Origin: Dehalococcoidia bacterium
GTDB lineage: Bacteria > Chloroflexota > Dehalococcoidia > Lucifugimonadales > Lucifugimonadaceae
Length of the DNA: 64,000 bases
NCBI GenBank assembly: GCA_965220275.1
Contig: CBDCPN010000019.1
Location: forward strand, 89,036 to 153,035
Direction: 5' to 3'
Shown here: positions 1 through 64,000 of the stretch, piece by piece
Numbering within the stretch: the stretch's first letter is position 1
Layout of the letters: each line of letters opens with the position of its first letter
Notes under the pieces: model-generated
What the model saw: the letters and a program-made list of their open reading frames with translations, nothing else
Told to the model about the DNA's origin: nothing
Databases searched by the model: none
Program-made: the position numbers and the translations under genes

Positions 1-106
1 ACACGCCGTCGAACCCTGCCTCCTCGGCGAGCCGGGCATGTTCTACAAGGACTTCGGGCTGGAATTGCTCGTGCCCGCAAAAGTAATGGAAGTCAACTTC
101 GCTCAT
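1..106 (-). CDS. Luciferase-like (LLM class, F420/flavin-dependent) oxidoreductase, N-terminal 35 codons only; gene runs off the window start
   Basis: Reverse complement of 1-106 reads MSEVDFHYFCGHEQFQPEVLVEHARLAEEAGFDGV. This matches the usual N-terminus of LLM/F420-dependent G6PDH-family oxidoreductases (EqF.P..L...A..AE.aGFD). It is too short to appear in the ORF track. Confidence 0.5.
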   Translation of the reverse strand, partial: MSEVDFHYFCGHEQFQPEVLVEHARLAEEAGFDGV

Positions 107-244
107 GGCCGACCCATCATCGCATATGGAGAGCGTAGAACGGCGTCAGCATGTTGCGTCCTCAATCGACGAACTGTTACGCTGGCGCGCGTTTTATTGC
201 TTGGGGTCGTAACATTCCCGGCTCTATTTTGCGGGATTCATATC

Positions 245-260
245 CGTGAATTTGTTCACG
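245..260. promoter_or_regulatory. Candidate operator: inverted repeat CGTGAA-N4-TTCACG in the divergent promoter region between the LLM gene and the ABC substrate-binding gene
   Basis: Perfect 6+6 bp inverted repeat read directly from the sequence. It lies about 70 nt upstream of the ATG at 331. No regulator gene is visible. Confidence 0.25.
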
Positions 261-330
261 AGACGAATTCTGTAGTTGCCCTTCCCCAACGGCTCTGGCC
301 ATCGGCCGGTGATCCTGAAAGGGGATCCTT

Positions 331-2226
331 ATGAATCGCAAATGGCAGTTAATCGTCCTCACACTAATTGGTGCGATGGCGTTGGTGATAGCGGCGTGCG
401 ACGGTGAAGACGAACCCGCGCAACCTACCTCTGCGCCTGCGCCTACTACAGCGCCCGCTCCCACTACGGCGCCTGCGCCAACGGAAAAGCCGGCGCCCAC
501 CGCGACCACGGCCGCGCCGACCGCGATGCCCGATAAAACGGACGAACCGGTCGCAAGGAACCGCACGCTGGTCCTGCCCATGGGCGGTTCGGTGATCGCC
601 AACAACGAAAACTTCAATCCGTACGCCCTCGGCAACCAGTTACAACGGTTTGTGCTGTCAAAGGGCTTCAACGAGATGATGTTCTACGGGAACCTCAATA
701 CGGGAGACCAGATCCCGTGGCAGGCTGAATCGTGGTCGCTGGCGTCGGACAGCAAGACCGTAACGATCAAGATTCGCGACGGCGTGGAGTGGAGCGACGG
801 GACGCCGTTTTCGGCGGATGACGTCGTCTTCACGATCACCGAGATCAACGGCGGCGGCTCCAGCCAGGGGAACCTCGTAAACGTGCCGTTCGAGACAGGG
901 GCCGTCGAGTCGATCACGGCGATTGATGCGTCGACGGTAGAACTGGTCCAGGTGAAACCCAACCCAAGGTGGTTCTGGAAGAACTTCGGCATAGCGCACG
1001 AAAACCACGTGCCGATGATGCCGAAGCACATCTGGGAAGGAAAGAACCTGGAAGAGTTCACGTTCTACGACCCGGACCAGGGCTGGCCGGTCAACACAGG
1101 CGCATTCAAGCTGTTCAGCACGAGTCCCCAGCAGATAATCTTCGACCGGAACGATGACTGGTGGGGCGAGGAATCCGGCTTCTGGACCGCAGCACGCGAG
1201 GTGGAACGGATGATCTTCGTTCCCAGCGGCGATGGTCAGGCGACCGCGCAGATGATCATCAACAACGAGGCTGAAACGAGCATCCTCAACGTGGGTGACT
1301 TCCTGGCGGCAAAGGCCCGAAACCCGAATCTCAGGTCATGGTTCCAGGAAGGCCCGATCTGGGGTCCGCCGGACGGATGCGTCTTCCGCTACACGCCGAA
1401 CAACCAGAAAGAGCCGTGGAACGATCCGGACATTCGGCGGGCATTGCAGTACGCCACCAACCGCGACCAGATAGTGGAACTGGCCATGGAAGGTTCGGTT
1501 AACACGGCTGTCCTGCCCTTCGCCGAGTACGGTGGCGTTCAGCAATACATCGAGCACGTGCAGGACCTGGTCGACGAGTACAACCCTGGTGAGTACAACC
1601 CTGAGAAGACTGCGGAAATCATGGAGTCCAAGGGGTATGAGAAAGACTCCGATGGGTTCTGGTCCAAGGACGGCGAACGCCTGACGTTTACGGTCAACTC
1701 GGCAGCCTGGCGCGATCACCACCTGCCGCCTGCCGTGCAGCAGTGGAGAGACGCTGGTTTCGACGTAGCGTCGAAGTCCTGGGACGGGGATAGCGCGATG
1801 GAGTCGCTGCTGTCGGGCGAATGGGACATCTACAACGAGGTCCACTGCGGCAGCCTGACCGACCCGTTCGAGACCCTGAACGACTTCCACTCGAAATGGT
1901 CCCGGCCGGAAGGCGAACCGCAGCCGTACAGGCACGCGACAAGCCGATACTCGAATCCTGAGTACGATGCCATCATCGACGAGATGGAAGCGATGGCGCC
2001 GTCTCCGGACGACCCTGCGTACATAGAACTGGTGCGGGCCGCGGTGGAGATCTTCCTCAGGGACGTGCCGGAAATCGTCTGGGGTGAAGAGCGACACGCC
2101 GTGACGTTCAATGAGACGTACTGGACCGGTTGGGCGACTGAGGAGAACCCGATCGCAGGCCCGTTCTTCTGCTGTTGGTCGTCTCCATACCTGATCATCC
2201 TGGAGTTGGAGGCAGCCCAGCCCTGA
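331..2226 (+). CDS. ABC transporter substrate-binding lipoprotein, family 5 (peptide/nickel, Opp/Dpp type)
   Basis: Signal peptide with lipobox (LVIAAC) followed by a Pro/Thr-rich linker (APAPTT repeats). The size (631 aa) and sequence are typical of family-5 SBPs. It is first in an operon with two permeases and two ATPases. Confidence 0.9.
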   Translation: MNRKWQLIVLTLIGAMALVIAACDGEDEPAQPTSAPAPTTAPAPTTAPAPTEKPAPTATTAAPTAMPDKTDEPVARNRTLVLPMGGSVIANNENFNPYALGNQLQRFVLSKGFNEMMFYGNLNTGDQIPWQAESWSLASDSKTVTIKIRDGVEWSDGTPFSADDVVFTITEINGGGSSQGNLVNVPFETGAVESITAIDASTVELVQVKPNPRWFWKNFGIAHENHVPMMPKHIWEGKNLEEFTFYDPDQGWPVNTGAFKLFSTSPQQIIFDRNDDWWGEESGFWTAAREVERMIFVPSGDGQATAQMIINNEAETSILNVGDFLAAKARNPNLRSWFQEGPIWGPPDGCVFRYTPNNQKEPWNDPDIRRALQYATNRDQIVELAMEGSVNTAVLPFAEYGGVQQYIEHVQDLVDEYNPGEYNPEKTAEIMESKGYEKDSDGFWSKDGERLTFTVNSAAWRDHHLPPAVQQWRDAGFDVASKSWDGDSAMESLLSGEWDIYNEVHCGSLTDPFETLNDFHSKWSRPEGEPQPYRHATSRYSNPEYDAIIDEMEAMAPSPDDPAYIELVRAAVEIFLRDVPEIVWGEERHAVTFNETYWTGWATEENPIAGPFFCCWSSPYLIILELEAAQP

Positions 2227-2272
2227 CGGAGCGTCTGAGGACGCGTAGTCAACGGCTCTGGGCAAACTGGGC

Positions 2273-2295
2273 GGCGCGGGGTTCGCCCCCGCGCC
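2273..2295 (+). terminator. GC-rich stem-loop after the SBP gene (possible intra-operon attenuator or mRNA stabiliser)
   Basis: GGCGCGGGG-TTCG(C)-CCCCGCGCC, a 9-bp stem about 45 nt after the stop codon, inside a 290-bp gap before the permease gene. There is no clear T-tract, so this is not a canonical intrinsic terminator. Confidence 0.35.
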
Positions 2296-2518
2296 GTCCC
2301 CCCTTGACCGCACATTGCCGAACGACCCGGCCGGCCGGCGCGGCGGGCTAGTAAACGTCGATTGGAATCGCCGGCGAGGCAAGTACCTGGCCGGACGCCC
2401 GTTCGAATAGGGCGCACTAGAATCCGGTCGGCGCGCGTCACCGGGCACGGGGGCAATACAATGAGCCCGGTTACCGGCGCCTTCACAGCGCCGAAGTCCG
2501 AATAACGCAAAATCTGCA

Positions 2519-3535
2519 ATGACTTTCGGCTACATAGGAAGACGCCTGGGGCTGTTCTGCATCATTGCCGTTGCAGCATTCAGCCTCAACTTCATGATCC
2601 CCCACATGTTGCCCGGGGACCCCATCCGGGAGCGGTTTACCACTCTCCAGGGTCATGGCGGCCAGTACAAGGCGGATGTTGACGAGCTGATAGCCATCTA
2701 CGAAAAGAAGTTCGGGTTCGACCAGCCGCTTTGGAAACAGTATCTGCGGTACTGGGGCGACGTGCTGCGCGGAGACCTCGGCAAGTCGGCATCGCACTTC
2801 CCGGCTGAAGTGACGACCATGCTCAGGATCACCCTGCCCTGGTCTGTGGGGCTCCTCGTCACTGCGACCGCCATATCCTTCGCGATCGGCACATTGTTGG
2901 GGGCGTTGCTGGCGTGGCCCGCCCTGCCCAGGGCGTTTCGCGGGAGTCTGACGAGCACGGTGCCGCTGATGATGGTCGCCGCGGCCATCCCATCATTCCT
3001 CATCGGTATAGTCCTCGTTTTCTTCTTCGTGATCATCTGGAACTTCTTCCCACCGGGCAGAGGCATCGCGGTCGGAGTCGAGGTGGGATTCAACTGGACC
3101 TCCATTGCCAGCATGATCGATCACGCCTTTTTGCCGGCCATGTCGATGGTGCTGGCAACGGCCGGACTCTATGCCCTGACCATGCGGGGGATGATGGTGA
3201 CAGTAATGGGCGAGGACTACATCACCCTTGCCAAGGCCAAGGGGTTGAAAGGCGCCCGCATATTCCTTTGGTACGCGCTGCGGACCGCCCTGCTACCCCA
3301 GGCAACGGCCCTGGCGTTGTCGATCGGCCACGTCGTCACCGGCTCGATCCTTGTCGAAACCGTGTTCGCCTACCCCGGCGTCGGGAATCTGTTGTTCGAG
3401 TCCATCCGCACTAACGACTTCTTCATGATCCAGGGCATCGCCGTAATTCTGATTCTCGCTACTGCGGTCTCCCTGCTACTGATGGACTTGCTCTACCCAC
3501 TGATAGATCCGCGAATCCGGGCGGGCCAAACGTAA
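2519..3535 (+). CDS. ABC transporter permease (DppB/OppB-like)
   Basis: 338-aa polytopic membrane protein with an N-terminus typical of the OppB family (GRRLGLF.. then LPGDP). Operon context. Confidence 0.9.
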   Translation: MTFGYIGRRLGLFCIIAVAAFSLNFMIPHMLPGDPIRERFTTLQGHGGQYKADVDELIAIYEKKFGFDQPLWKQYLRYWGDVLRGDLGKSASHFPAEVTTMLRITLPWSVGLLVTATAISFAIGTLLGALLAWPALPRAFRGSLTSTVPLMMVAAAIPSFLIGIVLVFFFVIIWNFFPPGRGIAVGVEVGFNWTSIASMIDHAFLPAMSMVLATAGLYALTMRGMMVTVMGEDYITLAKAKGLKGARIFLWYALRTALLPQATALALSIGHVVTGSILVETVFAYPGVGNLLFESIRTNDFFMIQGIAVILILATAVSLLLMDLLYPLIDPRIRAGQT

Positions 3536-3543
3536 ATCACGCA

Positions 3544-4437
3544 ATGCTCGAACAGGTCTCATATCTTTCATCCCAAATTCAGACTGGGTCGACGATCCGG
3601 GCCACCGCAGGCTGGGTCAACTCGAACCGCGTGCTCGCCGCTGGGCTCCTCATGGCGGCGGTCCTCTTGTTCATCGGTTACGTGGGCCCGTTTCTGGTCG
3701 ATCACGACAATGCACGCCTAGGAGCTGCAACTCCGCGGCAGCCACCCAGCGCAGCACACTTCTTCGGGACGGACGTGCAGGGCAGGGACCTGTGGACGTG
3801 GTGGGTCCTGGGAATGGGCCAGACCCTCAAAGTGGCGTTCATCGCCGGATTCCTGGGCACGGGCGCGGGGCTGATGCTTGGCCTCGCGGCCGGTTATTTC
3901 AGCGGACTGCTGGACTCATTCATCCGGACAATCAGCGATGTCGCGATCACCATCCCGGCCATCGCGATCCTTGTGCTCGTGGGCGCCGCGGTCCGGGAGA
4001 TGACAGTCGAGTTGATGGCCCTCATCGTGGCGTTTCTCACCTGGACACAGCCGACCAGGACCATACGCTCGCAGGTGCTCACGCTCAAAGAGCGGGCGTA
4101 CGTTCACGTCGCCAGGCTGAACGGGATGGAAGGGCTTGAGTTGGTCTTTCGGGAGATCATGCCGAATTTGCTTCCATTCCTCGCGACTCAGTTCGTTTGG
4201 GCATTCTCAGTCGCGGTCCTCGCCACGGTTGGGCTCGAAGCGCTTGGGCTCGGCCCCAAGAACGACGTCACGCTTGGTATGACCGTCTATTGGGCCAGGG
4301 CGTCCTCCGCTGTCTTGCGCAACATGTGGTGGTGGTGGGGACCTCCCATAGCCTCGATCGCAGTGATCTTCATAACCCTCTACATGTTGTCGATAGGCCT
4401 GGACCGATTCGCCAATCCAAGGCTGAGGCGCAACTGA
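3544..4437 (+). CDS. ABC transporter permease (DppC/OppC-like)
   Basis: 297-aa membrane protein. Contains the FGTD..GRD motif typical of OppC and a BPD-type transmembrane domain. Operon context. Confidence 0.9.
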   Translation: MLEQVSYLSSQIQTGSTIRATAGWVNSNRVLAAGLLMAAVLLFIGYVGPFLVDHDNARLGAATPRQPPSAAHFFGTDVQGRDLWTWWVLGMGQTLKVAFIAGFLGTGAGLMLGLAAGYFSGLLDSFIRTISDVAITIPAIAILVLVGAAVREMTVELMALIVAFLTWTQPTRTIRSQVLTLKERAYVHVARLNGMEGLELVFREIMPNLLPFLATQFVWAFSVAVLATVGLEALGLGPKNDVTLGMTVYWARASSAVLRNMWWWWGPPIASIAVIFITLYMLSIGLDRFANPRLRRN

Positions 4438-4441
4438 TTCC

Positions 4442-5491
4442 ATGACCACCCAAACGCAGGACAACAGGTCACCCACCGCCGGTTCCACCGCTTCGCCGGA
4501 AGACGGGATTGCGGGTGCGGCTGGTGACTGCGCCGTCCTCCAAGTCGAGGGCTTGCGCGTGCAGTACGGAACGCCCAGCGGGCCGGTCAAGGCCGTCGAC
4601 GGTGTCACCTTTGCCCTAAGGCCAGGGGAGCGATTCGGACTCGTAGGGGAATCGGGATCGGGCAAGACCACGACGGCATTCGCGCTCATGCGGCTGATCG
4701 AGCCCCCAGGCGAAATCACTGGAGGACGGGCCATCCTGGGGGGCGTAGATTTGCTGAAACTGTCCGACGAAAAGATGCGCCAAGCGCGCTTCGCTCAGAT
4801 CGCACTAATTCCGCAGGGGGCGATGAACTCGCTCAACCCGGTCATGCGCATAGGGCAGCAGGTGGCAGACACGATCAAGGCGCATGAATCCGGCTCGCGT
4901 GAACGGGGGCTCGAAGAACGCATCGGTGGGCTTCTGGAGTCGGTTGGACTATCGGTGGACGTCGGCCGAATGTACCCGCACGAGTTGAGCGGGGGAATGA
5001 AGCAGAGGGCCTGCATCGCGATGGCCATCTCACTTCGCCCTAGCGTAATTCTCGCTGACGAACCGACCAGCGCCCTGGACGTAGTCGTCCAACGCCAGGT
5101 TTTGCAGACTCTCAGACGCGTTCAGGAAGACTTGGGCGCATCGATCATCTTCGTGGGCCATGACATGGGACTGATGGCCCAATTCGTGGACCGCATCGGC
5201 GTGATGTACGCAGGCAAACTCGTGGAAATCGGCCCGGTAGAGGAGTTATTCACTCGTCCAAAGCACCCCTACACGCAATTGCTCATAGGAAGCCTCCCCA
5301 ACCTGGACTCCAAGGGCAGCCTCAGGGGAATCCCCGGCATGCCCCCATCGCTGCTGCGACCTCCCGGAGGATGCGCATTCCATCCCCGGTGCCCAAAGGT
5401 GTTGGACCACTGTCCCAATGTGACGCCAGAACTGCGCCAGGATGAGCCCGAACACTGGGTTTCGTGTCACCTCTTCGGAAGCGACCAATGA
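4442..5491 (+). CDS. ABC transporter ATP-binding protein (OppD/DppD-like)
   Basis: Walker A GESGSGKT, signature LSGGMKQR, Walker B ILADEPTSALD. The C-terminal oligopeptide-type extension carries a CX5CX6C...C motif. Confidence 0.92.
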   Translation: MTTQTQDNRSPTAGSTASPEDGIAGAAGDCAVLQVEGLRVQYGTPSGPVKAVDGVTFALRPGERFGLVGESGSGKTTTAFALMRLIEPPGEITGGRAILGGVDLLKLSDEKMRQARFAQIALIPQGAMNSLNPVMRIGQQVADTIKAHESGSRERGLEERIGGLLESVGLSVDVGRMYPHELSGGMKQRACIAMAISLRPSVILADEPTSALDVVVQRQVLQTLRRVQEDLGASIIFVGHDMGLMAQFVDRIGVMYAGKLVEIGPVEELFTRPKHPYTQLLIGSLPNLDSKGSLRGIPGMPPSLLRPPGGCAFHPRCPKVLDHCPNVTPELRQDEPEHWVSCHLFGSDQ

Positions 5492-6528
5492 CCGCGTTAC
5501 TGGAAGCTCGAAACGTGACGAAGGTCTTCGGCGGCGGGATGTTCCGGCGCAACCAGACCGTGGCGGTTGACAACATCTCGCTTGAATTGTCCGGAGACGA
5601 GCCGTCGGTCACCGTTGTGGCTGGTGAAAGCGGGAGCGGCAAGACCACGCTAGCCCGCCTGCTGCTGGGCATCATTCGACCCACCTCTGGCGAAGTGCTC
5701 TACAACGGGCAGGACATCGGAAAGTTGCGACGCGCGGAGCGAAAGAACTTCCGGCGGGAAATTCAGGCGGTCTTCCAGGACCCGTTCGAGTCTTATAACC
5801 CCTTCTACAAGGTCGACCACGTGATGACGGCGCCGGCTGCAAAATTTAATCTGGCCAGGACAAGCGCGGGTCGACGCAAACTTGTGGAAGAGGCGTTGGA
5901 AATGGTTGGGCTACGGCCCGACGAAACCTTGGGGCGATACCCGCACCAACTGAGCGGAGGCCAACGACAGCGGGTAATGGTGGCGCGCGCCCTGCTTTTG
6001 AGGCCGCGGATCATAGTGGCAGATGAAGCGGTCTCGATGGTGGACGCGTCGTTGCGGGCCACGATCCTGGAAAATCTGCTCACGCTCAATACGGAGTTCG
6101 GGATTTCTATCATCTACATCACGCATGACCTCACCACCGCTTACCAGGTGGGACAAAACATCGTCGTCCTCTACCAAGGGGCAATGGTCGAGGCGGGCGA
6201 CGTGGAGCTAGTCATAAAGGACCCCAAGCACCCCTACACGCAGCTTCTCGTAAGTTCGATTCCGCACCCGGACCCGAGCAGGACGTGGGACGAGGAGGAA
6301 GTGTCCGCGACGACCGGGCATTCCGACGGGGGTCGAGGGCAATGCCTGTTCGTGGACCGTTGTCTCCACGCCATGGACGTTTGCCGGGACCTGTCACCAC
6401 CCAAGTTCCAATTGGACGAGCGCAGAGCGGCGGCGTGCTTTCTGTACTCGGAACAGCCCACGCTCGAAGAAGGTAGTTTGAACAGACTTCTCAAGCCTAC
6501 TTCCGAAGCTGCAAGCCCCCATCCGTAG
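5488..6528 (+). CDS. ABC transporter ATP-binding protein (OppF/DppF-like)
   Basis: Walker A GESGSGKTT, signature LSGGQRQR, Walker B IVADEAVS. I chose the start at the ATG that overlaps the upstream stop (ATGA coupling) rather than the 5464 start in the ORF track. Confidence 0.9.
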   Translation: MTALLEARNVTKVFGGGMFRRNQTVAVDNISLELSGDEPSVTVVAGESGSGKTTLARLLLGIIRPTSGEVLYNGQDIGKLRRAERKNFRREIQAVFQDPFESYNPFYKVDHVMTAPAAKFNLARTSAGRRKLVEEALEMVGLRPDETLGRYPHQLSGGQRQRVMVARALLLRPRIIVADEAVSMVDASLRATILENLLTLNTEFGISIIYITHDLTTAYQVGQNIVVLYQGAMVEAGDVELVIKDPKHPYTQLLVSSIPHPDPSRTWDEEEVSATTGHSDGGRGQCLFVDRCLHAMDVCRDLSPPKFQLDERRAAACFLYSEQPTLEEGSLNRLLKPTSEAASPHP

Positions 6529-6611
6529 GAAAGTCGGCAAGGTGGCCATCGGCATTGGCGCCGCGTGTGAAGCCAAGGGCGAGTTGACGTACCTCTGTCC
6601 TGCCGACCGAA

Positions 6612-7463
6612 CTATTCGGGAATGAACCGGGCTCCCCTGATACCCAGGTCGAGACGCTCGATGCTGTGGCGGGAGCGCACGGTCACGTACAGGCTGGTGT
6701 CCCACCAGCACAGGTTGGTGACGTCCGTGCCTCCCATAGCGTAGCTGGCGAGCAGTTCGCCGCGGTCTACGTCCAACACGTCCACGGTGCCGTTCGAGAA
6801 TCGTGCGACCCAGAGCCGGGCGTGTTCGTCGAACGCAATGCCGTCGACCGTCGGACTGTCGAAATCGAACGCAACCCGCCGGTTCGACACGGCGCCGTCC
6901 TGGAGGTCGTAGGCAAGTACGTTGTTGTCGCGGGATACGGCAATGTACAGCCGGTCGCCGTCCGGGTGGACGGCTATCCCGTTCGGAAAGTCGAGACCCT
7001 CGTCCAGCAAGGTGACCTGGCCGGTGACACCGTTCGAACCTATCTCTACCCTGTAGATCTCGCCGCGAATTCCCATCGCCATCGGGCCCGGATCGGTGAA
7101 ATAGACGTTCCCGTCACGGTCAAGACACAGATCGTTGGGGCCCTTGAATGGGCGGCCCAGAAAGTTGTCCGCCAGTACCTCCTTCGCACGCGTCCTCGTG
7201 TCGAATCGGAGAATGCGGCGTCCGCCATTGTCGGTGACCACAATGTGCCCGCGCCCATCGTACTTGATACCGCCGGCGCTGCCGCCCGTGTGGACCCACA
7301 GGCTCACAGTGCCGTCTGGGGTAAGGCGTCCTATCGAGCCGTCCACTAGATAGTTGACGAAATAGAGATTCCCGCGATCGTCGAAGCCGGGACCTTCCGG
7401 AAAGACGATGTTGGCCACGACCGGGTGTGGCTTGATGTCCTGCGGATTTGGTATGTCGATCAT
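6612..7463 (-). CDS. SMP-30/gluconolactonase/LRE-family beta-propeller hydrolase
   Basis: Repeated propeller motifs (EGPGFDDRGNLYFV, PNDLCLDRDGNVYFTD, FPNGIAVHPDGDRLY) typical of the SMP-30/gluconolactonase family. Confidence 0.85.
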   Translation of the reverse strand: MIDIPNPQDIKPHPVVANIVFPEGPGFDDRGNLYFVNYLVDGSIGRLTPDGTVSLWVHTGGSAGGIKYDGRGHIVVTDNGGRRILRFDTRTRAKEVLADNFLGRPFKGPNDLCLDRDGNVYFTDPGPMAMGIRGEIYRVEIGSNGVTGQVTLLDEGLDFPNGIAVHPDGDRLYIAVSRDNNVLAYDLQDGAVSNRRVAFDFDSPTVDGIAFDEHARLWVARFSNGTVDVLDVDRGELLASYAMGGTDVTNLCWWDTSLYVTVRSRHSIERLDLGIRGARFIPE

Positions 7464-7515
7464 GTCGTGCGCTCCAGATGATCCCAGATTGATTGGAAGT
7501 TGCCGGGGTTACCGC

Positions 7516-8736
7516 CTACGCCGCCCTTTCAGGCAACCAGCCCCACGGGCGTGGTCCGGCGTCAGGCGCGATTACGCGCCCCTCTCGCACCGTCAGGCGC
7601 GGCGCAAGGGCCGCGTGGCGGATGCGCAGGACCCCTTCGAAATTGTCGCGGTAAATCCAGTCCCCCTCGACGTAATCCAGTACCGATATGTCAGCTTGCC
7701 GGCCCAGTGATATCGATCCTATACGGTCGGGCAAACCCAGAACTTCGGCCGGCCGTGCGGTGGTGCGCAGGACTACGTCTTCCAATGACATACCAAGCGC
7801 CATGAATTTATTCATGCACTCCGTGAGGCTGTGAATCGGCGACTGGCGGCCCGGTACGGTGAGATCAGAACTGATGGTGTCCGGCGCAAAGCCCTGGTCC
7901 AAGACTTTCCTTGCGCTGTCGAACGTGAAGTTCCGAATGCCCACGCCGGCATCGAAGACTACGCCGCGATCGCGGGCTCGCCTGGCCGACTCCAGGACAA
8001 TTCCGTCTTCGTCCAGCAAGGCGCCGACCTGGTGGCTGGTGGCGTGTGTAACGATGTCGCCGGACTCAAGCACTTGGTCGATCAGGAATGACGCCAACTC
8101 CCTAGCCGACTCGTCGTACGTAATGTAGTCGCCGACGTGGACCATTAGCGGCACGCCGCCGCCATCAGCGATCTTCTTGGCCAGTCGAGGCAATTCCGCG
8201 CCAAGGGTCGACACGGCCGGGCCAACCATGCGCACCTTGACGCCGCGTACGAGTCCATTGCTGCCGAGAACCGCCTGGATTCCTGCTTCGACATCGATGT
8301 CTTCCCGGCTGACGATTTCCGGAGCGTGAAAGATGCCCATCGTGGCCGCATGGAGAAATGAGATGACTCGGGTCTCGCAGGCCGGAACGACGAAACGGGC
8401 AAACCCTCCCAGGTTGTAAGCGCCAACCGAACCCGCATCCACAACGGTGGTCACGCCTCCCAGCACTCCCGCAATGTCCGGTTCCAAATAGAGATCGTCA
8501 TCGCCGATCTTGCGAAGCGGCCCGGCGACGTGCGTGTGAAGATCGATCAACCCCGGCACCACCAACGCCCCGGACGCATCAACCACGTTTGCAGCGCGCC
8601 GGCGGTCGATGCCGCGGCTGACTTCTGCTATTACGCCGTCGTTAACGGCGACGTCGGCCGCAGTGTCCAGGTTTCGGCCGGGGTCGAACACCCGGCCGCC
8701 GACGATAAGTAGGTCAAACATTTCTGATTCGCTCAA
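7516..8736 (-). CDS. Amidohydrolase-superfamily metallohydrolase (deacylase/dihydroorotase-like)
   Basis: N-terminus DLLIVGGRVFDP...VVPGLIDLHTHV carries the HxH metal motif of the amidohydrolase fold. 406 aa. Confidence 0.8.
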   Translation of the reverse strand: MSESEMFDLLIVGGRVFDPGRNLDTAADVAVNDGVIAEVSRGIDRRRAANVVDASGALVVPGLIDLHTHVAGPLRKIGDDDLYLEPDIAGVLGGVTTVVDAGSVGAYNLGGFARFVVPACETRVISFLHAATMGIFHAPEIVSREDIDVEAGIQAVLGSNGLVRGVKVRMVGPAVSTLGAELPRLAKKIADGGGVPLMVHVGDYITYDESARELASFLIDQVLESGDIVTHATSHQVGALLDEDGIVLESARRARDRGVVFDAGVGIRNFTFDSARKVLDQGFAPDTISSDLTVPGRQSPIHSLTECMNKFMALGMSLEDVVLRTTARPAEVLGLPDRIGSISLGRQADISVLDYVEGDWIYRDNFEGVLRIRHAALAPRLTVREGRVIAPDAGPRPWGWLPERAA

Positions 8737-8827
8737 GCTTCCGCTCCGCGGTCGACATTGGAGTAACTATGCAAGGGCATTTTCACGCATAATGCCACGG
8801 TCGGGCGCAGCCAATATTGATAAAGGA

Positions 8828-9919
8828 ATGTCGGTGAGCACAAAACAGGTCACCACCGTGTTGGGAGCGGTGGATGCCGATGCCCTCGGCGTGACCCTCA
8901 CGCACGAACATCTCCTGTACGACCACATAAGGTACGTGCGCGGGCCGGAGGATGTCGAAGCGGGAAAGGACGCCGGTGAAGTCGTCCGCATTGACCAGTT
9001 GGGCGCGCTCCATAGACGGGCGTCCATGATCGCCGACAACGGCCGCAATTACGACCCATACCTGGCCGCGAGAGAGGTTGAACGGTTCAAGGCTTCCGGT
9101 GGCGGCACGGTTGTAGACGTATCGTCACGGGGACTTGGGCGCGACGCCGCCGGGCTCAAAAAAGTCGCCGAGATGACCAATGTGAACATCGTAACTTGCT
9201 GCGGTTATTACAAAGTGGCGGGCCACCCGCCCGACATGGCAGAGCGGACCGTCGACGATATCGCAGCGGAATTCGTGCGGGAGTTGGAGGTGGGTATCGA
9301 CGACACGGGAGTACGCGCGGGAGTGATTGGCGAAATCGCAACCGGCGCGCCCTTGTACCACGTCCCGATGGATGTGTGGGACCTTCGAGATCACGAAGAT
9401 ATGGTGCCCAACGAGGTTAAGGTGCTGCGCGCGTCCGCACGTGCCAGCAATGAGACCGGCGCACCCATTTCCGTCCACATTTACAACTACCGTCCAAACA
9501 GGATGGCCCATCACGCCCTGGACATACTGGAGTCGGACGGCGCCAATCTAGAACGCGTAACAATTTGCCACCTGGACACCCGGCCCGACGCCGACTACGT
9601 CGCTTCGGTGGCTGACCGCGGCGCGTTCGTGGAATTCGACACGTTCGGCATGGAACAATACAGCGACGGAGGTTTCAGCCAAATGCCGCGCGACCTCGAG
9701 CGTATCGAGTTGATCATCGACACCATCGAGGGGGGGTACATCGACCACATTCTCGTATCTCAGGACATCTGCTGGAAGATGCTGCTGGTGGAGTACGGCG
9801 GATGGGGATTCGCACACATTTCGAATCACATTGAACCCCGGCTTCGACACCTGGGAGTCACGGATGAACAGATTCACAAGATCCGGGTAGCTAACCCTGC
9901 CCGCTGGCTGGCTCATTGA
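8828..9919 (+). CDS. Phosphotriesterase-family protein (PTE/PHP-like lactonase/hydrolase)
   Basis: GVTLTHEHLL metal-binding motif near the N-terminus and a TIM-barrel-sized protein. I moved the start to the ATG at 8828 (MSVSTKQ). The longer ORF from 8609 overlaps the divergent upstream gene. Confidence 0.85.
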   Translation: MSVSTKQVTTVLGAVDADALGVTLTHEHLLYDHIRYVRGPEDVEAGKDAGEVVRIDQLGALHRRASMIADNGRNYDPYLAAREVERFKASGGGTVVDVSSRGLGRDAAGLKKVAEMTNVNIVTCCGYYKVAGHPPDMAERTVDDIAAEFVRELEVGIDDTGVRAGVIGEIATGAPLYHVPMDVWDLRDHEDMVPNEVKVLRASARASNETGAPISVHIYNYRPNRMAHHALDILESDGANLERVTICHLDTRPDADYVASVADRGAFVEFDTFGMEQYSDGGFSQMPRDLERIELIIDTIEGGYIDHILVSQDICWKMLLVEYGGWGFAHISNHIEPRLRHLGVTDEQIHKIRVANPARWLAH

Positions 9920-10032
9920 CTTACCCGCAGGACTCGCCCTCAAGGCTTACCAATCGGACGAATTGATCCAACATCGAATTAACAGTTTTGGCCCCTCGGG
10001 AGGGAACCGGCTCAGGCAATTGGAGGCAACTG

Positions 10033-10959
10033 ATGAACAAGGCAGACAGCGAATACACGGCATACTTCAACGGCGAATGGATGCCGCTGAGCGAGGTCAA
10101 AATCCATCCGTTGGACTCAGGATTCACGGTTGGTGACGTGGTCTTCGACCTGGGTCGGACCTTCAGTGGCAAGAGCTTCCGCCTGAGGGAACACGTTGAA
10201 AGGCTCTACCGTTCGCTCAAGTTCGTCCGCATTGATCCCGGCATGTCGTTGGATGACATGATCGATCTGAGCGAGGAAGCCCTCCAGCGCAATGAACACC
10301 TCCGGGGTGAGGCTGAAGACCTGACTGTCAGGCAGTTCGTTACACGCGGGTTGGGCGCCGGCCGCCGGCGCCACCAGACATCAACGCCGACCGTCGGCGT
10401 GATCATCCAGCACGTCCAGTTCGGCGGGTTCGCGCACCTGTACGAGACCGGAGCGCACGGGGTCATAGCCCGAACCAGGAGCCACCCCGCCGAGACTATC
10501 GACCCCAAGATGAAGCACTACAGCCGGCTGAATTTCAACCTGGCGGAAATGGAAGCGGCTGACGTGGACCCAGACGGCTGGCCGATTCTCATGGATATGG
10601 ACGGGTACCTGACCGAGGGCACGGGGTACAACATGTTCCTCGTCTCGAACGGCGTGGTCAAAACTCCACAGGACAAGGCCATACTCCAGGGGGTGTCCCG
10701 AGGCATGGTGCTCGATCTTGCGGACCAACTCGAACTCGAAGCAGTCGAGGAGGACCTCCAGCCTTACGATCTCTACAACGCGGACGAGGCGTTCTTCACG
10801 GGCACCTCGCCTTGCGTGATGCCGGTCACGAAAGTGGACCACAGGCAAGTCGGCGACGGCCGCCCAGGCCCGATTACCAGCCAGCTGCTTGCGGCATGGG
10901 GCGAGTCGGTTGGTGTTGACATCGTCGGACAGGCGTTAGCCGGAGCAAAATCCGGTTAG
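10033..10959 (+). CDS. Class IV aminotransferase (branched-chain/D-amino-acid aminotransferase family)
   Basis: Motifs GFTVGDVVFD, EGTGYNMFLV and ILQGVSR are typical of fold-type IV PLP enzymes. GGAGG lies 5 nt upstream of the ATG at 10033. Confidence 0.85.
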   Translation: MNKADSEYTAYFNGEWMPLSEVKIHPLDSGFTVGDVVFDLGRTFSGKSFRLREHVERLYRSLKFVRIDPGMSLDDMIDLSEEALQRNEHLRGEAEDLTVRQFVTRGLGAGRRRHQTSTPTVGVIIQHVQFGGFAHLYETGAHGVIARTRSHPAETIDPKMKHYSRLNFNLAEMEAADVDPDGWPILMDMDGYLTEGTGYNMFLVSNGVVKTPQDKAILQGVSRGMVLDLADQLELEAVEEDLQPYDLYNADEAFFTGTSPCVMPVTKVDHRQVGDGRPGPITSQLLAAWGESVGVDIVGQALAGAKSG

Positions 10960-11001
10960 CCCACTTCGGACATGGACGCATAGAGACCGGGGACTTTGGT
11001 C

Positions 11002-11077
11002 TGGAGCGGCGGACGGGATTCGAACCCGCGACCCCCTGCTTGGAAGGCAGGCGCTCTGCCAGCTGAGCTACCACCGC
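11002..11077 (-). tRNA. tRNA-Gly (anticodon UCC), CCA encoded
   Basis: The reverse complement folds by hand into a 76-nt cloverleaf. Acceptor GCGGTGG/CCGCCGC, D arm GCTC/GAGC, anticodon stem CCTGC/GCAGG with loop CTTCCAA, T arm GCGGG-TTCGAAT-CCCGT. Confidence 0.93.
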
Positions 11078-11338
11078 GCCGTAGAAAGGTCTCTCGCACA
11101 TGCGTCGCCTGCGCAAGAATTGAGCCCGGATGAACCGGGCCTGAGTTCCAGCATAGTTGCGGGCGAAACCCAGGTCAACGCAAACGGTCCGCGGCCAGAC
11201 ACCCGTTTCGTATATGCCGCGTTGTCGACGACCTGACCCGCGCGAGTTCCACGCCTTAGACTCTATCCAATTGATGTCTGTTCCGCCTCGCGCCAGTGCG
11301 GGACTCCAATTCGAGGCCAGGATAATCCGGAGGTGAAC

Positions 11339-12112
11339 ATGCAACTCGCAGGACGTACAGCGCTGGTCACCGGCGCCAGTTCGGGAATCGGCCGGGCTAT
11401 TGCGATCGAGTTCGCCCGCGAGGGTGCGAACGTTGCGGTCGTAGATATTCGGGAAGCGCCCAAGCGCGGCATTTACCACGAACAAGACGTGACGACTACG
11501 ACCGCGCACGAGGTCGAACAACTCGGCGGCGAAGCGCAATTCCACGAAGTAGATGTGGCAGACGCCGGGCAACTTGGTCGCGCCATAGAAGCCACCGCGG
11601 ATGCGTTTGGTTCGTTAGACATCATCGTCAACAACGCCGGAATTCACGTACCCGCAGGCTTCGAGGAACTTCCGATCGAAGAGTGGGACAGGATCATCGC
11701 TGTCAACCTGCGTGCGGCGTACATTGGAATCAGGTCCGCCATTCCCCATCTCAAACGGTCCACACACGGCCGGATAATCCAGATCGGCTCGATCCATGGA
11801 TACGGCGGCGGACTCGGCCCTGCGTACCCGGCCACTAAGGCAGGCGTGACCAACATGGTCCGCGACGCGGCCGTCGAACTCGGGGCGCATGGCATCACCG
11901 CCAACACGATTTGGCCCGGCTATATCGAAACGGCAATCCAGGACTATCTCACCCCGGAAGACATCGCCGCGTACGAAGCTTCGGTCCCGCTCCCGCGACT
12001 AGGGTTACCGAAAGACATAGCCCGCGCGGCGGTCTTCCTGGCATCCGACGACGCAGAGTGGATTACAGGCGCCACTCTCGTCGTAGATGGCGGACACCTG
12101 GCCCGTACCTGA
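11339..12112 (+). CDS. SDR-family oxidoreductase (classical short-chain dehydrogenase)
   Basis: TGASSGIGRAIA Rossmann motif, NNAG motif, and YPATK for the catalytic Y-x3-K. GGAGG lies 5 nt upstream of the ATG at 11339. Confidence 0.9.
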   Translation: MQLAGRTALVTGASSGIGRAIAIEFAREGANVAVVDIREAPKRGIYHEQDVTTTTAHEVEQLGGEAQFHEVDVADAGQLGRAIEATADAFGSLDIIVNNAGIHVPAGFEELPIEEWDRIIAVNLRAAYIGIRSAIPHLKRSTHGRIIQIGSIHGYGGGLGPAYPATKAGVTNMVRDAAVELGAHGITANTIWPGYIETAIQDYLTPEDIAAYEASVPLPRLGLPKDIARAAVFLASDDAEWITGATLVVDGGHLART

Positions 12113-12267
12113 CCGAATCACCCGAATACGGGGTACGCGTGAGGTTGGCCCAACGAACCGGCGGGGATCCGACCGACAGCGCTTAACCGGTCCACCGTAC
12201 CTGAGCGGGGTTGTAAAATCCGGTGCGGCATCTTGACATCAATGCAATTAGGCATCATGATGTCTAC

Positions 12268-12525
12268 ATGAGAACTACACTAACGCTCGACGACGACATA
12301 GCGCGCTCCCTCAAAGAGCAGGCCAGGCTTCTCAACAAGCCGTTCAAGCAGGTGGTGAACGACACGCTGCGCCGCGGAATTTCGCCAGCAGTGGGGGAAA
12401 CGCGCGCCACGTACCGAGTTAAACCACTTAACGGCGGATTCGCCCCGGGCGTCGATCCGGAAAAGCTGAACCAGCTTAACGACGAGTTGGAGGTCGAGGA
12501 CTTTCTCCGGACCGACGCCGGGTGA
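12268..12525 (+). CDS. vapB: Type II antitoxin, VapB-like (ribbon-helix-helix type)
   Basis: 85 aa. MRTTLTLDDDIARSLKEQARL is a typical antitoxin N-terminus. Its stop overlaps the start of the downstream PIN-domain gene. Confidence 0.75.
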   Translation: MRTTLTLDDDIARSLKEQARLLNKPFKQVVNDTLRRGISPAVGETRATYRVKPLNGGFAPGVDPEKLNQLNDELEVEDFLRTDAG

Positions 12526-12947
12526 TAGTCCCCGACATCAACCTGCTGCTTTTCGCCCATAACGCCGGCGCCGAACAACACGACTCCGCAAGGCGGTGGT
12601 GGGAGGACCAGGTCAACGGCCCAATCAGCATCGGGCTACCGTGGGTCGTGACGACCGGCTTCATAAGGCTGCTCACCCACCCGAGGGTGCTCGACCGTCC
12701 CGCAACGCCCTCTCAGGCGATCGACTTTGTTGAAGAGTGGTTCCAGTTCCCCCACGTGACACCCATCAACCCAGGCGTCGACCACCTGTCCCGCGTCCGG
12801 CAATTCCTGGTCGCCGCAGGCGTCGGCGGTAATTTGACGACCGACGCCCACATCGCGGCGCTCGCCATTGAGTACCAGGCAGAAGTCCACTCCAACGACC
12901 GCGACTTCGGCCGGTTCCCCGGCCTGCGTTGGCGCAACCCCCTCTGA
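12522..12947 (+). CDS. vapC: Type II toxin, PIN-domain ribonuclease VapC
   Basis: 141 aa with PIN acidic residues in the expected places (VPDINLL, TDAHIAALA, SNDRDF). There is a 4-nt overlap with the antitoxin gene. Confidence 0.85.
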   Translation: MIVPDINLLLFAHNAGAEQHDSARRWWEDQVNGPISIGLPWVVTTGFIRLLTHPRVLDRPATPSQAIDFVEEWFQFPHVTPINPGVDHLSRVRQFLVAAGVGGNLTTDAHIAALAIEYQAEVHSNDRDFGRFPGLRWRNPL

Positions 12948-13009
12948 CAGTCGAAGACGCAACGCCCCTGCTTTCGCTACGCCTTTCCGGTGCGGGGCTG
13001 CCGGGTCAA

Positions 13010-14032
13010 CTAGACAGAAATGCCGGGGAAGAGCACCCACATCGGCTGTTGGCCGACGTACGCCGTCGTCAAGTGTGTGAGGCGCCCGGACGACGGGTCG
13101 ATTCGGTACGAAGCCAGTTCGCCGGATACTTGCCCGCCAACGAGCATGCACGAGCCTGAAGGATCAATGCCAAATGCGCGCGGTGTCTGAAGTGTGGGCT
13201 CTGCGCCCAGGTAGGTCAACGAACCACCATCGCCATCCACCGCGTACATCGCGATGCTGTCATGTCCGCGGTTGGACGCGTACAAGTTGCGGCCCGACGG
13301 GGTCATCCAGATCTGAGCGCACGAATTTTGGCCGTCAAAGCCACCTGGAAGGGTGGAAACGGTCTGGAAGGGCGTCAAAGTCCCCGCAGCGAGATCGAAG
13401 TGGTAGGCCGTGACGCTCGAGCCCTGCTCATTGTCGAAGTAAACGAATCTCCCATTGGGATGATACGCGTAATGGCGGGGACCGAGACCGTCCGGCTGAT
13501 CGACACGGGGCGGTTCGTTGTCGGACAGGAGTCCGGATTCGGGATCAAACAGGTACTGGAATATGGTATTTGACTCACCCACGTGAGGCAGAAATGTGTA
13601 CCTGTTCGTCGCGTCCAGGTTTATGCAGTGGGCCTTGGGGAGGGTATTCCTCCACAAGACGGGGTCGGGCAGTAGTTTCCCGGCTTCGTCGATAGCGTGC
13701 ACTGAAACAGCGCCTGCCGTGTAGTAGGCGGCCAGAAGGAACCGCCCTGCCCTGTCCGTGGAAATGAAACAGGGGTCCGAGACCAGATCGATCGACCCCA
13801 GGTGTTCGAGTTGGCCGTCGGTGGGATCGACGGCAAAAGTCGACATCTCGTTTACGGTTCGCCTGGCCGCATACAGCCGGCGACCATCCGGCGAAAGGGC
13901 GAGGGGGCCGGGGCCGCCGGGCGCTTGGGTTTCGCGAACTACTTCAAACTCGCCGCTGCTGCAATCAAGCGCGAGCGTTGCTATTTTGTCGTCGCCCGAC
14001 AGTGAGACATACGTGATCAGCCGGGATTCCAT
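13010..14032 (-). CDS. Lactonase-family 7-bladed beta-propeller protein (6-phosphogluconolactonase/YbhE-like)
   Basis: 340 aa with repeated blade motifs (GPRHYAYHPNGRFVY, RAFGIDPSGSCMLV) characteristic of the lactonase/muconate-cycloisomerase propeller family. Confidence 0.8.
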   Translation of the reverse strand: MESRLITYVSLSGDDKIATLALDCSSGEFEVVRETQAPGGPGPLALSPDGRRLYAARRTVNEMSTFAVDPTDGQLEHLGSIDLVSDPCFISTDRAGRFLLAAYYTAGAVSVHAIDEAGKLLPDPVLWRNTLPKAHCINLDATNRYTFLPHVGESNTIFQYLFDPESGLLSDNEPPRVDQPDGLGPRHYAYHPNGRFVYFDNEQGSSVTAYHFDLAAGTLTPFQTVSTLPGGFDGQNSCAQIWMTPSGRNLYASNRGHDSIAMYAVDGDGGSLTYLGAEPTLQTPRAFGIDPSGSCMLVGGQVSGELASYRIDPSSGRLTHLTTAYVGQQPMWVLFPGISV

Positions 14033-14073
14033 GGGTGTCCGCCTCTAACGGTTAAAACGTCGCGCGGGCCGCG

Positions 14074-15804
14074 TTACTCTGCGACTAACTGGTACTGATC
14101 GGCCGCCTTCCCGCCGGCGGGCAGTCCGAGAGGCATCTTGACGTCCAGCAATAGCGGCCTGCCCTCTTTTTCGACGGTTTCAAGGCCGTCGGCCACTGCG
14201 GCGCCAATCTTCGCTTCGTCATCCACTCGAATTCCCTCCACGCCGAAGGACTCCGCCAGCCCTACAACGTCGATTCCGTCCAGCACGACGCCTTCATAAC
14301 GGCCGCGCTTGTTCATCTCCCCTCCGGCCCCGTCGAACGCGCCCGCCACGATGCCGTAAGACCCGTTGTTGGGGACTACGTACAAGACCGGAATCCGGTG
14401 ATGGGCCGCCGACCAAAACGCCGAATCTGCGTAGTACACGGAACCGTCCCCAACGAGCCCTATCACGGGCAAGTCGGGAGCCGCCAGCTTCGCGCCGAGT
14501 GGGGCTCCCATACCGTAGCCCTCCGATCCTCCTGCGGGACGTATGTAGGTGACCGAACCGCCGTCCTCTTTGGCGTTGACGCACTCCAACGGTACTGCGA
14601 ACTGCTCAGTCGTTATCAGGCCGCCACCCGCTTGCTCAAGCGCGGAATCGATCGCGTCAAGAAGTGCAATGGGGCCGACCTGCCCGGAATCGAGGGCCTT
14701 GGGCTGCAACCGACTCCTGTGGGCCGCCTTTAGCGACGCTGCCTGTTCACGCGCCCATTCGCGCCTATCGTCGTAGCGGTCCGGTTCGAACTCGCTGCGT
14801 ACCAATTCGTTGAGCCGTTCAACCGTTCGCTTCTCATCCGCGTATACCGCCAGGTCCAGTTGAGGGATGTTTTTGAAGACGTCTACGTCCGACCCTATTG
14901 CAACAACGCTCTTGGCGCTGTCGAAAACATCGAAGTCACCTGCACTGCCGCTGCCACCGTGTCTCACGCCTATGCAGACAATGTGATCGGGGTTGAGATC
15001 AGCCACGGGTCCGCGGAAATATCCGCAGTGGAGCGGATGTGCGGGCGAGACACCTCTCAGGTCACCCCACATGGTTGCCACCGACGCACCAAAGTGTTCC
15101 GCCAGGGCGGTCACTGCCTTTTCACCGCCACTCTTCCATACACCGTCGCTGACGTAAATGAGCGGCCGCTCTGCTTCATGTAGGCCGCGCGCCAGCGCCT
15201 CCAGGTCGTCGTCCGACGGGTACCCCGCCCTTACGTCTCTGTCTGCGCCGTCGACAAGCCGGGTTGTCACCTCTTCGGTGCCAAGCATCCGATCGTAGAC
15301 GGCAAGGTGCACCGGCCCCATCGGCGGCGTGGTAGCGACCAGAATTGCGCGTTCTATCGCCGACGGCAGCCCCTCCGGCTCGATGACCGTCCAGTTGGCC
15401 TTCGTGAACGGCGCCGATATTAACGTGGGTCCGGCGTTGTGGCTTATGTCCAGCGCGACGCGGTCTGCAAAGCTGCCGGTATCTCCATGAAACGTCAGCA
15501 CCACCATGGGCAGGCCGCCGTTCCATACGTTGATCAACTGCCCCAGGCACTGGGCGAGGCCGGAGCCAAGGTGGACGGAAATTACTGACGGCTCTCCCCA
15601 TGCCTGGGAATATCCGCCAGCCATGGCCGTGACGGAACCTTCGTGCAACGCCAGGATGCCGTGGACCCTGTCATTCGCGTAAAGGGCGTCGAAAAACAGT
15701 GCTTCGCGGGAACCGGAGTTGTAGAAGAGGTGCTTGATTCCTGAGCGGGCAAGCTGCTCGACGATGATCTGCGACGGGTTACCGGTAAAGGTTTCGACGG
15801 CCAT
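14074..15804 (-). CDS. Thiamine-pyrophosphate-dependent enzyme (acetolactate synthase/benzoylformate decarboxylase-like)
   Basis: 576 aa with a three-domain ThDP layout. The C-terminal ThDP motif is GDGSVYY...VVPNNGSYG. Confidence 0.85.
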   Translation of the reverse strand: MAVETFTGNPSQIIVEQLARSGIKHLFYNSGSREALFFDALYANDRVHGILALHEGSVTAMAGGYSQAWGEPSVISVHLGSGLAQCLGQLINVWNGGLPMVVLTFHGDTGSFADRVALDISHNAGPTLISAPFTKANWTVIEPEGLPSAIERAILVATTPPMGPVHLAVYDRMLGTEEVTTRLVDGADRDVRAGYPSDDDLEALARGLHEAERPLIYVSDGVWKSGGEKAVTALAEHFGASVATMWGDLRGVSPAHPLHCGYFRGPVADLNPDHIVCIGVRHGGSGSAGDFDVFDSAKSVVAIGSDVDVFKNIPQLDLAVYADEKRTVERLNELVRSEFEPDRYDDRREWAREQAASLKAAHRSRLQPKALDSGQVGPIALLDAIDSALEQAGGGLITTEQFAVPLECVNAKEDGGSVTYIRPAGGSEGYGMGAPLGAKLAAPDLPVIGLVGDGSVYYADSAFWSAAHHRIPVLYVVPNNGSYGIVAGAFDGAGGEMNKRGRYEGVVLDGIDVVGLAESFGVEGIRVDDEAKIGAAVADGLETVEKEGRPLLLDVKMPLGLPAGGKAADQYQLVAE

Positions 15805-15985
15805 TTGGCGATGTTCCTCCGCCCGGTGGTGCAGGTTGATTCACCGGACGCACGACTGGTTATGTAATTCGCAGTCTGACGACCGCGAAAGTTTATACGG
15901 GCCAACCAATACGCGGGCGGCGCACATCGCCTCTATATCCCTTGGCAGGCATCGTGCCCAGGTTGCTTCGGATGACGATACGCGG

Positions 15986-16669
15986 CTATTCGGCGCGTTC
16001 GGCAGACAGCCCGGGGTATTCGCGGACCGCGGTCTCGTAGGAGTCCGGTGTATTGATGTCGAGACGCACGACCCGGCTGTCGAACTCGACTTGGTTCATC
16101 CGGTCTGCGTGGCGCCTCACGACCTCCCGAATTCCCTGGTTGGCTTCCGTTATGTCCAGCAGTTCCTGCCTAAGTCCGGCGTCGAAAACCAGTGGGTGCC
16201 CTCCTCTGCCCTGGAACCGCGGCGACGTGACCCTGGCGCCCGCATCGAGGTGGCTCTCGACTACCCGCTTTATCACCCAAGCCGGGCGCGGCTGATCCAC
16301 GGCCAGTATGACGATCGCTGCGGCTGTCACGCTGACCGCCCTGACCCCGGCACGGACCGATGTAGTCTTGCCCGATCTGAATTCCGGATTTGGAACGACG
16401 CGGACACCGGACGCCTCCAGGAAGAGCCGCGCCACGGCGTCACCTCCAGCTCCGCTTACCACGCACACCTCGTCTATGCCGCCGCTTAGCAACGACGTCA
16501 CCTGGTACTGGACCAGGGTCGTCCCCTCCCAGGCCAAAAGTGGTTTGGGCCGTCCCATGCGGGTCGACTCACCGGCGGCCAACAGGACGGCCGCGACGCA
16601 GGGTCGCGCATCCGAATCGCCGGATGCGAAGGACGGACCGGTTTCGGGCACAGAACCCGGCGTGGGCAA
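15986..16669 (-). CDS. MocA-like nucleotidyltransferase (molybdenum cofactor cytidylyltransferase family)
   Basis: LLAAGESTRMGRPKPLL motif typical of MobA/MocA. Located adjacent to xdhC. The start codon is uncertain. Confidence 0.75.
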   Translation of the reverse strand: MPTPGSVPETGPSFASGDSDARPCVAAVLLAAGESTRMGRPKPLLAWEGTTLVQYQVTSLLSGGIDEVCVVSGAGGDAVARLFLEASGVRVVPNPEFRSGKTTSVRAGVRAVSVTAAAIVILAVDQPRPAWVIKRVVESHLDAGARVTSPRFQGRGGHPLVFDAGLRQELLDITEANQGIREVVRRHADRMNQVEFDSRVVRLDINTPDSYETAVREYPGLSAERAE

Positions 16670-16679
16670 CCGCCCGCTC

Positions 16680-17840
16680 CTAGTCGCCTACCGCTGCAGG
16701 GACCCGCTGCTCTTTACCGGAACGGCGTTCAAGGTTTTGCTGAATCCGCTCCAAGTACCTGTCCTCGAGCTTCATCGAGCCGCCGTCGCCGCCAAGACGA
16801 AATGCCAGTATTTCGGCCATGATGCTGATCGCAATCTCTTCCGGCGTGCGGCCGCCGATGTCGAGGCCGATTGGAGCGTGGACCGCCTTGACCCTTTCGA
16901 CGGGCCACCCGCGCTGGAGTAACTCTTCGTAAATCAGGATGGTCTTGCGACGGCTGCCCAGCAGACCTACGTAGCTTGCCGGAGTTTCCATGGCCGCGGC
17001 CAGCGCCGCGTCGTCGTAACGGTGCCCGCGGGTTGCAACCACGATGAAGGTGTTGGCGTTGATCGGCAGGCCGCGAATGGTCTCAGCGTACTCGCCCGAC
17101 CTGACGATCTCCGCCTCCGGAAACCGTTCGACGTTGGCGAACTCTTCTCGGTCATCTACGACGTACAGGCGAAAGCCCACGCTCTTTGCAACCGTCGAAA
17201 TGGCCTTGCTGACGTGGCCGCCACCCACCAGGACAAGGGTCGGGGGCGTGGTGAACGCCTCGATGAAGTACTCGACACCGTCGTCTGCCACGACGTAGTC
17301 GTTCTTGCCCATGGCCATCAGTTCCCGGGCGCGCCTGGCGGCCTGCCGGTCGAACTGATCGTCTCCCAACGTTCCGACGGTCTCACCATCCTCCCGCACA
17401 AGCATCTTGTCGCCCACACGGAACGACGATCCTTCGGGCGCGGCCATCATGTTGGCGATGGCAACCGGTTTCCCGCCTTCGTATGCCGCGACAACCTCTT
17501 CGGCAAAGTCAAGATAGTCCGCGGACCTTCGAATCGGATCAATCAGGAAGTACATGGTCCCGCCGCAGACAAGACCGTCCTGTGCCGCCAGGTCCTCGTT
17601 TAGTTGGTAGTCCCGCATCTCGGCGGCGCCGCCCCGCTTCATGAGTTCTTGCGCGGCAAACCAGATGTCGCCCTCGACGCAACCGCCACCAAGGGTACCG
17701 ACACCGGACCCGTCAGACCTCACCAGCAGCTTGGCGCCCGGTTTCTGCGGCGTGGACCCCGAAGTGCGGACGACCGTTGCAACGGCGACGGTGCGCTCCT
17801 GCTTGAGTTCTTCGACTGCTGCCCGGAATACTGGTTCCAT
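16680..17840 (-). CDS. XdhC/CoxI-family molybdoenzyme maturation factor
   Basis: N-terminal XdhC domain (VATVVRTSGSTPQKPGAKLLV, GGGCVE) and a C-terminal Rossmann part (LVLVGGGHVSKA). Confidence 0.85.
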   Translation of the reverse strand: MEPVFRAAVEELKQERTVAVATVVRTSGSTPQKPGAKLLVRSDGSGVGTLGGGCVEGDIWFAAQELMKRGGAAEMRDYQLNEDLAAQDGLVCGGTMYFLIDPIRRSADYLDFAEEVVAAYEGGKPVAIANMMAAPEGSSFRVGDKMLVREDGETVGTLGDDQFDRQAARRARELMAMGKNDYVVADDGVEYFIEAFTTPPTLVLVGGGHVSKAISTVAKSVGFRLYVVDDREEFANVERFPEAEIVRSGEYAETIRGLPINANTFIVVATRGHRYDDAALAAAMETPASYVGLLGSRRKTILIYEELLQRGWPVERVKAVHAPIGLDIGGRTPEEIAISIMAEILAFRLGGDGGSMKLEDRYLERIQQNLERRSGKEQRVPAAVGD

Positions 17841-18033
17841 GGAGCGGTTGCCCCTTCCTGGTCAATTCGTGGGCCGAAAGGCCGGAGCGTCACGGCATCG
17901 GGCAACGCTGACGCGGCGTCAATCCCGATCCATTCCGTACTGAAATGAGAATAGCACAGCGACGCCAAACCTCAGTTGAGGCAGCAAATAGCAAACCGTC
18001 AGGCCGATGAATGGACCGGCGGGTCCGGGAGCC

Positions 18034-19131
18034 TTATATCAAGCGGTGCGGCTCCAACGCCTCGTAGTTCAACTCGATGCCCAGGCCCGGCCGGTCGGGC
18101 GCGTACACGTACCCGTCCTCGATGGTGAGCGTTTCCGTGTACATGTTCCCGTGCATCGGGTCGACGGAGTCGCGGTAGTACTCGAGGATCAACCCGTTCG
18201 AGATCGCCGTCACCAAGTGGATGTGTACCTCCTGGGCGCCGTGGGGCGCGATGTCGAGATCGTTGGCCTGCGCCAAGGCGGCAACCTTCATGAATTCCGT
18301 TACACCGCCCATGATAAGCGCGTCGGGCTGCAGGATGTCCACGGCGCGGTGGTTGATCATGTCCCGGAAGCCGTACCGCGTGTACTCGTTTTCGCCAGCC
18401 GCTACGGGTACGGAAGTCGACTGCGTTATCTCTCGTTGGCCGATGTAGTCATCCGGCTCCACCGGCTCCTCGAACCAGAAGAGGTCGTACTTTTCTGCCT
18501 TGCGGGCAAACTCGATCGCCTGGTAGTGGCGATAGGCGTTGTTGGCGTCGACCATCACCTTGACGTCGGGCCCGACGGTCTCGCGCACGACGCGCACCCG
18601 TTCGACATCGTCGTTTATCGGGACCGCGCCGATTTTCATCTTCACTGCGCGGGCGCCGAGTTCCATGTTTATTTCCATCTCCTCGGCGAGTTCCTTCAGC
18701 CCTTTCCCTTCCTCGTAGTAACCGCCCGCGATGTAGGTGTCGATCTTGTTCGAAAACCCGCCGAGCAGCTTGTACACCGGTAGCCCGGCGATCTTGCCCT
18801 TGAGGTCCCACAAAGCGATGTCGATGCCCGATATGACTCGGGTCGAGATCCCGCGTCTGCCCACCAGCTTTGGACGCCACATTTCGTACCAATGGCGTTC
18901 GTTGTCCAGCGGGTCGCGGCCGATGAGCACCTGTTTCAGGTGGTCGAGCATGGCCACACCGACGTCCGGCGCGTCCTGGATGGAGGCGCCAATGCCAAGG
19001 CCGGACACGCCTTCGTCGGTCTCAATGTGAATAACGTTCAGCCCACTGTGGGTGTATGTGTACAGGCCGTTGGTAATCGGCACTGCCCTCGGCCATCGGA
19101 AAACCTCGGACCGGACATCGGTAATCTTCAA
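18034..19131 (-). CDS. Enolase-superfamily enzyme (mandelate racemase/muconate lactonizing/sugar-acid dehydratase-like)
   Basis: 365 aa. MKITDV... capping domain, then barrel motifs VMVDANNAY, FEEP and AAGE for the metal ligands. Confidence 0.85.
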   Translation of the reverse strand: MKITDVRSEVFRWPRAVPITNGLYTYTHSGLNVIHIETDEGVSGLGIGASIQDAPDVGVAMLDHLKQVLIGRDPLDNERHWYEMWRPKLVGRRGISTRVISGIDIALWDLKGKIAGLPVYKLLGGFSNKIDTYIAGGYYEEGKGLKELAEEMEINMELGARAVKMKIGAVPINDDVERVRVVRETVGPDVKVMVDANNAYRHYQAIEFARKAEKYDLFWFEEPVEPDDYIGQREITQSTSVPVAAGENEYTRYGFRDMINHRAVDILQPDALIMGGVTEFMKVAALAQANDLDIAPHGAQEVHIHLVTAISNGLILEYYRDSVDPMHGNMYTETLTIEDGYVYAPDRPGLGIELNYEALEPHRLI

Positions 19132-19408
19132 GACGCTTGCTCCATCCTTGCGTCGCGGGCAGGTTCACAGGCCCGCGGTGGTTAAGATGAGAGAATACTA
19201 CCGGCGTACTGGCGGCAATGAAATCGTCCGGCGCCCAACGTCGCGTGGCGGTTTGCTGGACGTCGGCCTTCGCGGCGAAGGAACGCTCCCAGGCAATAAC
19301 CCCCGGCGAGCAAACAGCGCCGAGATCCGACTGACTTTCGGATCAGGAGTCTCACGGTACGTGAATTCGGACCCGATTCATTGCATACTGTAATCAGTTG
19401 CCTTGCGC

Positions 19409-19484
<76 letters not shown>

Positions 19485-19630
19485 AAGTGTACGGTTGACA
19501 GAACAGTCTTCGAACTCTGGCTCGGGGGTCTGTAATACCCGGCACCGCAGCTCCCGCGGCCCACGCCGGTTCTGTACGTTGGTAAGCTCTCTAGCGTGAG
19601 GGCCCGGCGCCACCAGGAGGAGGTCCAGCC

Positions 19631-20779
19631 ATGGTCGAGTGGCTTGGGATTGAGCACCTGTTCGAGCTTTCCACGGGAGATAAGGTCGCCGCCCTATTCA
19701 CCCCCCTCATAATCTTCATCGCCCTCTCGATCGCGACGGTGCTCCTGCCCGGCAAGTGGGTCCCCGGATACGCCACCGACGAAAGAACCGGCGAGCCCCG
19801 CAGGTACCGGCTCAACGGCCTCCTCGTCTTCGTCATCGCCAATCTCATCTGGGGCTTCGAGGTCATCCCAGGTCTGGGGCGCGATTGGTTCTACCGCACT
19901 TCGCTCTACGCAGTCGCCGGCGGCACCGGCTTCGCAGTGCTCTTCACGGCCATCGCCGTCTACACCCAGCCGAAGACCAGGGACCGCAACCCCTTTGTCG
20001 ACTTCTACGTGGGCCGCGTCCAGGAGATCCGCTTCTTCAACGACCGCCTCGACCTCAAGATGACCTTTTACGTTGTGGGCAGCACGATGCTCGGCATCAA
20101 TGCCATGTCGGGCGCGGCCTGGCACTACGAGCAGTTCAGCCCCACCAACGAAGTCAACCCCGGCGTCTTCGTCTACGCCGCCATTTTCACCTTCTACGTG
20201 TTCGACGACCACATCTTCGAGCGCGTCCGGCTCTACACCTATGACCTCATCCACGAGCGGATGGGCTTCAAGATGTTCTGGGGCGACAACATCGCCTACG
20301 GCTGGCTCTACATCCTCCCCCTGTACGGCATGGCCGCCTACCCCGACCCCGGCTTCTCGACCGCCTGGACCTACGTCTGGATCATCGGCGCCTCCGCCCT
20401 GTTCCTTGTCGGATGGGGCATAGCCCGGGGCGCCAACATCCAGAAGTACACCTTCAAGCGCTGGCCTGAACGCAAGTTCCTCGGGATCATCGAGCCCCGC
20501 TACATCCAGGCCGGCGACCGCAAGATCCTGACCAGCGGTTTCTGGGGCGTCGCCCGCCACTTCAACTACATGGGCGAGTTCCTCTTCGCCGTGGCGGTGG
20601 GCCTCTCCTTCGGATATTTTGGCGTCGCCTGGTCGTGGGCCTACCTGGCCTTCGCCGTCTGGTTGTTCACCTCGCGCCAGCGGCAGGACGACGTGGCCTG
20701 CGCCGAGAAGTACGGCCAGGAGAAGTGGGCCGAGTACCAGGAGAAGGTGCCGTACCGCATCATCCCCGGCATCTATTGA
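19631..20779 (+). CDS. ERG4/ERG24-family sterol reductase homologue (polytopic membrane NADPH reductase)
   Basis: 382-aa multi-TM protein. The C-terminus SGFWGVARHFNYMGEFLF ... SRQRQDDVACAEKYGQEKWAEYQEKVPYRIIPGIY matches the sterol reductase signature (..R..RD...C..KYG..W..Y...VPYR..P.IY), with a one-residue insertion. Confidence 0.8.
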   Translation: MVEWLGIEHLFELSTGDKVAALFTPLIIFIALSIATVLLPGKWVPGYATDERTGEPRRYRLNGLLVFVIANLIWGFEVIPGLGRDWFYRTSLYAVAGGTGFAVLFTAIAVYTQPKTRDRNPFVDFYVGRVQEIRFFNDRLDLKMTFYVVGSTMLGINAMSGAAWHYEQFSPTNEVNPGVFVYAAIFTFYVFDDHIFERVRLYTYDLIHERMGFKMFWGDNIAYGWLYILPLYGMAAYPDPGFSTAWTYVWIIGASALFLVGWGIARGANIQKYTFKRWPERKFLGIIEPRYIQAGDRKILTSGFWGVARHFNYMGEFLFAVAVGLSFGYFGVAWSWAYLAFAVWLFTSRQRQDDVACAEKYGQEKWAEYQEKVPYRIIPGIY

Positions 20780-21204
20780 TGCTGGCGGAGCCTGCGCCTG
20801 CGTTCGGGGCTAGTCCGTTTCCGCGCACGTCAGCAGGGGCTGGAGGTCGCCGACGACGAGGCGCGAGCGATGCTCGCCGAGCGTCGGGTGTTGCTGGACC
20901 GCGCGTAGACTGTCGCTGCCTTCGCCAAGGAGATGAGCGAGTTCCGGCAAACGAGCGCGACCACCGAGACGCGGGCGTTCGTGCGCTACTTCGTGAAGAA
21001 GATCATGGTCATCCCCGGCGCCGCTTCTATTCGCAACACGGCGCCTTTGCCGGACGACAGTCTTTTGGCCGGCCGGGCCAGCAAGATGTTAACCCTTGAA
21101 ACCTCGGTCCTGTCTACTGTCCACGTCGGTCCACGATCACTCCTCGCACTGCTATGTCTAAGGTCAGGCGTCCAGACGAAAATTTGAGCCTCTGCCTGGA
21201 ACTA

Positions 21205-22191
21205 CTACGCGCAAGCCGGGTCGTCGGCAGACCAGCGGTTGTAAGCGGGATCGTTTTCGCGGGCTAATCGCTCACGGGCCTGCCTCCAATCCTCTGCCCA
21301 CGCTTCGGCGTTGTGAAGCTCCGACTCCGGGTGTTCCCTGCTACGCGCAACGAACCCGGGGAATGCCGCTCTGCCTGTGTGTTGGCCAACGGGGTTGTAT
21401 CGCAGGTCCAGGCTCCACCTGATCCGGTTGCTGTTGTTCGGCAGCGAACCGTGACAGGTCAGCCGGTGCATAAATAGCGCGCTCCCTCGTCGCATCGGCA
21501 CTGGAATTGCGTCTCGGATTCGGAAGAGTTCATCCGGTATTTGCAGTCCGGACGGGGAGGTCGCCGTCCCTCCCGGGCAATGCTGGAACAGCCCTTCGGC
21601 GTGGCTTCGCGGCACCAGGTGGAGGCAACCGGCTTCCTCGTCAGCATCCCAGACGGGAATCCAGACCGTCAGTATGTCGGTATCGTCCGCCTCCTCAGTC
21701 ACGACTCCCCCGTCCTGGTGCCACGGCGTCGCGCCCAACTGGACTCCGCCTGTCTCAGGATTCACTGGGGTGAGCGCCTCGGGCGGCTTGAGACGTACGT
21801 GTTGCGTCGGGTTCGAGTAGATCTCAGGCCCGATGATCGACTCCACCGCGTCCAACAATGGCGAGGCGGTCAGGACGTCGAACACCGCCGGCCCATGCCA
21901 CATCGGGGTGTTGTACATGACGTTCCTTTGAGGCAAAGAAAAGTCGAAGTACTGGGCGTGCACCTTGCCGCTTTCCTGGTAGATCCTGGTCAGGCGCTCT
22001 CCGAACTCCATCCCATCGTACGTCGATGCGATCGCACCTTCTTCGAGTAACTCACAGGCAAGGTTATCCAGTACTTTTCCGTATTCCGCCTCAAGCGGAT
22101 CGAGAACCTCGTCAGGGTCGATCACGTCTTCGACCACCACGTAACCTTCCCGCTGAAAATGGTTCAGTTGTTCATCATTGAGCCGTGTCAT
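21205..22191 (-). CDS. Phytanoyl-CoA dioxygenase (PhyH)-family Fe(II)/2-oxoglutarate oxygenase
   Basis: N-terminal LNDEQLNHFQREGYVVVEDV, the WHQDG facial-triad HxD, and a distal His in CHGSLPN. Transcribed divergently from the PKS. Confidence 0.85.
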   Translation of the reverse strand: MTRLNDEQLNHFQREGYVVVEDVIDPDEVLDPLEAEYGKVLDNLACELLEEGAIASTYDGMEFGERLTRIYQESGKVHAQYFDFSLPQRNVMYNTPMWHGPAVFDVLTASPLLDAVESIIGPEIYSNPTQHVRLKPPEALTPVNPETGGVQLGATPWHQDGGVVTEEADDTDILTVWIPVWDADEEAGCLHLVPRSHAEGLFQHCPGGTATSPSGLQIPDELFRIRDAIPVPMRRGSALFMHRLTCHGSLPNNSNRIRWSLDLRYNPVGQHTGRAAFPGFVARSREHPESELHNAEAWAEDWRQARERLARENDPAYNRWSADDPACA

Positions 22192-22506
22192 GCAACTACG
22201 TCCTCAGTCAAAAATCCGTGATGTCGGGTCAGCATAGACCACGTTCGAAATCCTAGTAATACAACTCGGCCGATGTCAACGACATGTACTTGCCCGCTGC
22301 GTTGGCCCCAGCCAAACGAATAGTCGCCTCGGCTGCCTGGATGCGGAGCCGGGACCGGTGAGCCCCTCGCCTAATACGCCATAGGCGATGGCGTACACAT
22401 CCCAATTGGGCGAACCAACGAAAAACCCGAATGAGAACATCGTAATGACGGAATACAATTGAGAAGGTGTTGCTGAGAAGATGTCGCATCCGAAGAGAAG
22501 GACGTT

Positions 22507-25500
22507 ATGAAGATGGATGAACGGCTCGGTTCGCAGTCCGGCGAGCCCATCGCAATCGTGGGCATGGCGTGCAGGTTCCCGGGTGCGCCCGATGTAGACG
22601 CCTTCTGGCGCCTGCTTGAACGGGGTGAAAACGCGATTACCGAAGGCGTTCCCGGCTCAGGCGTCGGACGAATAGGTGAGTTTTACTCGGAGTCGGATAT
22701 TCAAAACGACGCCTCGCGGTTCGGGGCGTTCATCGATGGGATCGACCAATTTGATGCGGAGTTCTTCCGCATTTCGCCTGTCGAGGCTCAATTGCTGGAT
22801 CCTCAGCAGCGGCTGATGTTGGAAACGAGCTGGCAGGCCCTTGAGGACGCCGGTATTGACCCGGAGCGGCTGAAGGGTAGCCGCTCCGGGGTCTACATCG
22901 GCATCAGCAACATGGATTACCGCTTCATAAACATGGAATCCAGCCAGACCTCCGAGCCCGCCGCCAACCTCTACACGGTGAGCGGGACCTCCCTTAACAC
23001 CGCCGCCGGTCGGGTCGCCTTCGCCCTCGGACTTGAGGGTCCTGCAATGGCGGTGGACACCGCCTGTTCGTCCTCGCTGGTTGCGATCCACCAGTCCGTT
23101 TCGGCCCTGCAGCGGGGCGAGGCGAATCTGATCCTGGCCGGTGGGGTACAGGTAATTCTCTCCGGCCGGCTGACGGAGTTCCGCGCCAACGCCCGAATGT
23201 TATCGCCGGATGGCCAATGCAAGGCGTTCGACGCTTCAGCCAACGGTTTTGTTCGAGGCGAGGGCTGCGGCTTAGTGGTATTGAAGAGGCTCAGCGACGC
23301 GGAGGCTGACGGCGACCGAATCTGGAGCGTGATCCTTGGCTCCGCGCTCAACCAGGACGGGACCAGCACCGGACTCACGGTACCCAATGAACGGGCCCAG
23401 GCCGGCGTGATCGCCGACGCATTGGATCGCGCCGGTGTCGCTCCGTCTGAAGTGGACTACCTGGAAGCCCACGGCACGGGCACGGAGGTAGGCGACCCTA
23501 TCGAACTGAATGCCGCCGCGGCAGTGTACGGCGAAGGCAGGAATCCTGACCGCCCCCTGTTGGTCGGCTCCGTAAAAACGAATATCGGACACCTCGAGCC
23601 AACGGCCGGAGTCGCCGGTCTGATGAAGACTGTACTGTCGATTCAGAACCGGCAGATTCCCAAGCACCTGCACTTCCGGGACCCGAACCCGCGCCTGGAC
23701 TGGGACCGGCTGCCGGTAAAAATAGCCTCGGAACTGACCGAGTGGCCAGCCAGACCGGATCGTCCTCCGCGGGCGGGCATAAGCGCCTACGGGTGGTCGG
23801 GTACGAACGCCCACGTCATCGTCGAAGGTTACGGAGAGCCTGCCAACGGCTCCAACGCCGGTCGGGTTCCGTCGCGTCCCGTGGGCATCGCCCGAGCCGT
23901 TTCAGCCCCCCTGCAGGATTCGCCCAGCCGGGGAGAGTCGAATGGAGTCTGCATAGGAAGGCCTGCGAGGCTTCTACCTCTCTCGGCCAAGTCGAACGAA
24001 GCGCTGCAAGAGTTGTCGGGCCACTACCTTTCCTGGTTGGATGGGGGAACCGGAGAGTTCTCCCAAAACGGGTCTGTTGCGGGCCCGGACCTGGCAGACA
24101 TGGCCTGGACCGCAGGCGAAGGACGCAGCCACTTCGATTTCCGGGCCGGCGTGGTGTTCCGGGACATCGGTTCCCTGCGCGCCAACCTTGCTGAACTGGC
24201 GGCGTCGGATGATCCGCCGGAGATTCGCAAGGCATCGAAGGTGGCCTTTGCGTACACCGGCCAGGGCGTCCAGTGGCTGGGTATGGGAGAAGCCTTGTAC
24301 CAGTCCGAACCGGTGGCCCGCGCCGTGTTGGACCGTTGCGACCAGTTGATGCGTGAGGAGCGGGGAGCATCCCTGCTGGACGTGATGTTCGGCCGGCCCG
24401 AAGCGGCTGGCGATCTGGACGAACCGGCTTGGACACAACCGGCCGTATATGCCTTGGAATGTGCCCTTACCGCCCTATGGGCCAGCGTCGGAATCCGGCC
24501 GGACGTGGTGGTAGGCCACAGCCTTGGTGAAATCGCTGCGGCGCACACGGCAGGCGTGTTCTCCCTCGAAGACGGTCTACGGTTTGCCTGCACCCGTGGC
24601 GAATTGTTGGGATCTCTGCCGAGGGCCGGCGCCATGGCTGCGGTTTTCGCCCCGGCGAGCCGCGTATCTGAGGCAGTCGACGAATGGAATGAAGCCCACG
24701 CCGGCGCAGACATTTGTGTAGCCGTCGACAACGGTATGCACCAGGTGGTCAGTGGTCCCAAAGAGGAAGTCCACGCCTTTTCGGAGCATCTGGAGGCGTC
24801 CGCCGTAAACGTGACCCGCTTGCGGCCCAGCCCCGCCTACCACAGCCCGCTGGTAGAACCGGCTCTGGACGATTTGGAATCGTTTTTCTCTCACATCACG
24901 ATCAACCCCCCTGCCCTATCCCTGATCAGCAACATGACCGGCGGCGTCATGGGACCCGACGAAGCCCAGGATGGCCCCTACTGGCGACGCCACGCGCGTG
25001 AACCCGTGGCATTCCGCGATTGCGTGGCGACCCTGGCCGAATTGGGAGTGGACGCGGTAGTCGAGCTTGGCCCCCATCGCGTACTCGGCCCGCTTGTGTC
25101 CATGAACTGGCCGGAGGACGCAGGAAACGCCCAGCCCCCCGTCGTACTGCAAAGCCTTTTGCGCCCCTCCTTCGATGGGTCAGAACCCGAACGGGCCGAC
25201 GCCTTCGTACAGGCAGTGGCGGGCGCCTACGAAGCGGGCCTGCCCGTCTCCTTTGCCGGCCTGTTCGCCGGGGAGACCCGGCGACGGGTTGGTTTGCCGG
25301 GCTACCCGTTCCAGAGACGGCGGCACTGGGTAAAGCTGTCCGGGCGACGCCATCGCGCCGACGCCCATCCCCTGCTGGGTGTCCGGCACGAGTCACCGCG
25401 CGGTGAGATGATGTTCGAAACGGAGATGTCTCCTTTCGACCCGGACTGGCTTGACGATCATCGGGTTTACGGCCGGGTTGTCATGCCCGGCGCAGTCTAC

Positions 25501-28500
25501 GGCGCCATGGCAGCCTCGGTGTCCCTGGCCGACGGGACTGGTCCGGCGGTCGTCGAAGACTTGCAGTTGCACAACCCGCTGGTCTTCCCTGAGCAGGACG
25601 AAGAGAGCGAGTCTGACCCCCCAACACGACGGATGCAGTTAGTGCTGGATCCCTCCGAAAACAACCGACCACGCCATTTCGAAGTTTTCAGCAAAGGGGA
25701 GACTGAAGAGGCCTGGACCCTCCATGCGGAGGGAAGTTTGGCATCGAACGCGGCTAGATCGGGCAGTCAACAAGAGACTGACCTGGAAGCCTTGAAGGCA
25801 GGATTGCAACGGCAAGACCTGCGCGCCTACTACCAGGCCAAGGCGTCGACCGGTATCGACTTTGGCCCGCGTTTGCTTTCCCTGGAAGCCCTGTGGGGAC
25901 GCTCCGGCGAGGCGGTCGGCGATGTCGTCCTGCAGGACACCGGGGAAGGAATCGGGTCGTGGGTACACCCGTTGCTATTGGACGGCTGTTTCCAGGTACT
26001 TTCGGCGGCACGAGACCTGGCCGGCATGGGGTCAGGCGCAACCTACTTGCCTTTCGCCTGGGAGCGCCTGTCAGTGAACGGCCCGCTACCTGAGCGGTTG
26101 GTGTGCCATGCCCGAATGAGGGAAGTCGGTGGGGCAGCAGGCTCTGAACCCGCATCTTCTGAACAGCCGGAAACCCTGACCGGTGACCTGTGGTTCTACG
26201 ATTCAGAGGGAACTGCGCTTGGCGAATTGTCGGGGTTCATCGTAAAACGGGCGACGCGTGCTGCACTCCTATCCGCATCAGCGGGGTTGCAGGACATGCT
26301 CTACGAGACAGTCTGGCGGGAAAGCCCACTGCTAGACCGGTTGCAACCCGCCGACGCTCTTGCCGCACCGTCCACTGTCGCCACAGCCACCGGCACGTTT
26401 GGCGATTACCTTGCCCGCGAGGGAGTATCCCCGGAAGAGAGATCTGCTCTACTGGACGACCTCGAGCGGTTGTCTCGCGCCTACGCGCTCGCAGCCATGG
26501 ACCGGCTTGGCTGGGAGCGCCGACCGGGAGCGACTGTAGACCCTGAGTCACTGCGAGAACAGTTGAAGGTCCTCCCCGAACATTCAATATTGCTGGAGAG
26601 AATTCTGCGCCTGATGGCCGACGCGGGAATCCTGGACAGGGTCGGCGGAAATTACCTGGTCAAGATAGGCTCTGGAGACCCCCTGCCCGACAACACGCTG
26701 GCCGACCCCGATGCATTCAACGACCAGTTGACCGTGCAGCACCCCCACGGCTCCGTAGAGCTAGGGCTGTTGCGCAGAAGCGGAGGCGCGCTGGCCCCGG
26801 TGCTCCAGGGAGATACAGACCCCCTGTCCATCCTGTTCCCAAGGGAGGGGCCCGGCATTGCGGACTACTACTTCACCGCCCCAGCGTCTCGGGCTACAAA
26901 CCAGTTGCTGGGTGATGCCGTGGCTTCGGCCGTGGCCAACTGGCCGGAAGACCGGCCGTTGCGAATTCTGGAGGTGGGCGCCGGCACCGGGTCTGGTACT
27001 TCCGTAGTTTTGCCTGAACTGCAGCCCGGTAACTTCACTTACATGTTCACCGATATTTCGGCAGGGTTTTTCGCTGAAGCCGAGAACAGGTTTGGCGATT
27101 CGGAAGCCCCGCTGGAATACCGTGCCCTGGACATCGAGCGAAACCCCTGTGACCAGGGCTTTGATCTGCATGCCTATGACCTGGTTATCGCCGTCAATGT
27201 GCTGCATGCCACCCGAAACCTTGGAGAGACGCTGGCCAACTGCCGTGAGTTGATGGCGCCTTCGGGAAAGCTGATCGCGGTGGAAAACTTGCGGGGCCGG
27301 GGCTGGCAGGACATGGTGTTCGGGCAACTGGACGGCTGGTGGAGGTTCTCGGACGAATATCGCCCAGATCACGCACTCGCGTCGCCGCAGGTATGGCGGC
27401 GAGCCCTGGCCGATACCGGATTCGTGGAGTCGGCCGTCCTGGGAGGGGAGGCAGGGACAGACGAGAGGCCGATGGGGTCCGGAGTCGTCCTGGCCGAAGG
27501 GCCGCCTGAAGTCACGTGGCCGGCAGGGGCATGGGTGGTGGCCGGCGGCGGGGACAACGTTCCTGGAGAACTGGCGTCAGCCTTGGCGGACAAAAACCAG
27601 GCCGTAGTGCTGGCCGTCGCCGCAGCAGAAACCGGTAGAACTGCTGCCCCGGCGGGAATTCAGTGCGTGACAGTGGACCCGGACGACAGAAATTCCTGGC
27701 TCGACTTGTTGAATGGGCTGCCGGAGGACCTCCCACTGCGGGGCGTGGTGCATTGCTTCGCCACGGGAGGGCACGGAGTACAGGCTACTACGCAGGAAAT
27801 GGCGGAAGATGTCCGAACGGCCGGGCAGTCCGCCTTGACCCTTGCCCAGGCTTTGCAGGATGCAGACGTTTCGCTGGACAGTGGGTTTTGGTTGGTCACG
27901 GAAGGAGCGCAGGCACTGGAGCGGGACTACTTGCGCGAGAGTGCCGGCAATTTGGCCGGAGCCTCCCTGTGGGGACTGGGGAGGGTTGTGGCGCGGGAAG
28001 CAGCACATCTTTGTCCGCGGATGCTGGACCTGGACCCCGCGGATAAAACCCAGACAGATCACCTGGTCAATGAGCTGATGTTCCCCGACCCGGAAACTCA
28101 GGTAGCTTACCGGGACGGTCACCGCCTGGCAGCGCGCCTGGTCCGGAGTGGGTCGGCGAGAACAAGACTGGATTTGCCGGAAGAGCAAACCTGGCGCCTC
28201 ATGCCCGATGCAGAGGGAGCGTTGGAAGGACTGCACGCCGAACCAACGCAGCAACCGGACCTGCAGCCCGGGCAGGTGCGAGTGGAAGTGGAAGCAGCAG
28301 GCGTGAACTTCCTGGACGTGCTGCTCAGCCTCGGTGTCGTTGAATCGGCAGACCCTCGTCTGGGCGAAGAATTCTGCGGGCGGGTAGTGGAGGCGGCCCC
28401 GGACGTAACCGAGTTCGCCGCAGGCGACCGGGTGATCGGACTGGCCTTCGGCACATTTGGTCCAGAGGTCGTAACGCAGGCCGACCTGGTCGCGCCTGCC

Positions 28501-31500
28501 CCGGAGGGGATGTCGTCGGCAGCGCTGGCGACCATACCTTCGGCCTTCGTAAGCGCCGGGCTGAGTTTCGAAGAGGCTGACTTGAAACCCGGTGACCGCG
28601 TACTCATCCACACCGCCTCAGGCGGCGTGGGACTGGCTGCGGTCCAGTTGGCGCAGGCGGCAGGCCTCGAGGTATTCGCAACCGCAAGCGCCCCCAAGCG
28701 GCCATATCTCCGGTCATTGGGCATCGAGCACGTCTTCGATAGTCGAACAACCGGGTTCGGGCGGGAAATCCTGGAGGCCACCGGCGGCGTTGGCGTGAAC
28801 ATGGTGTTGAACAGCCTCACCGGTCCCGGGTTCATCGAGGACAGTCTGTCCTGCCTGGCTGACGGAGGCAGTTTCGTAGAGATGGGCAGGCGGGACATCT
28901 GGAACGCCGAGGAGATGGCAGCAGCGCGCCCCGATGTTTTCTATTACGTGCTGGAGTTGGATTGGCTAAAGAAAAATGACCCCGCCAGACCGGGATCCGT
29001 GCTGCGTGACGTGATGCAGATGATGACGTCAAGCGCATTGAAGCCGCTGGCACACACGCGATGGCCAATAGCCGAAGCCGGAGCCGCCATGGGGTTTATG
29101 CAATCGGCGAGGCACATCGGAAAGAACGTGCTCGTAATGCCGCCCGTCACCGGCGGTCAGTTGCGGCCTGATCGTACTTACCTGGTCACCGGAGGCATGG
29201 GGGGCATCGGCATCGAAGTGGCCAAGTGGCTCGCAGACCTCGGGGCCGGCGTGATAGTCCTGAATGGGCGCAGACCCCCGGACGATGAGGCCGAACAGGC
29301 CATAGAAGCCCTCAGGCAGCGCGGCGCCGACGTTCGGGTGGAGTTGGCCGACATGACCGACCCTGAAGCGGTTGATGCCATGTTGGCCCGCATTGATGCC
29401 GAAATGCCCGACATTGCCGGTGTCATCCACAGCGTGGGAGTGTTGTCAGACGCCGCGCTGGGCAACCAGACCTGGGAACGATTCGAACAGGTGTTGTGGC
29501 CCAAAATCCTGGGAGCGTGGCATCTGCACCGGGCCACCCTGGACCGCGATCTTGACCTGTTCGTCCTCTTCAGCAGCATTACCGGGGTTTTGGGTAACTC
29601 CGGTCAGGGCAACCACGCCGCGGCCAATACCTTCCTGGACCAACTTGCCGAGTACCGCAGATCTCTGGGACTTCCCGGCCAGGCGATAGCGTGGGGAGCC
29701 TGGTCAGGATTGGGTGAGGCCGAAGAACAGAGAGAAAGGATCGAACGGCAACTCGAATCATCGGGGACTGGCTGGATTAGTCCAAACCAGGGCCTCGACG
29801 CATTCGACCAGGTGGTCCGACGCGATCTGACCTCCTGCATGGTGGCGGCGGTGGATTGGCCGGTCTTCACCGAGAAATTTGAAGACGCCCCAAAATTCCT
29901 GGAAGACTTGATCACCAGCGGGTCGGAGTCTGAGGAGGACGACGCCGAGTCGTCCGGTCCGGTCGATCTGATGTCGGAGTTCAGGCAAAGCGCACCCGCG
30001 GACCGGCAAGGCGTGGTCGTTGCCTTCGTACAGCAGGAATTGCAGGCGGTGATGAGGATGCCGTCAGTACCTGCCCCGACGGTTGGTTTCTTCGAGTTGG
30101 GAATGGACTCATTGGTGGCGGTCGAGTTCCGCAACCGGTTGAACAGGTCCCTGGCGGGTGACTACGTAGTATCCAATACCGCTGTATTCGATTACCCGAC
30201 AGTCGACGACCTCGCACGCCATCTGTCGGAGGAACTCAACCAGGTGGCAGGGGACGAATCGCCTGAAGCAATCCAGGACAGTCCTGCCCGGGCGACCGTC
30301 CCGCCGGTAAGCCGCGATCCCCAGGAGGACGCCATAGCCATTGTGGGAATGGCCTGCCGCTTCCCCGGCGCGCCGGACCTTTCGGCTTATTGGGACCTGT
30401 TGGAAGCCGGGAGATCCGCAATAACGGACGGTAGACAGGACCGGGGGACCTGGGATGGCCTGACCGGAGACCCGGCCGCCAAGGACGCGGCTTACCGCAG
30501 GGGCGGTTTTGTCGAAGGGCTTGACCAATTTGACGCCAGGTTCTTCCGTATTGCGCCGATTGAAGCTCGAATGATGGACCCCCAGCAGCGGATGTTGCTG
30601 GAGACTAGTTGGCAAGCCCTGGAAGATGCCGCGATCAACCCGGACAGGCTTAGAGGCAGTCGCACCGGGGTCTATGCCGGGGTAGGCAGCGCCGAATACA
30701 GGGACCTCATTGCAGCAGGGGGACAGGAAGACAGTTACCTGGGAACGGCTGCAAGCGTGGCAGTGGGTCGAGTTGCCTTCGCCCTTGGCCTCGAGGGACC
30801 GGCTATGCCGGTGGATCTGGCATGCGCGTCATCCCTGGCCGCAGTGCACCAGGCGGCCGAGGCGCTTCGCCGGAGTGAAGTGGACCTGGCCATTGCCGGC
30901 GGCGTCAACGCGACTTTGTCGCAGGGGTTCACGAGGTTCCACAAGGACATAGGCATGTTGTCCGCCTCCGGACATTGCAACGCCTTCGACGCCGCTGCCG
31001 ACGGTTACATCCGGGGCGAAGGCTGTGGGGTAGTGGTCCTGAAACGGCTTGGCGATGCGGAAGCCGACGGCGACCGCATCTGGGGACTGATTAGAGGCTC
31101 AGCGGTCAACCAGAACGGCGCCAGCGCCGCGTTGACGGTGCCCAACGGCCCGGCCCAGGAACGGGTGATGGAGGCGGCCCGCACGCAGGCGGGCGTCAAC
31201 CCGTCCGATGTCGACTACCTGGAGGCGCACGCGGTGGGCTCGCAGTTGGGAGACCCTATTGAGCTTAATGCTGTCGCATCGGTTTACGGCAGAGAGCGCG
31301 ACAGTCAACGTCCACTTTTGATTGGAACGGTCAAGTCGAACATCGGACACGTTGAATGGGCGGCAGGAATAGCCGGTTTCATCAAGACCGTCCTCTCCAT
31401 GAAAAAGGGAGTGATTCCCGAGAGTCTGCACTTCAAAACCCCGAACCCAAACGTCAACTGGGAACAAGTACCGGTGAAAGTGACGTCCGGTCGAACAGTC

Positions 31501-32805
31501 TGGCCGACCGTCTCAGGTCGAGCGCCACTGGCTGGTGTAAACGCGTTTGGTCTTTCCGGAGCAAACGCGCACGTACTGGTCGAAGGCTATGGACCACCTG
31601 AGGCTGAGGCCGAAATGAGTAACGGCGCCCGTTTACCAATTGGTAGTCCACTGGCAATTCCGGCTTCACTCGCGGAATCGGTTAACGATGATTCCAGGTC
31701 CGCGGAAGGAATGGCGGCTCGTGCCACCCGTCTGTTGCCGCTATCGGGCAAGTCAGAAGGCGCGCTTCGTGATCTCGCGGGTAGGTACTTGTCATGGCTA
31801 GGAGGAAATTCAGAGGAATTGCGTCTTGAAGGCGCTGCTGCCGACTCGGCCCTTGCAGACATGGCCTGGACAGCCGGAGAGGGACGGAGTCATTTCGAAT
31901 TCCGGTCGGGCCTCGTGTTCCGTGATGCTGCCCATTTGCAAGCAAAACTGGAAGCCCTCGCTGAAGCCGTCAAACCCTCGCAGACGACGATTCAAACGGC
32001 CGCGAAAGTGGCTTTTCTCTACGGAGGCCAGGGCGGCCGGTGGAAGGAAACTGCAGAGACCCTGTACTTGGCGGAACCTGTGGTGCGCGAAGTATTGGAT
32101 CGTTGCGATCGACTGTCACGCGACGAGATGGACTTTTCCCTGCTGGAGGCAATGTTCGGCCAACCCGACGACTCCGGGATTCCTGCCGACCTGGCCTGGC
32201 AGGCGCCGGCCGTCTATGCGTTCGAATGCGCGCTCACTGAACTTTGGGCAGGAGTGGGGGTACGGCCCACAGTGGTTTTGGGCCGCGGTACCGGTGAGAT
32301 CGCGGCGGCACAGGCGGCCGGAGTCCTAACTCTGGAAGATGGGCTGCGGGTCGCGTTGCAAGTGGGCAGGCCCGAATCGTCACTACCGACGATAGACGCG
32401 TTGCCGCCGGCCCTCACGTGGGTCAGCAGCGCAACCGGGCGCGTATTGCAACCGGACGAAAAGCTGGACCAGGACCACTGGAGAAACCTAGCTCAGCCGA
32501 CACAGCACTTCAGCCAGTGCATCCAGACGTTGTCTGAGTTGCACGTGGACGCGATCGTGGAGGTCGGAACCCAGGGTCTCCGTTCAGACGTAACGCCCCC
32601 TCGACCGGAGTCTCGCGAAAACGGGCGAAAACCGGTCTTGATTGAATCCACGTTTGGCAACGGCTACGGAGGTTTCGTGAAAGCCGTGGGGGCAGCATAT
32701 GAAGCCGGACTGTCGATTTCTTTCAAGGGGTTATTCGCCGGTGAGACGCGGCGGCGAGTTTCGTTGCCTGCATATCCGTTCCAGCGAAAGCGGTTCTGGA
32801 TCTAG
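22507..32805 (+). CDS. Type I polyketide synthase, 3432 aa: KS-AT-DH-cMT-(psiKR)-ER-KR-ACP-KS-AT0. It has no C-terminal ACP or TE.
   Basis: All domain motifs were read from the translation. KS1: DTACSSS(C187), EAHGTGT(H322), NIGHLE(H362). AT1: GHSLGE(S672), AYHS. DH: HRVYGRVVMP(H985), DFGP, LLDGCFQ. cMT: ILEVGAGTGSGT. ER: HTASGGVGLAAVQLA. KR: TGGMGGIG, WPK, FSS, but NHAAAN. ACP: LGMDSL(S2535). KS2: DLACASS(C2773), EAHAVGS(H2908), NIGHVE(H2948). AT2 has GRGTGE in place of GHSxGE. Confidence 0.95.
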   Translation: MKMDERLGSQSGEPIAIVGMACRFPGAPDVDAFWRLLERGENAITEGVPGSGVGRIGEFYSESDIQNDASRFGAFIDGIDQFDAEFFRISPVEAQLLDPQQRLMLETSWQALEDAGIDPERLKGSRSGVYIGISNMDYRFINMESSQTSEPAANLYTVSGTSLNTAAGRVAFALGLEGPAMAVDTACSSSLVAIHQSVSALQRGEANLILAGGVQVILSGRLTEFRANARMLSPDGQCKAFDASANGFVRGEGCGLVVLKRLSDAEADGDRIWSVILGSALNQDGTSTGLTVPNERAQAGVIADALDRAGVAPSEVDYLEAHGTGTEVGDPIELNAAAAVYGEGRNPDRPLLVGSVKTNIGHLEPTAGVAGLMKTVLSIQNRQIPKHLHFRDPNPRLDWDRLPVKIASELTEWPARPDRPPRAGISAYGWSGTNAHVIVEGYGEPANGSNAGRVPSRPVGIARAVSAPLQDSPSRGESNGVCIGRPARLLPLSAKSNEALQELSGHYLSWLDGGTGEFSQNGSVAGPDLADMAWTAGEGRSHFDFRAGVVFRDIGSLRANLAELAASDDPPEIRKASKVAFAYTGQGVQWLGMGEALYQSEPVARAVLDRCDQLMREERGASLLDVMFGRPEAAGDLDEPAWTQPAVYALECALTALWASVGIRPDVVVGHSLGEIAAAHTAGVFSLEDGLRFACTRGELLGSLPRAGAMAAVFAPASRVSEAVDEWNEAHAGADICVAVDNGMHQVVSGPKEEVHAFSEHLEASAVNVTRLRPSPAYHSPLVEPALDDLESFFSHITINPPALSLISNMTGGVMGPDEAQDGPYWRRHAREPVAFRDCVATLAELGVDAVVELGPHRVLGPLVSMNWPEDAGNAQPPVVLQSLLRPSFDGSEPERADAFVQAVAGAYEAGLPVSFAGLFAGETRRRVGLPGYPFQRRRHWVKLSGRRHRADAHPLLGVRHESPRGEMMFETEMSPFDPDWLDDHRVYGRVVMPGAVYGAMAASVSLADGTGPAVVEDLQLHNPLVFPEQDEESESDPPTRRMQLVLDPSENNRPRHFEVFSKGETEEAWTLHAEGSLASNAARSGSQQETDLEALKAGLQRQDLRAYYQAKASTGIDFGPRLLSLEALWGRSGEAVGDVVLQDTGEGIGSWVHPLLLDGCFQVLSAARDLAGMGSGATYLPFAWERLSVNGPLPERLVCHARMREVGGAAGSEPASSEQPETLTGDLWFYDSEGTALGELSGFIVKRATRAALLSASAGLQDMLYETVWRESPLLDRLQPADALAAPSTVATATGTFGDYLAREGVSPEERSALLDDLERLSRAYALAAMDRLGWERRPGATVDPESLREQLKVLPEHSILLERILRLMADAGILDRVGGNYLVKIGSGDPLPDNTLADPDAFNDQLTVQHPHGSVELGLLRRSGGALAPVLQGDTDPLSILFPREGPGIADYYFTAPASRATNQLLGDAVASAVANWPEDRPLRILEVGAGTGSGTSVVLPELQPGNFTYMFTDISAGFFAEAENRFGDSEAPLEYRALDIERNPCDQGFDLHAYDLVIAVNVLHATRNLGETLANCRELMAPSGKLIAVENLRGRGWQDMVFGQLDGWWRFSDEYRPDHALASPQVWRRALADTGFVESAVLGGEAGTDERPMGSGVVLAEGPPEVTWPAGAWVVAGGGDNVPGELASALADKNQAVVLAVAAAETGRTAAPAGIQCVTVDPDDRNSWLDLLNGLPEDLPLRGVVHCFATGGHGVQATTQEMAEDVRTAGQSALTLAQALQDADVSLDSGFWLVTEGAQALERDYLRESAGNLAGASLWGLGRVVAREAAHLCPRMLDLDPADKTQTDHLVNELMFPDPETQVAYRDGHRLAARLVRSGSARTRLDLPEEQTWRLMPDAEGALEGLHAEPTQQPDLQPGQVRVEVEAAGVNFLDVLLSLGVVESADPRLGEEFCGRVVEAAPDVTEFAAGDRVIGLAFGTFGPEVVTQADLVAPAPEGMSSAALATIPSAFVSAGLSFEEADLKPGDRVLIHTASGGVGLAAVQLAQAAGLEVFATASAPKRPYLRSLGIEHVFDSRTTGFGREILEATGGVGVNMVLNSLTGPGFIEDSLSCLADGGSFVEMGRRDIWNAEEMAAARPDVFYYVLELDWLKKNDPARPGSVLRDVMQMMTSSALKPLAHTRWPIAEAGAAMGFMQSARHIGKNVLVMPPVTGGQLRPDRTYLVTGGMGGIGIEVAKWLADLGAGVIVLNGRRPPDDEAEQAIEALRQRGADVRVELADMTDPEAVDAMLARIDAEMPDIAGVIHSVGVLSDAALGNQTWERFEQVLWPKILGAWHLHRATLDRDLDLFVLFSSITGVLGNSGQGNHAAANTFLDQLAEYRRSLGLPGQAIAWGAWSGLGEAEEQRERIERQLESSGTGWISPNQGLDAFDQVVRRDLTSCMVAAVDWPVFTEKFEDAPKFLEDLITSGSESEEDDAESSGPVDLMSEFRQSAPADRQGVVVAFVQQELQAVMRMPSVPAPTVGFFELGMDSLVAVEFRNRLNRSLAGDYVVSNTAVFDYPTVDDLARHLSEELNQVAGDESPEAIQDSPARATVPPVSRDPQEDAIAIVGMACRFPGAPDLSAYWDLLEAGRSAITDGRQDRGTWDGLTGDPAAKDAAYRRGGFVEGLDQFDARFFRIAPIEARMMDPQQRMLLETSWQALEDAAINPDRLRGSRTGVYAGVGSAEYRDLIAAGGQEDSYLGTAASVAVGRVAFALGLEGPAMPVDLACASSLAAVHQAAEALRRSEVDLAIAGGVNATLSQGFTRFHKDIGMLSASGHCNAFDAAADGYIRGEGCGVVVLKRLGDAEADGDRIWGLIRGSAVNQNGASAALTVPNGPAQERVMEAARTQAGVNPSDVDYLEAHAVGSQLGDPIELNAVASVYGRERDSQRPLLIGTVKSNIGHVEWAAGIAGFIKTVLSMKKGVIPESLHFKTPNPNVNWEQVPVKVTSGRTVWPTVSGRAPLAGVNAFGLSGANAHVLVEGYGPPEAEAEMSNGARLPIGSPLAIPASLAESVNDDSRSAEGMAARATRLLPLSGKSEGALRDLAGRYLSWLGGNSEELRLEGAAADSALADMAWTAGEGRSHFEFRSGLVFRDAAHLQAKLEALAEAVKPSQTTIQTAAKVAFLYGGQGGRWKETAETLYLAEPVVREVLDRCDRLSRDEMDFSLLEAMFGQPDDSGIPADLAWQAPAVYAFECALTELWAGVGVRPTVVLGRGTGEIAAAQAAGVLTLEDGLRVALQVGRPESSLPTIDALPPALTWVSSATGRVLQPDEKLDQDHWRNLAQPTQHFSQCIQTLSELHVDAIVEVGTQGLRSDVTPPRPESRENGRKPVLIESTFGNGYGGFVKAVGAAYEAGLSISFKGLFAGETRRRVSLPAYPFQRKRFWI
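22543..23832 (+). other. PKS domain: ketosynthase 1 (Cys-His-His triad intact)
   Basis: Runs from EPIAIVGMACRFPG to NAHVIVEGY. The Cys codon is at 23065-23067. Confidence 0.9.
24238..25095 (+). other. PKS domain: acyltransferase 1 (active; GHSLGE suggests malonyl-type, but the specificity motif is the atypical AYHS)
   Basis: FAYTGQG, GHSLGE (Ser codon 24520-24522), AYHS and VELGPH. The post-AT linker YPFQRRRHW follows. Confidence 0.85.
25366..26275 (+). other. PKS domain: dehydratase (motifs intact)
   Basis: HPLLG, HxxxGxxxxP (His codon 25459-25461), a G.DFGP motif and LLDGCFQ. Confidence 0.85.
26848..27430 (+). other. PKS domain: C-methyltransferase (SAM-dependent)
   Basis: LRILEVGAGTGSGT (motif I), followed by DLVIAVNVLHAT and GKLIAVE. 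It sits between DH and ER, as in methylating highly reducing PKSs. Confidence 0.85.
28190..29141 (+). other. PKS domain: enoylreductase (MDR type, NADPH motif intact)
   Basis: GQVRVEVEAAGVNFLD and HTASGGVGLAAVQLAQAAG. Confidence 0.85.
29172..29715 (+). other. PKS domain: ketoreductase catalytic subdomain. Lys and Ser are present, but the catalytic Tyr position is His.
   Basis: TYLVTGGMGGIGIEVAKWL, LSD (B-type-like), WPK and FSS. GQGNHAAAN has codon CAC at 29614-29616, where canonical KRs have Y in the YAAAN motif. Confidence 0.8.
30004..30237 (+). other. PKS domain: integrated ACP
   Basis: FFELGMDSLVAVEFRNRL. The phosphopantetheine Ser codon is at 30109-30111. Confidence 0.88.
30328..31590 (+). 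other. PKS domain: ketosynthase 2 (Cys-His-His retained)
   Basis: Runs from DAIAIVGMACRFPG to NAHVLVEGYG. The Cys codon is at 30823-30825. Flanking linkers are near-duplicates of those around KS1. Confidence 0.88.
32005..32580 (+). other. PKS domain: degenerate, truncated acyltransferase (AT0)
   Basis: GRGTGE (32281-32298) aligns to GHSxGE, so the nucleophile Ser is replaced by Gly and the His by Arg. There is no xAxHS motif. The domain is about 95 aa shorter than AT1. The post-AT linker YPFQRKRFWI is retained as the protein C-terminus. Confidence 0.75.
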
Positions 32806-32911
32806 GTACGAGCCCCAACGTGAAGGCGTCGGCCGGTTACTTACCTGCACAATCGTTTGCTATGCTAGTCTTCGTTTACCAAAGCCAATCATAATCGGAG
32901 GATTTGCGCAC

Positions 32912-33142
32912 ATGGCCTCGACCGAAGAAAGAGTCCGAAAGCTCGTTAGTGACAACCTGGAAGTAGACTTGCCGTCGGATCTGAACGTCTCCCTTGGTGA
33001 CCTCGGTGTGTCATCCATGGACATCGTCTCATTCGGGAGAGTCGTAGCTAAAGATTTCGACATCTCATTCACTGCCGAGGACTGTGCCAACGTGAATACC
33101 GTTCAGGGTTTGGTAGAGCACATCGACGGTCAGGCTGCCTGA
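32912..33142 (+). CDS. Discrete acyl carrier protein (ACP-A)
   Basis: 76 aa with an LGVSSMD phosphopantetheine attachment motif. GGAGGA lies 9 nt upstream of the ATG at 32912. The ORF-track extension back to 32699 overlaps the end of the PKS gene and was discarded. Confidence 0.85.
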   Translation: MASTEERVRKLVSDNLEVDLPSDLNVSLGDLGVSSMDIVSFGRVVAKDFDISFTAEDCANVNTVQGLVEHIDGQAA

Positions 33143-33172
33143 CTCAGCCCTCCACCGGGCGCCCGACATACA

Positions 33173-33883
33173 GTGTCCGCAGACACCGCCGGGTGCTGGT
33201 GGAGCCCGTTCAGGACGGTTGGCAACGCCACCGTCATACATGTTGATCTGAACCGTCACGCCGCCCGTGAATCACAGGGCGTGGCGTGGTTGGACGACGA
33301 AGAAGTCTCCCGGTCGCGGCTTTTCAGGCATGCTGGCGCGCGGCGCCAGTTCGTGTTGTGCCGCGCCGCGCTGCGCGCCATACTCTGCGGCAAACTCGGC
33401 TGCAAAAACGACCGGCTCTCGTTCGGCCTAACCGGCCACGGCAAGCCTTTCGCCGTGGTCCGGGGGAGCAAGGCGCCGGTCAGTTTCAGTGTGAGTCACA
33501 GCGGCAAGCACGGGCTGATCGCTATTGCGCCGGGAGGGCGACTCGGCGTGGATGTCGAAGAGCCCGTCGCCCGTCGCGATTTGGACGGGCTGATTGCAAC
33601 TCTGTTTGGGCCCGATGAACGTGCGGAACTGGATGCGTTAAGCGGAGAAAGTAAACTCCGCCTGTTTTTGGATTACTGGACAATCAAAGAGGCTCTGATC
33701 AAGGCGCTGGGTACCGGCCACAGAGTGGACGTGTCCAAGTTCCAGGTACCTGCAAAAATGCGGGATCGGGACCCGATCGGCATTTTCCGGTTCTCGCACT
33801 TACCAGACGTTCCCTGGCGAGTAGAGAATCTCGGCAATGAAGACTTCGCCGCTGCACTTGCCGTTGAAGTAAAACCTGTATGA
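33173..33883 (+). CDS. Sfp-type 4'-phosphopantetheinyl transferase
   Basis: Motifs GKPF, FSVSHSG, GVDVE and WTIKEALIKALG. The start codon (GTG at 33173) is uncertain. Confidence 0.85.
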   Translation: MSADTAGCWWSPFRTVGNATVIHVDLNRHAARESQGVAWLDDEEVSRSRLFRHAGARRQFVLCRAALRAILCGKLGCKNDRLSFGLTGHGKPFAVVRGSKAPVSFSVSHSGKHGLIAIAPGGRLGVDVEEPVARRDLDGLIATLFGPDERAELDALSGESKLRLFLDYWTIKEALIKALGTGHRVDVSKFQVPAKMRDRDPIGIFRFSHLPDVPWRVENLGNEDFAAALAVEVKPV

Positions 33884-33899
33884 TCGTCTTCTGCATTAG

Positions 33900-34856
33900 A
33901 TGAGTCGGCAGTCTCCTTCCCGCGTCGCAAGGAAGATCAGCAAATTCTCCATGTCTCTAGACCCCGCTTGGGAACTGCCCAAGCCTCTTTCCACGCATGA
34001 CGTTCAGGTGGACGACGACACCGTCATCGTCCTGAGGCGCCACGGCAATCCGGACGGCCCGCGACTCGTCATGAGCCACGGAAACGGCCTTGCGATCGAC
34101 CTCTATTACCCCTTCTGGTCCAGGTTGACCGGCGAATTCGACCTGATTGTCTACGACCAACGAAACCATGGCTGGAACGAACTGAGCATGCTCGAAAACC
34201 ACAACGTCCCCACCCTGGTCGCCGATCATGACGCCGTTCTCGAAGCAATAGACGACAAATACGGCCTGAAGCCTCAAGTTGGGGTTTTCCACTCTGTATC
34301 CGCCCTGGTGTCGCTCCTGTCGCCTGTTCGGGGAGTTCACTACTCTGCCCTCGTACTGTTCGACCCCCCTCTTTGCAAGCCCGGAAGAAGCCACAAGGAG
34401 TTCGAGGCCGCGGCCGTTCGCGCCGCGGGGTTCGCTCGCAACAGGACCGAGAAATTCCGAAGCAGGGAGCAGTTTTCTGACTTTCTTCCGTTCCTGCCTC
34501 CCTTCCAACGCTTTGCGCCCGGCGTCTTTGAACTCATGGCCGGTACGACGCTTCGTGAGCGCAACGGCGAACAAGGCTACGAACTGCGTTGCCCCGCCGC
34601 GTACGAAGCTCAGATGATCGACTACGCCAGCGTCTTCGGAGTGGCGGTGAACTTCGACACGCTGACGTGCCCGGTGAAGGTAATCGGAGCCGATCCCACC
34701 CTGCCCTATTCGTATCTACCTACGCTGGATATGACTGACATCCTGAGCGTGAACTACGATTTTCTGCCCGAAGCGACTCACTTTCTCCAACTCGAGAGGC
34801 CGGAAGCGTGCGCGGAGGTTATGCGGGAGTTCCTCAACCGGATCGAGTTCGGTTGA
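33900..34856 (+). CDS. Alpha/beta-fold hydrolase (candidate chain-release or acyl-transfer enzyme)
   Basis: An HGNG oxyanion-type motif early in the protein. The nucleophile-elbow region is VFHSVSA (atypical: Ser retained, flanking Gly residues not). The C-terminal EATHFLQLERPE is typical of the fold. Confidence 0.7.
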   Translation: MSRQSPSRVARKISKFSMSLDPAWELPKPLSTHDVQVDDDTVIVLRRHGNPDGPRLVMSHGNGLAIDLYYPFWSRLTGEFDLIVYDQRNHGWNELSMLENHNVPTLVADHDAVLEAIDDKYGLKPQVGVFHSVSALVSLLSPVRGVHYSALVLFDPPLCKPGRSHKEFEAAAVRAAGFARNRTEKFRSREQFSDFLPFLPPFQRFAPGVFELMAGTTLRERNGEQGYELRCPAAYEAQMIDYASVFGVAVNFDTLTCPVKVIGADPTLPYSYLPTLDMTDILSVNYDFLPEATHFLQLERPEACAEVMREFLNRIEFG

Positions 34857-34916
34857 GCGACCACTACCCGGACTGACGCCCGGGACCGACAGCGTCTCCG
34901 GGCCGCTTCGGCTGGG

Positions 34917-36344
34917 GTGAATAACGCCAGCGAATTTTTTGGGGATTCGTGGTCAATGGCAACCGGCCGGAAAAAGACGAAGTTGCGCCGCATAGCCATA
35001 GTTGGAGGCGGCATTTCCGGGTTGGGGGCGGCATGGGCTATGAACCGGCACCCGGACCGTTTTGACTTCCGCCTGTATGAGGCCCAGTCTCGAATCGGCG
35101 GGAACGCAGTAACGGCGGATATGCCGCAAGATGACGGCTCTTCAATCCCGTTCGACATTTCCGTCACCGCCTGCATCCCATCCGTATATCACCACATCCT
35201 CCTCCTGATGCAGCGGTACGGCATCGATCTGGTCGACACCAGGTTCAGCTACAGCGTGAAGTACCGCGGCCAGGTATACGCCCACGACTTCGACTCTGAG
35301 ATCAGGGAACAGCTACAACCAGAGATCGCAAAGTTCCAGCGGATCTTGAAACGCCTGCACTGGTTCGGCGCTCTGAGCCGGTCCCGGTCAAAGTGCGTGA
35401 ACGCCCTCAACCCGCTCAACTACGTGAGCATGGGCACCGTCCTGAACCTCGCAGGACTATCCGGGGATTTTCGCTACAAGGTGCTGAAGCCCATGTTCGT
35501 CAATTTCCTGATGGCGACCAATGTGTTCGACATGCCGGCCGCCCTTTTCGCCAGGTATCTCGAATTCTTCGACATTGAGACCGCCACGACGATGCACACC
35601 TGGGACAGGGGAACACGGAACATCTACGAACACTTGTCCGCCGACTTCAGGGACAAGATATACCTCAACCGTCCTGTACGAAAAGTGTATCGACGGCCTT
35701 TCGGGGTTGAGATCGAAGACGAAAATGGCGTTAAGGAAACCTATGACGACGTGATATTTGCGTGTAACGCAAATCAGACCTTGATGATCCTGGACAAGCC
35801 CACGTTATTGGAGCGATACACACTCTCCTCGGTCCGTTATGAAAGTGAACTACACAACCACACGCTTGTTCACTGGGACTCGTCAGTACTGCCGGATAAC
35901 GAAGTGAGGCCGTTGGAAACGCGTAGCAATCACATAGAACAATACGGCGTGAGACCAGACAACTATGAAATCACCTACATCATGCACAACCAGCAGCCAT
36001 GGGTCAGCCGGTCAGACAAGCCGTGCCTGGTAACTTACAACCCCATAAGTGAGATAGATCGCGGAAAAGTCGTCGGGAGGTGGTGGTTCCAACACATCGT
36101 GCATGACGTTCGCCATGTCGCACTGCTGATTCCTATGTTCCGGTTCATCCAGGGCAAGCGCCGGACCTGGCACTGCGGCGCTCACACGCTGGTCAACAGC
36201 CAGGAGACATGTTTCGTAAGCGGGCTCGCAGCAGCGAAGCAGATCGGCGCTGATTATCCGTTCGAAGACCCCGAGGCGAGGCGGTCCTTCAACTACTACG
36301 GGGGCATCATGTTTGGGTGGCGCTTCAAAAAGGCCAAGGGCTGA
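34917..36344 (+). CDS. FAD/NAD(P)-binding oxidoreductase, amine-oxidase/phytoene-desaturase-like (COG2907 type)
   Basis: RIAIVGGGISGLGAAWAM...YEAQSRIGGN dinucleotide-binding motif. 475 aa. The start may instead be the ATG at 34956. Confidence 0.75.
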   Translation: MNNASEFFGDSWSMATGRKKTKLRRIAIVGGGISGLGAAWAMNRHPDRFDFRLYEAQSRIGGNAVTADMPQDDGSSIPFDISVTACIPSVYHHILLLMQRYGIDLVDTRFSYSVKYRGQVYAHDFDSEIREQLQPEIAKFQRILKRLHWFGALSRSRSKCVNALNPLNYVSMGTVLNLAGLSGDFRYKVLKPMFVNFLMATNVFDMPAALFARYLEFFDIETATTMHTWDRGTRNIYEHLSADFRDKIYLNRPVRKVYRRPFGVEIEDENGVKETYDDVIFACNANQTLMILDKPTLLERYTLSSVRYESELHNHTLVHWDSSVLPDNEVRPLETRSNHIEQYGVRPDNYEITYIMHNQQPWVSRSDKPCLVTYNPISEIDRGKVVGRWWFQHIVHDVRHVALLIPMFRFIQGKRRTWHCGAHTLVNSQETCFVSGLAAAKQIGADYPFEDPEARRSFNYYGGIMFGWRFKKAKG

Positions 36345-36613
36345 ATACAGCGGCCCACCCTGCGGCCCGTGGTGAACCTCAGACCGCATCTTTGTATCGC
36401 GGAATACGTGCAGTCGTGCCGCCTTGCATCGCGAATGAACGAACACTCACACTCCCGTATACGCGGTGAAGCGGACGCGACGTTGACGCGCGACGACGGC
36501 GAACAGGCATACCCTGCGCGTTTCCCGAAATTCATCCACCCGTCAGTCAAAACTCCATAAGTTACAATTAATTCAGTTACGGCACGCGGGCTCGTTCCAC
36601 GCATTGAGACCGA

Positions 36614-38668
36614 TTGGCCAGGCGCGGAGAGATGGCACTTTCAACACTTCCAACAACCGATGCGCCAGATGAGTCAACCCATCAGCTGAGCCTGCCAGAA
36701 GAACTCATCCTTTCGCTCCTCAACGAGGAGAGCGGCTACTTCCACCAGGTGCCTGGCTGGAATTTGAACTGCGCCGTCATCGGCGCCGTCCTTGCGGAAC
36801 TCTCGCTTAGGTCGCACATAGACACGGACATGGAGGCCCTTTTCCTCCTGAACCGGACGGAAACGGGTGATCCAGCACTGGATCCTATCCTCGCCGAAAT
36901 CACGAGCGGTCCTGCTCGGCGTAACGCCCAATTCTGGATCGAAAAGCTTGCCCCCCATGCTGAGTCGATCATTGATTTGACTTTGCAGCGGTTAGTAGAC
37001 CTTAACGTTCTGGAATATCACGACGGCGATTTCTACACGCTGGCACGCGGCGCCGGGCAGTTGGGACCGCCAGACGGCTCCCAACCGGGCGCCGGCGCAG
37101 AGTTTGTCAAGACGCGGATCAGCAGGGCCATTTTCGAGAACGAGATCCCTCACCCTCGCGACGTAATCATCATCTGCCTGATCAACACATGCGATGTGTT
37201 TCGGTTTATGTTCCAACTGGACGAAGAATCTGAGGAACGCATCGAGTTCATTTGCAAGATGGACCTGATCGGCCGGTCGATCGCCGCCGCTGTCGCCGAA
37301 AACCTCGCCGGTCCGTTGCTTCGACATTCGGCATTGTCTAAAGAAATTCCGGCTGTCTCCCTGCGCAAGTTGGCGCTCCATCCACATATACGCAGCGGCA
37401 ACGTTCCCGCGCTGTTCGCGGACCTCGCGCATGAGTACGGACCGGTGTTCCAGGTCCGTCCACCTTTTGCCAAGCCCATGATCATCCTGGCCGGGTTGGA
37501 GACCAATCGCTGGGTGCACCGGCGAGGGCGCATGTACCTGAGAACCAGGGACTATTTTGCTGACTTCGAAGCTGTCTACGGTGCGTCGGGGGTTTTGCCA
37601 TCCCTGGACGGCGCCGATCACTTCCGCCTCCGTAAGTCTCTGGGACCGGCCTACTCGCGGGGGCGGCTCGAAGGGCAATTGGACCAACTCTACGCCCAAT
37701 TCCGCGGACATGTCGCCGACTGGAAGGTTGGCGACAACTTAAATGCGACCAGCATGTGCAGGCAGATTGTCAATGCTCAGCTTTCGCCGCTCTTCATCAG
37801 CGTGGATTCTCAGGACATCTTCGAAGACCTGACGAAGTACAAGGAACGGGCGCTCAGCACGCACGTATTGAAGATCCTGCCCAAATTCATGCTCAAGACC
37901 CCGGGCATGAGACGCCGCGCGAAGTCGATCGATACATTGCTTGAACGCGTCCAGAACGTCCACACGTCCGCCCAACGTTCCGAAACAAGTCGTGACCTGG
38001 CGGACGACTTGCTGAGCCTGCACGCGAGCGATCCGCAATTCGTTCCCGAGTCGAATTTGCGATTCGCGCTTTCGGCCGCGCTGATCGCCAGCGTGTACCT
38101 CGGCGACGCCCTCAGCTTCGCGGTGTACGCGATGGCGGCGCAGCCTGAGATCTACCGCAAGATCCAGGATGAAGCTGACGCCCTGTTCGACAACGGAGAT
38201 CCGGCCGGCAATGACTTCAAACCTGCCAATATTGACGTCACGCACCGCTTTCTCATAGAGACCTTGCGGATGTACCCGATCGTCCCGATGTCCGTCCGGA
38301 ACGTGATGAATTCTTGCGTGGTTGAGGGCTACGAAATACCCGTCGGATCGCGGATCTTCATCGCCCAATCCGCTTCACATTACATGGACGATATCTTCCC
38401 TGACCCCCACACGTTTGATATCGACCGCTATCTGCCGCCGCGCAATGAGCACCTCAGCCCGGGATATGCGCCGTACGGGCTTGGCACCCACATGTGCCTC
38501 GGCTCCCGGTGGATGCAACTGCAAATGGCCATCAACGTACTCATGCTCGCCCACTATTTCAATGTCGAAGTCAGCCCTTCAAACTACAAGCTCAAGATCA
38601 ATCCAATACCGTCCATGAAACCGAGCAAGAAGCTGAGGTTCCGCATCGCGGAGCGGAGACGGAATTAG
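36614..38668 (+). CDS. Fusion protein: N-terminal GPP34/GOLPH3-like domain plus C-terminal cytochrome P450
   Basis: N-terminal part: LSLPEELILSLLNEESG, AVIGAVLAELSLRS and TGDPALDP match the bacterial GPP34 family pattern. C-terminal part: ExxR (ETLR), PDPHTFDIDRY, and heme loop PYGLGTHMCLG (Cys codon 38495-38497). The start is uncertain (TTG at 36614 or ATG at 36632). Confidence 0.85.
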   Translation: MARRGEMALSTLPTTDAPDESTHQLSLPEELILSLLNEESGYFHQVPGWNLNCAVIGAVLAELSLRSHIDTDMEALFLLNRTETGDPALDPILAEITSGPARRNAQFWIEKLAPHAESIIDLTLQRLVDLNVLEYHDGDFYTLARGAGQLGPPDGSQPGAGAEFVKTRISRAIFENEIPHPRDVIIICLINTCDVFRFMFQLDEESEERIEFICKMDLIGRSIAAAVAENLAGPLLRHSALSKEIPAVSLRKLALHPHIRSGNVPALFADLAHEYGPVFQVRPPFAKPMIILAGLETNRWVHRRGRMYLRTRDYFADFEAVYGASGVLPSLDGADHFRLRKSLGPAYSRGRLEGQLDQLYAQFRGHVADWKVGDNLNATSMCRQIVNAQLSPLFISVDSQDIFEDLTKYKERALSTHVLKILPKFMLKTPGMRRRAKSIDTLLERVQNVHTSAQRSETSRDLADDLLSLHASDPQFVPESNLRFALSAALIASVYLGDALSFAVYAMAAQPEIYRKIQDEADALFDNGDPAGNDFKPANIDVTHRFLIETLRMYPIVPMSVRNVMNSCVVEGYEIPVGSRIFIAQSASHYMDDIFPDPHTFDIDRYLPPRNEHLSPGYAPYGLGTHMCLGSRWMQLQMAINVLMLAHYFNVEVSPSNYKLKINPIPSMKPSKKLRFRIAERRRN
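36686..37300 (+). other. GPP34/GOLPH3-like domain of the P450 fusion (approximate borders)
   Basis: See the parent CDS. The pattern LPEEL.L..L.eesG ... GAVLAELsLr ... TGDP.LD ... W is the hallmark of GPP34-family proteins. Confidence 0.7.
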
Positions 38669-38711
38669 TGTGCTGAGGGCAGCCCGTCAGGCCGGGCAAT
38701 AAGCAGACTGC

Positions 38712-39749
38712 CTAATGGGGCTTGCGGGCCAGGAAACAATATAACGGCGTGAAGACCCCGGCCCTGCCGCCCGCAACATAGGCGTTGGCGGTACGGTCCA
38801 GCAATCTGACAACGTCTGCGGAGCCATTAGGGAACACCCCCAGTTTTTCGGCCAGCCTGGTCGCGCCAATGATCGCCTTGCGGCCCAGCGGAATCCTGCG
38901 AAGTGCGTTGCCCAGCGTTCCGTGCCTGGTCTCCATGGGCTGGTACCACGGCGTGGTCGGGCCGTTCTCCCCTATCGCCCGGTCAATCCCCTCGATCACC
39001 TCAAATCCCACCGATTCGAGCGCCCGGTTCACCTCGCCCGTTGTCGCAATGTCCTTGAGGGCGATGCCTTGCATCAGATCACGCTTGATGACGCGGTGCC
39101 GGTTATCGTCGGGATCGAACTTGTCCGTCATGCACATTTCCTGACCCCAGAAGAGGGCTCCCGGTTTCAGCACGCGGTAGATTTCGGCAAACGCTGCCAT
39201 CTTGTCCGGTGCATGGCAAGTCGATTCGATCGCGTAACCCCTGTCGAACGTGTCGTCCGTGACGGCGTCCATGTCCGTGAAGCTGCACGCGAGGTAATCG
39301 ATCATGTGGTCGAGCCCCGCTTCGGCATTCAACGATTTCGCCTTTTCCAGCTGGACTTCACTGTTGTTTACCCCGACGACCCTGACACCGGACTCTCGGG
39401 CCACACGACGCATCGGGCCACCGATCCCGCATCCGACGTCCACTACTGTCATGCCCTTCCGCAACTCCAGCTTGCCGATCATCAGCCGCTGATGCCGAAT
39501 CTTGGATTCTGCCAGGGTCTCCCCGGGCGATAACGGCGCAAAGTGCAGGGACTCGCCCCAACCGAACACCATGAAATCGCTGCAGAGGTCGTAATACTCC
39601 TTGACGGTTTCGGTGTGGTCATAGCCTCTCGCACCACCATCTTCCGCGGACGCTCTCTCTATCCAACCGTCGTATCGTTGGACTCGACCGGAAACGTCCG
39701 ACCCGCGGTATGCGGCCTTCAGGCCGTTGTACAGTTCACGAATTTGCAT
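38712..39749 (-). CDS. Sterol 24-C-methyltransferase (ERG6/SMT)-like SAM-dependent methyltransferase
   Basis: Aligns by eye along its whole length with yeast ERG6. EYYDLCSDFMVFGWGESLHF matches FYEYGWGSSFHF. VVDVGCGIGGP matches LDVGCGVGGP. YAIESTCHAP matches YAIEATCHAP. The C-terminal tail is VAGGRAGVFTPLYCFLARKP. Confidence 0.85.
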   Translation of the reverse strand: MQIRELYNGLKAAYRGSDVSGRVQRYDGWIERASAEDGGARGYDHTETVKEYYDLCSDFMVFGWGESLHFAPLSPGETLAESKIRHQRLMIGKLELRKGMTVVDVGCGIGGPMRRVARESGVRVVGVNNSEVQLEKAKSLNAEAGLDHMIDYLACSFTDMDAVTDDTFDRGYAIESTCHAPDKMAAFAEIYRVLKPGALFWGQEMCMTDKFDPDDNRHRVIKRDLMQGIALKDIATTGEVNRALESVGFEVIEGIDRAIGENGPTTPWYQPMETRHGTLGNALRRIPLGRKAIIGATRLAEKLGVFPNGSADVVRLLDRTANAYVAGGRAGVFTPLYCFLARKPH

Positions 39750-39989
39750 GAGCGCCCTTCAATTAGACAGAGGCAAGTGGTTTGTTCGCCCGAGCAATGC
39801 ATAGATGAAACCGGACAGAATGCGGAAATCCGTCATCGCGGGCAAAGACATAGTTTGCTCCTCTTATGCCCGGTCTCACGTTTCGCGCCAGGATCGCCGA
39901 CTTGCAGCGACTCTTGCTGTAGCCGATCGACGGAGTTGAGAATATTACTGTCGGCATCACCGGCGATAGCGCACCCAAGTACCGGTTCA

Positions 39990-41063
39990 TCACGCCGTCC
40001 CGTTGGCGTCGCTACGGCCTGGACCATCCCCAATCCGGGGGTCAGGATAAAACTGCGTGCAATAGGCGCGGAAGGGCATGATCTCGCCATCGGAACGGCA
40101 CAGACGCGGACGGGACTCGTAGCGCTTGCTGCGCCAGATAATCTCATCCTGCAGGACATCTGCCTTTTGCATGATTGAGATGAACTTGTTCATCACGGGC
40201 GCGCGTAGCCCGACTGGCAGAAACCCCAACCCTGCTACCCACCGTCTGGGTCCCCGTATCTCCTTGACCTGCGAGACCAGGTTCATGTCGATGAGTGTGC
40301 CATCGACGGGCGTCGCCAGGACCCATAGGCGCATGTCCATCCCGATGGACCGCTCCCTGATCTCTACGAACGAGTAGCCAAGGCCATGGATATGGGCGGT
40401 GGCTGCGACGTCAAAAGTGAGCGACGCAATTTTAGCGATCTTCTGCGTTCTTCTGAAATTGAAGCTGCTCAGGAGGTAGGCGCCGTCCACCGACACTTCA
40501 CTATCCCGGTCCACGCTGTCGTAGCCGTGGACGTAGCGCAAATGGCCCACGTCCACCGAGTTTTCTGTCGTCTCCTGGGGATGTCCCGGAAAGCGGAGAG
40601 TTTTGATCTCGATGTCGCACCACCCCTCCTGGTCGGGAGGGTCTTCCGGCAGGTCCCACTGCGGCTCCCTGCCGTCCATCCCCCACCAGGCAAAGATGAG
40701 ACCGCCAATTTCCCGCGTCGGGAAAACCCTCAACCTCGCTGTCCTGGGCGGTTCGGAGTAAGGCGTGGCGACGCACTGGCCAACCGTGTCGAACTCGTAG
40801 CCGTGGAAGGGACAGACGAGCCGGCCCTGGCATACCTTGCCGCCCGCGTCCGGCCCCATGTCGGCGCCCAGGTGCGGGCAATAGGCCCCGGCCACGCAGA
40901 CTTTTCCGCCATCGTCGATCCAGATGACGGTGTTTTCGCCCATCCAGGTCTTCTGCATGAGCTTGGCCTTCAACAAAGCCTTTCGGCTTTCGACGAAGAA
41001 CCAGCCCTCTGGAAACGGGGATAACGTCTTTGCGTACGTAAATGTCCTACGTCCCGTGGACAT
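39990..41063 (-). CDS. Rieske [2Fe-2S] non-heme-iron oxygenase, KshA/Neverland-like
   Basis: Rieske motif CPHLGADM-x-CPFHGYEF and mononuclear iron motif ENSVDVGHLRYVH (EN..D..H....H). 357 aa. No partner reductase or ferredoxin is adjacent. Confidence 0.85.
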   Translation of the reverse strand: MSTGRRTFTYAKTLSPFPEGWFFVESRKALLKAKLMQKTWMGENTVIWIDDGGKVCVAGAYCPHLGADMGPDAGGKVCQGRLVCPFHGYEFDTVGQCVATPYSEPPRTARLRVFPTREIGGLIFAWWGMDGREPQWDLPEDPPDQEGWCDIEIKTLRFPGHPQETTENSVDVGHLRYVHGYDSVDRDSEVSVDGAYLLSSFNFRRTQKIAKIASLTFDVAATAHIHGLGYSFVEIRERSIGMDMRLWVLATPVDGTLIDMNLVSQVKEIRGPRRWVAGLGFLPVGLRAPVMNKFISIMQKADVLQDEIIWRSKRYESRPRLCRSDGEIMPFRAYCTQFYPDPRIGDGPGRSDANGTA

Positions 41064-41428
41064 TGATCAAGATTCCTTACTTGGGTCTGCAGGCAGCGAC
41101 CGTGCCAGGCAACGCCCGCAAATCACGTGCCTCCCCAACGACTACGATTTCGCGGCGTCAGCGCCTGCAACACAGCCACTGGCTAACATTTTAACTACGG
41201 CTGCGCCCGGCGACCCTCGAAAGGGTCGACCACTTCTCGGTCGAATCGCGATTCTTCCGTAGTACAGTATGCCTCCGGCCTGACCAACTTCTGCATTGCC
41301 CGGTTGGCCGGGGTCAATCTGTGCCGGTCCACCGGTGTTCGTCCCGGGGCATGACGCCCACAACCTCTCCGGCGGGCTGACCAGGTTGTCATGATCGGCC
41401 CGCAAACTCTCATAGAAAGGAATCCGGC

Positions 41429-42271
41429 ATGAATTCGTCGCGAAGACCCGTCGCCGTTGTGGTGGGAGCAACGTCGAAGTGGCAGTCAGACGGGCGTAAC
41501 ACGCACATGATCCACGGCAAGACGCTCGACGATAGCGAACTGCCCGTCGGGGTGCGTTGGGGCGTTGGAGGCGCCGTCGCCCTGAAGTTTGCGTCACAGG
41601 GCTTCTTCACGGTTCTAACCACCCGCAAGGCGTCAAACGCCTCCGCGCTGGCCGAGGGCATACGGCAACAGGGCGGCGAAAGCATGATCGTCGAGATGGA
41701 CCTGGCGTCACGGGACTCCATATCAAATGCGTTCGCCGGGATACGGGAACAGGTCGGCGATCCGCACGCGCTGGTCTACAACGCCGGCTATCTGGAGGGG
41801 CGGGACCTCCCGCCGGAGAAGGAACTGCTGGAGCACATCCCGTACGAAATGTTTGAAACCGCGCACCACATCTCCAGCAGCGGACCGTTCCTGGTAGCCA
41901 AGGAAGTCTTGCCCGCGATGCGGGAGCGGGGAGAAGGCTCCTTCCTGATTTCGAACAACGCGTGGTCTTTGCGTGGCAAGAAGCGGTACACCGGCGAGTC
42001 GTTCTATTACCCGCGGGTGATGATGCGGACGTTGGCACAAGTGTTGACGGAGGAGTACTCCGAGCACGGCGTGCACGTTGCAAATGTGGTTATAGACGGC
42101 ACCATCGATTCACCGGGGACACGAGCCCTCCCGCGATTCCAGGAGCGCCCCGAGTTGCTCATTAATCCCGCCCAAATAGCCGAAGCCTTCTACTATCTCC
42201 ACACGCAGGACAAGTCCTGCTGGACGCACGAAATCCAGTTGACCCCATATTCCACGAAACCCAGTGTCTAG
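41429..42271 (+). CDS. Atypical SDR-like NAD(P)-dependent oxidoreductase
   Basis: Rossmann start VAVVVGATSKW, then an insertion of about 27 aa before GVGGAVALKFA. The region aligned to the catalytic Y-x3-K reads FYYPRVMMR, with no Lys. Transcribed divergently from the Rieske oxygenase gene. Confidence 0.65.
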   Translation: MNSSRRPVAVVVGATSKWQSDGRNTHMIHGKTLDDSELPVGVRWGVGGAVALKFASQGFFTVLTTRKASNASALAEGIRQQGGESMIVEMDLASRDSISNAFAGIREQVGDPHALVYNAGYLEGRDLPPEKELLEHIPYEMFETAHHISSSGPFLVAKEVLPAMRERGEGSFLISNNAWSLRGKKRYTGESFYYPRVMMRTLAQVLTEEYSEHGVHVANVVIDGTIDSPGTRALPRFQERPELLINPAQIAEAFYYLHTQDKSCWTHEIQLTPYSTKPSV

Positions 42272-42397
42272 CTTTCGACGTTCTTTAGCGGCACCGCCCC
42301 TTTTGGTTGTCCTGCGGCCAGCCATGGAACGTGATGTGACTGACGTAGAATGCCGTGACCCCGGACGAATTCTGAGATCGTCCCAGGGTCATCGAAC

Positions 42398-44125
42398 ATG
42401 AACGAGTCAATTCGTTACGAGGCCGAAGAGGCGTGCCCGCCCATGGTGGCCCTGGGAGTCGGACTCCAGGGCGCAATATTCGGGCTCGCGCCACTCGTGC
42501 TCATCGTGGCGATTACCGCCCGGGCCGGAGGTCAAGACGAAAGTTACCTGTCGTGGGCGGTGTTCGCGGCGCTCATCATCGCCGGGTGCCTGACAGCGCT
42601 CCAGGCCAGCCGGATCTGGCGACTTGGAGCCGGGCACATCCTCATCATGGGGGCCACGCCCAATTTCGTCGCGATCTCCGTTCTGGCGTTGACGGCTGGG
42701 GGCCCTGCTTTGCTGTCGAGCCTCATAGTCGTGTCCTCGTTGGCGTATCTCGCGCTCGCATTATGGCTCCCGCTTCTGCGCCGAATCATCACCCCAGTTG
42801 TTTCCGGCACGGTGTTGATGCTGATCGCCGTTTCAGTCCTGCCGGTTGCGCTGGACAGAGTCCAGGAGACTGCCGAAGGCGCGCCCGCCGCCGCCGGCCC
42901 GGTTGTCGCTGCAGTAACGCTGGCGATGATCGTTGGTCTTGCGATGCGTGTCTCCGGGGCCTGGCGGCTCTGGTCGCCGATCATCGGGATTGGAGTCGGC
43001 TGCGTAGTGGCGGCGTTGTTCGGAGCGTATGAGATTCAACGGGTGATCGATGCGCCCTGGTTCGGGACGTCCGGAGCCGGGTTTGCCGGATTCGACCTTA
43101 CGCCCGACGCAAGTTTCTGGGCGCTCCTGCCGGTGTTCGTAGTTGTGATGCTTGTGGGAGGCATCAAGAACATCGGGGACAGCGTCGCGATCCAGCAGGC
43201 CTCGAGGCGCGCACCGAGGGTCACCGACTTTCGCCTGGTACAGAGTTCGCTCAAGACGAATTGGCTGGGCATACTGACGTCCGGCATTGCAGGGACTCCA
43301 CCTACAACCGTCTATTCCTCGTCCAGCGTGTCCCTCGCCAACCTGACCGGAGTCGCAGCGCGTAACGTCGGGTACGTCATCGGCGGCGTATTCATCCTGC
43401 TGGCGTTGTTCCCGAAACTGCCGGCGGTATTGTTGACCATACCCGCCCCCGTCATGGGAGCGTACATACTGATGGCGATCGGCCTGATCTTCGTTGAAGG
43501 CATACGGACGGTCGTCCAGGCCGGACTGGACGCCCAGAAGGTAATGGTGGTCGCTATTGCGTTCTCGTTGGGCGCAGGCATCGAGAATCAGACCATTTTT
43601 GCCGACCTTGTGGGAGGTACGTGGGGCGGACTGCTCGACAACGGCATGCTGGTTGGCGCCCTGGCCGCCATACTGATGACCGTCTTCCTGGACCTGACGA
43701 ACCCCCGCAAAGGAGGTCGCCTGCAGGTCAAGCTGGACGCGACCGCGCTACCCCAGATCGACAAATTCGTCCGTGATCATGCGGCCAGGCTCGGCTGGAA
43801 CCCGGCAGCCACCGAGCGGCTCAGTTCGGCCGCGGAGGAGACGCTCTTGACGCTGGTCCAGGCGGGAGAGGACCGCCCCGGCGATGATGCGCCAAGCCTG
43901 ATAGTCGTCACACGGCCCGACGCGGGACAGGTCGAGATGGAGTTCCTGGCCGTCTTTGACGAAGAAAACCTAGAGGACCGGCTGGCGTACTTGAGCGAAG
44001 AGACGGAGGGGGTGGAGGAGGGCGAAATTTCCCTCCGCCTGCTGCGGCACCACGCATCGTCCGTCCAACACCAGAAGTATTACGGCCTGGACATCGTCAC
44101 CGTGCAGGTCAAGGGCTCGCGTTAA
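42398..44125 (+). CDS. NCS2/SLC23-like (xanthine/uracil/vitamin C permease family) transporter with a soluble C-terminal extension of about 140 aa
   Basis: About 430 aa of polytopic membrane domain with NCS2-like organisation, followed by the hydrophilic tail RLQVKLDATALPQIDKFVRDHAARLGW...VTVQVKGSR. Confidence 0.65.
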   Translation: MNESIRYEAEEACPPMVALGVGLQGAIFGLAPLVLIVAITARAGGQDESYLSWAVFAALIIAGCLTALQASRIWRLGAGHILIMGATPNFVAISVLALTAGGPALLSSLIVVSSLAYLALALWLPLLRRIITPVVSGTVLMLIAVSVLPVALDRVQETAEGAPAAAGPVVAAVTLAMIVGLAMRVSGAWRLWSPIIGIGVGCVVAALFGAYEIQRVIDAPWFGTSGAGFAGFDLTPDASFWALLPVFVVVMLVGGIKNIGDSVAIQQASRRAPRVTDFRLVQSSLKTNWLGILTSGIAGTPPTTVYSSSSVSLANLTGVAARNVGYVIGGVFILLALFPKLPAVLLTIPAPVMGAYILMAIGLIFVEGIRTVVQAGLDAQKVMVVAIAFSLGAGIENQTIFADLVGGTWGGLLDNGMLVGALAAILMTVFLDLTNPRKGGRLQVKLDATALPQIDKFVRDHAARLGWNPAATERLSSAAEETLLTLVQAGEDRPGDDAPSLIVVTRPDAGQVEMEFLAVFDEENLEDRLAYLSEETEGVEEGEISLRLLRHHASSVQHQKYYGLDIVTVQVKGSR

Positions 44126-44364
44126 CCCGGCTCAACGTCAAGGCGGGTTCAAGCAACCGGACCCCACTCGAGGATGTCTCGAACCCGGGGCCGGTCTACC
44201 AATACCCTTACGACACTGCCCATAAAAGTAGTCGCGTCGGTGAATTCTCTTTCCATTTCCTGATGTCTGGTACCAGAATGCCGATCACAATGAATTGACC
44301 CGACTGTTTACTTTGGTATGCTTTCGTTTTGATACTGCAAATCTTTATTGAAGGACTTGCCCAC

Positions 44365-44610
44365 ATGGCATCGAACGCAGACCGAATCCGACAGCTCGTA
44401 GCTGACAACCTTGAAGTGGATGGCCAGCCGGTTAAACTGCCCCCGGACATGGATGTCCCACTGACTGACCTTGGCGTTTCATCCATGGATGTCGTCTCAT
44501 TCGCGAAAGTCGTCTCTAAAGAGTTCGACGTGACGTTCGCTCCCGAAGACTGCGTGAACTTGAAGACCCTCAAGGCCCTGCTCGAACACCTCGATTCCCA
44601 GGCTGCCTGA
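44365..44610 (+). CDS. Discrete acyl carrier protein (ACP-B), paralogue of ACP-A
   Basis: 81 aa with an LGVSSMD motif. Roughly 60% identical by eye to the ACP at 32912-33142. The last ~20 nt before the ATG and a TATGCT...TTCGTTT box are also shared. Confidence 0.8.
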   Translation: MASNADRIRQLVADNLEVDGQPVKLPPDMDVPLTDLGVSSMDVVSFAKVVSKEFDVTFAPEDCVNLKTLKALLEHLDSQAA

Positions 44611-44796
44611 TCCCCTCCGCTCAGCAGCGCCCGTCCGACTCCGCCCACACGAGCAGGCGGAGTCGTTTCATGTGATCACGCGCTGCAGCACACTTTCACG
44701 ACAAACTCATTTTGGGCGTGACCTGCTGGGGTGCAGGCAGGCGCGCGACTCTGACGTGAGCAACGCTGTGGTGCCCCGAGCCATTTGAACGACGGG

Positions 44797-46113
44797 CTAA
44801 ACGACGCCCTCTGCGCGCAGGGCGTGCAATGCCCTCTCGAAGCCGTCGATAGTGTCGTCGATGTCCTGTTCTTCGTGGGCTGCGGACACAATGAAGCCTA
44901 TGCCGCCCATCATGTCTATCCCCTCGTTGAGCATGGCGAGTTTCAGAGGCCCTGACTGTGCCGCGGTCCGCTCGGCCAATACCGAGTGGGGCACAGTGCT
45001 GTTTTCGCCCGGGCCCTCGCTTTCCGCTCCGAGGACGACGTGAATTATTGAAGCGATGCCGTGGACGTGCCCGGTCACCTCGGTCCGCCCCAGCGCGTCA
45101 CGCATGCCTGCCTTCAGCCGTTCGGCCATTGCGTCGGCGCGTTCGTTGACCGGTTCGTTCGCCACCATCTCCAGGCAGGCAATCCCGGCGGTAGCGGACA
45201 ACGGATTCGCAATGAATGTCCCAGGATGCGACATGTAGTTGGAATGATTGCCGGGCGCCAACAGGTCCATGATCTCGGACTTGCCCGCCACCGCTCCGCC
45301 GGGCAAACCGCCCGCCACGATCTTCGCCATAGTGGTCAGGTCAGGCATGATGCCAAATCTGCCCTGGGCCCCTCCCCTTGACAGCCGGAAAGCCGTGATT
45401 ACCTCGTCCATGATCATCACTACGCCGCGGCTGGCGGTGATTTCCCGGACGCTTTCGAGGAATGTGGGGTTGTCGACCGGGAACTGGCCCCAGTGTGCGC
45501 CCGTAGGTTCCATGATCACGGCGGCAATGTCCGGGTCTTCGTCCAGCGCCCGCGCCAGTTCGTCAATGTCCGGCTCGACGACAACAACGGTTGAAAGGGC
45601 TTCTCTAGGGATTCCCACCTGCGTGTTTATGCCCGAGTCCGACGAAACGTAGTCGTGCCAGCCATGGAAGTGCTCACGGAATTTCACTATCTTGTTCTTC
45701 CCGGTAAAGGCGCGGGAAAGGCGGATCGCCAGGAGAGTGGATTCCGTACCCGAAGACGTAAACCGGACTTTTTCGGCAGAAGGGATCAGGCCGCTGACGA
45801 GTTCAGCCCACTGTAGTTCCTGCGGGGTTGCCGCTCCCATGTGGGTACCCTTCGCCAGGCGTTCGCCAAGGGCCTCGTTGATCCTGGGATGTGAATGCCC
45901 CAGGATGAGAGCGCCGTAACCCATCATGAAGTCCACGATCTCGTTTCCGTCCACGTCCCACTTGCGGCCGCCCTCAGCGTGTTCGACATAGACGGGATGC
46001 GGGCGCAGCGGGCGCGACAGGTGCGCTCCGTTGGGGATTACCGAGTAACCCCTTTCGCTCAGCTGTCCAGACGTTCGGAATTTTTCCGCATACCGCTCGA
46101 CTATCGTTGACAT
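44797..46113 (-). CDS. Class III (fold-type I) PLP aminotransferase, glutamate-1-semialdehyde aminomutase-like
   Basis: MDEVITAFRLSRGG and TTMAKIVAGG (PLP Lys) motifs. I set the start at the ATG at 46113 (MSTIVERY), which has GGGAGGG upstream. Confidence 0.88.
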   Translation of the reverse strand: MSTIVERYAEKFRTSGQLSERGYSVIPNGAHLSRPLRPHPVYVEHAEGGRKWDVDGNEIVDFMMGYGALILGHSHPRINEALGERLAKGTHMGAATPQELQWAELVSGLIPSAEKVRFTSSGTESTLLAIRLSRAFTGKNKIVKFREHFHGWHDYVSSDSGINTQVGIPREALSTVVVVEPDIDELARALDEDPDIAAVIMEPTGAHWGQFPVDNPTFLESVREITASRGVVMIMDEVITAFRLSRGGAQGRFGIMPDLTTMAKIVAGGLPGGAVAGKSEIMDLLAPGNHSNYMSHPGTFIANPLSATAGIACLEMVANEPVNERADAMAERLKAGMRDALGRTEVTGHVHGIASIIHVVLGAESEGPGENSTVPHSVLAERTAAQSGPLKLAMLNEGIDMMGGIGFIVSAAHEEQDIDDTIDGFERALHALRAEGVV

Positions 46114-46342
46114 CTTCTTGCCCTCCCGATTGGTCCAGGCGCCAGCATCAAATTGGCGACGGGACTTGGCCACCGGTTATTCGAATGTGCGGCCGGGTTT
46201 GGACCTGGGCCCGAAGCCCTGGTTCGCCCCGGAGTCCCGCCAACTTTAACAGGGGCTGGCCAATCATCGATATCCGCGTGAGTTCAGTCGGACTACACTG
46301 AAGTCGCCTTGGAATATCCATGCCGGTTCGCAACCCACCGGA

Positions 46343-47413
46343 TTGAGGGAGACGCATATGCGAGGCAAGTTGACGGTCGCCGCGATAATGCCGGACGGCA
46401 GGATCGGGTTGGTTGAGGAGGACATTCCCGAGACGACTGACGGTTGCGTACTGCTCGAGGTCAAGAGCTCTCTCGTAAGCCCGGGCACGGAAGTGTCGGG
46501 ATGGCGCGGCCTCGCAAGGAATTACTCCACCGGCGGGTCCGGTGGCCGCCCGACGCCTTTCGGCTACTCGAACGCGGGAGTCGTGGTGGAGACCGGCGCG
46601 GGGGTGAAGGGGTTGAGGTCGGGCGACCGGGTTGCGGCCATCGGAGGTGGTTACGCCAGGCACGCCACCCACGCCCTCGTGCCGCAGAACCTGTGCGTGG
46701 CCTTGCCGGACGGCGTTACCTTCGACCAGGGCGCCTACGCGATGCTCGCAACGACGGCTGTACACGCCCTGCGGCGCGGCGATCCCGGCTTCGGCGAGTT
46801 CTCCTGCGTCGTCGGGCTTGGTCTGCTGGGCCAACTGACGGCCAGGATGTACCAACTCGCCGGAAATTTCGTCATCGGCTGGGATACGATCCCGCAGCGT
46901 AGACGCATAGCTGCCGAATGGGGAATCGACGCCGTGGTTGACCCCGGCCGTGAGGACGAAGCGGATGCGACCCTGGCCTTCACAAGAGGCGGCGGCCTGG
47001 ACTCGGCCGTCGTGGCATTCGGGGGTGACGCGACCGGTGCGGTGGCCCAGTTGACCCGGTGCATGAAGGTCGCGCCGGACGGCCACCAGATGGGCCAGAT
47101 CACGGTGGTCGGCGGCGCGAAGATAGACCTGCCCGCTACTCTTTGGAACGTGGATATTCGGCGGGCGTCGAGGACCGGCCCCGGCTACCATGACGAGGCT
47201 TGGGAGCGCGGCAAAGATTACCCCCCGGTATTCACGCGCTGGACCACGCAGACCAACCTGGAACTGTGCATGAGGCTCATCGGCGAAGGTAAGTTGGATG
47301 TCGACTGCCTCACCACACACCGGGTCCCGCTGGAAAGTGCCGAAGAAGAGATTGCCGCCGTCATCGACGACCCCGACGAAATACTGGGCCTGGTCTTCCA
47401 GATGAACCGTTGA
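46343..47413 (+). CDS. Medium-chain (zinc-type) alcohol dehydrogenase/reductase family protein
   Basis: GroES-like N-terminal domain, then the Rossmann motif VVGLGLLGQL. 356 aa. Confidence 0.7.
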   Translation: MRETHMRGKLTVAAIMPDGRIGLVEEDIPETTDGCVLLEVKSSLVSPGTEVSGWRGLARNYSTGGSGGRPTPFGYSNAGVVVETGAGVKGLRSGDRVAAIGGGYARHATHALVPQNLCVALPDGVTFDQGAYAMLATTAVHALRRGDPGFGEFSCVVGLGLLGQLTARMYQLAGNFVIGWDTIPQRRRIAAEWGIDAVVDPGREDEADATLAFTRGGGLDSAVVAFGGDATGAVAQLTRCMKVAPDGHQMGQITVVGGAKIDLPATLWNVDIRRASRTGPGYHDEAWERGKDYPPVFTRWTTQTNLELCMRLIGEGKLDVDCLTTHRVPLESAEEEIAAVIDDPDEILGLVFQMNR

Positions 47414-47464
47414 CTTCTGGGCCACCCAACGACCCTGCAATCACGAACCTATGGAAACGAACGC

Positions 47465-48115
47465 ATGAACCAAGGACCACTGAAACTGTGCATGTTGTCC
47501 GGCTCATTCGAGTACGACTCCGAGAGCTCGCTGGCCTTATTCCGCGACTACATCGAGAGGGAGTGCCTGGTGAGCGCGGAACTCGTCGTCTACCGTTCCG
47601 AAGACGACCGTCAATCCCTGTCCGTCATCGAAGATACCGATGTCCTGCTGGTGTTCACCCGTCGGTTGAATGTCGACGGCGAGGAGTTGGAACGGTTCAT
47701 GGCCTACTGCCGCGCGGGAAGGCCCATCGTGGGAGTGAGGACCGCAAGCCACGCGTTCCAGAACTGGCTCGATTTCGACCGTGAAGTGCTGGGCGGTAAC
47801 TACAACATGCACTGGGACCACGGTCCAATCGCCCACGTCAGGTTCGAGCCAGCCGCGGAAGGCCACCCAATCGTGGAAGGCGTTTCCGAGTTCAGTTCCG
47901 CGGGTGGTCTCTACCGCAACACGGGTATCTCGGCCGATGCCACGCTGCTCATGAGCGCCAGCACGGACGATCACGATGAGCCCGTTACCTGGACCCGTAC
48001 ACACGCAGGCGGCCGTGTCTTCTACACGTCGTTGGGCCACCAGGCGGAGTTCCTGGACACCAATTTCCTCCGCATGCTGGCGAACGCTGTCATGTGGTGT
48101 GGGGGAAGGATTTAG
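47465..48115 (+). CDS. ThuA-domain (trehalose-utilisation/class I glutamine-amidotransferase-like) protein
   Basis: 216 aa. GGRVFYTSLGHQAEF and ANAVMWCGG are typical ThuA C-terminal motifs. Confidence 0.75.
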   Translation: MNQGPLKLCMLSGSFEYDSESSLALFRDYIERECLVSAELVVYRSEDDRQSLSVIEDTDVLLVFTRRLNVDGEELERFMAYCRAGRPIVGVRTASHAFQNWLDFDREVLGGNYNMHWDHGPIAHVRFEPAAEGHPIVEGVSEFSSAGGLYRNTGISADATLLMSASTDDHDEPVTWTRTHAGGRVFYTSLGHQAEFLDTNFLRMLANAVMWCGGRI

Positions 48116-48119
48116 AGAG

Positions 48120-48718
48120 GCGGGAGGTTGTAGCCGCGCAGCGCACCAGGGCCGTTCGCGAACGGCCCCTACGGGGGTGTTTGGTGAACGGGCGGTGTGT
48201 GATTGTGTGGATGGGGCTGAAGGGGGTAGCCGCGCCCGTCCTGCGCCCCACCGTGGTCCCCGATCGGAGTCGGGGAAGACGGGTTGGGAGAATGCCGGAT
48301 GTGGGTAAGGTTCGGCAGGTTGGTGGGGTAGCCGCGCCCACCTGGGTCCCCGATCGGAGTCGGGGAAGACGGGGTACGGGGGTCAGGGAAGACGATGGAG
48401 GGTGATGGTGAGATAGCCACGCACAGCCCCAGGGCCGTTCGCGAACGGTCCCTACGGGGGAGTTGTTGGCCGGCGTGGGTGTATGGCTGTGGCAAGTTGG
48501 TGGGGGTAGCCGCGTCGCCAATCTGCCCCGGCGGGTGCCCACAAGAGGCACACCTACAGGGGAAGATTAGGCCAGCGTTGGGGTGTGAATGTGTGACAGG
48601 TTGGAGGGGATAGCCGCGCCCCCCGGGGTCCCCGATCGGAGTCGGGGAAGACGAGGTGTGGGGGTCCGGCACGACCCGAGAGGGATGTGTGATGGACTGG
48701 ATGGGGGGATGAATTCAG
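48120..48718. repeat. Tandem array of six ~85-104 bp degenerate units, each with a TAGCCGCGC core, a hairpin and a G/T-rich tail
   Basis: Cores are at 48131, 48227, 48329, 48414, 48507 and 48611. Hairpin type A is TCCCCGA-TCGGAG-TCGGGGA (48257-76, 48347-66, 48629-48). Type B is the 20-nt palindrome GGGCCGTTCGCGAACGGCCC (48149-68; one mismatch at 48432-51). Type C is GTGCC-CACAAGA-GGCAC (48535-51). Confidence 0.8.
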
Positions 48719-48877
48719 GCGCCTCTTGAACGTTCCTTATTCTGATTGGAGCCGAAAATACCGAAATTCCATTCCACCGCCACCCGTATACGCCCCATTT
48801 GAATTAGCCTGTGCACCCTGACCAGGACCTGACGAAGTGTTCGGCGATAATGGCTGCCTATCTGGGGAGGAAATGAG

Positions 48878-49717
48878 ATGCTTGCAGATCTTTCAGGCAG
48901 GACGGCGCTCGTTACTGGCGGAGGCCAGGGAATTGGTCGAGGCATCGTCCTCAAGCTGGCCGAACAGGGTGCGGACATCGCCATCGCGGACATCAACGAT
49001 GAGGGCGCAGTCGCGGTCGCGGATGAGGTCAAGGCGTTCGACCGCCAGGGCATGGCCGTCCACATGGACGTGACCGACAGCGCCTCAGTGGACCAGTGCG
49101 TCGAGGACGTGATCGCCGGGTTCGGGCATCTCGACATCCTCGTTAATAACGCCGGCGTAGGCCGGTTGCCGGGCAATTCGGGGTCAGGCCTCGATGACGA
49201 TTGGGAAGCGAACTGGAACGCTGTGATGGACATAAACGTGCAGGGCATCATGCGCTGCACGAAGGCCGTCCTGGGTCACTTCATGGAGAGGAAATACGGG
49301 AAGATCATCAACACGGCGTCCGGGGCGGGTCGAGGGCCGATATGGTGGGGGCCGCCAAAGGGCCTGGCAGGGATGGGTAATCCATACGGGCCGTCGAAAG
49401 CAGCGGTCATCAACTACACCCAGTACGTGGCGGCCAGCGTCGCTGAGCACAACATCAACGTGAACGCCATTTGCCCCGGTCAGGTCTGGACCGCCTTCCA
49501 CGAACCGTCCATCACGGCGATGAAAAGTCAGGACAAGTCGCTCTCCGAAAAGGACTCCCACGAACTATTCGCAGAGAATGCCCTGGACCTCGTTCCTCTT
49601 GGGAGGGAACAGACCCCTGAGGAGATAGGCAACCTCGTAGCGTTTCTCGTATCGGACGACGCCAGTTCCATCACGGGCCAATCGATCCACATAGACGGCG
49701 GCCAGAGGATGATCTGA
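48878..49717 (+). CDS. SDR-family oxidoreductase
   Basis: TGGGQGIGRGI, NNAG and YGPSK motifs. Confidence 0.88.
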   Translation: MLADLSGRTALVTGGGQGIGRGIVLKLAEQGADIAIADINDEGAVAVADEVKAFDRQGMAVHMDVTDSASVDQCVEDVIAGFGHLDILVNNAGVGRLPGNSGSGLDDDWEANWNAVMDINVQGIMRCTKAVLGHFMERKYGKIINTASGAGRGPIWWGPPKGLAGMGNPYGPSKAAVINYTQYVAASVAEHNINVNAICPGQVWTAFHEPSITAMKSQDKSLSEKDSHELFAENALDLVPLGREQTPEEIGNLVAFLVSDDASSITGQSIHIDGGQRMI

Positions 49718-49766
49718 CGGCCGATCAATCGACCGACTCCCGGGTTGCACCGGCCATCAAAGGTAT

Positions 49767-50885
49767 ATGCGCATGAAGATCAAAGACCTGACCCTCACCA
49801 TGTTCAAGTGGGAGGACATCCCCAGGCAACTCCCCAAGCGGCACACGGGTCAGACGGGCACTGCCAGCCAGATCGCGCTCGTCACCATCACCACCGACCA
49901 AGGGATCCAGGGCCACGGGTTCCTCGGTACTTCCGGGCACAGCGCCGAGATGGACGCCGGTACCCTCATCCGCTACCTGAAGCCGGTTGTCATGGAACAA
50001 AACCCGCTCGACCGGGAACGGCTGCACGAGGTGATGTCCGACCTGTACCGCAATACGTCTATGCGGGCCATCGGCGCTGTCGACGTCGCCCTTTGGGACA
50101 TCGCCGGCAAGGCCGCCGGCCTTCCCATTTACCAGTTGCTTGGCTCCTACCGTGACTCCATTCCGGCATACGCCAGTTCGCCGCGCCTCGGCTCGGTGGA
50201 AGAGTACGTGGAAGAAGCGACGGGGATTCAGGCAGCCGGGTGGGCGGCGTACAAGATCCATCCACCGGCCGTAGACATCGAAGAGGACATAGAGATATGC
50301 CGGGCCGTGCGGGAAGCCGTCGGAGATGAATACCGCCTAATGTTGGACTCGATCTGGGCTTACGCCTACCCGCAGGCGCTGAGGGTCGGCAAGGCGATAC
50401 AGGACCTCGACTACTACTGGTACGAAGACCCCCTGGCCGGGGACGACATCTACAACTACATAAAACTAAAGTCCAGCCTCGATATTCCCATAATGGCCAC
50501 CGAGCACTCGCCGGGCGGGTTCACGGCGTATGGTCCGTGGCTGATGTCGCAGGCGACCGACTACTTGCGCGGCGACGTGGCGGTGAAGGGCGGCATCACT
50601 CCGGTGATGAAGACCGCGCATTTGGCGGAAGCCTTCCACATGAACTACGAGATTCACCACGGCGGCAACTCCCTGAACAACGTGGCGAACCTCCACGCCA
50701 CCATGGCCATCAAGAACACCGAGTTCTTCGAAGTCATTCTGCCCGCGGGCGCACAAAAATACGGCCTGGTGGAGGACATCGAGCCTGATGAAAACGGCAT
50801 GGTCCATGCGATCAACGGACCCGGCCTGGGCGCGCAGATTGACTTCGGCCTGATCGAATACAACAAAGTGGCGGTGCTGACCTGA
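49767..50885 (+). CDS. Enolase-superfamily enzyme (mandelate racemase/muconate lactonizing family)
   Basis: MKIKDLTL capping domain, ALWDIAGKAAGLPIYQLLG, and barrel acidic ligands (MLDSIWAY, YEDP, ATEH). Confidence 0.85.
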   Translation: MRMKIKDLTLTMFKWEDIPRQLPKRHTGQTGTASQIALVTITTDQGIQGHGFLGTSGHSAEMDAGTLIRYLKPVVMEQNPLDRERLHEVMSDLYRNTSMRAIGAVDVALWDIAGKAAGLPIYQLLGSYRDSIPAYASSPRLGSVEEYVEEATGIQAAGWAAYKIHPPAVDIEEDIEICRAVREAVGDEYRLMLDSIWAYAYPQALRVGKAIQDLDYYWYEDPLAGDDIYNYIKLKSSLDIPIMATEHSPGGFTAYGPWLMSQATDYLRGDVAVKGGITPVMKTAHLAEAFHMNYEIHHGGNSLNNVANLHATMAIKNTEFFEVILPAGAQKYGLVEDIEPDENGMVHAINGPGLGAQIDFGLIEYNKVAVLT

Positions 50886-50925
50886 TCTCACGCATCCCGC
50901 CTGACTTATAAAGGGGCGAACAAAG

Positions 50926-52857
50926 GTGGAAAAACCCAAACCTCCCTGCATCGCCGTGATGCGGGACGTGATGATCCCGATGCGTGACGGCGTGCGCCTC
51001 GCAGCAGATGTCCACCTGCCCGCGGCGGACGACGGCGGCCCGGCCGGTGGCCCCTTCCCCGCCCTCCTGATACGCACGTCCTGGGACAAGTCGAACGAGG
51101 AATGGGACGAGGTGCGGGACTATTACCCGCGCCGGGGGTATGCGCTCGTCATCCAGGACCTGCGCTCACGGTTCAAGTCAGAGGGCGACGGGCGCTACTA
51201 CCACACGGCGAACCCGTGGGAAGGCGAAGACGGCTACGACACGGTCGAGTGGACCGCCGCGCAACCGTGGTGCAGCGGTCCGGTCGGCACGCTCGGCAGT
51301 TCGCACCGCGGCATCGTCCAGACCGTGATGGCGTTACACCGGCCTCCCCACCTCGGCGCGCAGTGGGTCGAGCAGGCGCCCACCAACATCTACGCGCACG
51401 AGGCGCGCGAGGGCGGCGCGATGGCCCTCCACATGGCGGCCGCGATCCACAACCACGCGCTCGACGCACAGGAGTTGCGGGACAACCCCGAGGGCGTGCG
51501 GCGGGTGATCGAGACGTTTCGCAACATGGGCGAGTGGCTCGCCAGCACGCCGTGGAAGCGCGGCGAGACCGGACTGGCCGAAGCCCCCTGCCTGGAAGAG
51601 ACTCTCTTCAATTACTACCAGCGCGGCGAATACGACGAGTGGTGGGCCAACGAAAACAACGACCAGGAACCCTACCTTGACCGCCACGCCGACCTGCCCG
51701 TGGCCATATCAGGCGGTTGGTGGGACCCGTTCTCCGATGCTTCGACCAGGCTCTTCGCCGAGTTGAAACGGCGAAACGAGAATCCGGTCCGCCTGGTGAT
51801 GGGGCCGTGGGCGCACGGCGGGATGCGCAGCGACGCCTCGCACGAAGGAGACGCCGACTATGGCGCCGACGCACCTTGGGGGATGGCGGAGTTCAACCGC
51901 GTTCGGGGTCGCTGGTACGACCGCTGGCTGAAGGGGGAGGACAACGGTGTCGAAGACGAACCGCCGGTGCTGATCTTCGTGATGGGAGGCGGCGACGGGA
52001 CGAAGAATGCCGATGGCCGCCTGAACCACGGCGGCGTATGGCGGGCCGAGCCGGACTGGCCGATCGCGAGGACCCGGCAGTTACAGCTTTACTTGAGCCG
52101 GGACGGCGCGCTCACGAAAGTGTCTCCGGATACGAACGAACCGCCACTCACCTACACCTATGACCCCGAAAACCCGGTCCCGTCGTTGGGCGGCAACATG
52201 GCGTCCTTCAGCGCGCTGCCGAAGCCGGAGGACGGCGGCCCTGTATTCGACGAGATCCCGCCGTTCGGCGAACGCGCCGCGGCCGTGTTGCCGCACGTGA
52301 TTTCAACCGTGCCGACGGGGCCGATGCACCAGCGGGAACGGCCGGACCTGGTCGGCTGTCGCCCGCCGTGGCCGTTGCTCGCCGACAGGCCGGAAGTCCT
52401 GGCGTTCGAGACGCCGCCCCTCGAGGAGGACGTAGAGGTGACCGGGCCGATCACGGTCCGCCTGTGGGTCTCGTCGTCGGCCCCCGATACCGATTTCACG
52501 GCCAAGCTGCTTGACATATACCCGCCCAACGCCGACTACCCAGACGGGTATCACCTGAACCTGGTGGACTCCATCCTGCGCTGTCGCTACAGGGAGTCGT
52601 GGACCGGACCGGTCATGATGGAACCAGGCGAGGTCTACCCGATAACCCTTGCCCTGCCCCCGACATGCAACCTGTTCAAGGCCGGCCACCGCATTCGCCT
52701 GGACATCTCCAGCAGCAATTTCCCCCGCTTCGACGTGAACCCCAACACCGGCGAGGCCATGGGCCGCCACACTCGTCTCCAGATCGCTCAAAACTCGGTC
52801 TTCGTCGATCAGCGACACCCGTCCCACGTCATTTTGCCGGTCATTCCTCCGGCCTGA
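50926..52857 (+). CDS. CocE/NonD-family (S15 X-Pro dipeptidyl-peptidase-like) hydrolase
   Basis: MRDGVRLAADVHLP at the N-terminus, GYALVIQDLRSRFKSEG, nucleophile region GTLGSSHRG, and a C-terminal beta-sandwich domain with IRLDISSSNFPRFD. Confidence 0.85.
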   Translation: MEKPKPPCIAVMRDVMIPMRDGVRLAADVHLPAADDGGPAGGPFPALLIRTSWDKSNEEWDEVRDYYPRRGYALVIQDLRSRFKSEGDGRYYHTANPWEGEDGYDTVEWTAAQPWCSGPVGTLGSSHRGIVQTVMALHRPPHLGAQWVEQAPTNIYAHEAREGGAMALHMAAAIHNHALDAQELRDNPEGVRRVIETFRNMGEWLASTPWKRGETGLAEAPCLEETLFNYYQRGEYDEWWANENNDQEPYLDRHADLPVAISGGWWDPFSDASTRLFAELKRRNENPVRLVMGPWAHGGMRSDASHEGDADYGADAPWGMAEFNRVRGRWYDRWLKGEDNGVEDEPPVLIFVMGGGDGTKNADGRLNHGGVWRAEPDWPIARTRQLQLYLSRDGALTKVSPDTNEPPLTYTYDPENPVPSLGGNMASFSALPKPEDGGPVFDEIPPFGERAAAVLPHVISTVPTGPMHQRERPDLVGCRPPWPLLADRPEVLAFETPPLEEDVEVTGPITVRLWVSSSAPDTDFTAKLLDIYPPNADYPDGYHLNLVDSILRCRYRESWTGPVMMEPGEVYPITLALPPTCNLFKAGHRIRLDISSSNFPRFDVNPNTGEAMGRHTRLQIAQNSVFVDQRHPSHVILPVIPPA

Positions 52858-52940
52858 TCCGCGCCCGGAGAATTTTGCGTAACTTCAGTGTGTCTCACTA
52901 CAACACCCCGCCCCTCTTACCCAGACCCTTCGCTTCGCTC

Positions 52941-53006
52941 GAGGGTGACGTGAGTGGGTGCTTAGCGTGACGTGTGAGAGTGCTCAGGGTGACGTGAAGT
53001 GAAGGA
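52941..53006. repeat. Three tandem 22-bp direct repeats with core GTGACGTG (iteron-like or transcription-factor array)
   Basis: GTGACGTG occurs at 52945, 52967 and 52989, with exactly 22-bp spacing. The unit consensus is roughly AGGGTGACGTGAGTGAGTGCTC. Located in the intergenic region upstream of the scramblase-like gene. Confidence 0.7.
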
Positions 53007-53253
53007 TCACTGTACGCGGAGACAGTTCCGCAAAGGTCTCTGGGGGAGAGGGGGTTTTGCAAGGGTCTCACCCGGGAGAGGGCATTCCTGGGAATACCCG
53101 GCCGACCGGGTCCGACCTTCCTGTGCTGTTTCCCTGTTTCATCACCATTGATATGGACAGGGTGTTCTACCATGGAAGGCCACATCCGACGCCACGATGA
53201 GCCCACAGGGCGGGGAATCCAAGACGGCCCCCGACCAGGCATTGGAGAAGAAC

Positions 53254-53850
53254 ATGCAGATCGATTTGGCCAATCACTCAGAGTTGATGATCAGGCAGAG
53301 GGTCGAGCGACTGGAGGCGTTCACCGGTTTCGAGACGGCAAATCGATACACGGTCATGACGCCCGAGGGCGAGGAGTTGTTCTACGCCCAGGAAGAGTCG
53401 GGCACGATTGGCCGCCTATTCCTGAAGAGCCACCGGCCCCTGACACTCCGCATCACCGACCGCAGCGGAAACGACGTGCTGGTCTCCAACAGGAGTTTCT
53501 TCTGGTTCTTCTCACACCTGCACGTCAAGGATGCGGAAGGGCGACACCTGGGTTCCCTCAGGCGACGGTTCTCTTTCCCGACGCGCAAGGTCACAGTCGA
53601 AGGGCCCAGCGGACAACCGATTGCGGAGATACGCGGACCGCTACTGAAACCCAAGACCTTCATGGTCTACCGTCAGGAACGGGAGATCGGCCGGGTCACG
53701 AAGCAGTGGAGCGGCCTGATGAAGGAGGCGTTCACGGACGCTGACACCTTCAAGCTCGAGTTAAACAGCCCAGGACTGGACAGGGACCTGGCTCCAATGA
53801 TGCTGGCGGCGGCTTTCGCGATCGACCTGGACTTCTTCGAGTCCGGCTAA
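53254..53850 (+). CDS. Phospholipid scramblase (PLSCR)-family protein homologue
   Basis: LEAFTGFETANRYTVMTPEGEELFYAQEES....R......RPLTLRITD..GNDVL matches the scramblase family core, and the C-terminus is a hydrophobic helix. I chose the start at the ATG at 53254 with GGAGAAG upstream. Confidence 0.7.
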   Translation: MQIDLANHSELMIRQRVERLEAFTGFETANRYTVMTPEGEELFYAQEESGTIGRLFLKSHRPLTLRITDRSGNDVLVSNRSFFWFFSHLHVKDAEGRHLGSLRRRFSFPTRKVTVEGPSGQPIAEIRGPLLKPKTFMVYRQEREIGRVTKQWSGLMKEAFTDADTFKLELNSPGLDRDLAPMMLAAAFAIDLDFFESG

Positions 53851-54037
53851 CGGACGCCTGAAGAGGGCAACAGGTAAGACTGGCCAGAGGGTGTTTCAAT
53901 AATCCCTTCGCCGGTGACCGGGAGAGGGTTAGAGCCTGCCCCGTACTTGATGCGGGAGTGAGGCCATAGCGTGAAATCGTAGGTCCTTCATTTGATACAA
54001 CGATTCCGGTTGCCCGGCGTTTCGCCCTCACCTTAAT

Positions 54038-54055
54038 CCTCTCCCCCAGGAGAGG
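54038..54055. terminator. Stem-loop CCTCTCC-CCCA-GGAGAGG between convergent genes (possible bidirectional terminator, or a REP-like element)
   Basis: 7-bp perfect stem read from the sequence. It lies between the stop of the scramblase-like gene (53850) and the stop of the minus-strand PTE gene (54141). It belongs to the same GGGAGAGG motif family seen at 53044, 53074 and 53920. Confidence 0.3.
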
Positions 54056-54140
54056 AAGTGGTTTAGCCGAGTGACTTTTGAAGCAGGCTCTTCCTGGGTA
54101 TCCCCGGCTGGTACTGGTCGGGCGCGTCGAACGCCGGTGG

Positions 54141-55193
54141 TCAGACCAGGGTGAGCACGTTGGCGGGATTGTCCACCGTGATTGCCCGGATCTCGTCCTC
54201 GGAAAACCCTTTTCGCCGCATCACGGGGACTATGTTCTCCAGGATGTGGCCGTAGCCGTGTCCGCCGTATTGCACGAGCCGGTGCTTCACGGCGATGTCC
54301 TGCCCGATTACGACCCTGTCCACATAGCCGGCGTCGGCGATGTGCCTGATGAATTCCAGTCTTTGTGCGTCGCTGGGCATGTCGAAATCGGCGAGTGGGT
54401 AGTACGACCCTTCATTTCCGAACAGGTCCCACTCGAGGTAGCAGCCTGATGCTGCGATGCTTCGTAGCAGGTCGAAGTCAAACACAGTCCTGTCCAGGTG
54501 CCCCATGATCACGCGGGATATGTCCGCGCCGCCGTCCGACAGGATTTCCAGTATTTGAGCGGGCGCGTCAGGATGGCGCCCCGGGTGGATCAGTATGGCC
54601 GCGCCGGTCTCCTTCTGCGCGATGGCTGACGCGAGCAGGGACTTTCGTTCGTTGGCCGTCAGCGGCCACGTGCATCCCACCTCGCCGATGATTCCGGCCT
54701 TGACGCCGGTGTCGCCGGCGCCGTCCGTGAAGTCGGCGACAATCTCGTGGGCCAGGTTCTCCACGCTCCGCTCATCCATACCGTCGGGATGGACCACGTC
54801 CACGTAGAAGCCCGCGCCCATCACGATATGCACCCCTGATTCACGGGAAATTCGGGCCAGGGCGTCGGGATTCCGCCCGAAACAGGACGTGGTCGTCTCC
54901 ACGATTCCGCCGCCGCCGGCATCCCGGTAGAACTTGAGTTCGCTGACGGTGGTTTCGGGGTCCATCAGGGTCAAATTAGGGCGGTTGCTGTAGTAGTTGC
55001 GCCTTATCCATCCCAGGTTCTCCAGCGATATCGGGGCATCTTCGAGTTCTGCAGACGGCACGTCCCTGGCAGGCCGAAACATGAACGAGAAGTCGATGTA
55101 GAGGTGCTCGTGGGTCGTTGTTGGGCCGAGCTCCGACGGCGGGATCGGTCCCAGGACGGTCTGTATGAGACCCCGATTTTGTGTTGCTGGCAT
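54141..55193 (-). CDS. Phosphotriesterase-family protein (second PTE/PHP paralogue)
   Basis: TTTHEHLYIDF metal motif and a 350-aa TIM-barrel-sized protein, with later GIIGEVG and ILIHPG motifs. Confidence 0.85.
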   Translation of the reverse strand: MPATQNRGLIQTVLGPIPPSELGPTTTHEHLYIDFSFMFRPARDVPSAELEDAPISLENLGWIRRNYYSNRPNLTLMDPETTVSELKFYRDAGGGGIVETTTSCFGRNPDALARISRESGVHIVMGAGFYVDVVHPDGMDERSVENLAHEIVADFTDGAGDTGVKAGIIGEVGCTWPLTANERKSLLASAIAQKETGAAILIHPGRHPDAPAQILEILSDGGADISRVIMGHLDRTVFDFDLLRSIAASGCYLEWDLFGNEGSYYPLADFDMPSDAQRLEFIRHIADAGYVDRVVIGQDIAVKHRLVQYGGHGYGHILENIVPVMRRKGFSEDEIRAITVDNPANVLTLV

Positions 55194-55369
55194 CGAGCCG
55201 TTCCTCGTAGTAGGGTGGGCCGCAAGCGTAGCACGAAGAATTCAGGCGACAGTCATGGCCTCGACCGTTCGCCGTTCATGTTTAGACGCTGTCCGGAAGG
55301 CCCGAATCTGTATCCGCCGCTTAGGCGTCGCGGAATGCGAACCGACCCGATAAGCAAGAGATCCAAACG

Positions 55370-56503
55370 TTGAAATTCGCTGCATTTACCACGGTCGCAG
55401 CCTCGGCCGGAGAAGCCACCGACGCCGTCGGTCTGCTGGACAACCTCAGGCGTCAAACGGTCCTTGCCGAGGAACTGGGCTTCGAGGCCATGTGGCTTGG
55501 GGAGCACCACTTCGGGCCCTACGGAGCCGGTGACATTCCGAACCCGATCCTGCTCGGGGCGGACCTGGCGGCCCGGACATCCCGGATTCGCATCGGGCAG
55601 ATGGCGAACATCGCTCCGTGGTGGCATCCGATACGGCTTGCCGAGGATCTGGCGATCCTGGACAACATGACCGGGGGTCGCGTGGACGTCGGCTTCGGCA
55701 GAGGGGTCTGGCCTTATGAGGGGCCGCAGTTCCATGCGAATGCGGACCCGCGAAAGGACAAGGAGAACCGGGAACTGTTCCGGGAGACGGTGGAGATCGT
55801 GCGGGAGATATGGACCAACGAGTACTTTTCGTACCGCGGGACCAACTACACCTTCCCGGCGGACGACACCGTTTTTTCGCATCCCCTGTACCCGTCGAAT
55901 CCCGCATGGCAGGACGGGGACCGGGTGACGAAGCTGCGCGTTACTCCCAGGCCGTTCCAGAAGCCACACCCTCCGATGTGGATGACCGTCTCCACAGACC
56001 GTTCCGTGACGACCGCGGCTGAAATGGGACTGAAGGCGTGCTACTGGCAGCCCCCGGCCCTCAGGATCAGGCGCCGCATGGAACTCTACGCACGGGTCAG
56101 GACCGAATTGGAGGGAAGGCCGTTCGCCGTGGGGGAAGAACAGGCGGTCATGCGCTCGACGTACGTCTCGTCTTCGATGGAACAGGCGCGGCGCGAGGCG
56201 GAAGAGGCCATCATGTCTGCCTTCATCTTCAACGACCCATTCCGCGGCAGACAGGTCTTCACCAACCCTGACGAGGCATTGGCCCCCGACGTCAAGCTGG
56301 ACTGGGATTTCCTGGAGCCGCGCACGCTGTTGGTGGGTTCCCCGGAGAACGTGGTTGAGAAGGTCCAGGAGTTGCAGGAGGTCTGCAACCTCAACTACCT
56401 GTTAGTCGATTTCTCGCACATGGGCCTGTCGTTGAGCCAGTCGCTGACGAACCTTGAGACCTTTGCAACTAAGGTAATGCCAAGATTTGCAGGCGATGGC
56501 TGA
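55370..56503 (+). CDS. Luciferase-like (LLM class) flavin/F420-dependent monooxygenase/oxidoreductase
   Basis: MKFAAF...AEELGFEAMWLGEHHF is a typical LLM N-terminus. 377 aa with a TTG start. Confidence 0.85.
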   Translation: MKFAAFTTVAASAGEATDAVGLLDNLRRQTVLAEELGFEAMWLGEHHFGPYGAGDIPNPILLGADLAARTSRIRIGQMANIAPWWHPIRLAEDLAILDNMTGGRVDVGFGRGVWPYEGPQFHANADPRKDKENRELFRETVEIVREIWTNEYFSYRGTNYTFPADDTVFSHPLYPSNPAWQDGDRVTKLRVTPRPFQKPHPPMWMTVSTDRSVTTAAEMGLKACYWQPPALRIRRRMELYARVRTELEGRPFAVGEEQAVMRSTYVSSSMEQARREAEEAIMSAFIFNDPFRGRQVFTNPDEALAPDVKLDWDFLEPRTLLVGSPENVVEKVQELQEVCNLNYLLVDFSHMGLSLSQSLTNLETFATKVMPRFAGDG

Positions 56504-56602
56504 AGTAGGGAGGGCGCGTTCACGGGCCTTGCACGATCTCTCGCGATAGAGTTCATTGGCGTCTCCACTATCCACAGTCAGCGCCATGTCCAAGGAACCG
56601 AA

Positions 56603-57355
56603 GTGACTGATCAAACCAGCCTGAAAGACGAACTTAAGGCCCAGTGGGAGGCGATGGCGGAGGACTGGATAAAACAGGCCCAGGATTCCGAGTCGTCGCA
56701 CCGCGAAGCCATGCTTGATGGATGGATGCTCGATGCCGTGGGGAACGTGTCTGGCCGAAAGGTGATCGACCTCGGATGCGGCGAGGGTCGGTTCAGCCGG
56801 ATGCTCGCCGAGAGAGGCGCGGTGGTGACCGGTGTGGACCTATGCCGGCCATTCATCGAGTTCGCCAGGGAGCATCGCGTCTCCGACGAGTCCTACCTGA
56901 TCGGAGACATGGAGGACCTCCACGGGGTGTCCAGCGGCGAGTTCGATCTCGCTGTCTCATACGTGACCCTCGTCGACGTACCTGACATGGACAGCGCTGT
57001 GCGAGAGGCCTTTCGGGTCCTGCGCCGCGGCGGGCGATTCGTCGTCTGCAATCTTCACCCGATGGTATCGGCGAGTCCCGGCTGGATCAGGCAGGGAAAC
57101 CGGCAGATGCACTATCCGGTCGATCGCTACTTCGACGAGGGAGAGCGTGATATCTCGCGACGGGAAGACATGCCTTGGACCAACTTCCACCGGACGTTGT
57201 CAACGCAGTTTCACACGTTTCTTGGCGCTGGCTTCACGGTCGAAGACATACGGGAGCCCACGCCGACTGCCGAGCAAGCCGCGCGGTACCCGATCGTCAG
57301 CGATAACCTCCGGGTACCGGAGTTCATCATCTTCATCCTTCGCAAACCCGAATAA
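56603..57355 (+). CDS. Class I SAM-dependent methyltransferase
   Basis: VIDLGCGEGRFS motif I, followed by GGRFVVCNLHP. Confidence 0.85.
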   Translation: MTDQTSLKDELKAQWEAMAEDWIKQAQDSESSHREAMLDGWMLDAVGNVSGRKVIDLGCGEGRFSRMLAERGAVVTGVDLCRPFIEFAREHRVSDESYLIGDMEDLHGVSSGEFDLAVSYVTLVDVPDMDSAVREAFRVLRRGGRFVVCNLHPMVSASPGWIRQGNRQMHYPVDRYFDEGERDISRREDMPWTNFHRTLSTQFHTFLGAGFTVEDIREPTPTAEQAARYPIVSDNLRVPEFIIFILRKPE

Positions 57356-57385
57356 CCTCCAAGTGTCTGAAATGAGGAGACTTTG

Positions 57386-58138
57386 ATGCCAATCGACGGC
57401 GAATTGTCCGGCAAAGTTGCCCTAATCACCGGCGCGAGCAGGGGAATCGGCAAGGCCATTGCCGTCGGCTACGCTGCCGCAGGCGCGAGCGTTTGCTGCG
57501 TTGCCAGGACTGAGTCCGTTCTGGCTCGCACGGCGGCCGAAATTCAACGAACCGGCGGCTCTGCGGTAGCCGTCCCAGCCGACGTCATGGACTACGATTC
57601 AGTCGTCCGCGCGTTCGAAGTTGCCGCCCGCGAGTTAGGCGGAGTCGACATCGTCGTCATCAACGCCGGGGGCAATTCTGACGATAGCGATGACATTGAA
57701 AGCGGCAGTCCGGACCAGTGGATAGGCACCATCGAGTTGAACCTGTCAGGCGCCTACTATACGGCGAAGGCGGCGATACCCCATCTGAAACAGCGAGGAG
57801 CCGGGAAGATCATCACGGTCGGATCAGGCCTTGGCCGTCGCGGCAGGCCGGGCATGTCGGCATACGCGTCGTCGAAGGCCGGACTCTCCATGCTCACACG
57901 TGTACTCGCGCTGGAACTGTGGCAGCACAAGATCAGCGTCAACGAGCTGATTCCGGGCCCTGTCCTCACTGATCTCGTCGCCCAATCGTATGCCCAGGAC
58001 CCCAGGTCCGTCTTCCAGGACGACAGCGAGTGGGTCAAGACCCCCGAAGACGTCGTACCCCTCGCCCTGTACATGGCCACCCAGCCGGTAAAAGGCCCCA
58101 CCGGCCAGACCTTCAGCCTGATGCGGCGGGATATGTGA
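57386..58138 (+). CDS. SDR-family oxidoreductase. Its last 52 codons are duplicated 1.7 kb downstream.
   Basis: TGASRGIGKAIA, NAGG and YASSK motifs. GAGGAG lies 6 nt upstream of the ATG at 57386. Confidence 0.88.
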   Translation: MPIDGELSGKVALITGASRGIGKAIAVGYAAAGASVCCVARTESVLARTAAEIQRTGGSAVAVPADVMDYDSVVRAFEVAARELGGVDIVVINAGGNSDDSDDIESGSPDQWIGTIELNLSGAYYTAKAAIPHLKQRGAGKIITVGSGLGRRGRPGMSAYASSKAGLSMLTRVLALELWQHKISVNELIPGPVLTDLVAQSYAQDPRSVFQDDSEWVKTPEDVVPLALYMATQPVKGPTGQTFSLMRRDM

Positions 58139-58140
58139 GG
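57980..58140 (+). repeat. Direct repeat copy 1 (3' end of the SDR gene, including the stop codon and 2 more nt)
   Basis: 161 bp, about 90% identical to 59658-59818 by manual alignment (16 differences). Confidence 0.9.
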
Positions 58141-58335
58141 GGGGATCGCTGATAGGAACACGACAATTCGGCTGCATCGTCCCAAGACGGCCAGCCCACG
58201 TCGTCCTGCCCGTGATACCCCGGCCTGGGGCAAGTGTCTGCATACCGGCACGGGTTGCCTGTAGGAAGCGCTTCAAGCGGCATCGCCCCCCAGTCAGGCC
58301 CTGATGGACTCGCGTATTTAGTGCCCTTAATGCAG

Positions 58336-58364
58336 TTGACTAAATTTAGCTCTGGGAGTAAATT
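58336..58364 (+). promoter_or_regulatory. Sigma-70-like promoter candidate, TTGACT-17 nt-TAAATT, upstream of the ATPase gene
   Basis: Read from the sequence in an AT-rich stretch about 35 nt upstream of the ATG at 58398. A GAGG is present 11 nt before the ATG. Confidence 0.4.
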
Positions 58365-58397
58365 TACATTATTGAATAAGCAGAGGTAAATATCGAC

Positions 58398-59600
58398 ATG
58401 GCCGACTTTTCAAACCCCTTTCGTCCAGGCGCCGGCCACAGGCCGCCCTATCTGGCTGGGCGGGGGGCGGAACGCGAAGAATTCGTCCGGCTGCTCCAGC
58501 AAAGTACGATTCTGGAAAACATGGTGCTAACCGGGCTTCGAGGAGTAGGTAAGACGGTGCTCCTCGACTCATTCAAGCCCTTGGCCACACAACACGGGTG
58601 GCTGTGGGTCGGGACCGACCTTTCGGAATCTACAAGCATCAGCGAGGACAGTTTGGCAATTCGACTCTTCACGGATCTGTCGCCTGTCACATCGGACGTG
58701 GTCGTGGCTACCGAGGAGGTACGCCACATCGGATTCGCTTCCGGCTCAGAGCGCGTCCAACACAGGCTCAGCTACGAGGCCCTCATAGATGCCTACGACC
58801 GCATACCGGGCCTATCGCTGGACAAGGTCAAAGGGGTACTGGAATCCGCATGGAGCGGTCTGTCGAAGTCGGGGCACATACGCGGCGTCATATTCGCGTA
58901 CGACGAGGCGCAAAATCTCACAGATCAGGCGGCCAAAGAGCATTATCCGCTGTCCATGCTGCTCGACTGTTTCCAGTCTCTGCAAAGACAGGGTCTCCCC
59001 TTGATGCTCGTCTTGACCGGTCTTCCGACGTTGTTCCCCAAGCTCGTTGAGGCGAGGACCTACTCGGAGCGAATGTTCAGGGTTGTTTTTCTACAAAGCC
59101 TTGACCGACAGGAAAGTGAAGAGGCAATTCGCAAGCCTGTTCAAGACACTGCGTGTCCGGTACGCCTAAGCGACAGTTCAGTCGAAACGATCATCGCAAT
59201 GTCGGGAGGCTATCCATACTTCATACAGTTCATATGCAGGGAGGTTTATGACGTTTTCATTCAAAGAATCGACAAGGGTGAACGTGCGTCAGTTCCCGCC
59301 GCGGAGATCGAACAGAAACTAGACACCGATTTCTTTTCCGGGCGATGGGCGCGCGCAACCGACCGCCAAAGGGAGTTGATGATAGTGATTTCCCGCCTCG
59401 ACAGTAGCGACAGTGAGTTCACGGTCCAGGAAGTGGTCCAGGAATCCAGGCGAGTGCTGGACAAACCGTTCGGCAGCAGCCATGTCAGTCAAATGCTCGC
59501 GGCGCTCGCGTCACAGGGACTGGTGTACAAGAATCGACATGGCAAATACTCATTCGCAGTGCCGCTGCTGGGTCGATTCATAAGACGGCAGGCACAGTGA
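58398..59600 (+). CDS. AAA+/ORC-like P-loop ATPase with a C-terminal winged-helix-like domain (function unknown)
   Basis: NPFRPGAGHRPPYLAGRGAEREEF, then Walker A GLRGVGKT and Walker B-like VIFAYDEAQ. The C-terminal region (TDRQRELMIVISRL...LASQGLVYKNRHGKYSF) looks like a wHTH. G+C is lower than in the neighbouring genes by eye. Confidence 0.7.
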   Translation: MADFSNPFRPGAGHRPPYLAGRGAEREEFVRLLQQSTILENMVLTGLRGVGKTVLLDSFKPLATQHGWLWVGTDLSESTSISEDSLAIRLFTDLSPVTSDVVVATEEVRHIGFASGSERVQHRLSYEALIDAYDRIPGLSLDKVKGVLESAWSGLSKSGHIRGVIFAYDEAQNLTDQAAKEHYPLSMLLDCFQSLQRQGLPLMLVLTGLPTLFPKLVEARTYSERMFRVVFLQSLDRQESEEAIRKPVQDTACPVRLSDSSVETIIAMSGGYPYFIQFICREVYDVFIQRIDKGERASVPAAEIEQKLDTDFFSGRWARATDRQRELMIVISRLDSSDSEFTVQEVVQESRRVLDKPFGSSHVSQMLAALASQGLVYKNRHGKYSFAVPLLGRFIRRQAQ

Positions 59601-59657
59601 CTATCGAATCTTCGTGAGCCCCCGTACCTGTCTGCTTCGGTCCGCTTTAAACCACTC

Positions 59658-59818
59658 GCTCAGTCGTACGCCCAGGACCCCAGGTCCGTCTTTCAGGACG
59701 ACAGCGAGTGGGTCAAGACCCCTGAAGACTTCGTACCCCTCGCTCTGTATATGGCCACTCAGCCCGAGAAGGGCCCTACCGGCCAGACCTTCAGCCTGAT
59801 GAGACGGGATATGTGAGG
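59658..59818 (+). pseudogene. Detached 3' fragment (52 codons plus stop) of an SDR gene; direct repeat copy 2
   Basis: Translates in frame to AQSYAQDPRSVFQDDSEWVKTPEDFVPLALYMATQPEKGPTGQTFSLMRRDM*. It differs from the intact gene's C-terminus at 2 residues only, and no start codon or N-terminal part precedes it. Confidence 0.85.
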
Positions 59819-59840
59819 TGGATTCCAACCAGGACGGGCC

Positions 59841-60656
59841 TTACATCGGCGCCTGGCCGATTACCGCGTAGATTCGGTGAGGTACCTGCAGTATGTCGCC
59901 GGGGAATCGGTCAGCCAGCATGGTCGCGTGGGCGCGGTCGAACTTCTCCACCTCATCAGGAGTGAGAGACGCCCCTATGCCGGCGCTTGCCCGGATGCGG
60001 CCCCTCCAGGCGACTGTCGTATAGGGGATCTGGAGGTCGTACTCGAAGCTATTGACCTCCACGAATCCTCCCTGATTGACCTCGTCGATCCACACTGGGT
60101 GTCGTCCGGCGCCTCCGTAGAGTGTCCAACGTGGATTGGCGCTTCGTATGAGTTCCTCGGTTGCCTCTGGAACGCTGCCCGGCAATGGAAGCCAGTCCAG
60201 CGACGCAATTACGAGGTGTCCTCCCGGCGTCAGGACTCGCAAGGCCTCTTTGATGGCCGACGTCGAGTCGAACCACCACCAGCACTGCCCGGCGATCACC
60301 AGGTCAACGGACTGCGAAGGCAACCCGGTGGATTCGGCCGTTGTGTTTACGTAGTCCACGTAAACACCAGCTGCTTTGTCTAAATTCTGGGCCTCCCGCG
60401 TAATTGCTTCAGAGGGGTCGATTCCGATTACCTTGCTTGCGCCTCGGATCGCGAGTTCCCGGGCCACAGTCCCGGTACCCGTGCCAAAATCAACTGCCCG
60501 TGCGCCTTGGATGGCAACACCGTGTCGCTCCAGTTTGGTGAAGAAACTGTCTGGGAAGCCCGCCCGATACTGCGCGTAGTCGGCAGCCGTCTTGCCGAAG
60601 TCGACTCCTTCCATCTGACGGGCTCGCGGAGTGGGGTCGTAGTTACTAAGGTCCAT
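59841..60656 (-). CDS. Class I SAM-dependent methyltransferase
   Basis: AVDFGTGTGTVAREL motif I, followed by GGHLVIASLDW. Confidence 0.85.
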   Translation of the reverse strand: MDLSNYDPTPRARQMEGVDFGKTAADYAQYRAGFPDSFFTKLERHGVAIQGARAVDFGTGTGTVARELAIRGASKVIGIDPSEAITREAQNLDKAAGVYVDYVNTTAESTGLPSQSVDLVIAGQCWWWFDSTSAIKEALRVLTPGGHLVIASLDWLPLPGSVPEATEELIRSANPRWTLYGGAGRHPVWIDEVNQGGFVEVNSFEYDLQIPYTTVAWRGRIRASAGIGASLTPDEVEKFDRAHATMLADRFPGDILQVPHRIYAVIGQAPM

Positions 60657-60763
60657 CCGGCTTACTCGCAGCCGTGTATCGTCTAGGTTCGTTCACCAAC
60701 TATGTTCGCGTCCGGCAAGGCAAACGCAACCAGGAATTCGAATTCGGTTCTCATCATGCTCCC

Positions 60764-61504
60764 ATGCTAGACCCTTTCGACTTCCTGTTTACGGCCCTTG
60801 TGCTAGGCGTTGCTGCGTTCATCATCGGCGCCATCGGGTTCGGCTTCGGCCTGACGACCACGCCGTTTCTGCTTCTCTACCTCGACCCCCAGACTGTCGT
60901 GATCGTGGTCAACGCAGTCGCGATCCTGGCATTCGGCCTCATGCTGTTCGAGACCCGACGGGAGGTGCGCTATCGGGAACTAACGCCCGTGGCGGTCGCC
61001 GGCGTTCTGGGCGTGCCGGTCGGGGTTTACGCCCTCAGCGAGCTGGACCCGCACGCGCTTCGTATCGGCATCGCGGCGCTCGTACTGGCGCTCACGGTCC
61101 TCGTAATCGTCAATAGAAACTGGCGGGTCCCGAAGCCACGGGTCACCGGCCCCGTGACCGGTTTCTGCGCCTCAGCCCTCGTCGCCGGCCTTGCGATCGG
61201 TGGCCCTCTACTCGTCCTCTACCTGCTTGGGCGCGGGATGGGGCGGCAGGGCGTGCGGGCGTCGATGTCGTTCCTCTTCGTCATCATGTACAGCACCGCC
61301 CTTGCGGGCTACGCAATCCAGGGCCTGGTAACCACCGACCGCCTGCTCCTCACGGCCGCAGCCATTCCCGCGGTCGCCGCCGGTTACTGGCTTTCGGTTC
61401 GCCTCACGGGAAGAATGAACGCCACCGTCTTTCGACGGGTCGTAGTCACCGTCATCGCAGGGACGAGCATTCTCGTCCTGGCGCGGGAAGTGCTGGCGCT
61501 GTAG
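60764..61504 (+). CDS. TauE/SafE (TSUP, DUF81) family anion exporter/permease
   Basis: 246-aa polytopic membrane protein with the GFGFG..TTPFLL motif typical of the TSUP family. I chose the start at the ATG at 60764. Confidence 0.8.
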   Translation: MLDPFDFLFTALVLGVAAFIIGAIGFGFGLTTTPFLLLYLDPQTVVIVVNAVAILAFGLMLFETRREVRYRELTPVAVAGVLGVPVGVYALSELDPHALRIGIAALVLALTVLVIVNRNWRVPKPRVTGPVTGFCASALVAGLAIGGPLLVLYLLGRGMGRQGVRASMSFLFVIMYSTALAGYAIQGLVTTDRLLLTAAAIPAVAAGYWLSVRLTGRMNATVFRRVVVTVIAGTSILVLAREVLAL

Positions 61505-61566
61505 CCGAGCCGATCTGCCGTCAACAGACCGCCATCATGCTATCGTTCGGCGCGGGAGGCATACTC

Positions 61567-62439
61567 ATGACCAAGCTGGAGTTCGTCGACACACACATCC
61601 ACCTGTACGACATGCAGCACCCGGAGTTGCAGTACGGCCACTGGCACCCGACCGAGCCGCATCCGGTCATGGGGTGGCAGATTCGGAAACTCGCCGAGAA
61701 CAACTACGTCGCCGAGGACTACATCGCCGAGACCCGCGACGCCAACGTCACCAAGGCGGTCCACGTGCAGGCCGCCTTCGGCAACCCCGACCCGGTGACG
61801 GAGACCGAGTGGTTGCAGGAAGCGGCCGACCGTACAGGGTTCCCGCACGGAATCGTGGCGCACGCCGACCTGCGCGACCCCGGCGTTGAAGCCGTACTCG
61901 AACGCCACTGCGAGGATCCCAACATGCGCGGCATCCGCGACTTCTCATACGGCGACTACCTGGTCGAGCCGGACTACCACCGCGGCTTCGCCCTACTCGA
62001 AAAGTTCAACCTGGTGTCCAGCATGCCCGCCGAGTGGCAACACATGGAGGACCTGCGGAACCTGGCGAACAAGTTCCCGAACATCCTCATCGTCGTCGAT
62101 CACACCGCCTTTCCGACGGAGCGCACGGACGAGTACTTCGAGAACTGGAAGAAGGGCATCGCCATCGCGGCCACATGCGACAACATCCGCTGGAAGATTT
62201 CCGGCCTCGGCATGGCCGACCACACCTGGACGATCGACAGCATCAGGCCCTACGTGCTCACGTCCATCGAAACGATGGGCATAGACCGTTGCTTCTTCGC
62301 CACCAACTGGCCGGTCGACAAGATTTTCAGCACCTACGACGAACTCATAGACGCCTACACGGAACTAATCTCGGGCTTCAGCCAGGACGAACAGACCGCC
62401 CTATTCTCCAAAACGGCCGAGGAGATTTACCGCATCTGA
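61567..62439 (+). CDS. Amidohydrolase-2-family metal-dependent hydrolase/decarboxylase
   Basis: FVDTHIHLYD HxH motif at the N-terminus, a later VVDH motif, and FFATNWPVD near the C-terminus. Confidence 0.8.
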   Translation: MTKLEFVDTHIHLYDMQHPELQYGHWHPTEPHPVMGWQIRKLAENNYVAEDYIAETRDANVTKAVHVQAAFGNPDPVTETEWLQEAADRTGFPHGIVAHADLRDPGVEAVLERHCEDPNMRGIRDFSYGDYLVEPDYHRGFALLEKFNLVSSMPAEWQHMEDLRNLANKFPNILIVVDHTAFPTERTDEYFENWKKGIAIAATCDNIRWKISGLGMADHTWTIDSIRPYVLTSIETMGIDRCFFATNWPVDKIFSTYDELIDAYTELISGFSQDEQTALFSKTAEEIYRI

Positions 62440-62458
62440 CGGGCACCCTACACCTGCA

Positions 62459-63145
62459 TTACTGCGTGCCGTCGTAAGGGCGCCTCGCGGCTCTTGCAAT
62501 AACGACAAGTGCGACGACGGTCGTCGCGGCAATGCAAATGCTACGGATGTCGGACGAGTGAGCGGTGATCTGAGAATCGGCCCGCTCCTGCGGCTCAACC
62601 GAAGTGAATTCATGAGACTTGCCTGGCACTGCAGCAATTGTGGGCCTGTATCCGGCAACCAATTGGTACGTCGAACGGAAAGCCTTGTACAAGATGAATA
62701 GGGACATCACCAGGCCGCTCCACGCCAGAGGCTCCCACCACCATCGGCCGTCGGGAAGTTCACCAATTGAAGATGCCCAACTTACGGTGAATCCGAACCA
62801 TACGAAAAACCACAGGAGTGGCGAAAGAATTGGGAAAGTTTGTAGAGGCCACGTACTAAGCATCGGAACAATGGAACTGAGAACGAGCATAAACGCTAGT
62901 ACAAATAGTGCACCGGCAATCACCATGACTACGATATCTGGGATGGCTGGAATCGGCACAATAAGAAAATTGGAATTTTGCCTTTCGTCCTCTGGCAGTT
63001 GCAGAGCCCGTGCCAGCAAGAAAACACCTCCAAGTGCGACCACAGCACTGCTAGCGAGCCAATCTTCTCTTAATACTGAATTTTCTTTTGACTCCAATTT
63101 CCCAAGATCCCTCACTGTGTCGGGTTTGTCAACATTCTCACCCAT
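62459..63145 (-). CDS. Hypothetical integral membrane protein (no recognisable family)
   Basis: 228-aa ORF with 4-5 hydrophobic segments and clearly lower G+C than its neighbours. No motif was recognised. Its coding status rests on ORF length and hydrophobicity periodicity only. Confidence 0.5.
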   Translation of the reverse strand: MGENVDKPDTVRDLGKLESKENSVLREDWLASSAVVALGGVFLLARALQLPEDERQNSNFLIVPIPAIPDIVVMVIAGALFVLAFMLVLSSIVPMLSTWPLQTFPILSPLLWFFVWFGFTVSWASSIGELPDGRWWWEPLAWSGLVMSLFILYKAFRSTYQLVAGYRPTIAAVPGKSHEFTSVEPQERADSQITAHSSDIRSICIAATTVVALVVIARAARRPYDGTQ

Positions 63146-63188
63146 TGAGGTTCCAATTGAGGAGGGTTTGTCACTGCTGTTCGAAACC

Positions 63189-64000
63189 CTAGTAGTCCCG
63201 CAACGCCCCGTCGCTGGTGATGATCGGGTGCCGGTAATTTATTTGCGGCGGGTGGTGCTTCAGCGCCTCTTCGTTTAACTCGATGCCGATGCCCGGGGTG
63301 TCCGGCACTACCAGGTGCCCGTCCTCGAGCTTCAGTGGTTCTTTGACCAGGTCGCGTTTGGGCGCCTCGTACTCGGTACCCGTGTACTCCTGTATCGCCA
63401 CGTTGTGGATCGCGGCGTCCAGTTGCACGCACGAAGCCGTCATCACCGGTGAACACGGGTTGTGCGGGACCATGCCCACGTAGCTCGCCTCCGCAAGCGC
63501 GGCGATCTTCTTCAGGTTCGTGAAGCCGCCCGCAACGCTGATGTCCGGCCGCACGTACGCCGACCCGTTTTTGTTCAGCAGGTCTCGGAACTGGTAGATC
63601 GTGTACAGCCGCTCGCCGGAGGCCACCGGTATCGGGATGTTGTTGGCGACGTGGGCCATGGCGTCGATGTTGTCCGGCTCAATCGGGTCCTCGAAGAAGA
63701 ACAGCCCGTACGGCTCCAGCGCCCTGCCCGCCCCTATCGCCTCGGCCGGCGTCAACCGGTTCACGACGTCGATCATCAGGTCCAGTTCCGGCCCGACCGC
63801 GTTTCGAACGGCCTCGGTGTACGCCACCATCTTCCGGATGACTCCCTGGAACGAATTCGGCAGCCCCCGCTCAAACGGGTCGAGCGGATAGAACCGCAAC
63901 GCCGTGTACCCCTCTTCGGCCAGCCGCACCGCATTGTCGGCCATCTCCTCCGGCGAATCGCCAACCACGTGAACGTAAACGCGCACGCGCTCCCGCGTCG
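63189..64000 (-). CDS. Enolase-superfamily sugar-acid dehydratase-like protein (galactonate dehydratase family), N-terminus outside the window
   Basis: RERVRVYVHV...PEEMADNAVRLAEEGYTALRF, FFEDP, ASGERLYT, and the C-terminal DGHLVVPDTPGIGIELNEEAL. The reading frame stays open to the window edge. Confidence 0.85.
   Translation of the reverse strand, partial: TRERVRVYVHVVGDSPEEMADNAVRLAEEGYTALRFYPLDPFERGLPNSFQGVIRKMVAYTEAVRNAVGPELDLMIDVVNRLTPAEAIGAGRALEPYGLFFFEDPIEPDNIDAMAHVANNIPIPVASGERLYTIYQFRDLLNKNGSAYVRPDISVAGGFTNLKKIAALAEASYVGMVPHNPCSPVMTASCVQLDAAIHNVAIQEYTGTEYEAPKRDLVKEPLKLEDGHLVVPDTPGIGIELNEEALKHHPPQINYRHPIITSDGALRDY

Follow-up and report, generated by a model that had tools for sequence, protein, structure and literature searches.

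An apparent patchwork of lipid gene modules in a Dehalococcoidia bacterium: a Sup-like polyketide synthase unit around a sterol-type cassette

The occurrence of a large polyketide synthase (PKS) among homologues of sterol-tailoring enzymes, in about 28 kb of the window (the whole stretch of 64,000 nucleotides that was analysed), raises the question of whether these genes form one pathway, as an earlier note on this DNA had proposed in suggesting an undescribed cluster for a sterol-like lipid bearing a methyl-branched polyketide chain. Every gene which that note named was found where it had been placed, each family assignment being backed by Pfam (Table 1). The reading that we favour, with moderate confidence, is that the region is a mosaic of a Sup-like PKS unit, a sterol-type cassette and solo genes, and not a single biosynthetic pathway; judged by sequence, the 28 kb resemble a patchwork made up of lipid-related gene modules such as are typical of bacterial sponge symbionts. 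The window shares 86% nucleotide identity over 14 kb with a sponge-associated Dehalococcoidia MAG, and most likely derives from a bacterium of that kind. The region is bounded on the left by a tRNA-Met gene, and no integrase was seen.

Table 1. Features of the region, with the evidence for each assignment
Feature	Position	Strand	Basis and remarks
tRNA-Met (CAT)	19409..19484	+	ARAGORN; left edge of region
ERG4/ERG24-family sterol reductase homologue, 382 aa, solo	19631..20779	+	Pfam ERG4_ERG24 2.5e-37
PhyH-family Fe/2-oxoglutarate dioxygenase	21205..22191	-	Pfam PhyH 9.5e-26; divergent from PKS
Type I PKS, KS-AT-DH-cMT-ER-KR-ACP-KS-AT0, 3432 aa, Sup-like	22507..32805	+	Pfam domain matches
Discrete ACP	32912..33142	+	PP-binding 5.7e-09; start, probably the true one, from translation MASTEERV...
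Sfp-type phosphopantetheinyl transferase (PPTase)	33173..33883	+	ACPS + AASDHPPT_N
Alpha/beta hydrolase	33900..34856	+	Abhydrolase_6 4e-11
FAD amine-oxidase-fold oxidoreductase, cassette member	34917..36344	+	Amino_oxidase 3.4e-16
GPP34 (GOLPH3-like)-cytochrome P450 fusion, cassette member	36614..38668	+	GPP34 7.7e-24 + p450 1.6e-37
Sterol C-methyltransferase (SMT) family protein, cassette anchor	38712..39749	-	Sterol_MT_C + Methyltransf_11
KshA-like Rieske non-heme iron oxygenase, cassette member	39990..41063	-	Rieske + KshA_C
Classical SDR, lineage-specific	41429..42271	+	adh_short 3.5e-21
NCS2/Xan_ur-type permease	42398..44125	+	Pfam Xan_ur_permease 1.5e-32
Second discrete ACP	44329..44610	+	PP-binding 5.6e-11
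Class III aminotransferase, GSA-aminomutase-like	44797..46173	-	Aminotran_3 4.2e-57
Zn-dependent alcohol dehydrogenase-like	46343..47413	+	ADH_zinc_N + ADH_N
ThuA-like protein	47465..48115	+	Pfam ThuA; end of block common to L001 and L026

The segment from 34.9 to 41.1 kb (Module B) represents one instance of a cassette that sponge symbionts in several phyla have conserved. In an unbiased ORF clustering of 143 loci, with counts made on the 91 SMT loci having at least 5 kb of flank on each side, the GPP34-P450 gene is present in 67/91, an SSD-type RND transporter gene in 60/91, the Rieske gene in 47/91 and the FAD oxidase gene in 32/91, with LppX-like and MFS genes in 17/91 each and ERG4/24 in just 5/91. 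The co-occurrence of the core (SMT, GPP34-P450, Rieske and FAD oxidase) is not due to chance, since these four genes recur jointly in dozens of genomes. At 55/78 loci the SMT gene and the P450 gene are direct neighbours that converge, and the MMPL gene lies directly upstream in 49/55. Pairwise identities of the SMT correlate with those of its partners (Spearman 0.31-0.51), in a sign of co-inheritance. All of the metagenome loci (62/62) are from sponges, i.e. from Petrosia, Sarcotragus or Aplysina metagenomes; the genome matches are mostly Dehalococcoidia or Chloroflexota MAGs, but also include Alphaproteobacteria, Acidimicrobiia and Thermodesulfobacteriota. Most copies encode an MMPL protein of 825 aa that matches Patched-SSD and Sterol-sensing (an SSD/Patched/HpnN/NPC1-like RND transporter), often with an LppX_LprAFG lipoprotein, both being absent from the copy in the window. 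The presence of such a transporter, with its sterol-sensing domain, in most copies suggests that the cassette lipid may be trafficked across the envelope.

The anchor of the cassette is, as the earlier note held, a true member of the SMT family: it matches Methyltransf_11 and Sterol_MT_C (54.8 bits, Pfam cutoff 21.7), has the motifs GWGESLHF, VDVGCGIGGP and YAIESTCHAP, and shares 35-37% identity with fungal ERG6/SMT clusters across residues ~37-344. Because of this identity to fungal ERG6 the sterol reading of the cassette, albeit one made from sequence, holds. In vitro, desmosterol and 24-methylenecholesterol are methylated by sponge-symbiont SMTs (PMC10070321), though none of the contig names of the SMTs tested in that work occurs among the loci of the window's SMT clade. 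The GPP34-P450 protein has both the heme Cys and ExxR, with an intact heme loop, and CYP51 is among its best PDB matches, at just ~9e-24; the Rieske protein has intact 2Fe-2S and mononuclear iron motifs (CPH..CPFH and DVGHLRYVH) and matches KshA (2e-20), the N-terminal ~165 residues alone aligning; and the best solved relative of the FAD protein is the amine oxidase LkcE (7e-26). The analogy to SdmA/SdmB that had been drawn fails, the Rieske protein scoring 32 bits with the SdmA model (cutoff 600) and the nearby SDR being of the classical adh_short and not the 3beta-HSD type.

Gene content, family membership, the conservation of the cassette and its restriction to sponge metagenomes are observed, as is the identity break at the PPTase gene. 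We infer all substrates and reaction steps, both those of the cassette and the chain building by the PKS unit. The cassette would remodel a sterol, with the SMT transferring methyl groups from SAM onto a side-chain double bond, and the FAD enzyme, P450 and Rieske oxygenase carrying out desaturation or hydroxylation. The window contains no cyclase, epoxidase, true CYP51, SdmA or SdmB; the reported lack of an oxidosqualene cyclase is borne out in that all ORFs of at least 600 aa belong to other families. Possible sources of the sterol are the host and sterol synthesis genes at other sites of the genome, operons of the latter kind having been reported from sponge-associated Dehalococcoidia.

It may instead be that the cassette acts on another olefinic lipid, e.g. 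unsaturated fatty acyl chains, squalene or other triterpenoids, following the logic of a bacterial fatty-acid methylase with an FAD desaturase/reductase, or of SMT-like triterpene methyltransferases, in which case it could have a part in making the fatty acids with mid-chain methyl branches that typify these sponges. The SMT additionally matches CMAS (4e-18), the FAD enzyme has an amine-oxidase/CrtI-type fold, the ERG4/24 protein also matches DUF1295 in Pfam, and partners of the MMPL and LppX/LprG types are familiar above all from lipid export in mycobacteria. We take UfaM/UfaD, BfaA/BfaB and the Botryococcus triterpene methyltransferases to be analogous; the CFA-like methylase fold, COG2907-like FAD enzyme, DUF1295-related reductase and SDR presumably resemble bacterial fatty-acid methylation/desaturation operons. 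A non-sterol substrate is nonetheless unlikely, given the Sterol_MT_C domain and full-length resemblance to ERG6, the methylation of sterols by 8 of the 10 sponge-metagenome SMT homologues tested (PMC10070321), and the sterol- or steroid-acting relatives of the Rieske, P450, RND-SSD and ERG4/24 partners. Together with the SMT, these would each independently be assigned to a sterol-type family.

The ERG4/ERG24 assignment of the left-edge reductase is likewise sound (129 bits, Pfam cutoff 27; 1.1e-32 against the solved delta14-sterol reductase, PDB 4QUV; C terminus LTSGFWGVARHFNYMGEF). Membership of the SMT and ERG4/ERG24 families being real, the two proteins do not fall with CFA/UbiE-type methyltransferases or with DUF1295. 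The proposed logic of methylation followed by reduction fares less clearly: an ERG4/24 gene within 8 kb of the clade's SMT in 5 other loci lends it weak support, and the reductase may reduce an SMT product. Homologues 75-92% identical occur in other contexts, those at 87-92% among unrelated genes that include neither PhyH nor a PKS, and the position of the gene here is lineage-specific. No PhyH counterpart was found at 1e-10 among 80 related loci. The two left-edge genes are solo genes, each common in such genomes.

The PKS and its partners (Module A, 22.5-34.9 kb plus the permease at 42.4-44.1 kb) fit a Sup-like unit, as assigned by architecture, partners and distribution rather than by KS phylogeny. 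Both KS domains retain the Cys and both His, and the first AT has the motif GHSLGE; the second is truncated, with GRGTGE in place of the expected GHSxG, so that its earlier designation as AT0 is correct. At one locus (L151) a permease orthologue (77%) lies directly upstream of a Sup-like PKS of 3469 aa, which is 65% identical to that in the window over 3184 aa; at another (L152) an orthologue (81%) lies near a recurrence of the ACP-PPTase-hydrolase trio, with a hydrolase 64% identical. Because of these arrangements, and of the annotation of SupE as a permease (PMC3908369), the permease and the trio were grouped with the PKS, the permease being likely a SupE-like part of the unit. The single module, fully reducing and C-methylating, would act iteratively, its ACP carrying the growing saturated, methyl-branched acyl chains; a final transfer or extension would fall to KS2-AT0 together with the discrete ACP, and release of the product to the alpha/beta hydrolase as a candidate chain-release enzyme.

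Were the whole 28 kb one gene cluster, its product might unite the PKS chain with the tailored sterol (e.g. as an ester between a methyl-branched acid and the sterol), or the sterol-type enzymes might tailor the polyketide itself. The cassette does sit physically between the hydrolase and permease of the PKS unit, a nesting kept in three genomes (the window, L001 and L026), an independent PKS-P450 adjacency, in a different orientation, occurs at L006, and the hydrolase could serve as an acyltransferase; given the kept nesting and the adjacency at L006, some functional coupling is conceivable. We find a single cluster quite improbable. Just 3/91 well-flanked loci have a Sup-type PKS within 10 kb of their SMT, the cassette's usual companion being a lipid transporter. 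By blastn the window is 86% identical in nucleotides to L001 over 33785-48130 but only ~65-68% over PKS-ACP-PPTase, the break falling at ~33785, the 3' end of the PPTase gene; the proteins follow suit (ACP 61%, PPTase 56%, downstream genes 86-96%). The PKS-ACP-PPTase segment has a history separate from that of its neighbours. Close homologues of the KS (~85% identical, in another context), the ERG4/24 protein and the permease also occur without the remaining parts. The steryl-polyketide proposal is thus unsupported, and by our estimate the PKS and cassette are adjacent by chance.

Among the genes to the right of the cassette, the SDR has counterparts at L001 and L026 only, among 80 loci, and does not accompany the cassette as a conserved member. 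The aminotransferase scores 314 bits with its NCBIfam model, under the cutoff of 398. The alcohol dehydrogenase-like gene lies within the span covered by the earlier note, which did not list it. Synteny with L001 and L026 ends at ~48130 (blastn).

That GPP34-P450 is a host-directed effector with functionally unrelated neighbours, binding PI4P and aiding symbiont escape from phagosome maturation, as proposed (PMC11706023) from PI4P binding by eukaryotic GOLPH3 and the family's restriction to sponge symbionts, is very improbable given that its fusion partner is apparently a catalytic P450 and that its gene adjoins the SMT at 55/78 loci and is found together with genes for the Rieske protein, the FAD oxidase and the SSD transporter, although this role and the sterol reading are compatible, since modification of host membrane sterols could itself alter phagocytosis.

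The components of the proposed mosaic have, contrary to the claim of novelty made for the region, each been described. As summarised in PMC4245539 and PMC3908369, Sup PKSs (Fieseler 2007; Hochmuth 2010) are, like that in the window, small, monomodular, methylating and fully reducing, with ACP, PPTase, hydrolase and permease partners. Thousands of diverse homologues are present in MAGs of typical sponge-symbiont phyla. Unlike Sup clusters, the window has a 7.4-kb sterol cassette and the SDR between hydrolase and permease. The SMTs of Brown et al. 2023 (PMC10070321), 35-42% identical to yeast ERG6, are similar in this regard to the window SMT. Sponge MAGs, those of Dehalococcoidia among them, show an enrichment of ERG24, SMT, LSS and CYP51 (Kelly et al. 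2022, PMC9531527, where the 'CSG' operon is ERG24-CYP51-LSS). As in the window, the SMTs of these studies are from uncultured sponge symbionts, in whose genomes ERG24-type reductases are abundant and scattered; by contrast with their ERG1-ERG7-ERG11-ERG24-ERG6-sdmA-sdmB clusters, the window SMT is accompanied by GPP34-P450, a KshA-like Rieske protein and an LkcE-like FAD oxidase. The Rieske protein shares the Rieske + KshA_C fold and intact iron-site motifs with the KshA/KshB and SdmA/SdmB systems but, unlike them, adjoins neither a reductase partner nor a 3beta-HSD-type SdmB. HpnN, Patched/NPC1 and mycobacterial MmpL with LppX/LprG resemble the transporter and lipoprotein of most cassette copies, from which the window, having neither, differs. 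The GPP34_L fusion described as exclusive to sponge symbionts (PMC11706023) matches that in the window in its two-domain architecture and restriction; the main text of that paper proposes phagocytosis evasion and mentions neither sterols, methyltransferases nor MMPL, whereas the fusion is here embedded in a conserved sterol-type cassette, a link that is new with respect to the literature examined.

The SMT (the sterol C-methyltransferase gene) and its neighbours in the window recur together in related loci. ORFs were called in 143 such loci and clustered without reference to the window, recurrent clusters being annotated afterwards, and counts were restricted to the 91 loci in which the SMT has 5 kb or more of flanking sequence on each side. 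Near the SMT were found genes for the GPP34-P450 fusion (67 of 91 loci), an RND transporter (60, in most cases an MMPL protein of 825 aa that matches Patched-SSD and Sterol-sensing), a KshA-like Rieske oxygenase (47) and an FAD oxidase (32), as well as for an LppX/LprAFG-like lipoprotein and an MFS transporter (17 each). The geometry is fixed: in 49 of 55 loci the gene immediately upstream of the SMT is that for MMPL, and in 55 of 78 the P450 gene adjoins the SMT in convergent orientation. The RND partner is similar to several transporters of lipids or sterols, namely MmpL4/5, HpnN, Patched, Dispatched and NPC1. Most cassette copies include an MMPL transporter that bears a sterol-sensing domain, and often encode an LppX/LprG-like lipoprotein too (examples in the table); in L033 and seven other related loci, a LigXa_C-type Rieske oxygenase recurs as a second such enzyme a few kb from the cassette. 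The window and two of these loci, L001 and L026, have the cassette without its transporter, and a search across the whole window for MMPL, LppX and MFS homologues found none. Recent horizontal transfer of the cassette was considered and rejected, since its GC content tracks that of the host (r = 0.80, 76 loci) with a deficit of only 1.5 points.

Positions of the features discussed, in the window or in related loci from other genomes
Feature	Sequence	Position	Strand	Remark
Region studied	window	19631-47413		about 28 kb
PKS	window	22507-32805		single ORF
First discrete ACP	window	from 32912		probable start
Segment matching L001	window	33785-48130		hydrolase to ThuA
Cassette (FAD oxidase, GPP34-P450, SMT, Rieske)	window	34.9-41.1 kb		
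Cassette with SDR	window	34.9-42.3 kb		
GPP34-P450	window	36614-38668		
SMT	window	38712-39749	-	
Phosphotriesterase-family genes	window	8609-9919; 54141-55193		duplicated family
MR_MLE enolase-superfamily genes	window	18034-19131; 49767-50885		duplicated family
Scramblase	window	53197-53850	+	217 aa
Xan_ur permease, carbonic anhydrase, ERG4/24	L147	8135-12169		
Xan_ur permease, carbonic anhydrase, ERG4/24	L149	6685-17117		
Solo SMT	L144	1702-2727		341 aa
ERG4/24	L144	10001-11149		
MMPL transporter	L082	1068-3545		
LppX/LprG-like lipoprotein	L058	17492-18301		
Second Rieske oxygenase, LigXa_C type	L033	14687-15973		

The SMT protein combines a Methyltransf_11 domain (6.7e-18) and a following Sterol_MT_C domain (1e-14, 54.8 bits against a Pfam cutoff of 21.7) with near full-length similarity (residues ~37-344) to fungal ERG6/SMT proteins, i.e. 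35% identity to a cluster with Cladosporium erg6 (1.2e-54) and 37% to a Zancudomyces SMT (3.5e-56). Matches to CFA synthases are weaker (1e-13 to 1e-15), and the family membership proposed in the earlier note is upheld. In translation, its sterol-binding and SAM regions read DFMVFGWGESLHF (including GWGESLHF), VVDVGCGIGGP and YAIESTCHAP, to be set beside the reference motifs YEYGWG..FHF, LDVGCGVGGP and YAIEATCHAP; Phe occupies the position of yeast Tyr81. Proteins named 'sterol methyltransferase' in Acidimicrobiia sponge symbionts share 43% identity with the SMT of the window. Previous work on SMT homologues from sponge metagenomes, which are 35-42% identical to yeast ERG6, has shown that eight of ten methylated sterols (PMC10070321); the contigs carrying the SMTs assayed in that study were not among the loci recovered by a metagenome scan with the SMT of the window. 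The SMT is a putative methylase of a delta24 sterol side chain.

The catalytic motifs of the P450, the Rieske oxygenase and the ERG4/24 reductase, like those of the SMT, are intact in the translations. GPP34 (residues 27-229) and p450 (residues 259-665) domains are assigned by Pfam to one protein, which fits the GPP34_L architecture (N-terminal GPP34, C-terminal P450, sponge symbiont) and has relatives in sponge metagenomes or MAGs only. The P450 has the heme loop YGLGTHMCLG and an ExxR motif; its I-helix reads VYLGDALS, without the usual acid-alcohol pair. It is far from every solved P450 and, although CYP51 is among the best matches, the value of only ~9e-24 does not support a true CYP51. 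The FAD enzyme has the amine oxidase LkcE as its closest solved relative; GC content is lower in the FAD oxidase (0.553) and P450 (0.577) genes than the window mean of ~0.61.

The Rieske protein contains both Rieske and KshA_C domains (Pfam), with CPH...CPFH and DVGHLRYVH motifs, and is KshA-like rather than SdmA. No ferredoxin-reductase-type gene that might encode a KshB-like partner was seen among the annotated ORFs of the window. An analogy with the SdmA/SdmB C-4 demethylation pair had been drawn; it is rejected on model score and partner type, since the Rieske protein scores 32 bits on NF052579 against a cutoff of 600, and over its N-terminal part only, while the adjoining SDR, present in two of 80 related loci, matches only adh_short and adh_short_C2 and is not of the 3beta-HSD/decarboxylase type.

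With regard to habitat, a species-representative genome collection holds 482 relatives of the SMT, the best 80 of which are 74-86% identical to it and come almost all from Dehalococcoidia/Chloroflexota MAGs, with a few from Alphaproteobacteria, Acidimicrobiia and Thermodesulfobacteriota; many of these MAGs have bin names that we take to refer to sponge studies. In a metagenome collection all 62 SMT loci found came from metagenomes of Petrosia ficiformis, Sarcotragus foetidus or Aplysina aerophoba. Since the window is 86% identical at the nucleotide level over 14 kb to L001, a Dehalococcoidia MAG contig, it very probably derives from a sponge-associated member of the Dehalococcoidia.

These observations permit a tentative proposal, which we regard as possible rather than probable: the conserved cassette, i.e. 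the SSD-type RND transporter, SMT, GPP34-P450, KshA-like Rieske oxygenase and LkcE-like FAD oxidase, may be a sponge-symbiont system for sterol uptake and remodelling, in which repeated cycles of methylation and desaturation would contribute to the unconventional side chains of sponge sterols, including precursors of the 24-isopropyl and 26-methyl sterane biomarkers, with GPP34 serving in lipid or sterol handling instead of, or besides, phagosome evasion, and which in the lineage of the window would have been captured inside a cluster for a PKS of the sponge symbiont ubiquitous (Sup) type. On the broader reading that we favour, the cassette would tailor a sterol: the SMT would alkylate a side-chain olefin, and the flavoenzyme, P450 and Rieske oxygenase would then introduce unsaturation or hydroxyl groups and could so regenerate olefins for further methylation. 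The sterol may come from the host, an origin that would be in keeping with the transporter and lipoprotein partners present in other loci, or may be self-made; ERG24-CYP51-LSS operons have been reported in sponge-associated Dehalococcoidia (PMC9531527). As had been noted before, the 64-kb window has no oxidosqualene cyclase, squalene epoxidase or true CYP51, i.e. genes of de novo bacterial sterol synthesis clusters: there are no Pfam matches to these, and all ORFs of at least 600 aa are assigned elsewhere. Of other eukaryote-type lipid-handling proteins, the window encodes one with a full-length Scramblase match (2.8e-42), and genes of two duplicated families flank the region (table).

The published idea that GPP34-P450 is a phagosome evasion factor (PMC11706023) is compatible with a sterol role, but on its own leaves the tight linkage of the gene to those of catalytic lipid enzymes unexplained. 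It is also possible that the cassette acts on a lipid other than a sterol, because its enzymes share folds with fatty-acid methylation and desaturation systems; against this stands the presence of four or five independent sterol-type families in the cassette and its partners.

The PKS is a single 3432-aa protein with the order KS-AT-DH-cMT-ER-KR-ACP-KS-AT. KS1 has the Cys-His-His triad, while KS2 retains Cys and both His residues but has HAVGS in place of HGTGT; AT1 has GHSLGE, and AT2, with GRGTGE and a truncation, is on this basis predicted to be inactive. All 120 listed KS homologues are at most 700 aa long, against the 3432-aa ORF of the window; these PKSs appear to be split up in public gene calls, which could reflect frameshifts in assemblies or real pseudogenes. 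By its layout, one methylating and fully reducing module with ACP, PPTase, hydrolase and permease, the unit fits the Sup type. By architecture, partners and distribution the PKS is a candidate Sup-like enzyme; thousands of matches from a KS-only search, all unnamed, included none called SupA. The literature describes Sup PKSs as monomodular enzymes of small size and extreme diversity that occur exclusively in high-microbial-abundance sponges; mid-chain methyl-branched fatty acids are their proposed products (PMC4245539). Iterative use of the one reducing, C-methylating module of the window would give methyl-branched acyl chains. In the sup cluster of Aplysina, SupE is annotated as a permease (PMC3908369). 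A permease orthologue (77%) lies directly upstream of a 3469-aa PKS, 65% identical to that of the window over 3184 residues, in the related locus L151, and in L152 another (81%) and a homologous ACP-PPTase-hydrolase trio are 7 kb apart, a linkage by which the permease appears to go with the PKS unit; a third orthologue (85%, L150) has no PKS component within 10 kb.

The earlier note had taken the whole region for one lipid-modification cluster and, while ORF listing, tRNA search and Pfam scans confirm every gene it named at the positions given, the PKS-sterol hybrid is the weakest part of that note and the cassette the valuable part of the finding. The 86% nucleotide identity to L001 runs from the hydrolase to ThuA and breaks at the 3' end of the PPTase gene, the PKS being only ~65-68% identical; at the protein level the ACP (61%), the PPTase (56%) and the part of the PKS held by L001 (~60%) likewise differ from the genes downstream (86-96%). 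A KS that is ~85% identical occurs in a wholly different neighbourhood in L143, a further related locus. These comparisons argue that the PKS is a unit separate from the cassette. On this reading the cassette and SDR lie within a Sup-like unit, with its hydrolase on one side and its permease on the other; direct or inverted repeats flanking the cassette are short, chance-level matches only. Conservation of the neighbourhood holds in part: the cassette recurs and its nesting is kept in the window, L001 and L026, whereas the Sup-type PKS is near the SMT in three of the 91 loci, ERG4/24 in five and PhyH in none (80 related loci). A single PKS-sterol pathway, for which the nesting conserved in three genomes and a second arrangement in L006 may be adduced, has little comparative support.

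The reductase at the left edge is, as had been proposed, a true ERG4/24 member (129 bits on ERG4_ERG24 against a cutoff of 27; DUF1295 much weaker at 34 bits), aligning with the solved structure 4QUV over ~350 residues (1.1e-32) and having an intact C-terminal signature. Its closest solved relatives are delta14 reductases, JGI labels its homologues 'delta14-sterol reductase', and the family is large in the related genomes (1224 matches at E <= 1e-10). Homologues that are 92%, 91%, 90%, 87% and 75% identical lie in unrelated neighbourhoods without PhyH or PKS, variously including MarR and cobalamin genes, a permease with carbonic anhydrase, and ribosomal protein genes. Since the reductase occurs in these other contexts and PhyH is absent near SMT loci, both are lineage-specific neighbours. 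In one Chloroflexota sublineage the cassette has one or two ERG4/24 genes at a distance of 5-8 kb, which lends weak support to a functional SMT-reductase pairing, in which the reductase may saturate a product. In two related loci, L147 and L149, a recurrent ~585-aa Xan_ur permease and carbonic anhydrase adjoin either a single ERG4/24 gene or a tandem pair, and a 3beta-HSD/epimerase gene and dxr are also near; in another, L144, a solo SMT and an ERG4/24 gene with 90% identity to that of the window are 8 kb apart, and an MR_MLE gene follows as at the left flank of the window.

The compounds 24-isopropylcholestane and 26-methylstigmastane serve as the earliest chemical evidence for animals, and it is debated whether their precursors can be of bacterial origin. 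Being abundant, present in several phyla and restricted to sponges, the sterol-type cassette provides that debate with concrete enzymes, beyond the SMT, for testing. For the GPP34-P450 fusion, recently highlighted as a sponge-symbiosis signature, the gene context suggests a different and testable function. The example also cautions that nested gene modules in mosaic symbiont genomes need not constitute one pathway. Each component is already known. In the literature searched, coverage of which is incomplete so that novelty is claimed with caution, we found no description of a conserved linkage between GPP34-P450 and the genes for SMT, Rieske, FAD oxidase and SSD transporter, nor of a sterol cassette nested within a Sup-like unit; in its main text the GPP34 paper (PMC11706023) mentions neither sterol, methyltransferase nor MMPL, and GPP34, sponge and sterol came together only in an unrelated review of aegerolysins. 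As of 2014 the host organisms of Sup PKSs were unresolved (PMC4245539); in the window, a complete Sup-like PKS unit is found in what is probably a Dehalococcoidia genome.

What the first reader, a model, noticed from the sequence alone, without database searches (positions are those of the whole stretch)
19631..20779. ERG4/ERG24-family sterol reductase homologue immediately downstream of tRNA-Met
The C-terminal 60 residues reproduce the sterol reductase signature, including the terminal VPYRIIPGIY (compare the VPYRIFPYIY I recall for lamin B receptor/TM7SF2-type enzymes). There is a one-residue insertion in KYG-x3-W. The upstream LNPR signature is divergent (QEIR).

In eukaryotes this family reduces the C14, C7 or C24(28) double bonds of sterols. 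In this locus it is the natural partner of the SMT, as an ERG4-like 24(28)-reductase. It lies 18 kb away from the SMT, on the other side of the PKS.
Basis: partly seen in the sequence, partly recalled or inferred. Interest (0 to 1): 0.65.

Follow-up and report, generated by a model that had tools for sequence, protein, structure and literature searches.

The report
Sponge-symbiont sterol-type reductase, new clade

Summary
ORF 19631-20779 (+, 382 aa) lies 146 bp downstream of tRNA-Met. It scores 129 bits on Pfam ERG4_ERG24 (DUF1295 scores 34), and its only significant structural match is MaSR1.

The ERG4 interpretation is not supported. With verified references, ERG4, ERG24/TM7SF2/FK/MaSR1 and DHCR7 form a clan that excludes this protein in 200/200 bootstraps. 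ERG4 is its most distant reference (23% identity).

It is also not the reductase that sits in operons with CYP51 and OSC in sponge symbionts. That one is a separate clade, closer to the canonical enzymes.

The window protein belongs to a tight clade found only in sponge-associated MAGs of three phyla, and every full-length member carries the KYG-x3-W insertion. Its subclade moves as a ~1.3-kb solo cassette. Copies in Acidimicrobiia and Dehalococcoidia are 93-95% identical, with dS about 0.09.

Ten of 11 carrier MAGs with published cluster calls lack the sterol core cluster.

The putative catalytic Tyr and the NADPH-binding residues are conserved, and dN/dS is 0.18-0.45. Neighbours that recur across lineages all point to a sterol or triterpenoid substrate: OSC, an SSD transporter, a P450, SMT, a KshA-like Rieske oxygenase, 3β-HSD and squalene/phytoene synthase.

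Best reading: an accessory NADPH-dependent sterol double-bond reductase whose regiospecificity is unresolved.

The parts
19409..19484 (+). tRNA-Met (CAT), intact, immediately upstream of the reductase cassette
   Evidence: ARAGORN and Rfam tRNA at 73.8 bits. No direct repeat of its 3' end occurs elsewhere in the window. L011, L082 and L085 share the tRNA 3' end or spacer plus the reductase junction.
19554..19630 (+). Conserved 5' leader of the mobile cassette, including the Shine-Dalgarno AGGAGGAGG at 19615-19623
   Evidence: DNA similarity of 89-95% to at least 12 loci with unrelated flanks begins at window position 19554/19555. No Rfam family matches. No sigma-70-like promoter was found.
19631..20779 (+). 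ERG4/ERG24-family NADPH-dependent reductase (382 aa) of a sponge-symbiont clade. Putative catalytic Y189 and E316; NADPH-pocket residues N269, K272, N312, R349, D353, K360, Y361, W366, Y369
   Evidence: Pfam 129 bits. MaSR1 4QUV at E = 1e-32. AF2 model with pLDDT 75 whose only significant PDB match is 4QUV, TM 0.67. Residue mapping. dN/dS 0.18-0.45. GC3 of 0.91, the highest in the window.
20780..20913 (+). Conserved 3' trailer of the cassette; its right boundary varies between loci
   Evidence: blastn similarity ends between 20790 and 20913 in loci with unrelated contexts. No intrinsic terminator was detected.
36614..38668 (+). GPP34-cytochrome P450 fusion, a candidate partner (inferred). It is not a CYP51
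   Evidence: Pfam GPP34 + p450. Only 87 bits to CYP51 structures. No GQHTS or B'-helix CYP51 motifs. A 54%-identical orthologue lies directly next to the reductase in L021. A 74%-identical orthologue lies next to a complete sterol operon in L109/L095.
38712..39749 (-). Sterol methyltransferase, convergent with the P450; a candidate pathway neighbour (inferred)
   Evidence: Pfam Sterol_MT_C 54.8 bits plus methyltransferase domains. A 72%-identical orthologue is paired with the GPP34-P450 in L109/L095.
39990..41063 (-). KshA-like Rieske oxygenase; a candidate pathway neighbour (inferred)
   Evidence: Pfam Rieske + KshA_C and KshA structures. It is 56% identical over its full length to the Rieske gene immediately downstream of the P0130 reductase in a gammaproteobacterial operon.
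41429..42271 (+). Short-chain dehydrogenase next to the Rieske gene; context only
   Evidence: Pfam adh_short.
34917..36344 (+). Flavin amine-oxidase-family protein; context, recurs in OSC loci
   Evidence: Pfam Amino_oxidase. LkcE is the best PDB match. Orthologues at 68-81% identity occur in OSC-bearing loci L109, L114, L116 and L145.
22507..32805 (+). 3432-aa type I PKS (KS-AT-DH-MT-ER-KR-ACP-KS...), lying between the reductase and the sterol-tailoring genes; context
   Evidence: Pfam. Related PKSs abut the reductase in L014 and in L015, the latter with a PPTase and a hydrolase.

Best explanation
The gene encodes a polytopic membrane, NADPH-dependent C=C reductase with the MaSR1 / sterol-reductase fold. 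It most likely saturates one double bond of a sterol or closely related triterpenoid.

The inferred mechanism is the family's proposed one: Tyr189 protonates the olefin, assisted by Glu316, and NADPH held in the conserved C-terminal pocket transfers a hydride.

It is not the pathway's core C14 reductase and it is not an ERG4 orthologue. It belongs to a separate, uncharacterised branch of the ERG4/ERG24 family. Its own clade is restricted to sponge-associated bacteria. The window's subclade spreads between phyla as a ~1.3-kb single-gene cassette.

Most carriers lack the OSC-CYP51 core cluster. The enzyme is therefore best read as an accessory sterol-tailoring reductase, useful on its own. It would act on sterols the cell makes, where an OSC is present (as in L021), or on sterols obtained from the sponge host or community.

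Shown: family, fold, conserved residues, purifying selection, phylogenetic position, distribution, horizontal transfer and neighbourhoods.

Inferred: sterol as the substrate, the accessory role, and use of exogenous sterols. The bond reduced is unknown.
For: Family and fold: Pfam ERG4_ERG24 129 bits. MaSR1 at E = 1e-32. Foldseek's only significant hit is 4QUV, TM 0.67.

Catalytic and NADPH residues: positions equivalent to MaSR1 Y241, N316, K319, N359, R395, D399, K406, Y407, W411 and Y414 are kept, and D363 is Glu. Their roles come from PMC12489058 and PMC4951196.

Selection: dN/dS 0.18-0.45.

Phylogeny: the canonical clan excludes the window protein in 200/200 bootstraps. The operon-type reductases group with the canonical clan and exclude the window protein in 100/100. 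The references were verified by exact look-up.

Not the operonic reductase: reductases just upstream of CYP51(AGQHTS)-SE/OSC in sponge metagenomes are 28-32% identical to the window protein. They keep 36-38 of 39 canonical positions, against 26 for the window protein.

Distribution and transfer: all 80 genome loci are sponge-associated MAGs of Chloroflexota, Actinomycetota and Gemmatimonadota. Nucleotide identity of 89-95% is confined to window 19554 to about 20900 in unrelated contexts. Acidimicrobiia copies nest inside Dehalococcoidia copies, with dS 0.084-0.093.

Carriers mostly lack the core cluster: 10 of 11 Kelly et al. MAGs are 'CSG present = No'. The eleventh has both reductase types on one contig.

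Sterol-type neighbours in independent lineages:
- L021: reductase, GPP34-P450, MMPL/sterol-sensing transporter, SE-OSC fusion.
- L001: SMT 8 kb away.
- Subclade D: SQS_PSY within 5 kb in 7 of 17 loci.
- Subclades B/C: a 3β-HSD-family gene nearby in L002/L061, L022, L020 and L024.
- Outgroup P0130: operon of sulfotransferase, three SDRs, SRPBCC, reductase and a KshA-like Rieske gene that is 56% identical to the window's Rieske.

Precedent: Coxiella has orphan sterol reductases acting on host sterols (PMC8787468).
Against: - No member of this branch has been characterised. Substrate and regiospecificity rest on homology and neighbourhood only.
- Roughly 50 of about 68 full-length loci have no lipid gene within 5-10 kb.
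- The clade has lost the N-P of the LNPR motif and the second Arg of R-x2-R-D, positions that are near-invariant in characterised sterol reductases. The substrate pocket may therefore differ.
- 'CSG absent' in Kelly's table means the three-gene cluster is absent. It does not prove the OSC is absent, and L021 shows an OSC in a non-CSG arrangement.
- The trees are neighbour-joining on about 350 columns without an outgroup, and the ERG4 branch is long.
- The AF2 model is of moderate confidence: pLDDT 75, with residues 286-306 and the last 8 residues below 50.
Confidence: 0.6

Rival explanations
1. One reading: the enzyme reduces the 24(28) (or another side-chain) double bond created by the SMT. 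It would be a functional analogue of yeast ERG4, although not its orthologue.
For: An SMT lies in the same 64-kb window. An SMT lies 8 kb from the 90%-identical copy in L001. The window's SMT and GPP34-P450 form a conserved convergent pair, also seen in L109/L095, and that P450 is directly adjacent to the reductase in L021.

From established yeast biochemistry, ERG6 (SMT), ERG5 (P450 C22-desaturase) and ERG4 act as a side-chain trio, and ERG4 reduces one bond of a conjugated diene.

No ERG4-clade gene was seen in the sponge OSC loci, so a side-chain reductase slot is open.
Against: ERG4 is the most distant reference, at 23% identity and E = 1e-13. The window protein groups with it in 0 of 200 bootstraps.

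Bacterial ERG4 homologues next to SMTs reported by Brown et al. are 34-41% identical to yeast ERG4, with E = 1e-81 to 1e-113. That is a different class.

An SMT is within 10 kb in only one other genome out of about 68 full-length loci. L021 has no SMT within 10 kb.
Confidence: 0.22
2. Database annotation (IMG/KEGG 'delta14-sterol reductase'): it is the pathway's C14 reductase, removing the Δ14 bond left by sterol 14-demethylation.
For: JGI names two homologues 'delta14-sterol reductase'. The best solved relative is the C14 reductase MaSR1. In L021 it is the only ERG4/ERG24 gene within 10 kb of the OSC. No contig longer than 1 Mb is shared between the operon-type and window-type hit lists, though both lists are truncated.
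Against: A different, canonical-like reductase occupies the position next to bona fide CYP51 and OSC in sponge-symbiont operons.

Both types occur on one contig in MAG jk18x34bins.13.

Ten of 11 carrier MAGs lack the ERG24-CYP51-LSS cluster, so a Δ8,14 substrate would usually be missing.

The only P450 seen next to it lacks CYP51 motifs. That P450 also coexists with a true CYP51 in L109.
Confidence: 0.15
3. It reduces a non-sterol lipid, for example an enoyl or polyene intermediate of the neighbouring PKS, a squalene- or carotenoid-type isoprenoid, or a polyprenol.
For: A large PKS lies next to the reductase in the window, L014 and L015. The subclade-D neighbour is a squalene/phytoene synthase, which could serve carotenoids. 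The wider superfamily (DUF1295, SRD5A, ICMT) acts on other lipids, and DUF1295 also scores 34 bits. The clade's substrate-side motifs diverge from those of sterol reductases. Most carriers lack the sterol core cluster.
Against: Several independent sterol-specific neighbours are found: an SE-OSC fusion, a sterol-sensing-domain transporter, SMT, a KshA-like Rieske gene and a 3β-HSD-family gene. The PKS carries its own ER domain. PKS adjacency is limited to three related genomes. No ERG4/ERG24-family member is known to me to act on non-sterols (own knowledge).
Confidence: 0.13

Closest known systems
MaSR1 (Methylotuvimicrobium alcaliphilum Δ14-sterol reductase, PDB 4QUV) and eukaryotic C14 reductases (ERG24, TM7SF2, LBR, FACKEL)
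   Same: Same Pfam family and fold: E = 1e-32 and TM 0.67. The putative catalytic Tyr and the NADPH-pocket residues N316, K319, N359, R395, D399, K406, Y407, W411 and Y414 are conserved.
   Different: Identity is only 26-28%. The window protein lies outside their clan in 200/200 bootstraps. LNPR becomes QEIR, R398 becomes Q, M266 becomes K, P276 becomes G, F312 becomes A and D363 becomes E, and there is an extra residue in KYG-x3-W. The N-terminus is shorter (382 aa against 427). The gene is not in an operon with CYP51 and OSC.
Yeast ERG4, the C-24(28) sterol reductase
   Same: Same superfamily and C-terminal motif architecture. Possibly a comparable pathway position next to an SMT and a P450.
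   Different: It is the most distant verified reference, at 22.9% identity and E = 1e-13. It is 473 aa with an N-terminal extension. It never groups with the window protein.
Operon-type 'ERG24' of sponge-symbiont steroid gene clusters (Kelly et al. 2022; Brown et al. 2023)
   Same: Same habitat and host phyla, similar length (357-377 aa), the same D363E change, and the same NCBI label 'DUF1295 domain-containing protein'.
   Different: Identity is 28-32%. These proteins are a separate clade that sides with the canonical reductases in 100/100 bootstraps. They keep LNP, M266, P276, F312 and R398. They are always found immediately upstream of CYP51-SE/OSC. The window type is mostly a stand-alone gene.
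Coxiella burnetii Stmp1/CBU1206 and CBU1158, orphan sterol reductases of a host-associated bacterium
   Same: These are ERG4/ERG24-family reductases carried by host-associated bacteria that lack sterol synthesis. They were acquired horizontally and are thought to modify host sterols (PMC8787468). This matches the pattern of 10 of 11 carrier MAGs lacking the core cluster.
   Different: The Coxiella genes are reported as eukaryote-like Δ24 and Δ7 homologues. I had no sequences for them, so their position relative to this clade was not tested. Some carriers of the window type do have an OSC (L021).
Uncharacterised 'non-canonical' ERG4/ERG24 branch (for example Monosiga A9VAA6, chytrid and MMETSP proteins; Gammaproteobacteria P0130)
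   Same: These are the nearest relatives, at 35-46% identity. They share M266K, D363E and the loss of R398.
   Different: About 95% of that branch has Phe at the catalytic-Tyr position, whereas the window clade has Tyr. Only the window clade has lost the N-P of LNPR and gained KYG-x3-W.

Membership tests
ERG4/ERG24 superfamily (Pfam PF01222) | Full-length match to the family HMM above the gathering score, and better than to the related families DUF1295 and ICMT | tested here: met
   129.1 bits against a cut-off of 27, over residues 21-382. DUF1295 scores 34.3 bits and ICMT 16 bits, below its cut-off.
ERG4/ERG24 superfamily (Pfam PF01222) | Multi-pass membrane fold of MaSR1 with a C-terminal NADPH pocket | tested here: met
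   AF2 model with pLDDT 75.2 and pTM 0.76. Foldseek against the PDB finds only 4QUV as significant, with TM 0.67 and probability 1.0.
ERG4/ERG24 superfamily (Pfam PF01222) | NADPH-binding residues (MaSR1 N359 and R395, equivalent to LBR N547 and R583) and the K/Y/W/Y C-terminal block | tested here: met
   N312, R349, K360, Y361, W366 and Y369 are present and invariant across the clade. Their roles come from PMC4951196.
ERG4/ERG24 superfamily (Pfam PF01222) | Putative catalytic pair Tyr241/Asp363 (MaSR1 numbering) | tested here: inconclusive
   The Tyr is kept (Y189). The Asp is replaced by Glu (E316), as in the operon-type reductases. The roles are predicted rather than proven (PMC12489058).
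Canonical sterol reductases (PROSITE-type signatures 1 and 2, patterns recalled from memory) | G-x2-[LIVM]-[YH]-D-x-[FYWI]-x-G-x2-L-N-P-R and [LIVM]2-[HR]-R-x2-R-D-x3-C-x2-K-Y-G-x2-[WY]-x2-Y | tested here: not met
   By regex, both patterns match ERG4, ERG24, TM7SF2 and P0252, and neither matches the window protein. They also miss human DHCR7 and Apium FK, so they are not strict criteria.
ERG4 clade (C-24(28) reductase) | Groups with ERG4 in a phylogeny, or is closest to ERG4 among the references | tested here: not met
   22.9% identity and E = 1e-13, the weakest of four verified references. Outside the clan that contains ERG4 in 200/200 bootstraps.
ERG4 clade (C-24(28) reductase) | Reduces Δ24(28) sterols; complements erg4Δ | not testable with these tools
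   This needs yeast complementation or an enzyme assay.
C14-reductase clade (ERG24/TM7SF2/LBR/FK/MaSR1) | Groups with C14 reductases in a phylogeny | tested here: not met
   Excluded in 200/200 NJ bootstraps, and in 100/100 when the operon-type sequences are added.
C14-reductase clade (ERG24/TM7SF2/LBR/FK/MaSR1) | In bacteria: genomic coupling to CYP51 and OSC | tested here: not met
   In the 12 sponge-type SE-OSC loci that carry an upstream reductase (L095-L113), that reductase belongs to the other lineage. Only 1 of about 68 window-type loci (L021) has an OSC within 10 kb, and it has no CYP51 there. Ten of 11 carrier MAGs lack the cluster.
DHCR7 clade (C7 reductase) | Groups with DHCR7 in a phylogeny | tested here: not met
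   30.8% identity and E = 1e-27. Excluded together with the rest of the canonical clan.
DUF1295 (PF06966), the NCBI label for its homologues | Best or sole match is DUF1295 | tested here: not met
   DUF1295 matches only residues 210-373 at 34 bits, lying under the much stronger ERG4_ERG24 hit.
Sponge-symbiont window-type clade (defined here) | KYG-x3-W insertion, loss of the N-P of LNPR, Tyr kept at the catalytic position, about 379-382 aa, sponge-associated MAG source | tested here: met
   KYG-x3-W occurs in 119 of 119 full-length hits and is absent in P0124 and P0130. The clade is recovered in 200/200 bootstraps. All 80 genome loci are sponge-associated MAGs.

The most novel reading that the evidence does not exclude
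The clade is a fourth functional class of ERG4/ERG24 reductases, distinct from the C14, C7 and C24(28) types. It spreads as a single-gene cassette among unrelated sponge symbionts because it is useful alone. It would saturate a double bond in sponge-host or community sterols, or complete side-chain tailing together with the SMT and GPP34-P450 module. If so, bacteria that cannot make sterols would help shape sponge sterol profiles, which bears on who makes the precursors of 'sponge' sterane biomarkers.
Probability: 0.3. Interest if true: 0.75.

Novelty: new variant of a known kind. Interest (0 to 1): 0.55.

Why it matters
Sponge sterols, and the steranes derived from them, are used as the oldest animal biomarkers. 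Whether bacterial symbionts make or remodel them is an open and actively debated question (Brown et al. 2023; Kelly et al. 2022).

This work separates two things that current annotation lumps together as 'TM7SF2/ERG24' or 'DUF1295':
- An operonic, canonical-like reductase tied to CYP51 and OSC.
- A second, uncharacterised clade that is sponge-symbiont-specific, multi-copy in some genomes, transferred between phyla, and mostly present in genomes without the core sterol cluster.

This gives a concrete candidate enzyme for bacterial remodelling of sterols in sponges. It also gives a direct test: express the gene in sterol-producing E. coli or in yeast erg mutants. More generally, family-level annotation here would mislead a pathway reconstruction.

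Tried and rejected
- Exact look-up of the window reductase and of its P450 (P0505) in the contig index found nothing, so the source sample is unknown.
- NCBIfam gave no meaningful family.
- Names for cluster representatives were mostly missing. I therefore typed four reference sequences from memory and verified them as exact database entries before using them.
- The 2026 '8,14-Bsr' bacterial sterol reductase turned out to be an NTF2-fold protein, so it is irrelevant here.
- The window's P450 is not the CYP51 partner. It scores weakly against CYP51 structures, lacks the signature motifs, and coexists with a true CYP51 in L109.
- An island integrated at tRNA-Met is not supported, because there is no repeat of the tRNA 3' end in the window.
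- A riboswitch or known RNA in the conserved leader was ruled out: no Rfam hit. No sigma-70 promoter or intrinsic terminator was found.
- Phage or plasmid carriage of the cassette was not found.
- Genome-level co-occurrence by contig-length fingerprints was inconclusive, because the hit lists are capped at 120. There was no overlap with operon-type reductase contigs and one overlap (926,758 bp) with GPP34-P450 contigs.
- PhyH (21205-22191) has no homologue near any other copy, so it is not part of the unit.
Full report
**1. Observation**

Window 19631-20779 (+) is an intact 382-aa ORF. An AGGAGGAGG ribosome-binding site lies 7 nt upstream of its ATG. tRNA-Met(CAT) lies at 19409-19484, 146 bp upstream.

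The protein matches Pfam ERG4_ERG24 at E = 2.5e-37 and 129 bits (cut-off 27) over residues 21-382. DUF1295 gives 34 bits over the C-terminal half only, and ICMT falls below its cut-off.

The best solved relative is the bacterial Δ14-sterol reductase MaSR1 (4QUV, E = 1e-32). An AlphaFold2 model (pLDDT 75, pTM 0.76) has 4QUV as its only significant PDB match (TM 0.67).

The SMT (38712-39749, -) is 17.9 kb away, beyond a 3432-aa PKS.

**2. Which reductase is it?**

Source names in the protein database were too sparse to label clades. I therefore wrote yeast ERG4, yeast ERG24, human TM7SF2 and human DHCR7 from memory and submitted them to an exact-sequence look-up. All four are exact database entries carrying those names, so they are verified references.

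BLASTP of the window protein against them:

| Reference | Identity | E-value |
|---|---|---|
| TM7SF2 | 27.9% | 1e-29 |
| DHCR7 | 30.8% | 1e-27 |
| ERG24 | 25.9% | 7e-25 |
| ERG4 | 22.9% | 1e-13 |

ERG4 is the most distant.

An exhaustive HMMER search of 1.84 billion cluster representatives shows the window's clade collapsing to one 50%-identity cluster. Its next relatives are at 46% (P0124) and 38% (P0130). About 100 representatives follow at 35-40% identity. Canonical reductases appear only near the bottom of the top 150.

In a neighbour-joining tree (349 columns, 200 bootstraps):
- ERG4, DHCR7, TM7SF2, ERG24, plant FK and MaSR1, plus eight representatives, form a clan that excludes the window protein in 200/200 replicates. 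The exact split is recovered in 188/200.
- The window clade is recovered in 200/200 replicates.
- P0124 is its sister in 190/200, and P0130 plus P0142 join next in 179/200.

The protein is therefore outside all three characterised subfamilies. It sits in a large uncharacterised branch that also holds proteins from Monosiga, chytrids, marine protist transcriptomes and other bacteria.

**3. It is not the operonic 'ERG24' of sponge symbionts either**

Kelly et al. (PMC9531527) described ERG24-CYP51-LSS clusters (CSGs) in sponge symbionts. Brown et al. (PMC10070321) described similar clusters that include SMTs.

I fetched 80 OSC-bearing metagenome loci. In the sponge-derived ones, the reductase just upstream of a bona fide CYP51 (helix-I AGQHTS) and a fused squalene epoxidase-OSC is only 28-32% identical to the window protein. 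Its best hits are the canonical group.

In a tree with these sequences added, the operon-type reductases form their own clade (86/100). That clade sides with the canonical clan and excludes the window protein in 100/100 replicates.

They keep 36-38 of 39 positions that are near-invariant in canonical enzymes. The window protein keeps 26.

Signature positions in MaSR1 numbering:

| Group | LNPR motif | 241 | 266 | 276 | 312 | 363 | 398 |
|---|---|---|---|---|---|---|---|
| Canonical | LNPR | Y | M | P | F | D | R |
| Operon-type | LNP | Y | M | P | F | E | R |
| Window | QEIR | Y | K | G | A | E | Q |

**4. Is it a working enzyme?**

The residues reported to bind NADPH are present. MaSR1 N359 and R395 correspond to LBR N547 and R583, whose mutation abolishes NADPH binding (PMC4951196). 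In the window protein they are N312 and R349. The N/Q/K block and the K-Y...W...Y block are also present.

The predicted catalytic Tyr241 (PMC12489058) is Y189. Most of the non-canonical branch, including the nearest outgroups, has Phe at this position, but the window clade keeps Tyr. The partner residue Asp363 is Glu.

Pairwise dN/dS against ten close copies is 0.18-0.45. The gene is under purifying selection and has the equipment for NADPH-dependent olefin reduction.

**5. Distribution and mobility**

The protein database holds more than 120 clusters at 64-92% identity, all about 379-382 aa.

A scan of 185,579 species-representative genomes returned 80 loci. All are sponge-associated MAGs: Dehalococcoidia/Tepidiformaceae, Acidimicrobiia (including 'Ca. 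Spongiisocius') and Gemmatimonadota/Longimicrobiales.

Within the clade, subclades at 57-86% identity show conserved, lineage-specific synteny.

The window's own subclade (87-95% identity) behaves differently:
- It sits in a different context in nearly every genome.
- Nucleotide identity of 89-95% is confined to window 19554 to about 20800-20913. That is 76 nt of leader, the ORF, and up to about 130 nt of trailer.
- Three Acidimicrobiia copies, one of them on a 1.08-Mb contig, nest among Dehalococcoidia copies with dS of only 0.084-0.093. 'Native' Acidimicrobiia copies form a distant clade, and one MAG carries both kinds.
- Several genomes carry two copies, and about 15 public contigs end inside the gene.
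- GC3 is 0.91, the highest in the window.

This is recent cross-phylum horizontal transfer of a ~1.3-kb single-gene unit. I found no vehicle for it: no viral contig, no plasmid, no att repeat of the tRNA and no Rfam element.

**6. What does it act on?**

Several independent neighbourhoods point to sterols or triterpenoids:
- **L021.** On a complete 2.8-Mb Tepidiformaceae chromosome, a 92%-identical copy is followed by a GPP34-P450 fusion, an MMPL/sterol-sensing-domain transporter and a squalene epoxidase-OSC fusion.
- **L001.** An SMT lies 8 kb away.
- **Subclade D.** A squalene/phytoene synthase lies within 5 kb in 7 of 17 loci. This matches the 'ERG24-FDFT1 doublets' that Kelly et al. mention.
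- **Subclades B/C.** A 3β-HSD-family gene recurs nearby in L002/L061, L022, L020 and L024.
- **P0130.** This gammaproteobacterial outgroup sits in an operon of sulfotransferase, three SDRs, SRPBCC, reductase and a KshA-like Rieske gene. That Rieske protein is 56% identical over its full length to the window's own Rieske gene at 39990-41063.

The window's GPP34-P450 and SMT form a conserved convergent pair. In L109/L095 the pair sits beside a complete operon containing a true CYP51. The P450 is therefore an extra tailoring enzyme and not the 14-demethylase.

**7. Core or accessory?**

Kelly et al.'s Table S1 records the presence of the three-gene core cluster for each MAG. Of the 11 MAGs in that table that carry a window-type copy, 10 are scored 'No', at 86-97% completeness. 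The dataset-wide frequency of the cluster is 115 of 537.

The one 'Yes' MAG (jk18x34bins.13) has the core cluster at 136-142 kb and the window-type gene at about 157-158 kb of the same contig.

So the gene is not tied to de novo synthesis, and where both reductase types are present they coexist. This argues against the database label 'Δ14 reductase'. It favours an accessory reductase that is useful on its own, like the orphan sterol reductases of Coxiella that act on host sterols (PMC8787468).

One caveat: 'cluster absent' does not prove 'OSC absent', as L021 shows.

**8. Verdict**

The gene is a genuine ERG4/ERG24-family reductase. It belongs to a previously undistinguished, sponge-symbiont-specific, horizontally spreading clade.

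Relatedness to ERG4 is rejected, and so is identity with the operonic C14 reductase.

The most likely function is an accessory NADPH-dependent sterol double-bond reductase. This reading includes the side-chain option.

| Reading | Confidence |
|---|---|
| Accessory sterol double-bond reductase, bond unresolved | 0.6 |
| Δ14 reduction | about 0.15 |
| Non-sterol substrate | about 0.13 |

Limits of this analysis: the trees are neighbour-joining and lack an outgroup, genome-level co-occurrence could only be sampled, and no biochemistry exists for any member of this branch.

Noticed in passing
window 36614-38668 (+); also L021:11360-13378, L109:16536-18605, L095:9150-11219: An N-terminal GPP34 (GOLPH3-like, phosphoinositide-binding in eukaryotes) domain is fused to a cytochrome P450 that lacks CYP51 motifs. 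The fusion is a very large family: 2091 hits at E < 1e-40, with the top 120 all at least 72% identical and about 675 aa long, spread across Nitrospira, Dehalococcoidia, Deltaproteobacteria and other sponge MAGs. It forms a convergent pair with an SMT.
   Followed up: partly
window 34917-36344 (+): A flavin amine-oxidase-family gene whose best PDB match is the PKS-tailoring enzyme LkcE. It nevertheless has 68-81% identical orthologues in OSC-bearing loci L109, L114, L116 and L145. It may belong to squalene or sterol metabolism (HpnE-like?) rather than to the adjacent PKS.
   Followed up: partly
window 22507-34856; L014:3-9719; L015:1-8280: A 3432-aa type I PKS (KS-AT-DH-MT-ER-KR-ACP-KS...), followed by a PPTase and an α/β-hydrolase, resembles the small methyl-branching PKSs of sponge symbionts. 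Related PKSs directly abut the reductase in two other genomes.
   Followed up: partly
window 19554-19630 and 20780-20913; L001, L007-L015, L021: The leader (76-150 nt) and trailer (up to about 130 nt) are conserved along with the ORF, and there are two upstream junction types. One type is shared by the window, L011, L082 and L085 and begins at a tRNA 3' end. L011 keeps only a tRNA 3' remnant. L021 has tRNA-Asn just upstream of its copy.
   Followed up: partly
L009, L018, L012 at locus position 10001: In the three Acidimicrobiia copies of the transferred cassette, the ATG start codon is replaced by ATC (L009, L018) or ATA (L012), while the rest of the ORF stays intact.
   Followed up: no
L087:10001-10078 (4.39-Mb Spongiisociaceae contig); L088: A 78-bp remnant is 98% identical to the last 26 codons of the gene plus 11 nt of trailer, in the middle of a long contig. 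It looks like a decayed copy of the cassette.
   Followed up: no
L029, L065, L072-L086: About 15 public MAG contigs end inside this gene. This is the pattern expected when near-identical copies in several co-assembled genomes break the assembly.
   Followed up: partly
L090 (ENA ERZ18545484), 5485-12133: A gammaproteobacterial operon of sulfotransferase, SDR, SDR, SRPBCC, SDR, ERG4/ERG24 reductase (P0130) and a KshA-like Rieske gene. It looks like an undescribed steroid-modifying (possibly sulfating) pathway.
   Followed up: partly
window 53197-53850 (+): A 217-aa protein with a strong match to the eukaryote-type phospholipid Scramblase family (PF03803, 145 bits). This is another eukaryote-like membrane-lipid protein in this bacterium.
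   Followed up: no
window 19631-20779 versus 19694-20560 (-): The window's own reductase is absent from the 5.8-billion-protein collection, whereas its P450 is present (as P0505). The gene may not have been called in the source annotation. A 288-aa antisense shadow ORF overlaps it.
   Followed up: no

What the first reader, a model, noticed from the sequence alone, without database searches (positions are those of the whole stretch)
22507..33142. PKS ends in a KS plus dead, truncated AT and has no ACP or TE; a discrete ACP follows
Module 1 is a complete methylating, fully reducing set, like iterative highly reducing PKSs or mycocerosic-acid-synthase-type enzymes. After ACP1 comes a second KS with an intact Cys-His-His triad, then an AT-like region. 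In that region GHSxG has become GRGTG (the nucleophile Ser is now Gly), the xAxHS motif is missing, and about 95 aa are absent.

The KS-AT interdomain linker and the post-AT linker of this second unit are near-copies of those in module 1. Examples are LLPLS.KS..AL..L.G.YLSWL, DMAWTAGEGRSHF.FR.G.VFRD and AYEAGL..SF.GLFAGETRRRV.LP.YPFQR.R.W. KS2-AT0 therefore arose by internal duplication followed by AT decay.

The protein stops right after the post-AT linker. The next gene is a 76-aa ACP, which is the obvious trans partner. AT1 presumably loads that ACP.

From memory, small methylating PKSs of similar composition (the Sup type) were described from sponge-symbiont metagenomes and linked to methyl-branched fatty acids. 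I cannot verify that similarity here.
Basis: partly seen in the sequence, partly recalled or inferred. Interest (0 to 1): 0.65.

Follow-up and report, generated by a model that had tools for sequence, protein, structure and literature searches.

The report
Sponge-symbiont SUP-type polyketide synthase cluster
This is a member of the long-known but still uncharacterised "Sup" family of small methylating polyketide synthases of sponge bacteria; its dead second acyltransferase and separate carrier protein are conserved family features kept by selection, not local decay.

Summary
ORF 22507-32805 encodes KS-AT-DH-cMT-ER-KR-ACP-KS-AT0 and stops right after the post-AT linker. A 76-aa ACP gene follows, then a PPTase and an alpha/beta-hydrolase.

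None of this is peculiar to the window. About 70 complete related loci in metagenome-assembled genomes (MAGs) from more than ten phyla, most apparently sponge symbionts, share the nine-domain order. They also share the Ser-to-Gly/Asp loss, the ~90-aa deletion in AT0, the stop, and a free-standing ACP, which lies on the opposite strand in about 20 loci. KS2 keeps Cys-His-Lys-His. AT0 is under purifying selection (dN/dS 0.20). The KS duplication predates the family's spread.

This fits the "sponge symbiont ubiquitous PKS" (Sup) cluster, whose product is still unknown.

- The KR catalytic Tyr is His in 79 of 79 loci.
- The discrete ACP resembles type II FAS AcpP, not ACP1.
- A second ACP paralogue lies at 44365-44610.
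- The cassette is a recombination mosaic.
- In this Dehalococcoidia lineage the cassette sits beside a sponge-symbiont GPP34-P450 / sterol-methyltransferase / Rieske module.

Verdict: new member of a known kind; moderate interest.

The parts
22507..32805 (+). SupA-like type I PKS, 3432 aa: KS1-AT1-DH-cMT-ER-KR-ACP1-KS2-AT0
22543..23826 (+). KS1 (Cys187, His322, His362)
24247..25206 (+). AT1, the only active acyltransferase: GHSLGE (Ser672), Arg697, AYHS (His779). The Leu after Ser is typical of malonyl-specific ATs.
25366..26268 (+). DH (HxxxGxxxxP, His985)
26938..27423 (+). C-methyltransferase (SAM motif EVGAGTG at aa 1489)
28264..29133 (+). ER (GGVG at aa 2039)
29176..29706 (+). KR. The Rossmann motif GGMGGIG is intact. 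The catalytic Tyr is replaced by His2370 (nt 29614-29616, GQGNHAAAN), as in all 79 related loci scored.
30028..30225 (+). ACP1, in-line carrier domain (Ser2535)
30328..31611 (+). KS2, with intact Cys2773 (nt 30823-30825), His2908 and His2948
31726..32004 (+). KS-AT linker of the second unit (LLPLSGKS...DMAWTAGEGRSHF), conserved across the family
32005..32670 (+). AT0, a vestigial acyltransferase. Its motif is GRGTGE (Gly3261 at the Ser position, nt 32287-32289). Arg is replaced by Val. A 90-aa small-subdomain block that holds the His motif is deleted.
32671..32805 (+). Post-AT linker (AYEAGL...SLPAYPFQRKRFWI) and TAG stop
32912..33142 (+). Free-standing ACP, 76 aa. Ser35 lies in GVSSMD (nt 33014-33016). 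It is AcpP-like and preceded by a GGAGG ribosome-binding site.
33173..33883 (+). Sfp/HetI-type phosphopantetheinyl transferase
33900..34856 (+). Alpha/beta-hydrolase (HGNG oxyanion motif, FHSVS nucleophile elbow, C-terminal His), the putative releasing enzyme
42398..44125 (+). NCS2-family permease, the SupE-type gene. It lies next to the PKS cassette in 44 of 81 loci.
44365..44610 (+). Second free-standing ACP paralogue, 58% identical to the first ACP

Best explanation
Identity. The locus is a Sup-type ('sponge symbiont ubiquitous PKS') cassette in a Dehalococcoidia sponge symbiont. It comprises a PKS, a free ACP, a PPTase, an alpha/beta-hydrolase and, further on, a permease.

Shown:
- Module 1 carries the only active acyltransferase, AT1, which is of malonyl type.
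- The second unit is a catalytically competent-looking KS.
- The AT of that second unit has lost its nucleophile Ser, its His and its small subdomain. It is kept under selection together with the KS-AT and post-AT linkers.

Inferred mechanism:
1. Module 1 adds one or more C-methylated, reduced C2 units to an acyl chain held on ACP1.
2. The chain is passed to Cys2773 of KS2.
3. AT1 loads malonate in trans onto the free AcpP-like ACP, which the cluster's PPTase has activated.
4. KS2 performs one last decarboxylative condensation onto that ACP.
5. AT0 serves only as the scaffold that holds the KS fold and dimer, and possibly as the docking face for the ACP.
6. The product on the free ACP is either released by the alpha/beta-hydrolase, or handed to type II fatty-acid enzymes so that the methyl branch ends up mid-chain.
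For: - Domain content and active sites.
- The nine-domain order is conserved in about 70 complete loci.
- KS2 keeps Cys in 69/69, His in 66/69, Lys in 69/69 and His in 69/69.
- The AT0 Ser position is Gly in 57 loci, Asp in 9 and other residues in 3; the 12 'Ser' calls fit loci where only AT1 was in range.
- In homologues the protein ends right after YPFQRRRHW.
- ACP is found beside the PKS in 52 of 81 loci, PPTase in 34, hydrolase in 60 and permease in 44.
- AT0 has omega 0.20 at dS 0.50, so it is selected rather than drifting.
- The AlphaFold model of AT0 matches PKS AT and KS-AT structures.
- Trans-AT KS domains keep the same post-AT motif without any AT, which shows the linker is needed by the KS.
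- The free ACP resembles E. coli AcpP best (E 3e-7, full length) and is unrelated to ACP1.
- No other AT was found among the cluster genes scanned.
- Literature: sup clusters are ubiquitous in high-microbial-abundance sponges, proposed to make mid-chain-branched fatty acids, and occur in Chloroflexota among other phyla.
Against: - No biochemical data exist for any Sup PKS, and the product is unknown.
- The KR catalytic Tyr is His in every member, so 'fully reduced' is uncertain.
- Helix II of the free ACP (SSMDIVSFGRVVAKDF) is much less acidic than that of AcpP, so recognition by housekeeping FAS II enzymes is doubtful.
- The KS2 motifs flanking the catalytic residues are relaxed (HGTGT becomes HG[ATV]GS).
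- Reference SupA sequences could not be obtained, so family membership rests on architecture, gene content, distribution and one documented gene (SupE).
- The original papers could not be read.
Confidence: 0.55

Rival explanations
1. KS2 is a non-elongating transacylase or gatekeeper. It only moves the finished chain from ACP1 to the free AcpP-like ACP, or to the hydrolase, without a condensation. Any further elongation is done by the cell's type II FAS.
For: - The second unit has no reductive domains and no working AT.
- The free ACP is AcpP-like.
- KS2 motifs around the catalytic residues are relaxed compared with KS1.
Against: Both His residues and the Lys needed for decarboxylative condensation are kept in 66-69 of 69 members. 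Non-elongating KS0 domains of trans-AT PKSs typically lose the first His (own knowledge).
Confidence: 0.2
2. KS2-AT0 and the free ACP act at the start rather than the end. The free ACP delivers a fatty-acyl starter from primary metabolism, and KS2 receives or primes it for module 1.
For: - The ACP is AcpP-like.
- No loading module, FAAL or starter AT is present.
- In some loci the ACP and hydrolase lie upstream of the PKS (L055 and L073).
Against: - KS2 sits C-terminal to ACP1, the canonical downstream position.
- Nothing in the cluster would acylate the free ACP with a long chain.
- KS1 itself has a complete active site for priming.
Confidence: 0.1
3. In this lineage the Sup cassette works together with the neighbouring lipid-tailoring genes: the FAD amine-oxidase-like enzyme, GPP34-P450, sterol-type methyltransferase, Rieske KshA/SdmA-like oxygenase and SDR. 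Together they make a hybrid symbiosis lipid, for example an acylated or alkylated sterol-like lipid.
For: - The module lies between the hydrolase and the permease of the cassette in the window and in three related genomes.
- A Sup PKS also lies beside parts of this module in an Arenicellales MAG (L027, together with MMPL and LolA-like transport genes) and in L096, L110 and L114.
Against: - Only about 8 of 80 loci of the P450 module have a Sup gene within 10 kb, and most Sup loci lack the module.
- The adjacency of ERG4/24 and of PhyH is not conserved.
- The region is a recombination and indel hotspot, so neighbourhood may be accidental.
Confidence: 0.1
4. KS2-AT0 is a decaying, functionless remnant, or the stop codon and separate ACP are assembly or sequencing artefacts.
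For: AT0 has lost every catalytic element. Long-read MAGs do show frameshifted PKS genes, for example L001, which is split into 2847 + 531 aa.
Against: - The same stop position occurs in about 80 loci.
- The ACP is on the opposite strand in about 20 loci.
- A ribosome-binding site and a frame change precede the ACP.
- Omega is 0.10 for KS2 and 0.20 for AT0.
- The KS2 catalytic residues are invariant.
Confidence: 0.02

Closest known systems
Sup ('sponge symbiont ubiquitous PKS') cluster, SupA-E, described from Theonella and Aplysina metagenomes (Fieseler et al. 2007; Hochmuth et al. 2010; cited in PMC4245539 and PMC3908369)
   Same: - A small methylating type I PKS with an FAS-like domain order.
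- Accessory genes that include a permease (SupE).
- Very high allelic diversity.
- Occurrence in Chloroflexota, Proteobacteria, Acidobacteriota and other sponge symbionts.
   Different: Nothing contradictory was found. I could not read the original description, so I cannot say whether KS2-AT0, the His in the KR, or the AcpP-like nature of the ACP were reported there. The insertion of a GPP34-P450/SMT module between hydrolase and permease, and a second ACP, appear specific to this lineage.
Mycocerosic acid synthase (MAS) and MAS-like PKSs of mycobacteria
   Same: The best solved-structure match for the KR (9d2z, E 2.6e-48), and a strong match for the KS-AT. An iterative, FAS-like reducing module that makes methyl-branched acyl chains, with no TE and release in trans.
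   Different: MAS takes its methyl branches from methylmalonyl-CoA and has no cMT. It has no second KS-AT0 and no dedicated free ACP, and its KR has the normal Tyr.
Fungal highly reducing PKSs (LovB/LovF type)
   Same: The same order KS-AT-DH-cMT-ER-KR-ACP. There is no TE, and release is by a separate alpha/beta-hydrolase (LovG; own knowledge). LovB is among the PDB matches.
   Different: They are eukaryotic, have no terminal KS-AT0, use no separate ACP, and are only distantly related in sequence.
KS domains of trans-AT PKSs with a vestigial AT linker
   Same: The KS keeps the KS-AT linker and the post-AT 'LPxYPFxxxxYW' motif although AT activity is supplied in trans. Chain 7zma aligns to the window's post-AT linker.
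   Different: In trans-AT PKSs the AT core is gone altogether and a free-standing AT serves all modules. Here about two thirds of the AT core persist under selection, and the supplying AT is the cis AT of the preceding module.
Swf ('sponge widespread FAS') cluster, SwfA-C
   Same: A mono-modular PKS/FAS widespread in the same sponges.
   Different: SwfA is KS-AT-DH-ER-KR-ACP, with no cMT and no second KS. It lacks the DPQQ motif that both KS domains here have, and its partners are a reductase/sulfotransferase and a radical SAM enzyme.

Membership tests
Sup (sponge symbiont ubiquitous PKS) cluster | One complete FAS-like module with a C-methyltransferase (KS-AT-DH-MT-ER-KR-ACP) in an unusually small PKS | tested here: met
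   Pfam domains. The same order is found in about 70 related loci.
Sup (sponge symbiont ubiquitous PKS) cluster | Accessory genes next to the PKS, including the SupE permease | tested here: met
   ACP, PPTase, hydrolase and an NCS2 permease are present in the window and beside the PKS in 52, 34, 60 and 44 of 81 loci. SupE (ABE03914) is listed as a permease in PMC3908369. That SupB-D are ACP, PPTase and hydrolase is from memory only.
Sup (sponge symbiont ubiquitous PKS) cluster | Restricted to, and ubiquitous in, bacterial symbionts of high-microbial-abundance sponges, across many phyla | tested here: inconclusive
   All 80 genome hits are MAGs from 10 or more phyla, many with sponge-derived names (Palauibacter irciniicola, Spongiisociaceae, APA/COS/RHO/SB bins). 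The record titles do not state the host. The window itself carries GPP34-P450, which is reported as exclusive to sponge symbionts.
Sup (sponge symbiont ubiquitous PKS) cluster | KS falls in the Sup clade together with the published SupA sequences | not testable with these tools
   No reference SupA sequence could be fetched. The permease search returned no Sup-named protein in the top 120, and the founding papers are not held.
Sup (sponge symbiont ubiquitous PKS) cluster | KS carries the DPQQR and HGTGT motifs targeted by the primers that recover sup amplicons | tested here: met
   KS1 has DPQQRLMLE and EAHGTGT. KS2 has DPQQR but HAVGS.
Active malonyl/methylmalonyl-CoA:ACP acyltransferase domain (for AT2) | GHSxG nucleophile Ser, the xAxHS His and the carboxylate-binding Arg | tested here: not met
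   GRGTGE, Arg replaced by Val, and the His block deleted. No Ser appears in a shifted register in an alignment of 29 sequences. Across the family the position is Gly, Asp or another residue.
Elongating ketosynthase (for KS2) | Cys-His-His triad plus the conserved Lys | tested here: met
   Cys2773, His2908 and His2948 are present. Conservation is 69/69, 66/69 and 69/69, with Lys in 69/69. Activity itself was not tested.
Canonical PKS/FAS ketoreductase (for the KR of module 1) | Catalytic Lys-Ser-Tyr, with the Tyr in GQxNYAAAN | tested here: not met
   His2370 aligns with the catalytic Tyr of MAS and of the AmphB KR. It is His in 79 of 79 loci. Lys, Ser and the NADPH motif are present.
Swf cluster | SwfA is KS-AT-DH-ER-KR-ACP without MT; the KS lacks DPQQ; SwfB (reductase/sulfotransferase) and SwfC (radical SAM) are the neighbours | tested here: not met
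   A cMT is present, DPQQR is present in both KS domains, and no SwfB- or SwfC-like genes are found.

The most novel reading that the evidence does not exclude
Sup synthases may not be ordinary 'fully reducing' FAS-like enzymes. The invariant Tyr-to-His change in the KR would mean either a new catalytic variant of the PKS ketoreductase or a non-reducing role. KS2-AT0 plus the AcpP-like free ACP would then be a dedicated hand-off device that couples a type I methylating module to type II fatty-acid synthesis. In this lineage that could feed a symbiosis-specific lipid pathway encoded by the adjacent GPP34-P450/SMT/Rieske module.
Probability: 0.2. Interest if true: 0.65.

Novelty: new member of a known kind. 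Interest (0 to 1): 0.4.

Why it matters
Sup genes are reported to dominate the PKS gene pool of high-microbial-abundance sponges, yet their product and mechanism have not been established since their description in 2007.

This analysis shows three family-wide traits that are under selection: the terminal KS, the vestigial AT and the free AcpP-like ACP. It also shows that the KR carries His where every characterised PKS/FAS KR I know of has Tyr. Together these give concrete experiments:
- trans-loading of the free ACP by AT1;
- condensation by KS2;
- KR H2370Y mutagenesis.

AT0 is also a natural intermediate on the path from cis-AT to AT-less KS domains.

The side observations bear on how sponge symbionts build their unusual lipids:
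- domain-level recombination among sup alleles at a single chromosomal site;
- a conserved GPP34-P450 / sterol-methyltransferase / Rieske gene set.

The second point also bears on a published proposal that GPP34 proteins are secreted phagocytosis modulators.

Tried and rejected
Searches and look-ups that led nowhere:
- The homologue search with the whole 3432-aa protein timed out, so I used the last 332 aa instead.
- Exact look-ups of three window proteins found no contig, so the sample of origin stays unknown.
- Fieseler 2007 and Siegl 2011 could not be read.
- Several literature searches for the published SupA architecture, or for functional work on it, found nothing.
- The supplement of the Swf paper held no usable SupA sequence.
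- The permease search gave no Sup-named hit.
- The hydrolase has no sequence relative in the PDB.

Ideas tested and rejected:
- Recent, gene-specific duplication of KS-AT: rejected.
- AT0 as a drifting pseudo-domain: rejected.
- The free ACP as a split-off copy of ACP1: rejected.
- A Ser in a shifted register in AT0: not seen.
- Conserved linkage of the PKS with PhyH or with ERG4/ERG24: rejected. Only 3 of 79 PhyH loci have the PKS, all from one lineage. ERG4/24 is replaced by a helicase in one relative and by other genes in another.
- The P450 as a true CYP51 and the Rieske protein as a true SdmA: only distant matches.
Full report
**1. The observation**

The window holds one 3432-aa ORF at 22507..32805 (+). 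Pfam finds, in order:
- KS (aa 13-390)
- AT (581-860)
- DH (954-1254)
- methyltransferase (1478-1639)
- ER (1920-2209)
- KR (2224-2400)
- PP-binding (2508-2573)
- a second KS, KS-AT linker and AT-like stretch

A self-comparison aligns aa 2608-3432 with aa 13-942 at 54% identity.

- KS2 keeps Cys2773, His2908 and His2948.
- In the second AT, GHSLGE has become GRGTGE.
- The carboxylate-binding Arg is Val.
- A single 90-aa block is missing. It corresponds to the small subdomain and holds the AYHS histidine.

The protein ends ...SLPAYPFQRKRFWI with TAG at 32803-32805. After 106 nt there is a GGAGG ribosome-binding site and an ATG at 32912 in another reading frame. This opens a 76-aa ACP (PP-binding E 9e-10). 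There is no TE domain.

**2. It is a family trait, not a local accident**

A search with the last 332 aa gave 198 proteins. In the best 120, most carry G-x-G-x-GE at the nucleophile elbow, share the deletion, and end within a few residues of YPFQRRRHW.

A scan of one genome per species found 327 relatives, of which 80 loci were fetched. All are MAGs. The phyla and classes include Latescibacterota, Dehalococcoidia/SAR202, Alpha- and Gammaproteobacteria, Gemmatimonadota (Palauibacter), Nitrospirales, Acidobacteriota, Binatia, Dadabacteria, Nitrospinota, Rhodothermales and Acidimicrobiia.

About 70 loci that are complete show the same nine domains in the same order. Across these loci:
- The KS2 Cys, Lys and second His are invariant, and the first His is present in 66 of 69.
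- The AT0 'Ser' position is Gly in 57, Asp in 9 and other residues in 3. The 12 Ser calls fit loci where only AT1 was in range.
- The PKS always stops 0-12 codons after the post-AT motif.

The ACP is always a separate gene. It lies just downstream on the same strand in about 30 loci, on the opposite strand in about 20, and upstream in a few. That excludes an assembly artefact or a broken fusion.

ACP, PPTase, alpha/beta-hydrolase and an NCS2 permease accompany the PKS in 52, 34, 60 and 44 of 81 loci (example L001).

**3. Age of the duplication and selection on AT0**

In an alignment of 69 KS1 and 69 KS2 domains, every sequence's nearest neighbour is of its own class (0 of 138 exceptions). KS1-KS2 identity is the same within a protein as between proteins, with a median of 58%. 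The duplication therefore predates the spread of the family. The near-identical linkers reflect constraint, not recency.

Between two genomes that share the same AT0 allele, dN/dS for linker plus AT0 is 0.20 at dS 0.50. In the comparison of the window with its closest relative, the values are 0.08 for AT1, 0.10 for KS2 and 0.05 for KS1. AT0 is relaxed but clearly maintained.

An AlphaFold model built from 25 family members (mean pLDDT 72.5) matches PKS AT and KS-AT structures such as CurL and DEBS.

Trans-AT PKS KS domains retain the same post-AT 'SLPxYPFxxxxYW' segment with no AT at all (7zma). This fits a structural role: the linkers and what is left of the AT hold the KS.

**4.

(a) *The KR.* The catalytic Tyr of the universal GQxNYAAAN motif is His (GQGNHAAAN, His2370). 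Alignment to mycocerosic acid synthase and to the AmphB KR puts this His exactly on their catalytic Tyr. All 79 related loci have His. The KR is nevertheless the best-conserved domain (63-82% identity; omega 0.08). Its NADPH motif, Lys and Ser are intact. Either His acts as the general acid or module 1 is not a standard reducing module. I have no explanation beyond that.

(b) *The free ACP.* It shows no significant similarity to ACP1 (E 0.29). Its best solved relatives are E. coli AcpP and other type II FAS ACPs over the full length (E 3e-7). Its helix II is much less acidic than that of AcpP.

(c) *A second ACP.* A paralogue 58% identical to the first, with a similar leader, lies at 44365-44610 after the permease. 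It is conserved there in the three closest genomes.

**5. Identity and taxon**

The closest genomes are Dehalococcoidia MAGs (L082/L162, L009/L083/L163, L084/L164). Their flanking genes are 85-92% identical in DNA to the window.

The window also encodes a GPP34-P450 fusion. A 2025 study reports that architecture as exclusive to sponge-symbiotic bacteria.

The literature describes sup genes as follows:
- they are the dominant, extremely diverse, small mono-modular PKS genes of high-microbial-abundance sponges;
- they are proposed to make mid-chain-branched fatty acids;
- they are found in MAGs of Chloroflexota, Proteobacteria, Acidobacteriota and Spirochaetota;
- they include a permease, SupE.

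Architecture, accessory genes and distribution fit. A tree with reference SupA sequences could not be made. I recall, but could not verify, that SupB-D are ACP, PPTase and hydrolase.

**6. How it most likely works**

*Shown:*
- There is one active AT, and its GHSLG motif is of malonyl type.
- There is an intact SAM motif.
- There are two KS domains with complete active sites.
- There are two carrier proteins of different kinds, a dedicated Sfp/HetI-type PPTase, and a hydrolase with plausible Ser/His elements.

*Inferred:*
- Module 1 builds or extends a C-methylated chain on ACP1.
- KS2 takes the chain over.
- AT1 loads malonate in trans on the free ACP.
- KS2 condenses once more.
- The hydrolase releases the product, or type II FAS enzymes continue, which would place the methyl branch mid-chain.

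I put about 0.85 on the identification as a Sup-type cassette with a selected, dead AT. I put about 0.45 on the specific last-condensation mechanism.

*Rivals:*
- KS2 acts as a pure transacylase (0.2).
- The second unit has a priming role (0.1).
- The cassette is functionally coupled to the neighbouring lipid-tailoring module (0.1; not exclusive of the best explanation).
- It is a decaying remnant or an artefact (0.02).

**7. Surroundings**

In this lineage five genes lie between the hydrolase and the permease:
- an FAD amine-oxidase-like protein (34917-36344);
- GPP34-P450 (36614-38668);
- a sterol-type methyltransferase with the Sterol_MT_C domain (38712-39749, minus strand);
- a Rieske KshA/SdmA-like oxygenase (39990-41063, minus strand);
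- an SDR (41429-42271).

An ERG4/ERG24-family reductase (19631-20779) and a PhyH dioxygenase (21205-22191, minus strand) lie upstream.

The P450 matches CYP51 only distantly. The Rieske protein matches SdmA only distantly.

The P450 fusion has 498 relatives in the genome collection, at 70-92% protein identity across phyla. In 80 fetched loci it is flanked by the methyltransferase in 55, the Rieske gene in 68 and the amine-oxidase-like gene in 36. A Sup gene lies within 10 kb in only about 8 of them.

An Arenicellales MAG (L027) has the module beside its Sup PKS, together with MMPL and LolA-like genes.

The linkage is recurrent but weak. ERG4/24 and PhyH are not conserved neighbours.

**8. Mosaic structure**

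At this one syntenic site the cassette has been exchanged in blocks.

| Region | Window coordinates | Similar pairs | Dissimilar |
|---|---|---|---|
| KS1 to KS2 | 22.5-31.55 kb | window and L082/L162, about 88-90% DNA identity; L083 and L084, 80-85% | the two pairs against each other, 55-70% |
| Linker-AT0-ACP-PPTase | 31.59-33.79 kb | L082 and L083, 81-86% | the window against all three, 45-58% |
| Flanks | from 33.8 kb on, and PhyH upstream | 85-92% with L082/L083, about 80% with L084 | none |

The breakpoints sit at:
- the PhyH-PKS intergenic region;
- the KS2/linker boundary;
- about 90 nt before the PPTase stop.

Other relatives show further domain-level mosaicism. L060, for example, is 85% identical in KS1, 60% in DH, 81% in ER and 41% in AT0.

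**9. Verdict**

The finding is real and the reading is largely right. It describes a member of a known, uncharacterised family rather than something new. Its value lies in the family-wide features documented here, which make the old question of what Sup synthases do directly testable.

Noticed in passing
window 29614-29616 (KR domain 29176-29706): The catalytic Tyr of the PKS/FAS ketoreductase motif GQxNYAAAN is His (GQGNHAAAN). It aligns with the catalytic Tyr of mycocerosic acid synthase and of the AmphB KR, and is His in all 79 related loci. The KR is otherwise the best-conserved domain.
   Followed up: partly
window 44365-44610 (+): A second free-standing ACP, 58% identical to the ACP at 32912-33142 and with a similar 5' leader. 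It lies directly after the permease and is conserved at that place in the three closest Dehalococcoidia genomes.
   Followed up: partly
window 22200-22500, about 31590 and about 33790; loci L082/L162, L083/L163 (=L009), L084/L164: The sup cassette has been exchanged in blocks at one syntenic site. KS1 to KS2 is about 88-90% identical to L082/L162 but 55-70% to L083 and L084. Linker-AT0-ACP-PPTase is unlike all three (45-58%), while L082 and L083 share it (81-86%). Flanks are 85-92% identical to L082/L083 and about 80% to L084. Other loci show domain-level mosaics.
   Followed up: yes
window 34917-42271; loci L082-L161: The GPP34-P450 fusion (reported as exclusive to sponge symbionts and proposed as a phagocytosis modulator) sits in a conserved gene set. 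A sterol-type methyltransferase accompanies it in 55 of 80 loci, a Rieske KshA/SdmA-like oxygenase in 68 and an FAD amine-oxidase-like protein in 36. Identity is 70-92% across phyla. This points to a lipid- or sterol-tailoring role. The paper on GPP34 does not mention a methyltransferase.
   Followed up: partly
L027 11277-20615 (Arenicellales MAG): In L027 the Sup PKS is followed by LolA-like, amine-oxidase-like, MMPL transporter, GPP34-P450 and Rieske genes. No ACP, PPTase or hydrolase was detected nearby. The arrangement suggests an exported envelope lipid.
   Followed up: no
window 19631-20779 (+): An ERG4/ERG24-family sterol reductase homologue lies upstream of the PKS. At the same place a close relative (L163) has a 1292-aa helicase and another relative (L162) has unrelated genes, so this is a variable spot.
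   Followed up: yes
L034 and L073: Two related PKS loci gave no match to the methyltransferase domain (order KS-AT-DH-ER-KR-ACP...). Non-methylating variants of the family may therefore exist. Frameshifts or assembly gaps were not excluded.
   Followed up: no
window 8609-9919 and 54141-55193; 18034-19131 and 49767-50885: Two phosphotriesterase-family genes and two mandelate racemase/enolase-family genes lie in the window. There are also a ThuA-like gene, a scramblase-family gene (53197-53850) and a peptide ABC transporter (331-6528). None was looked at further.
   Followed up: no
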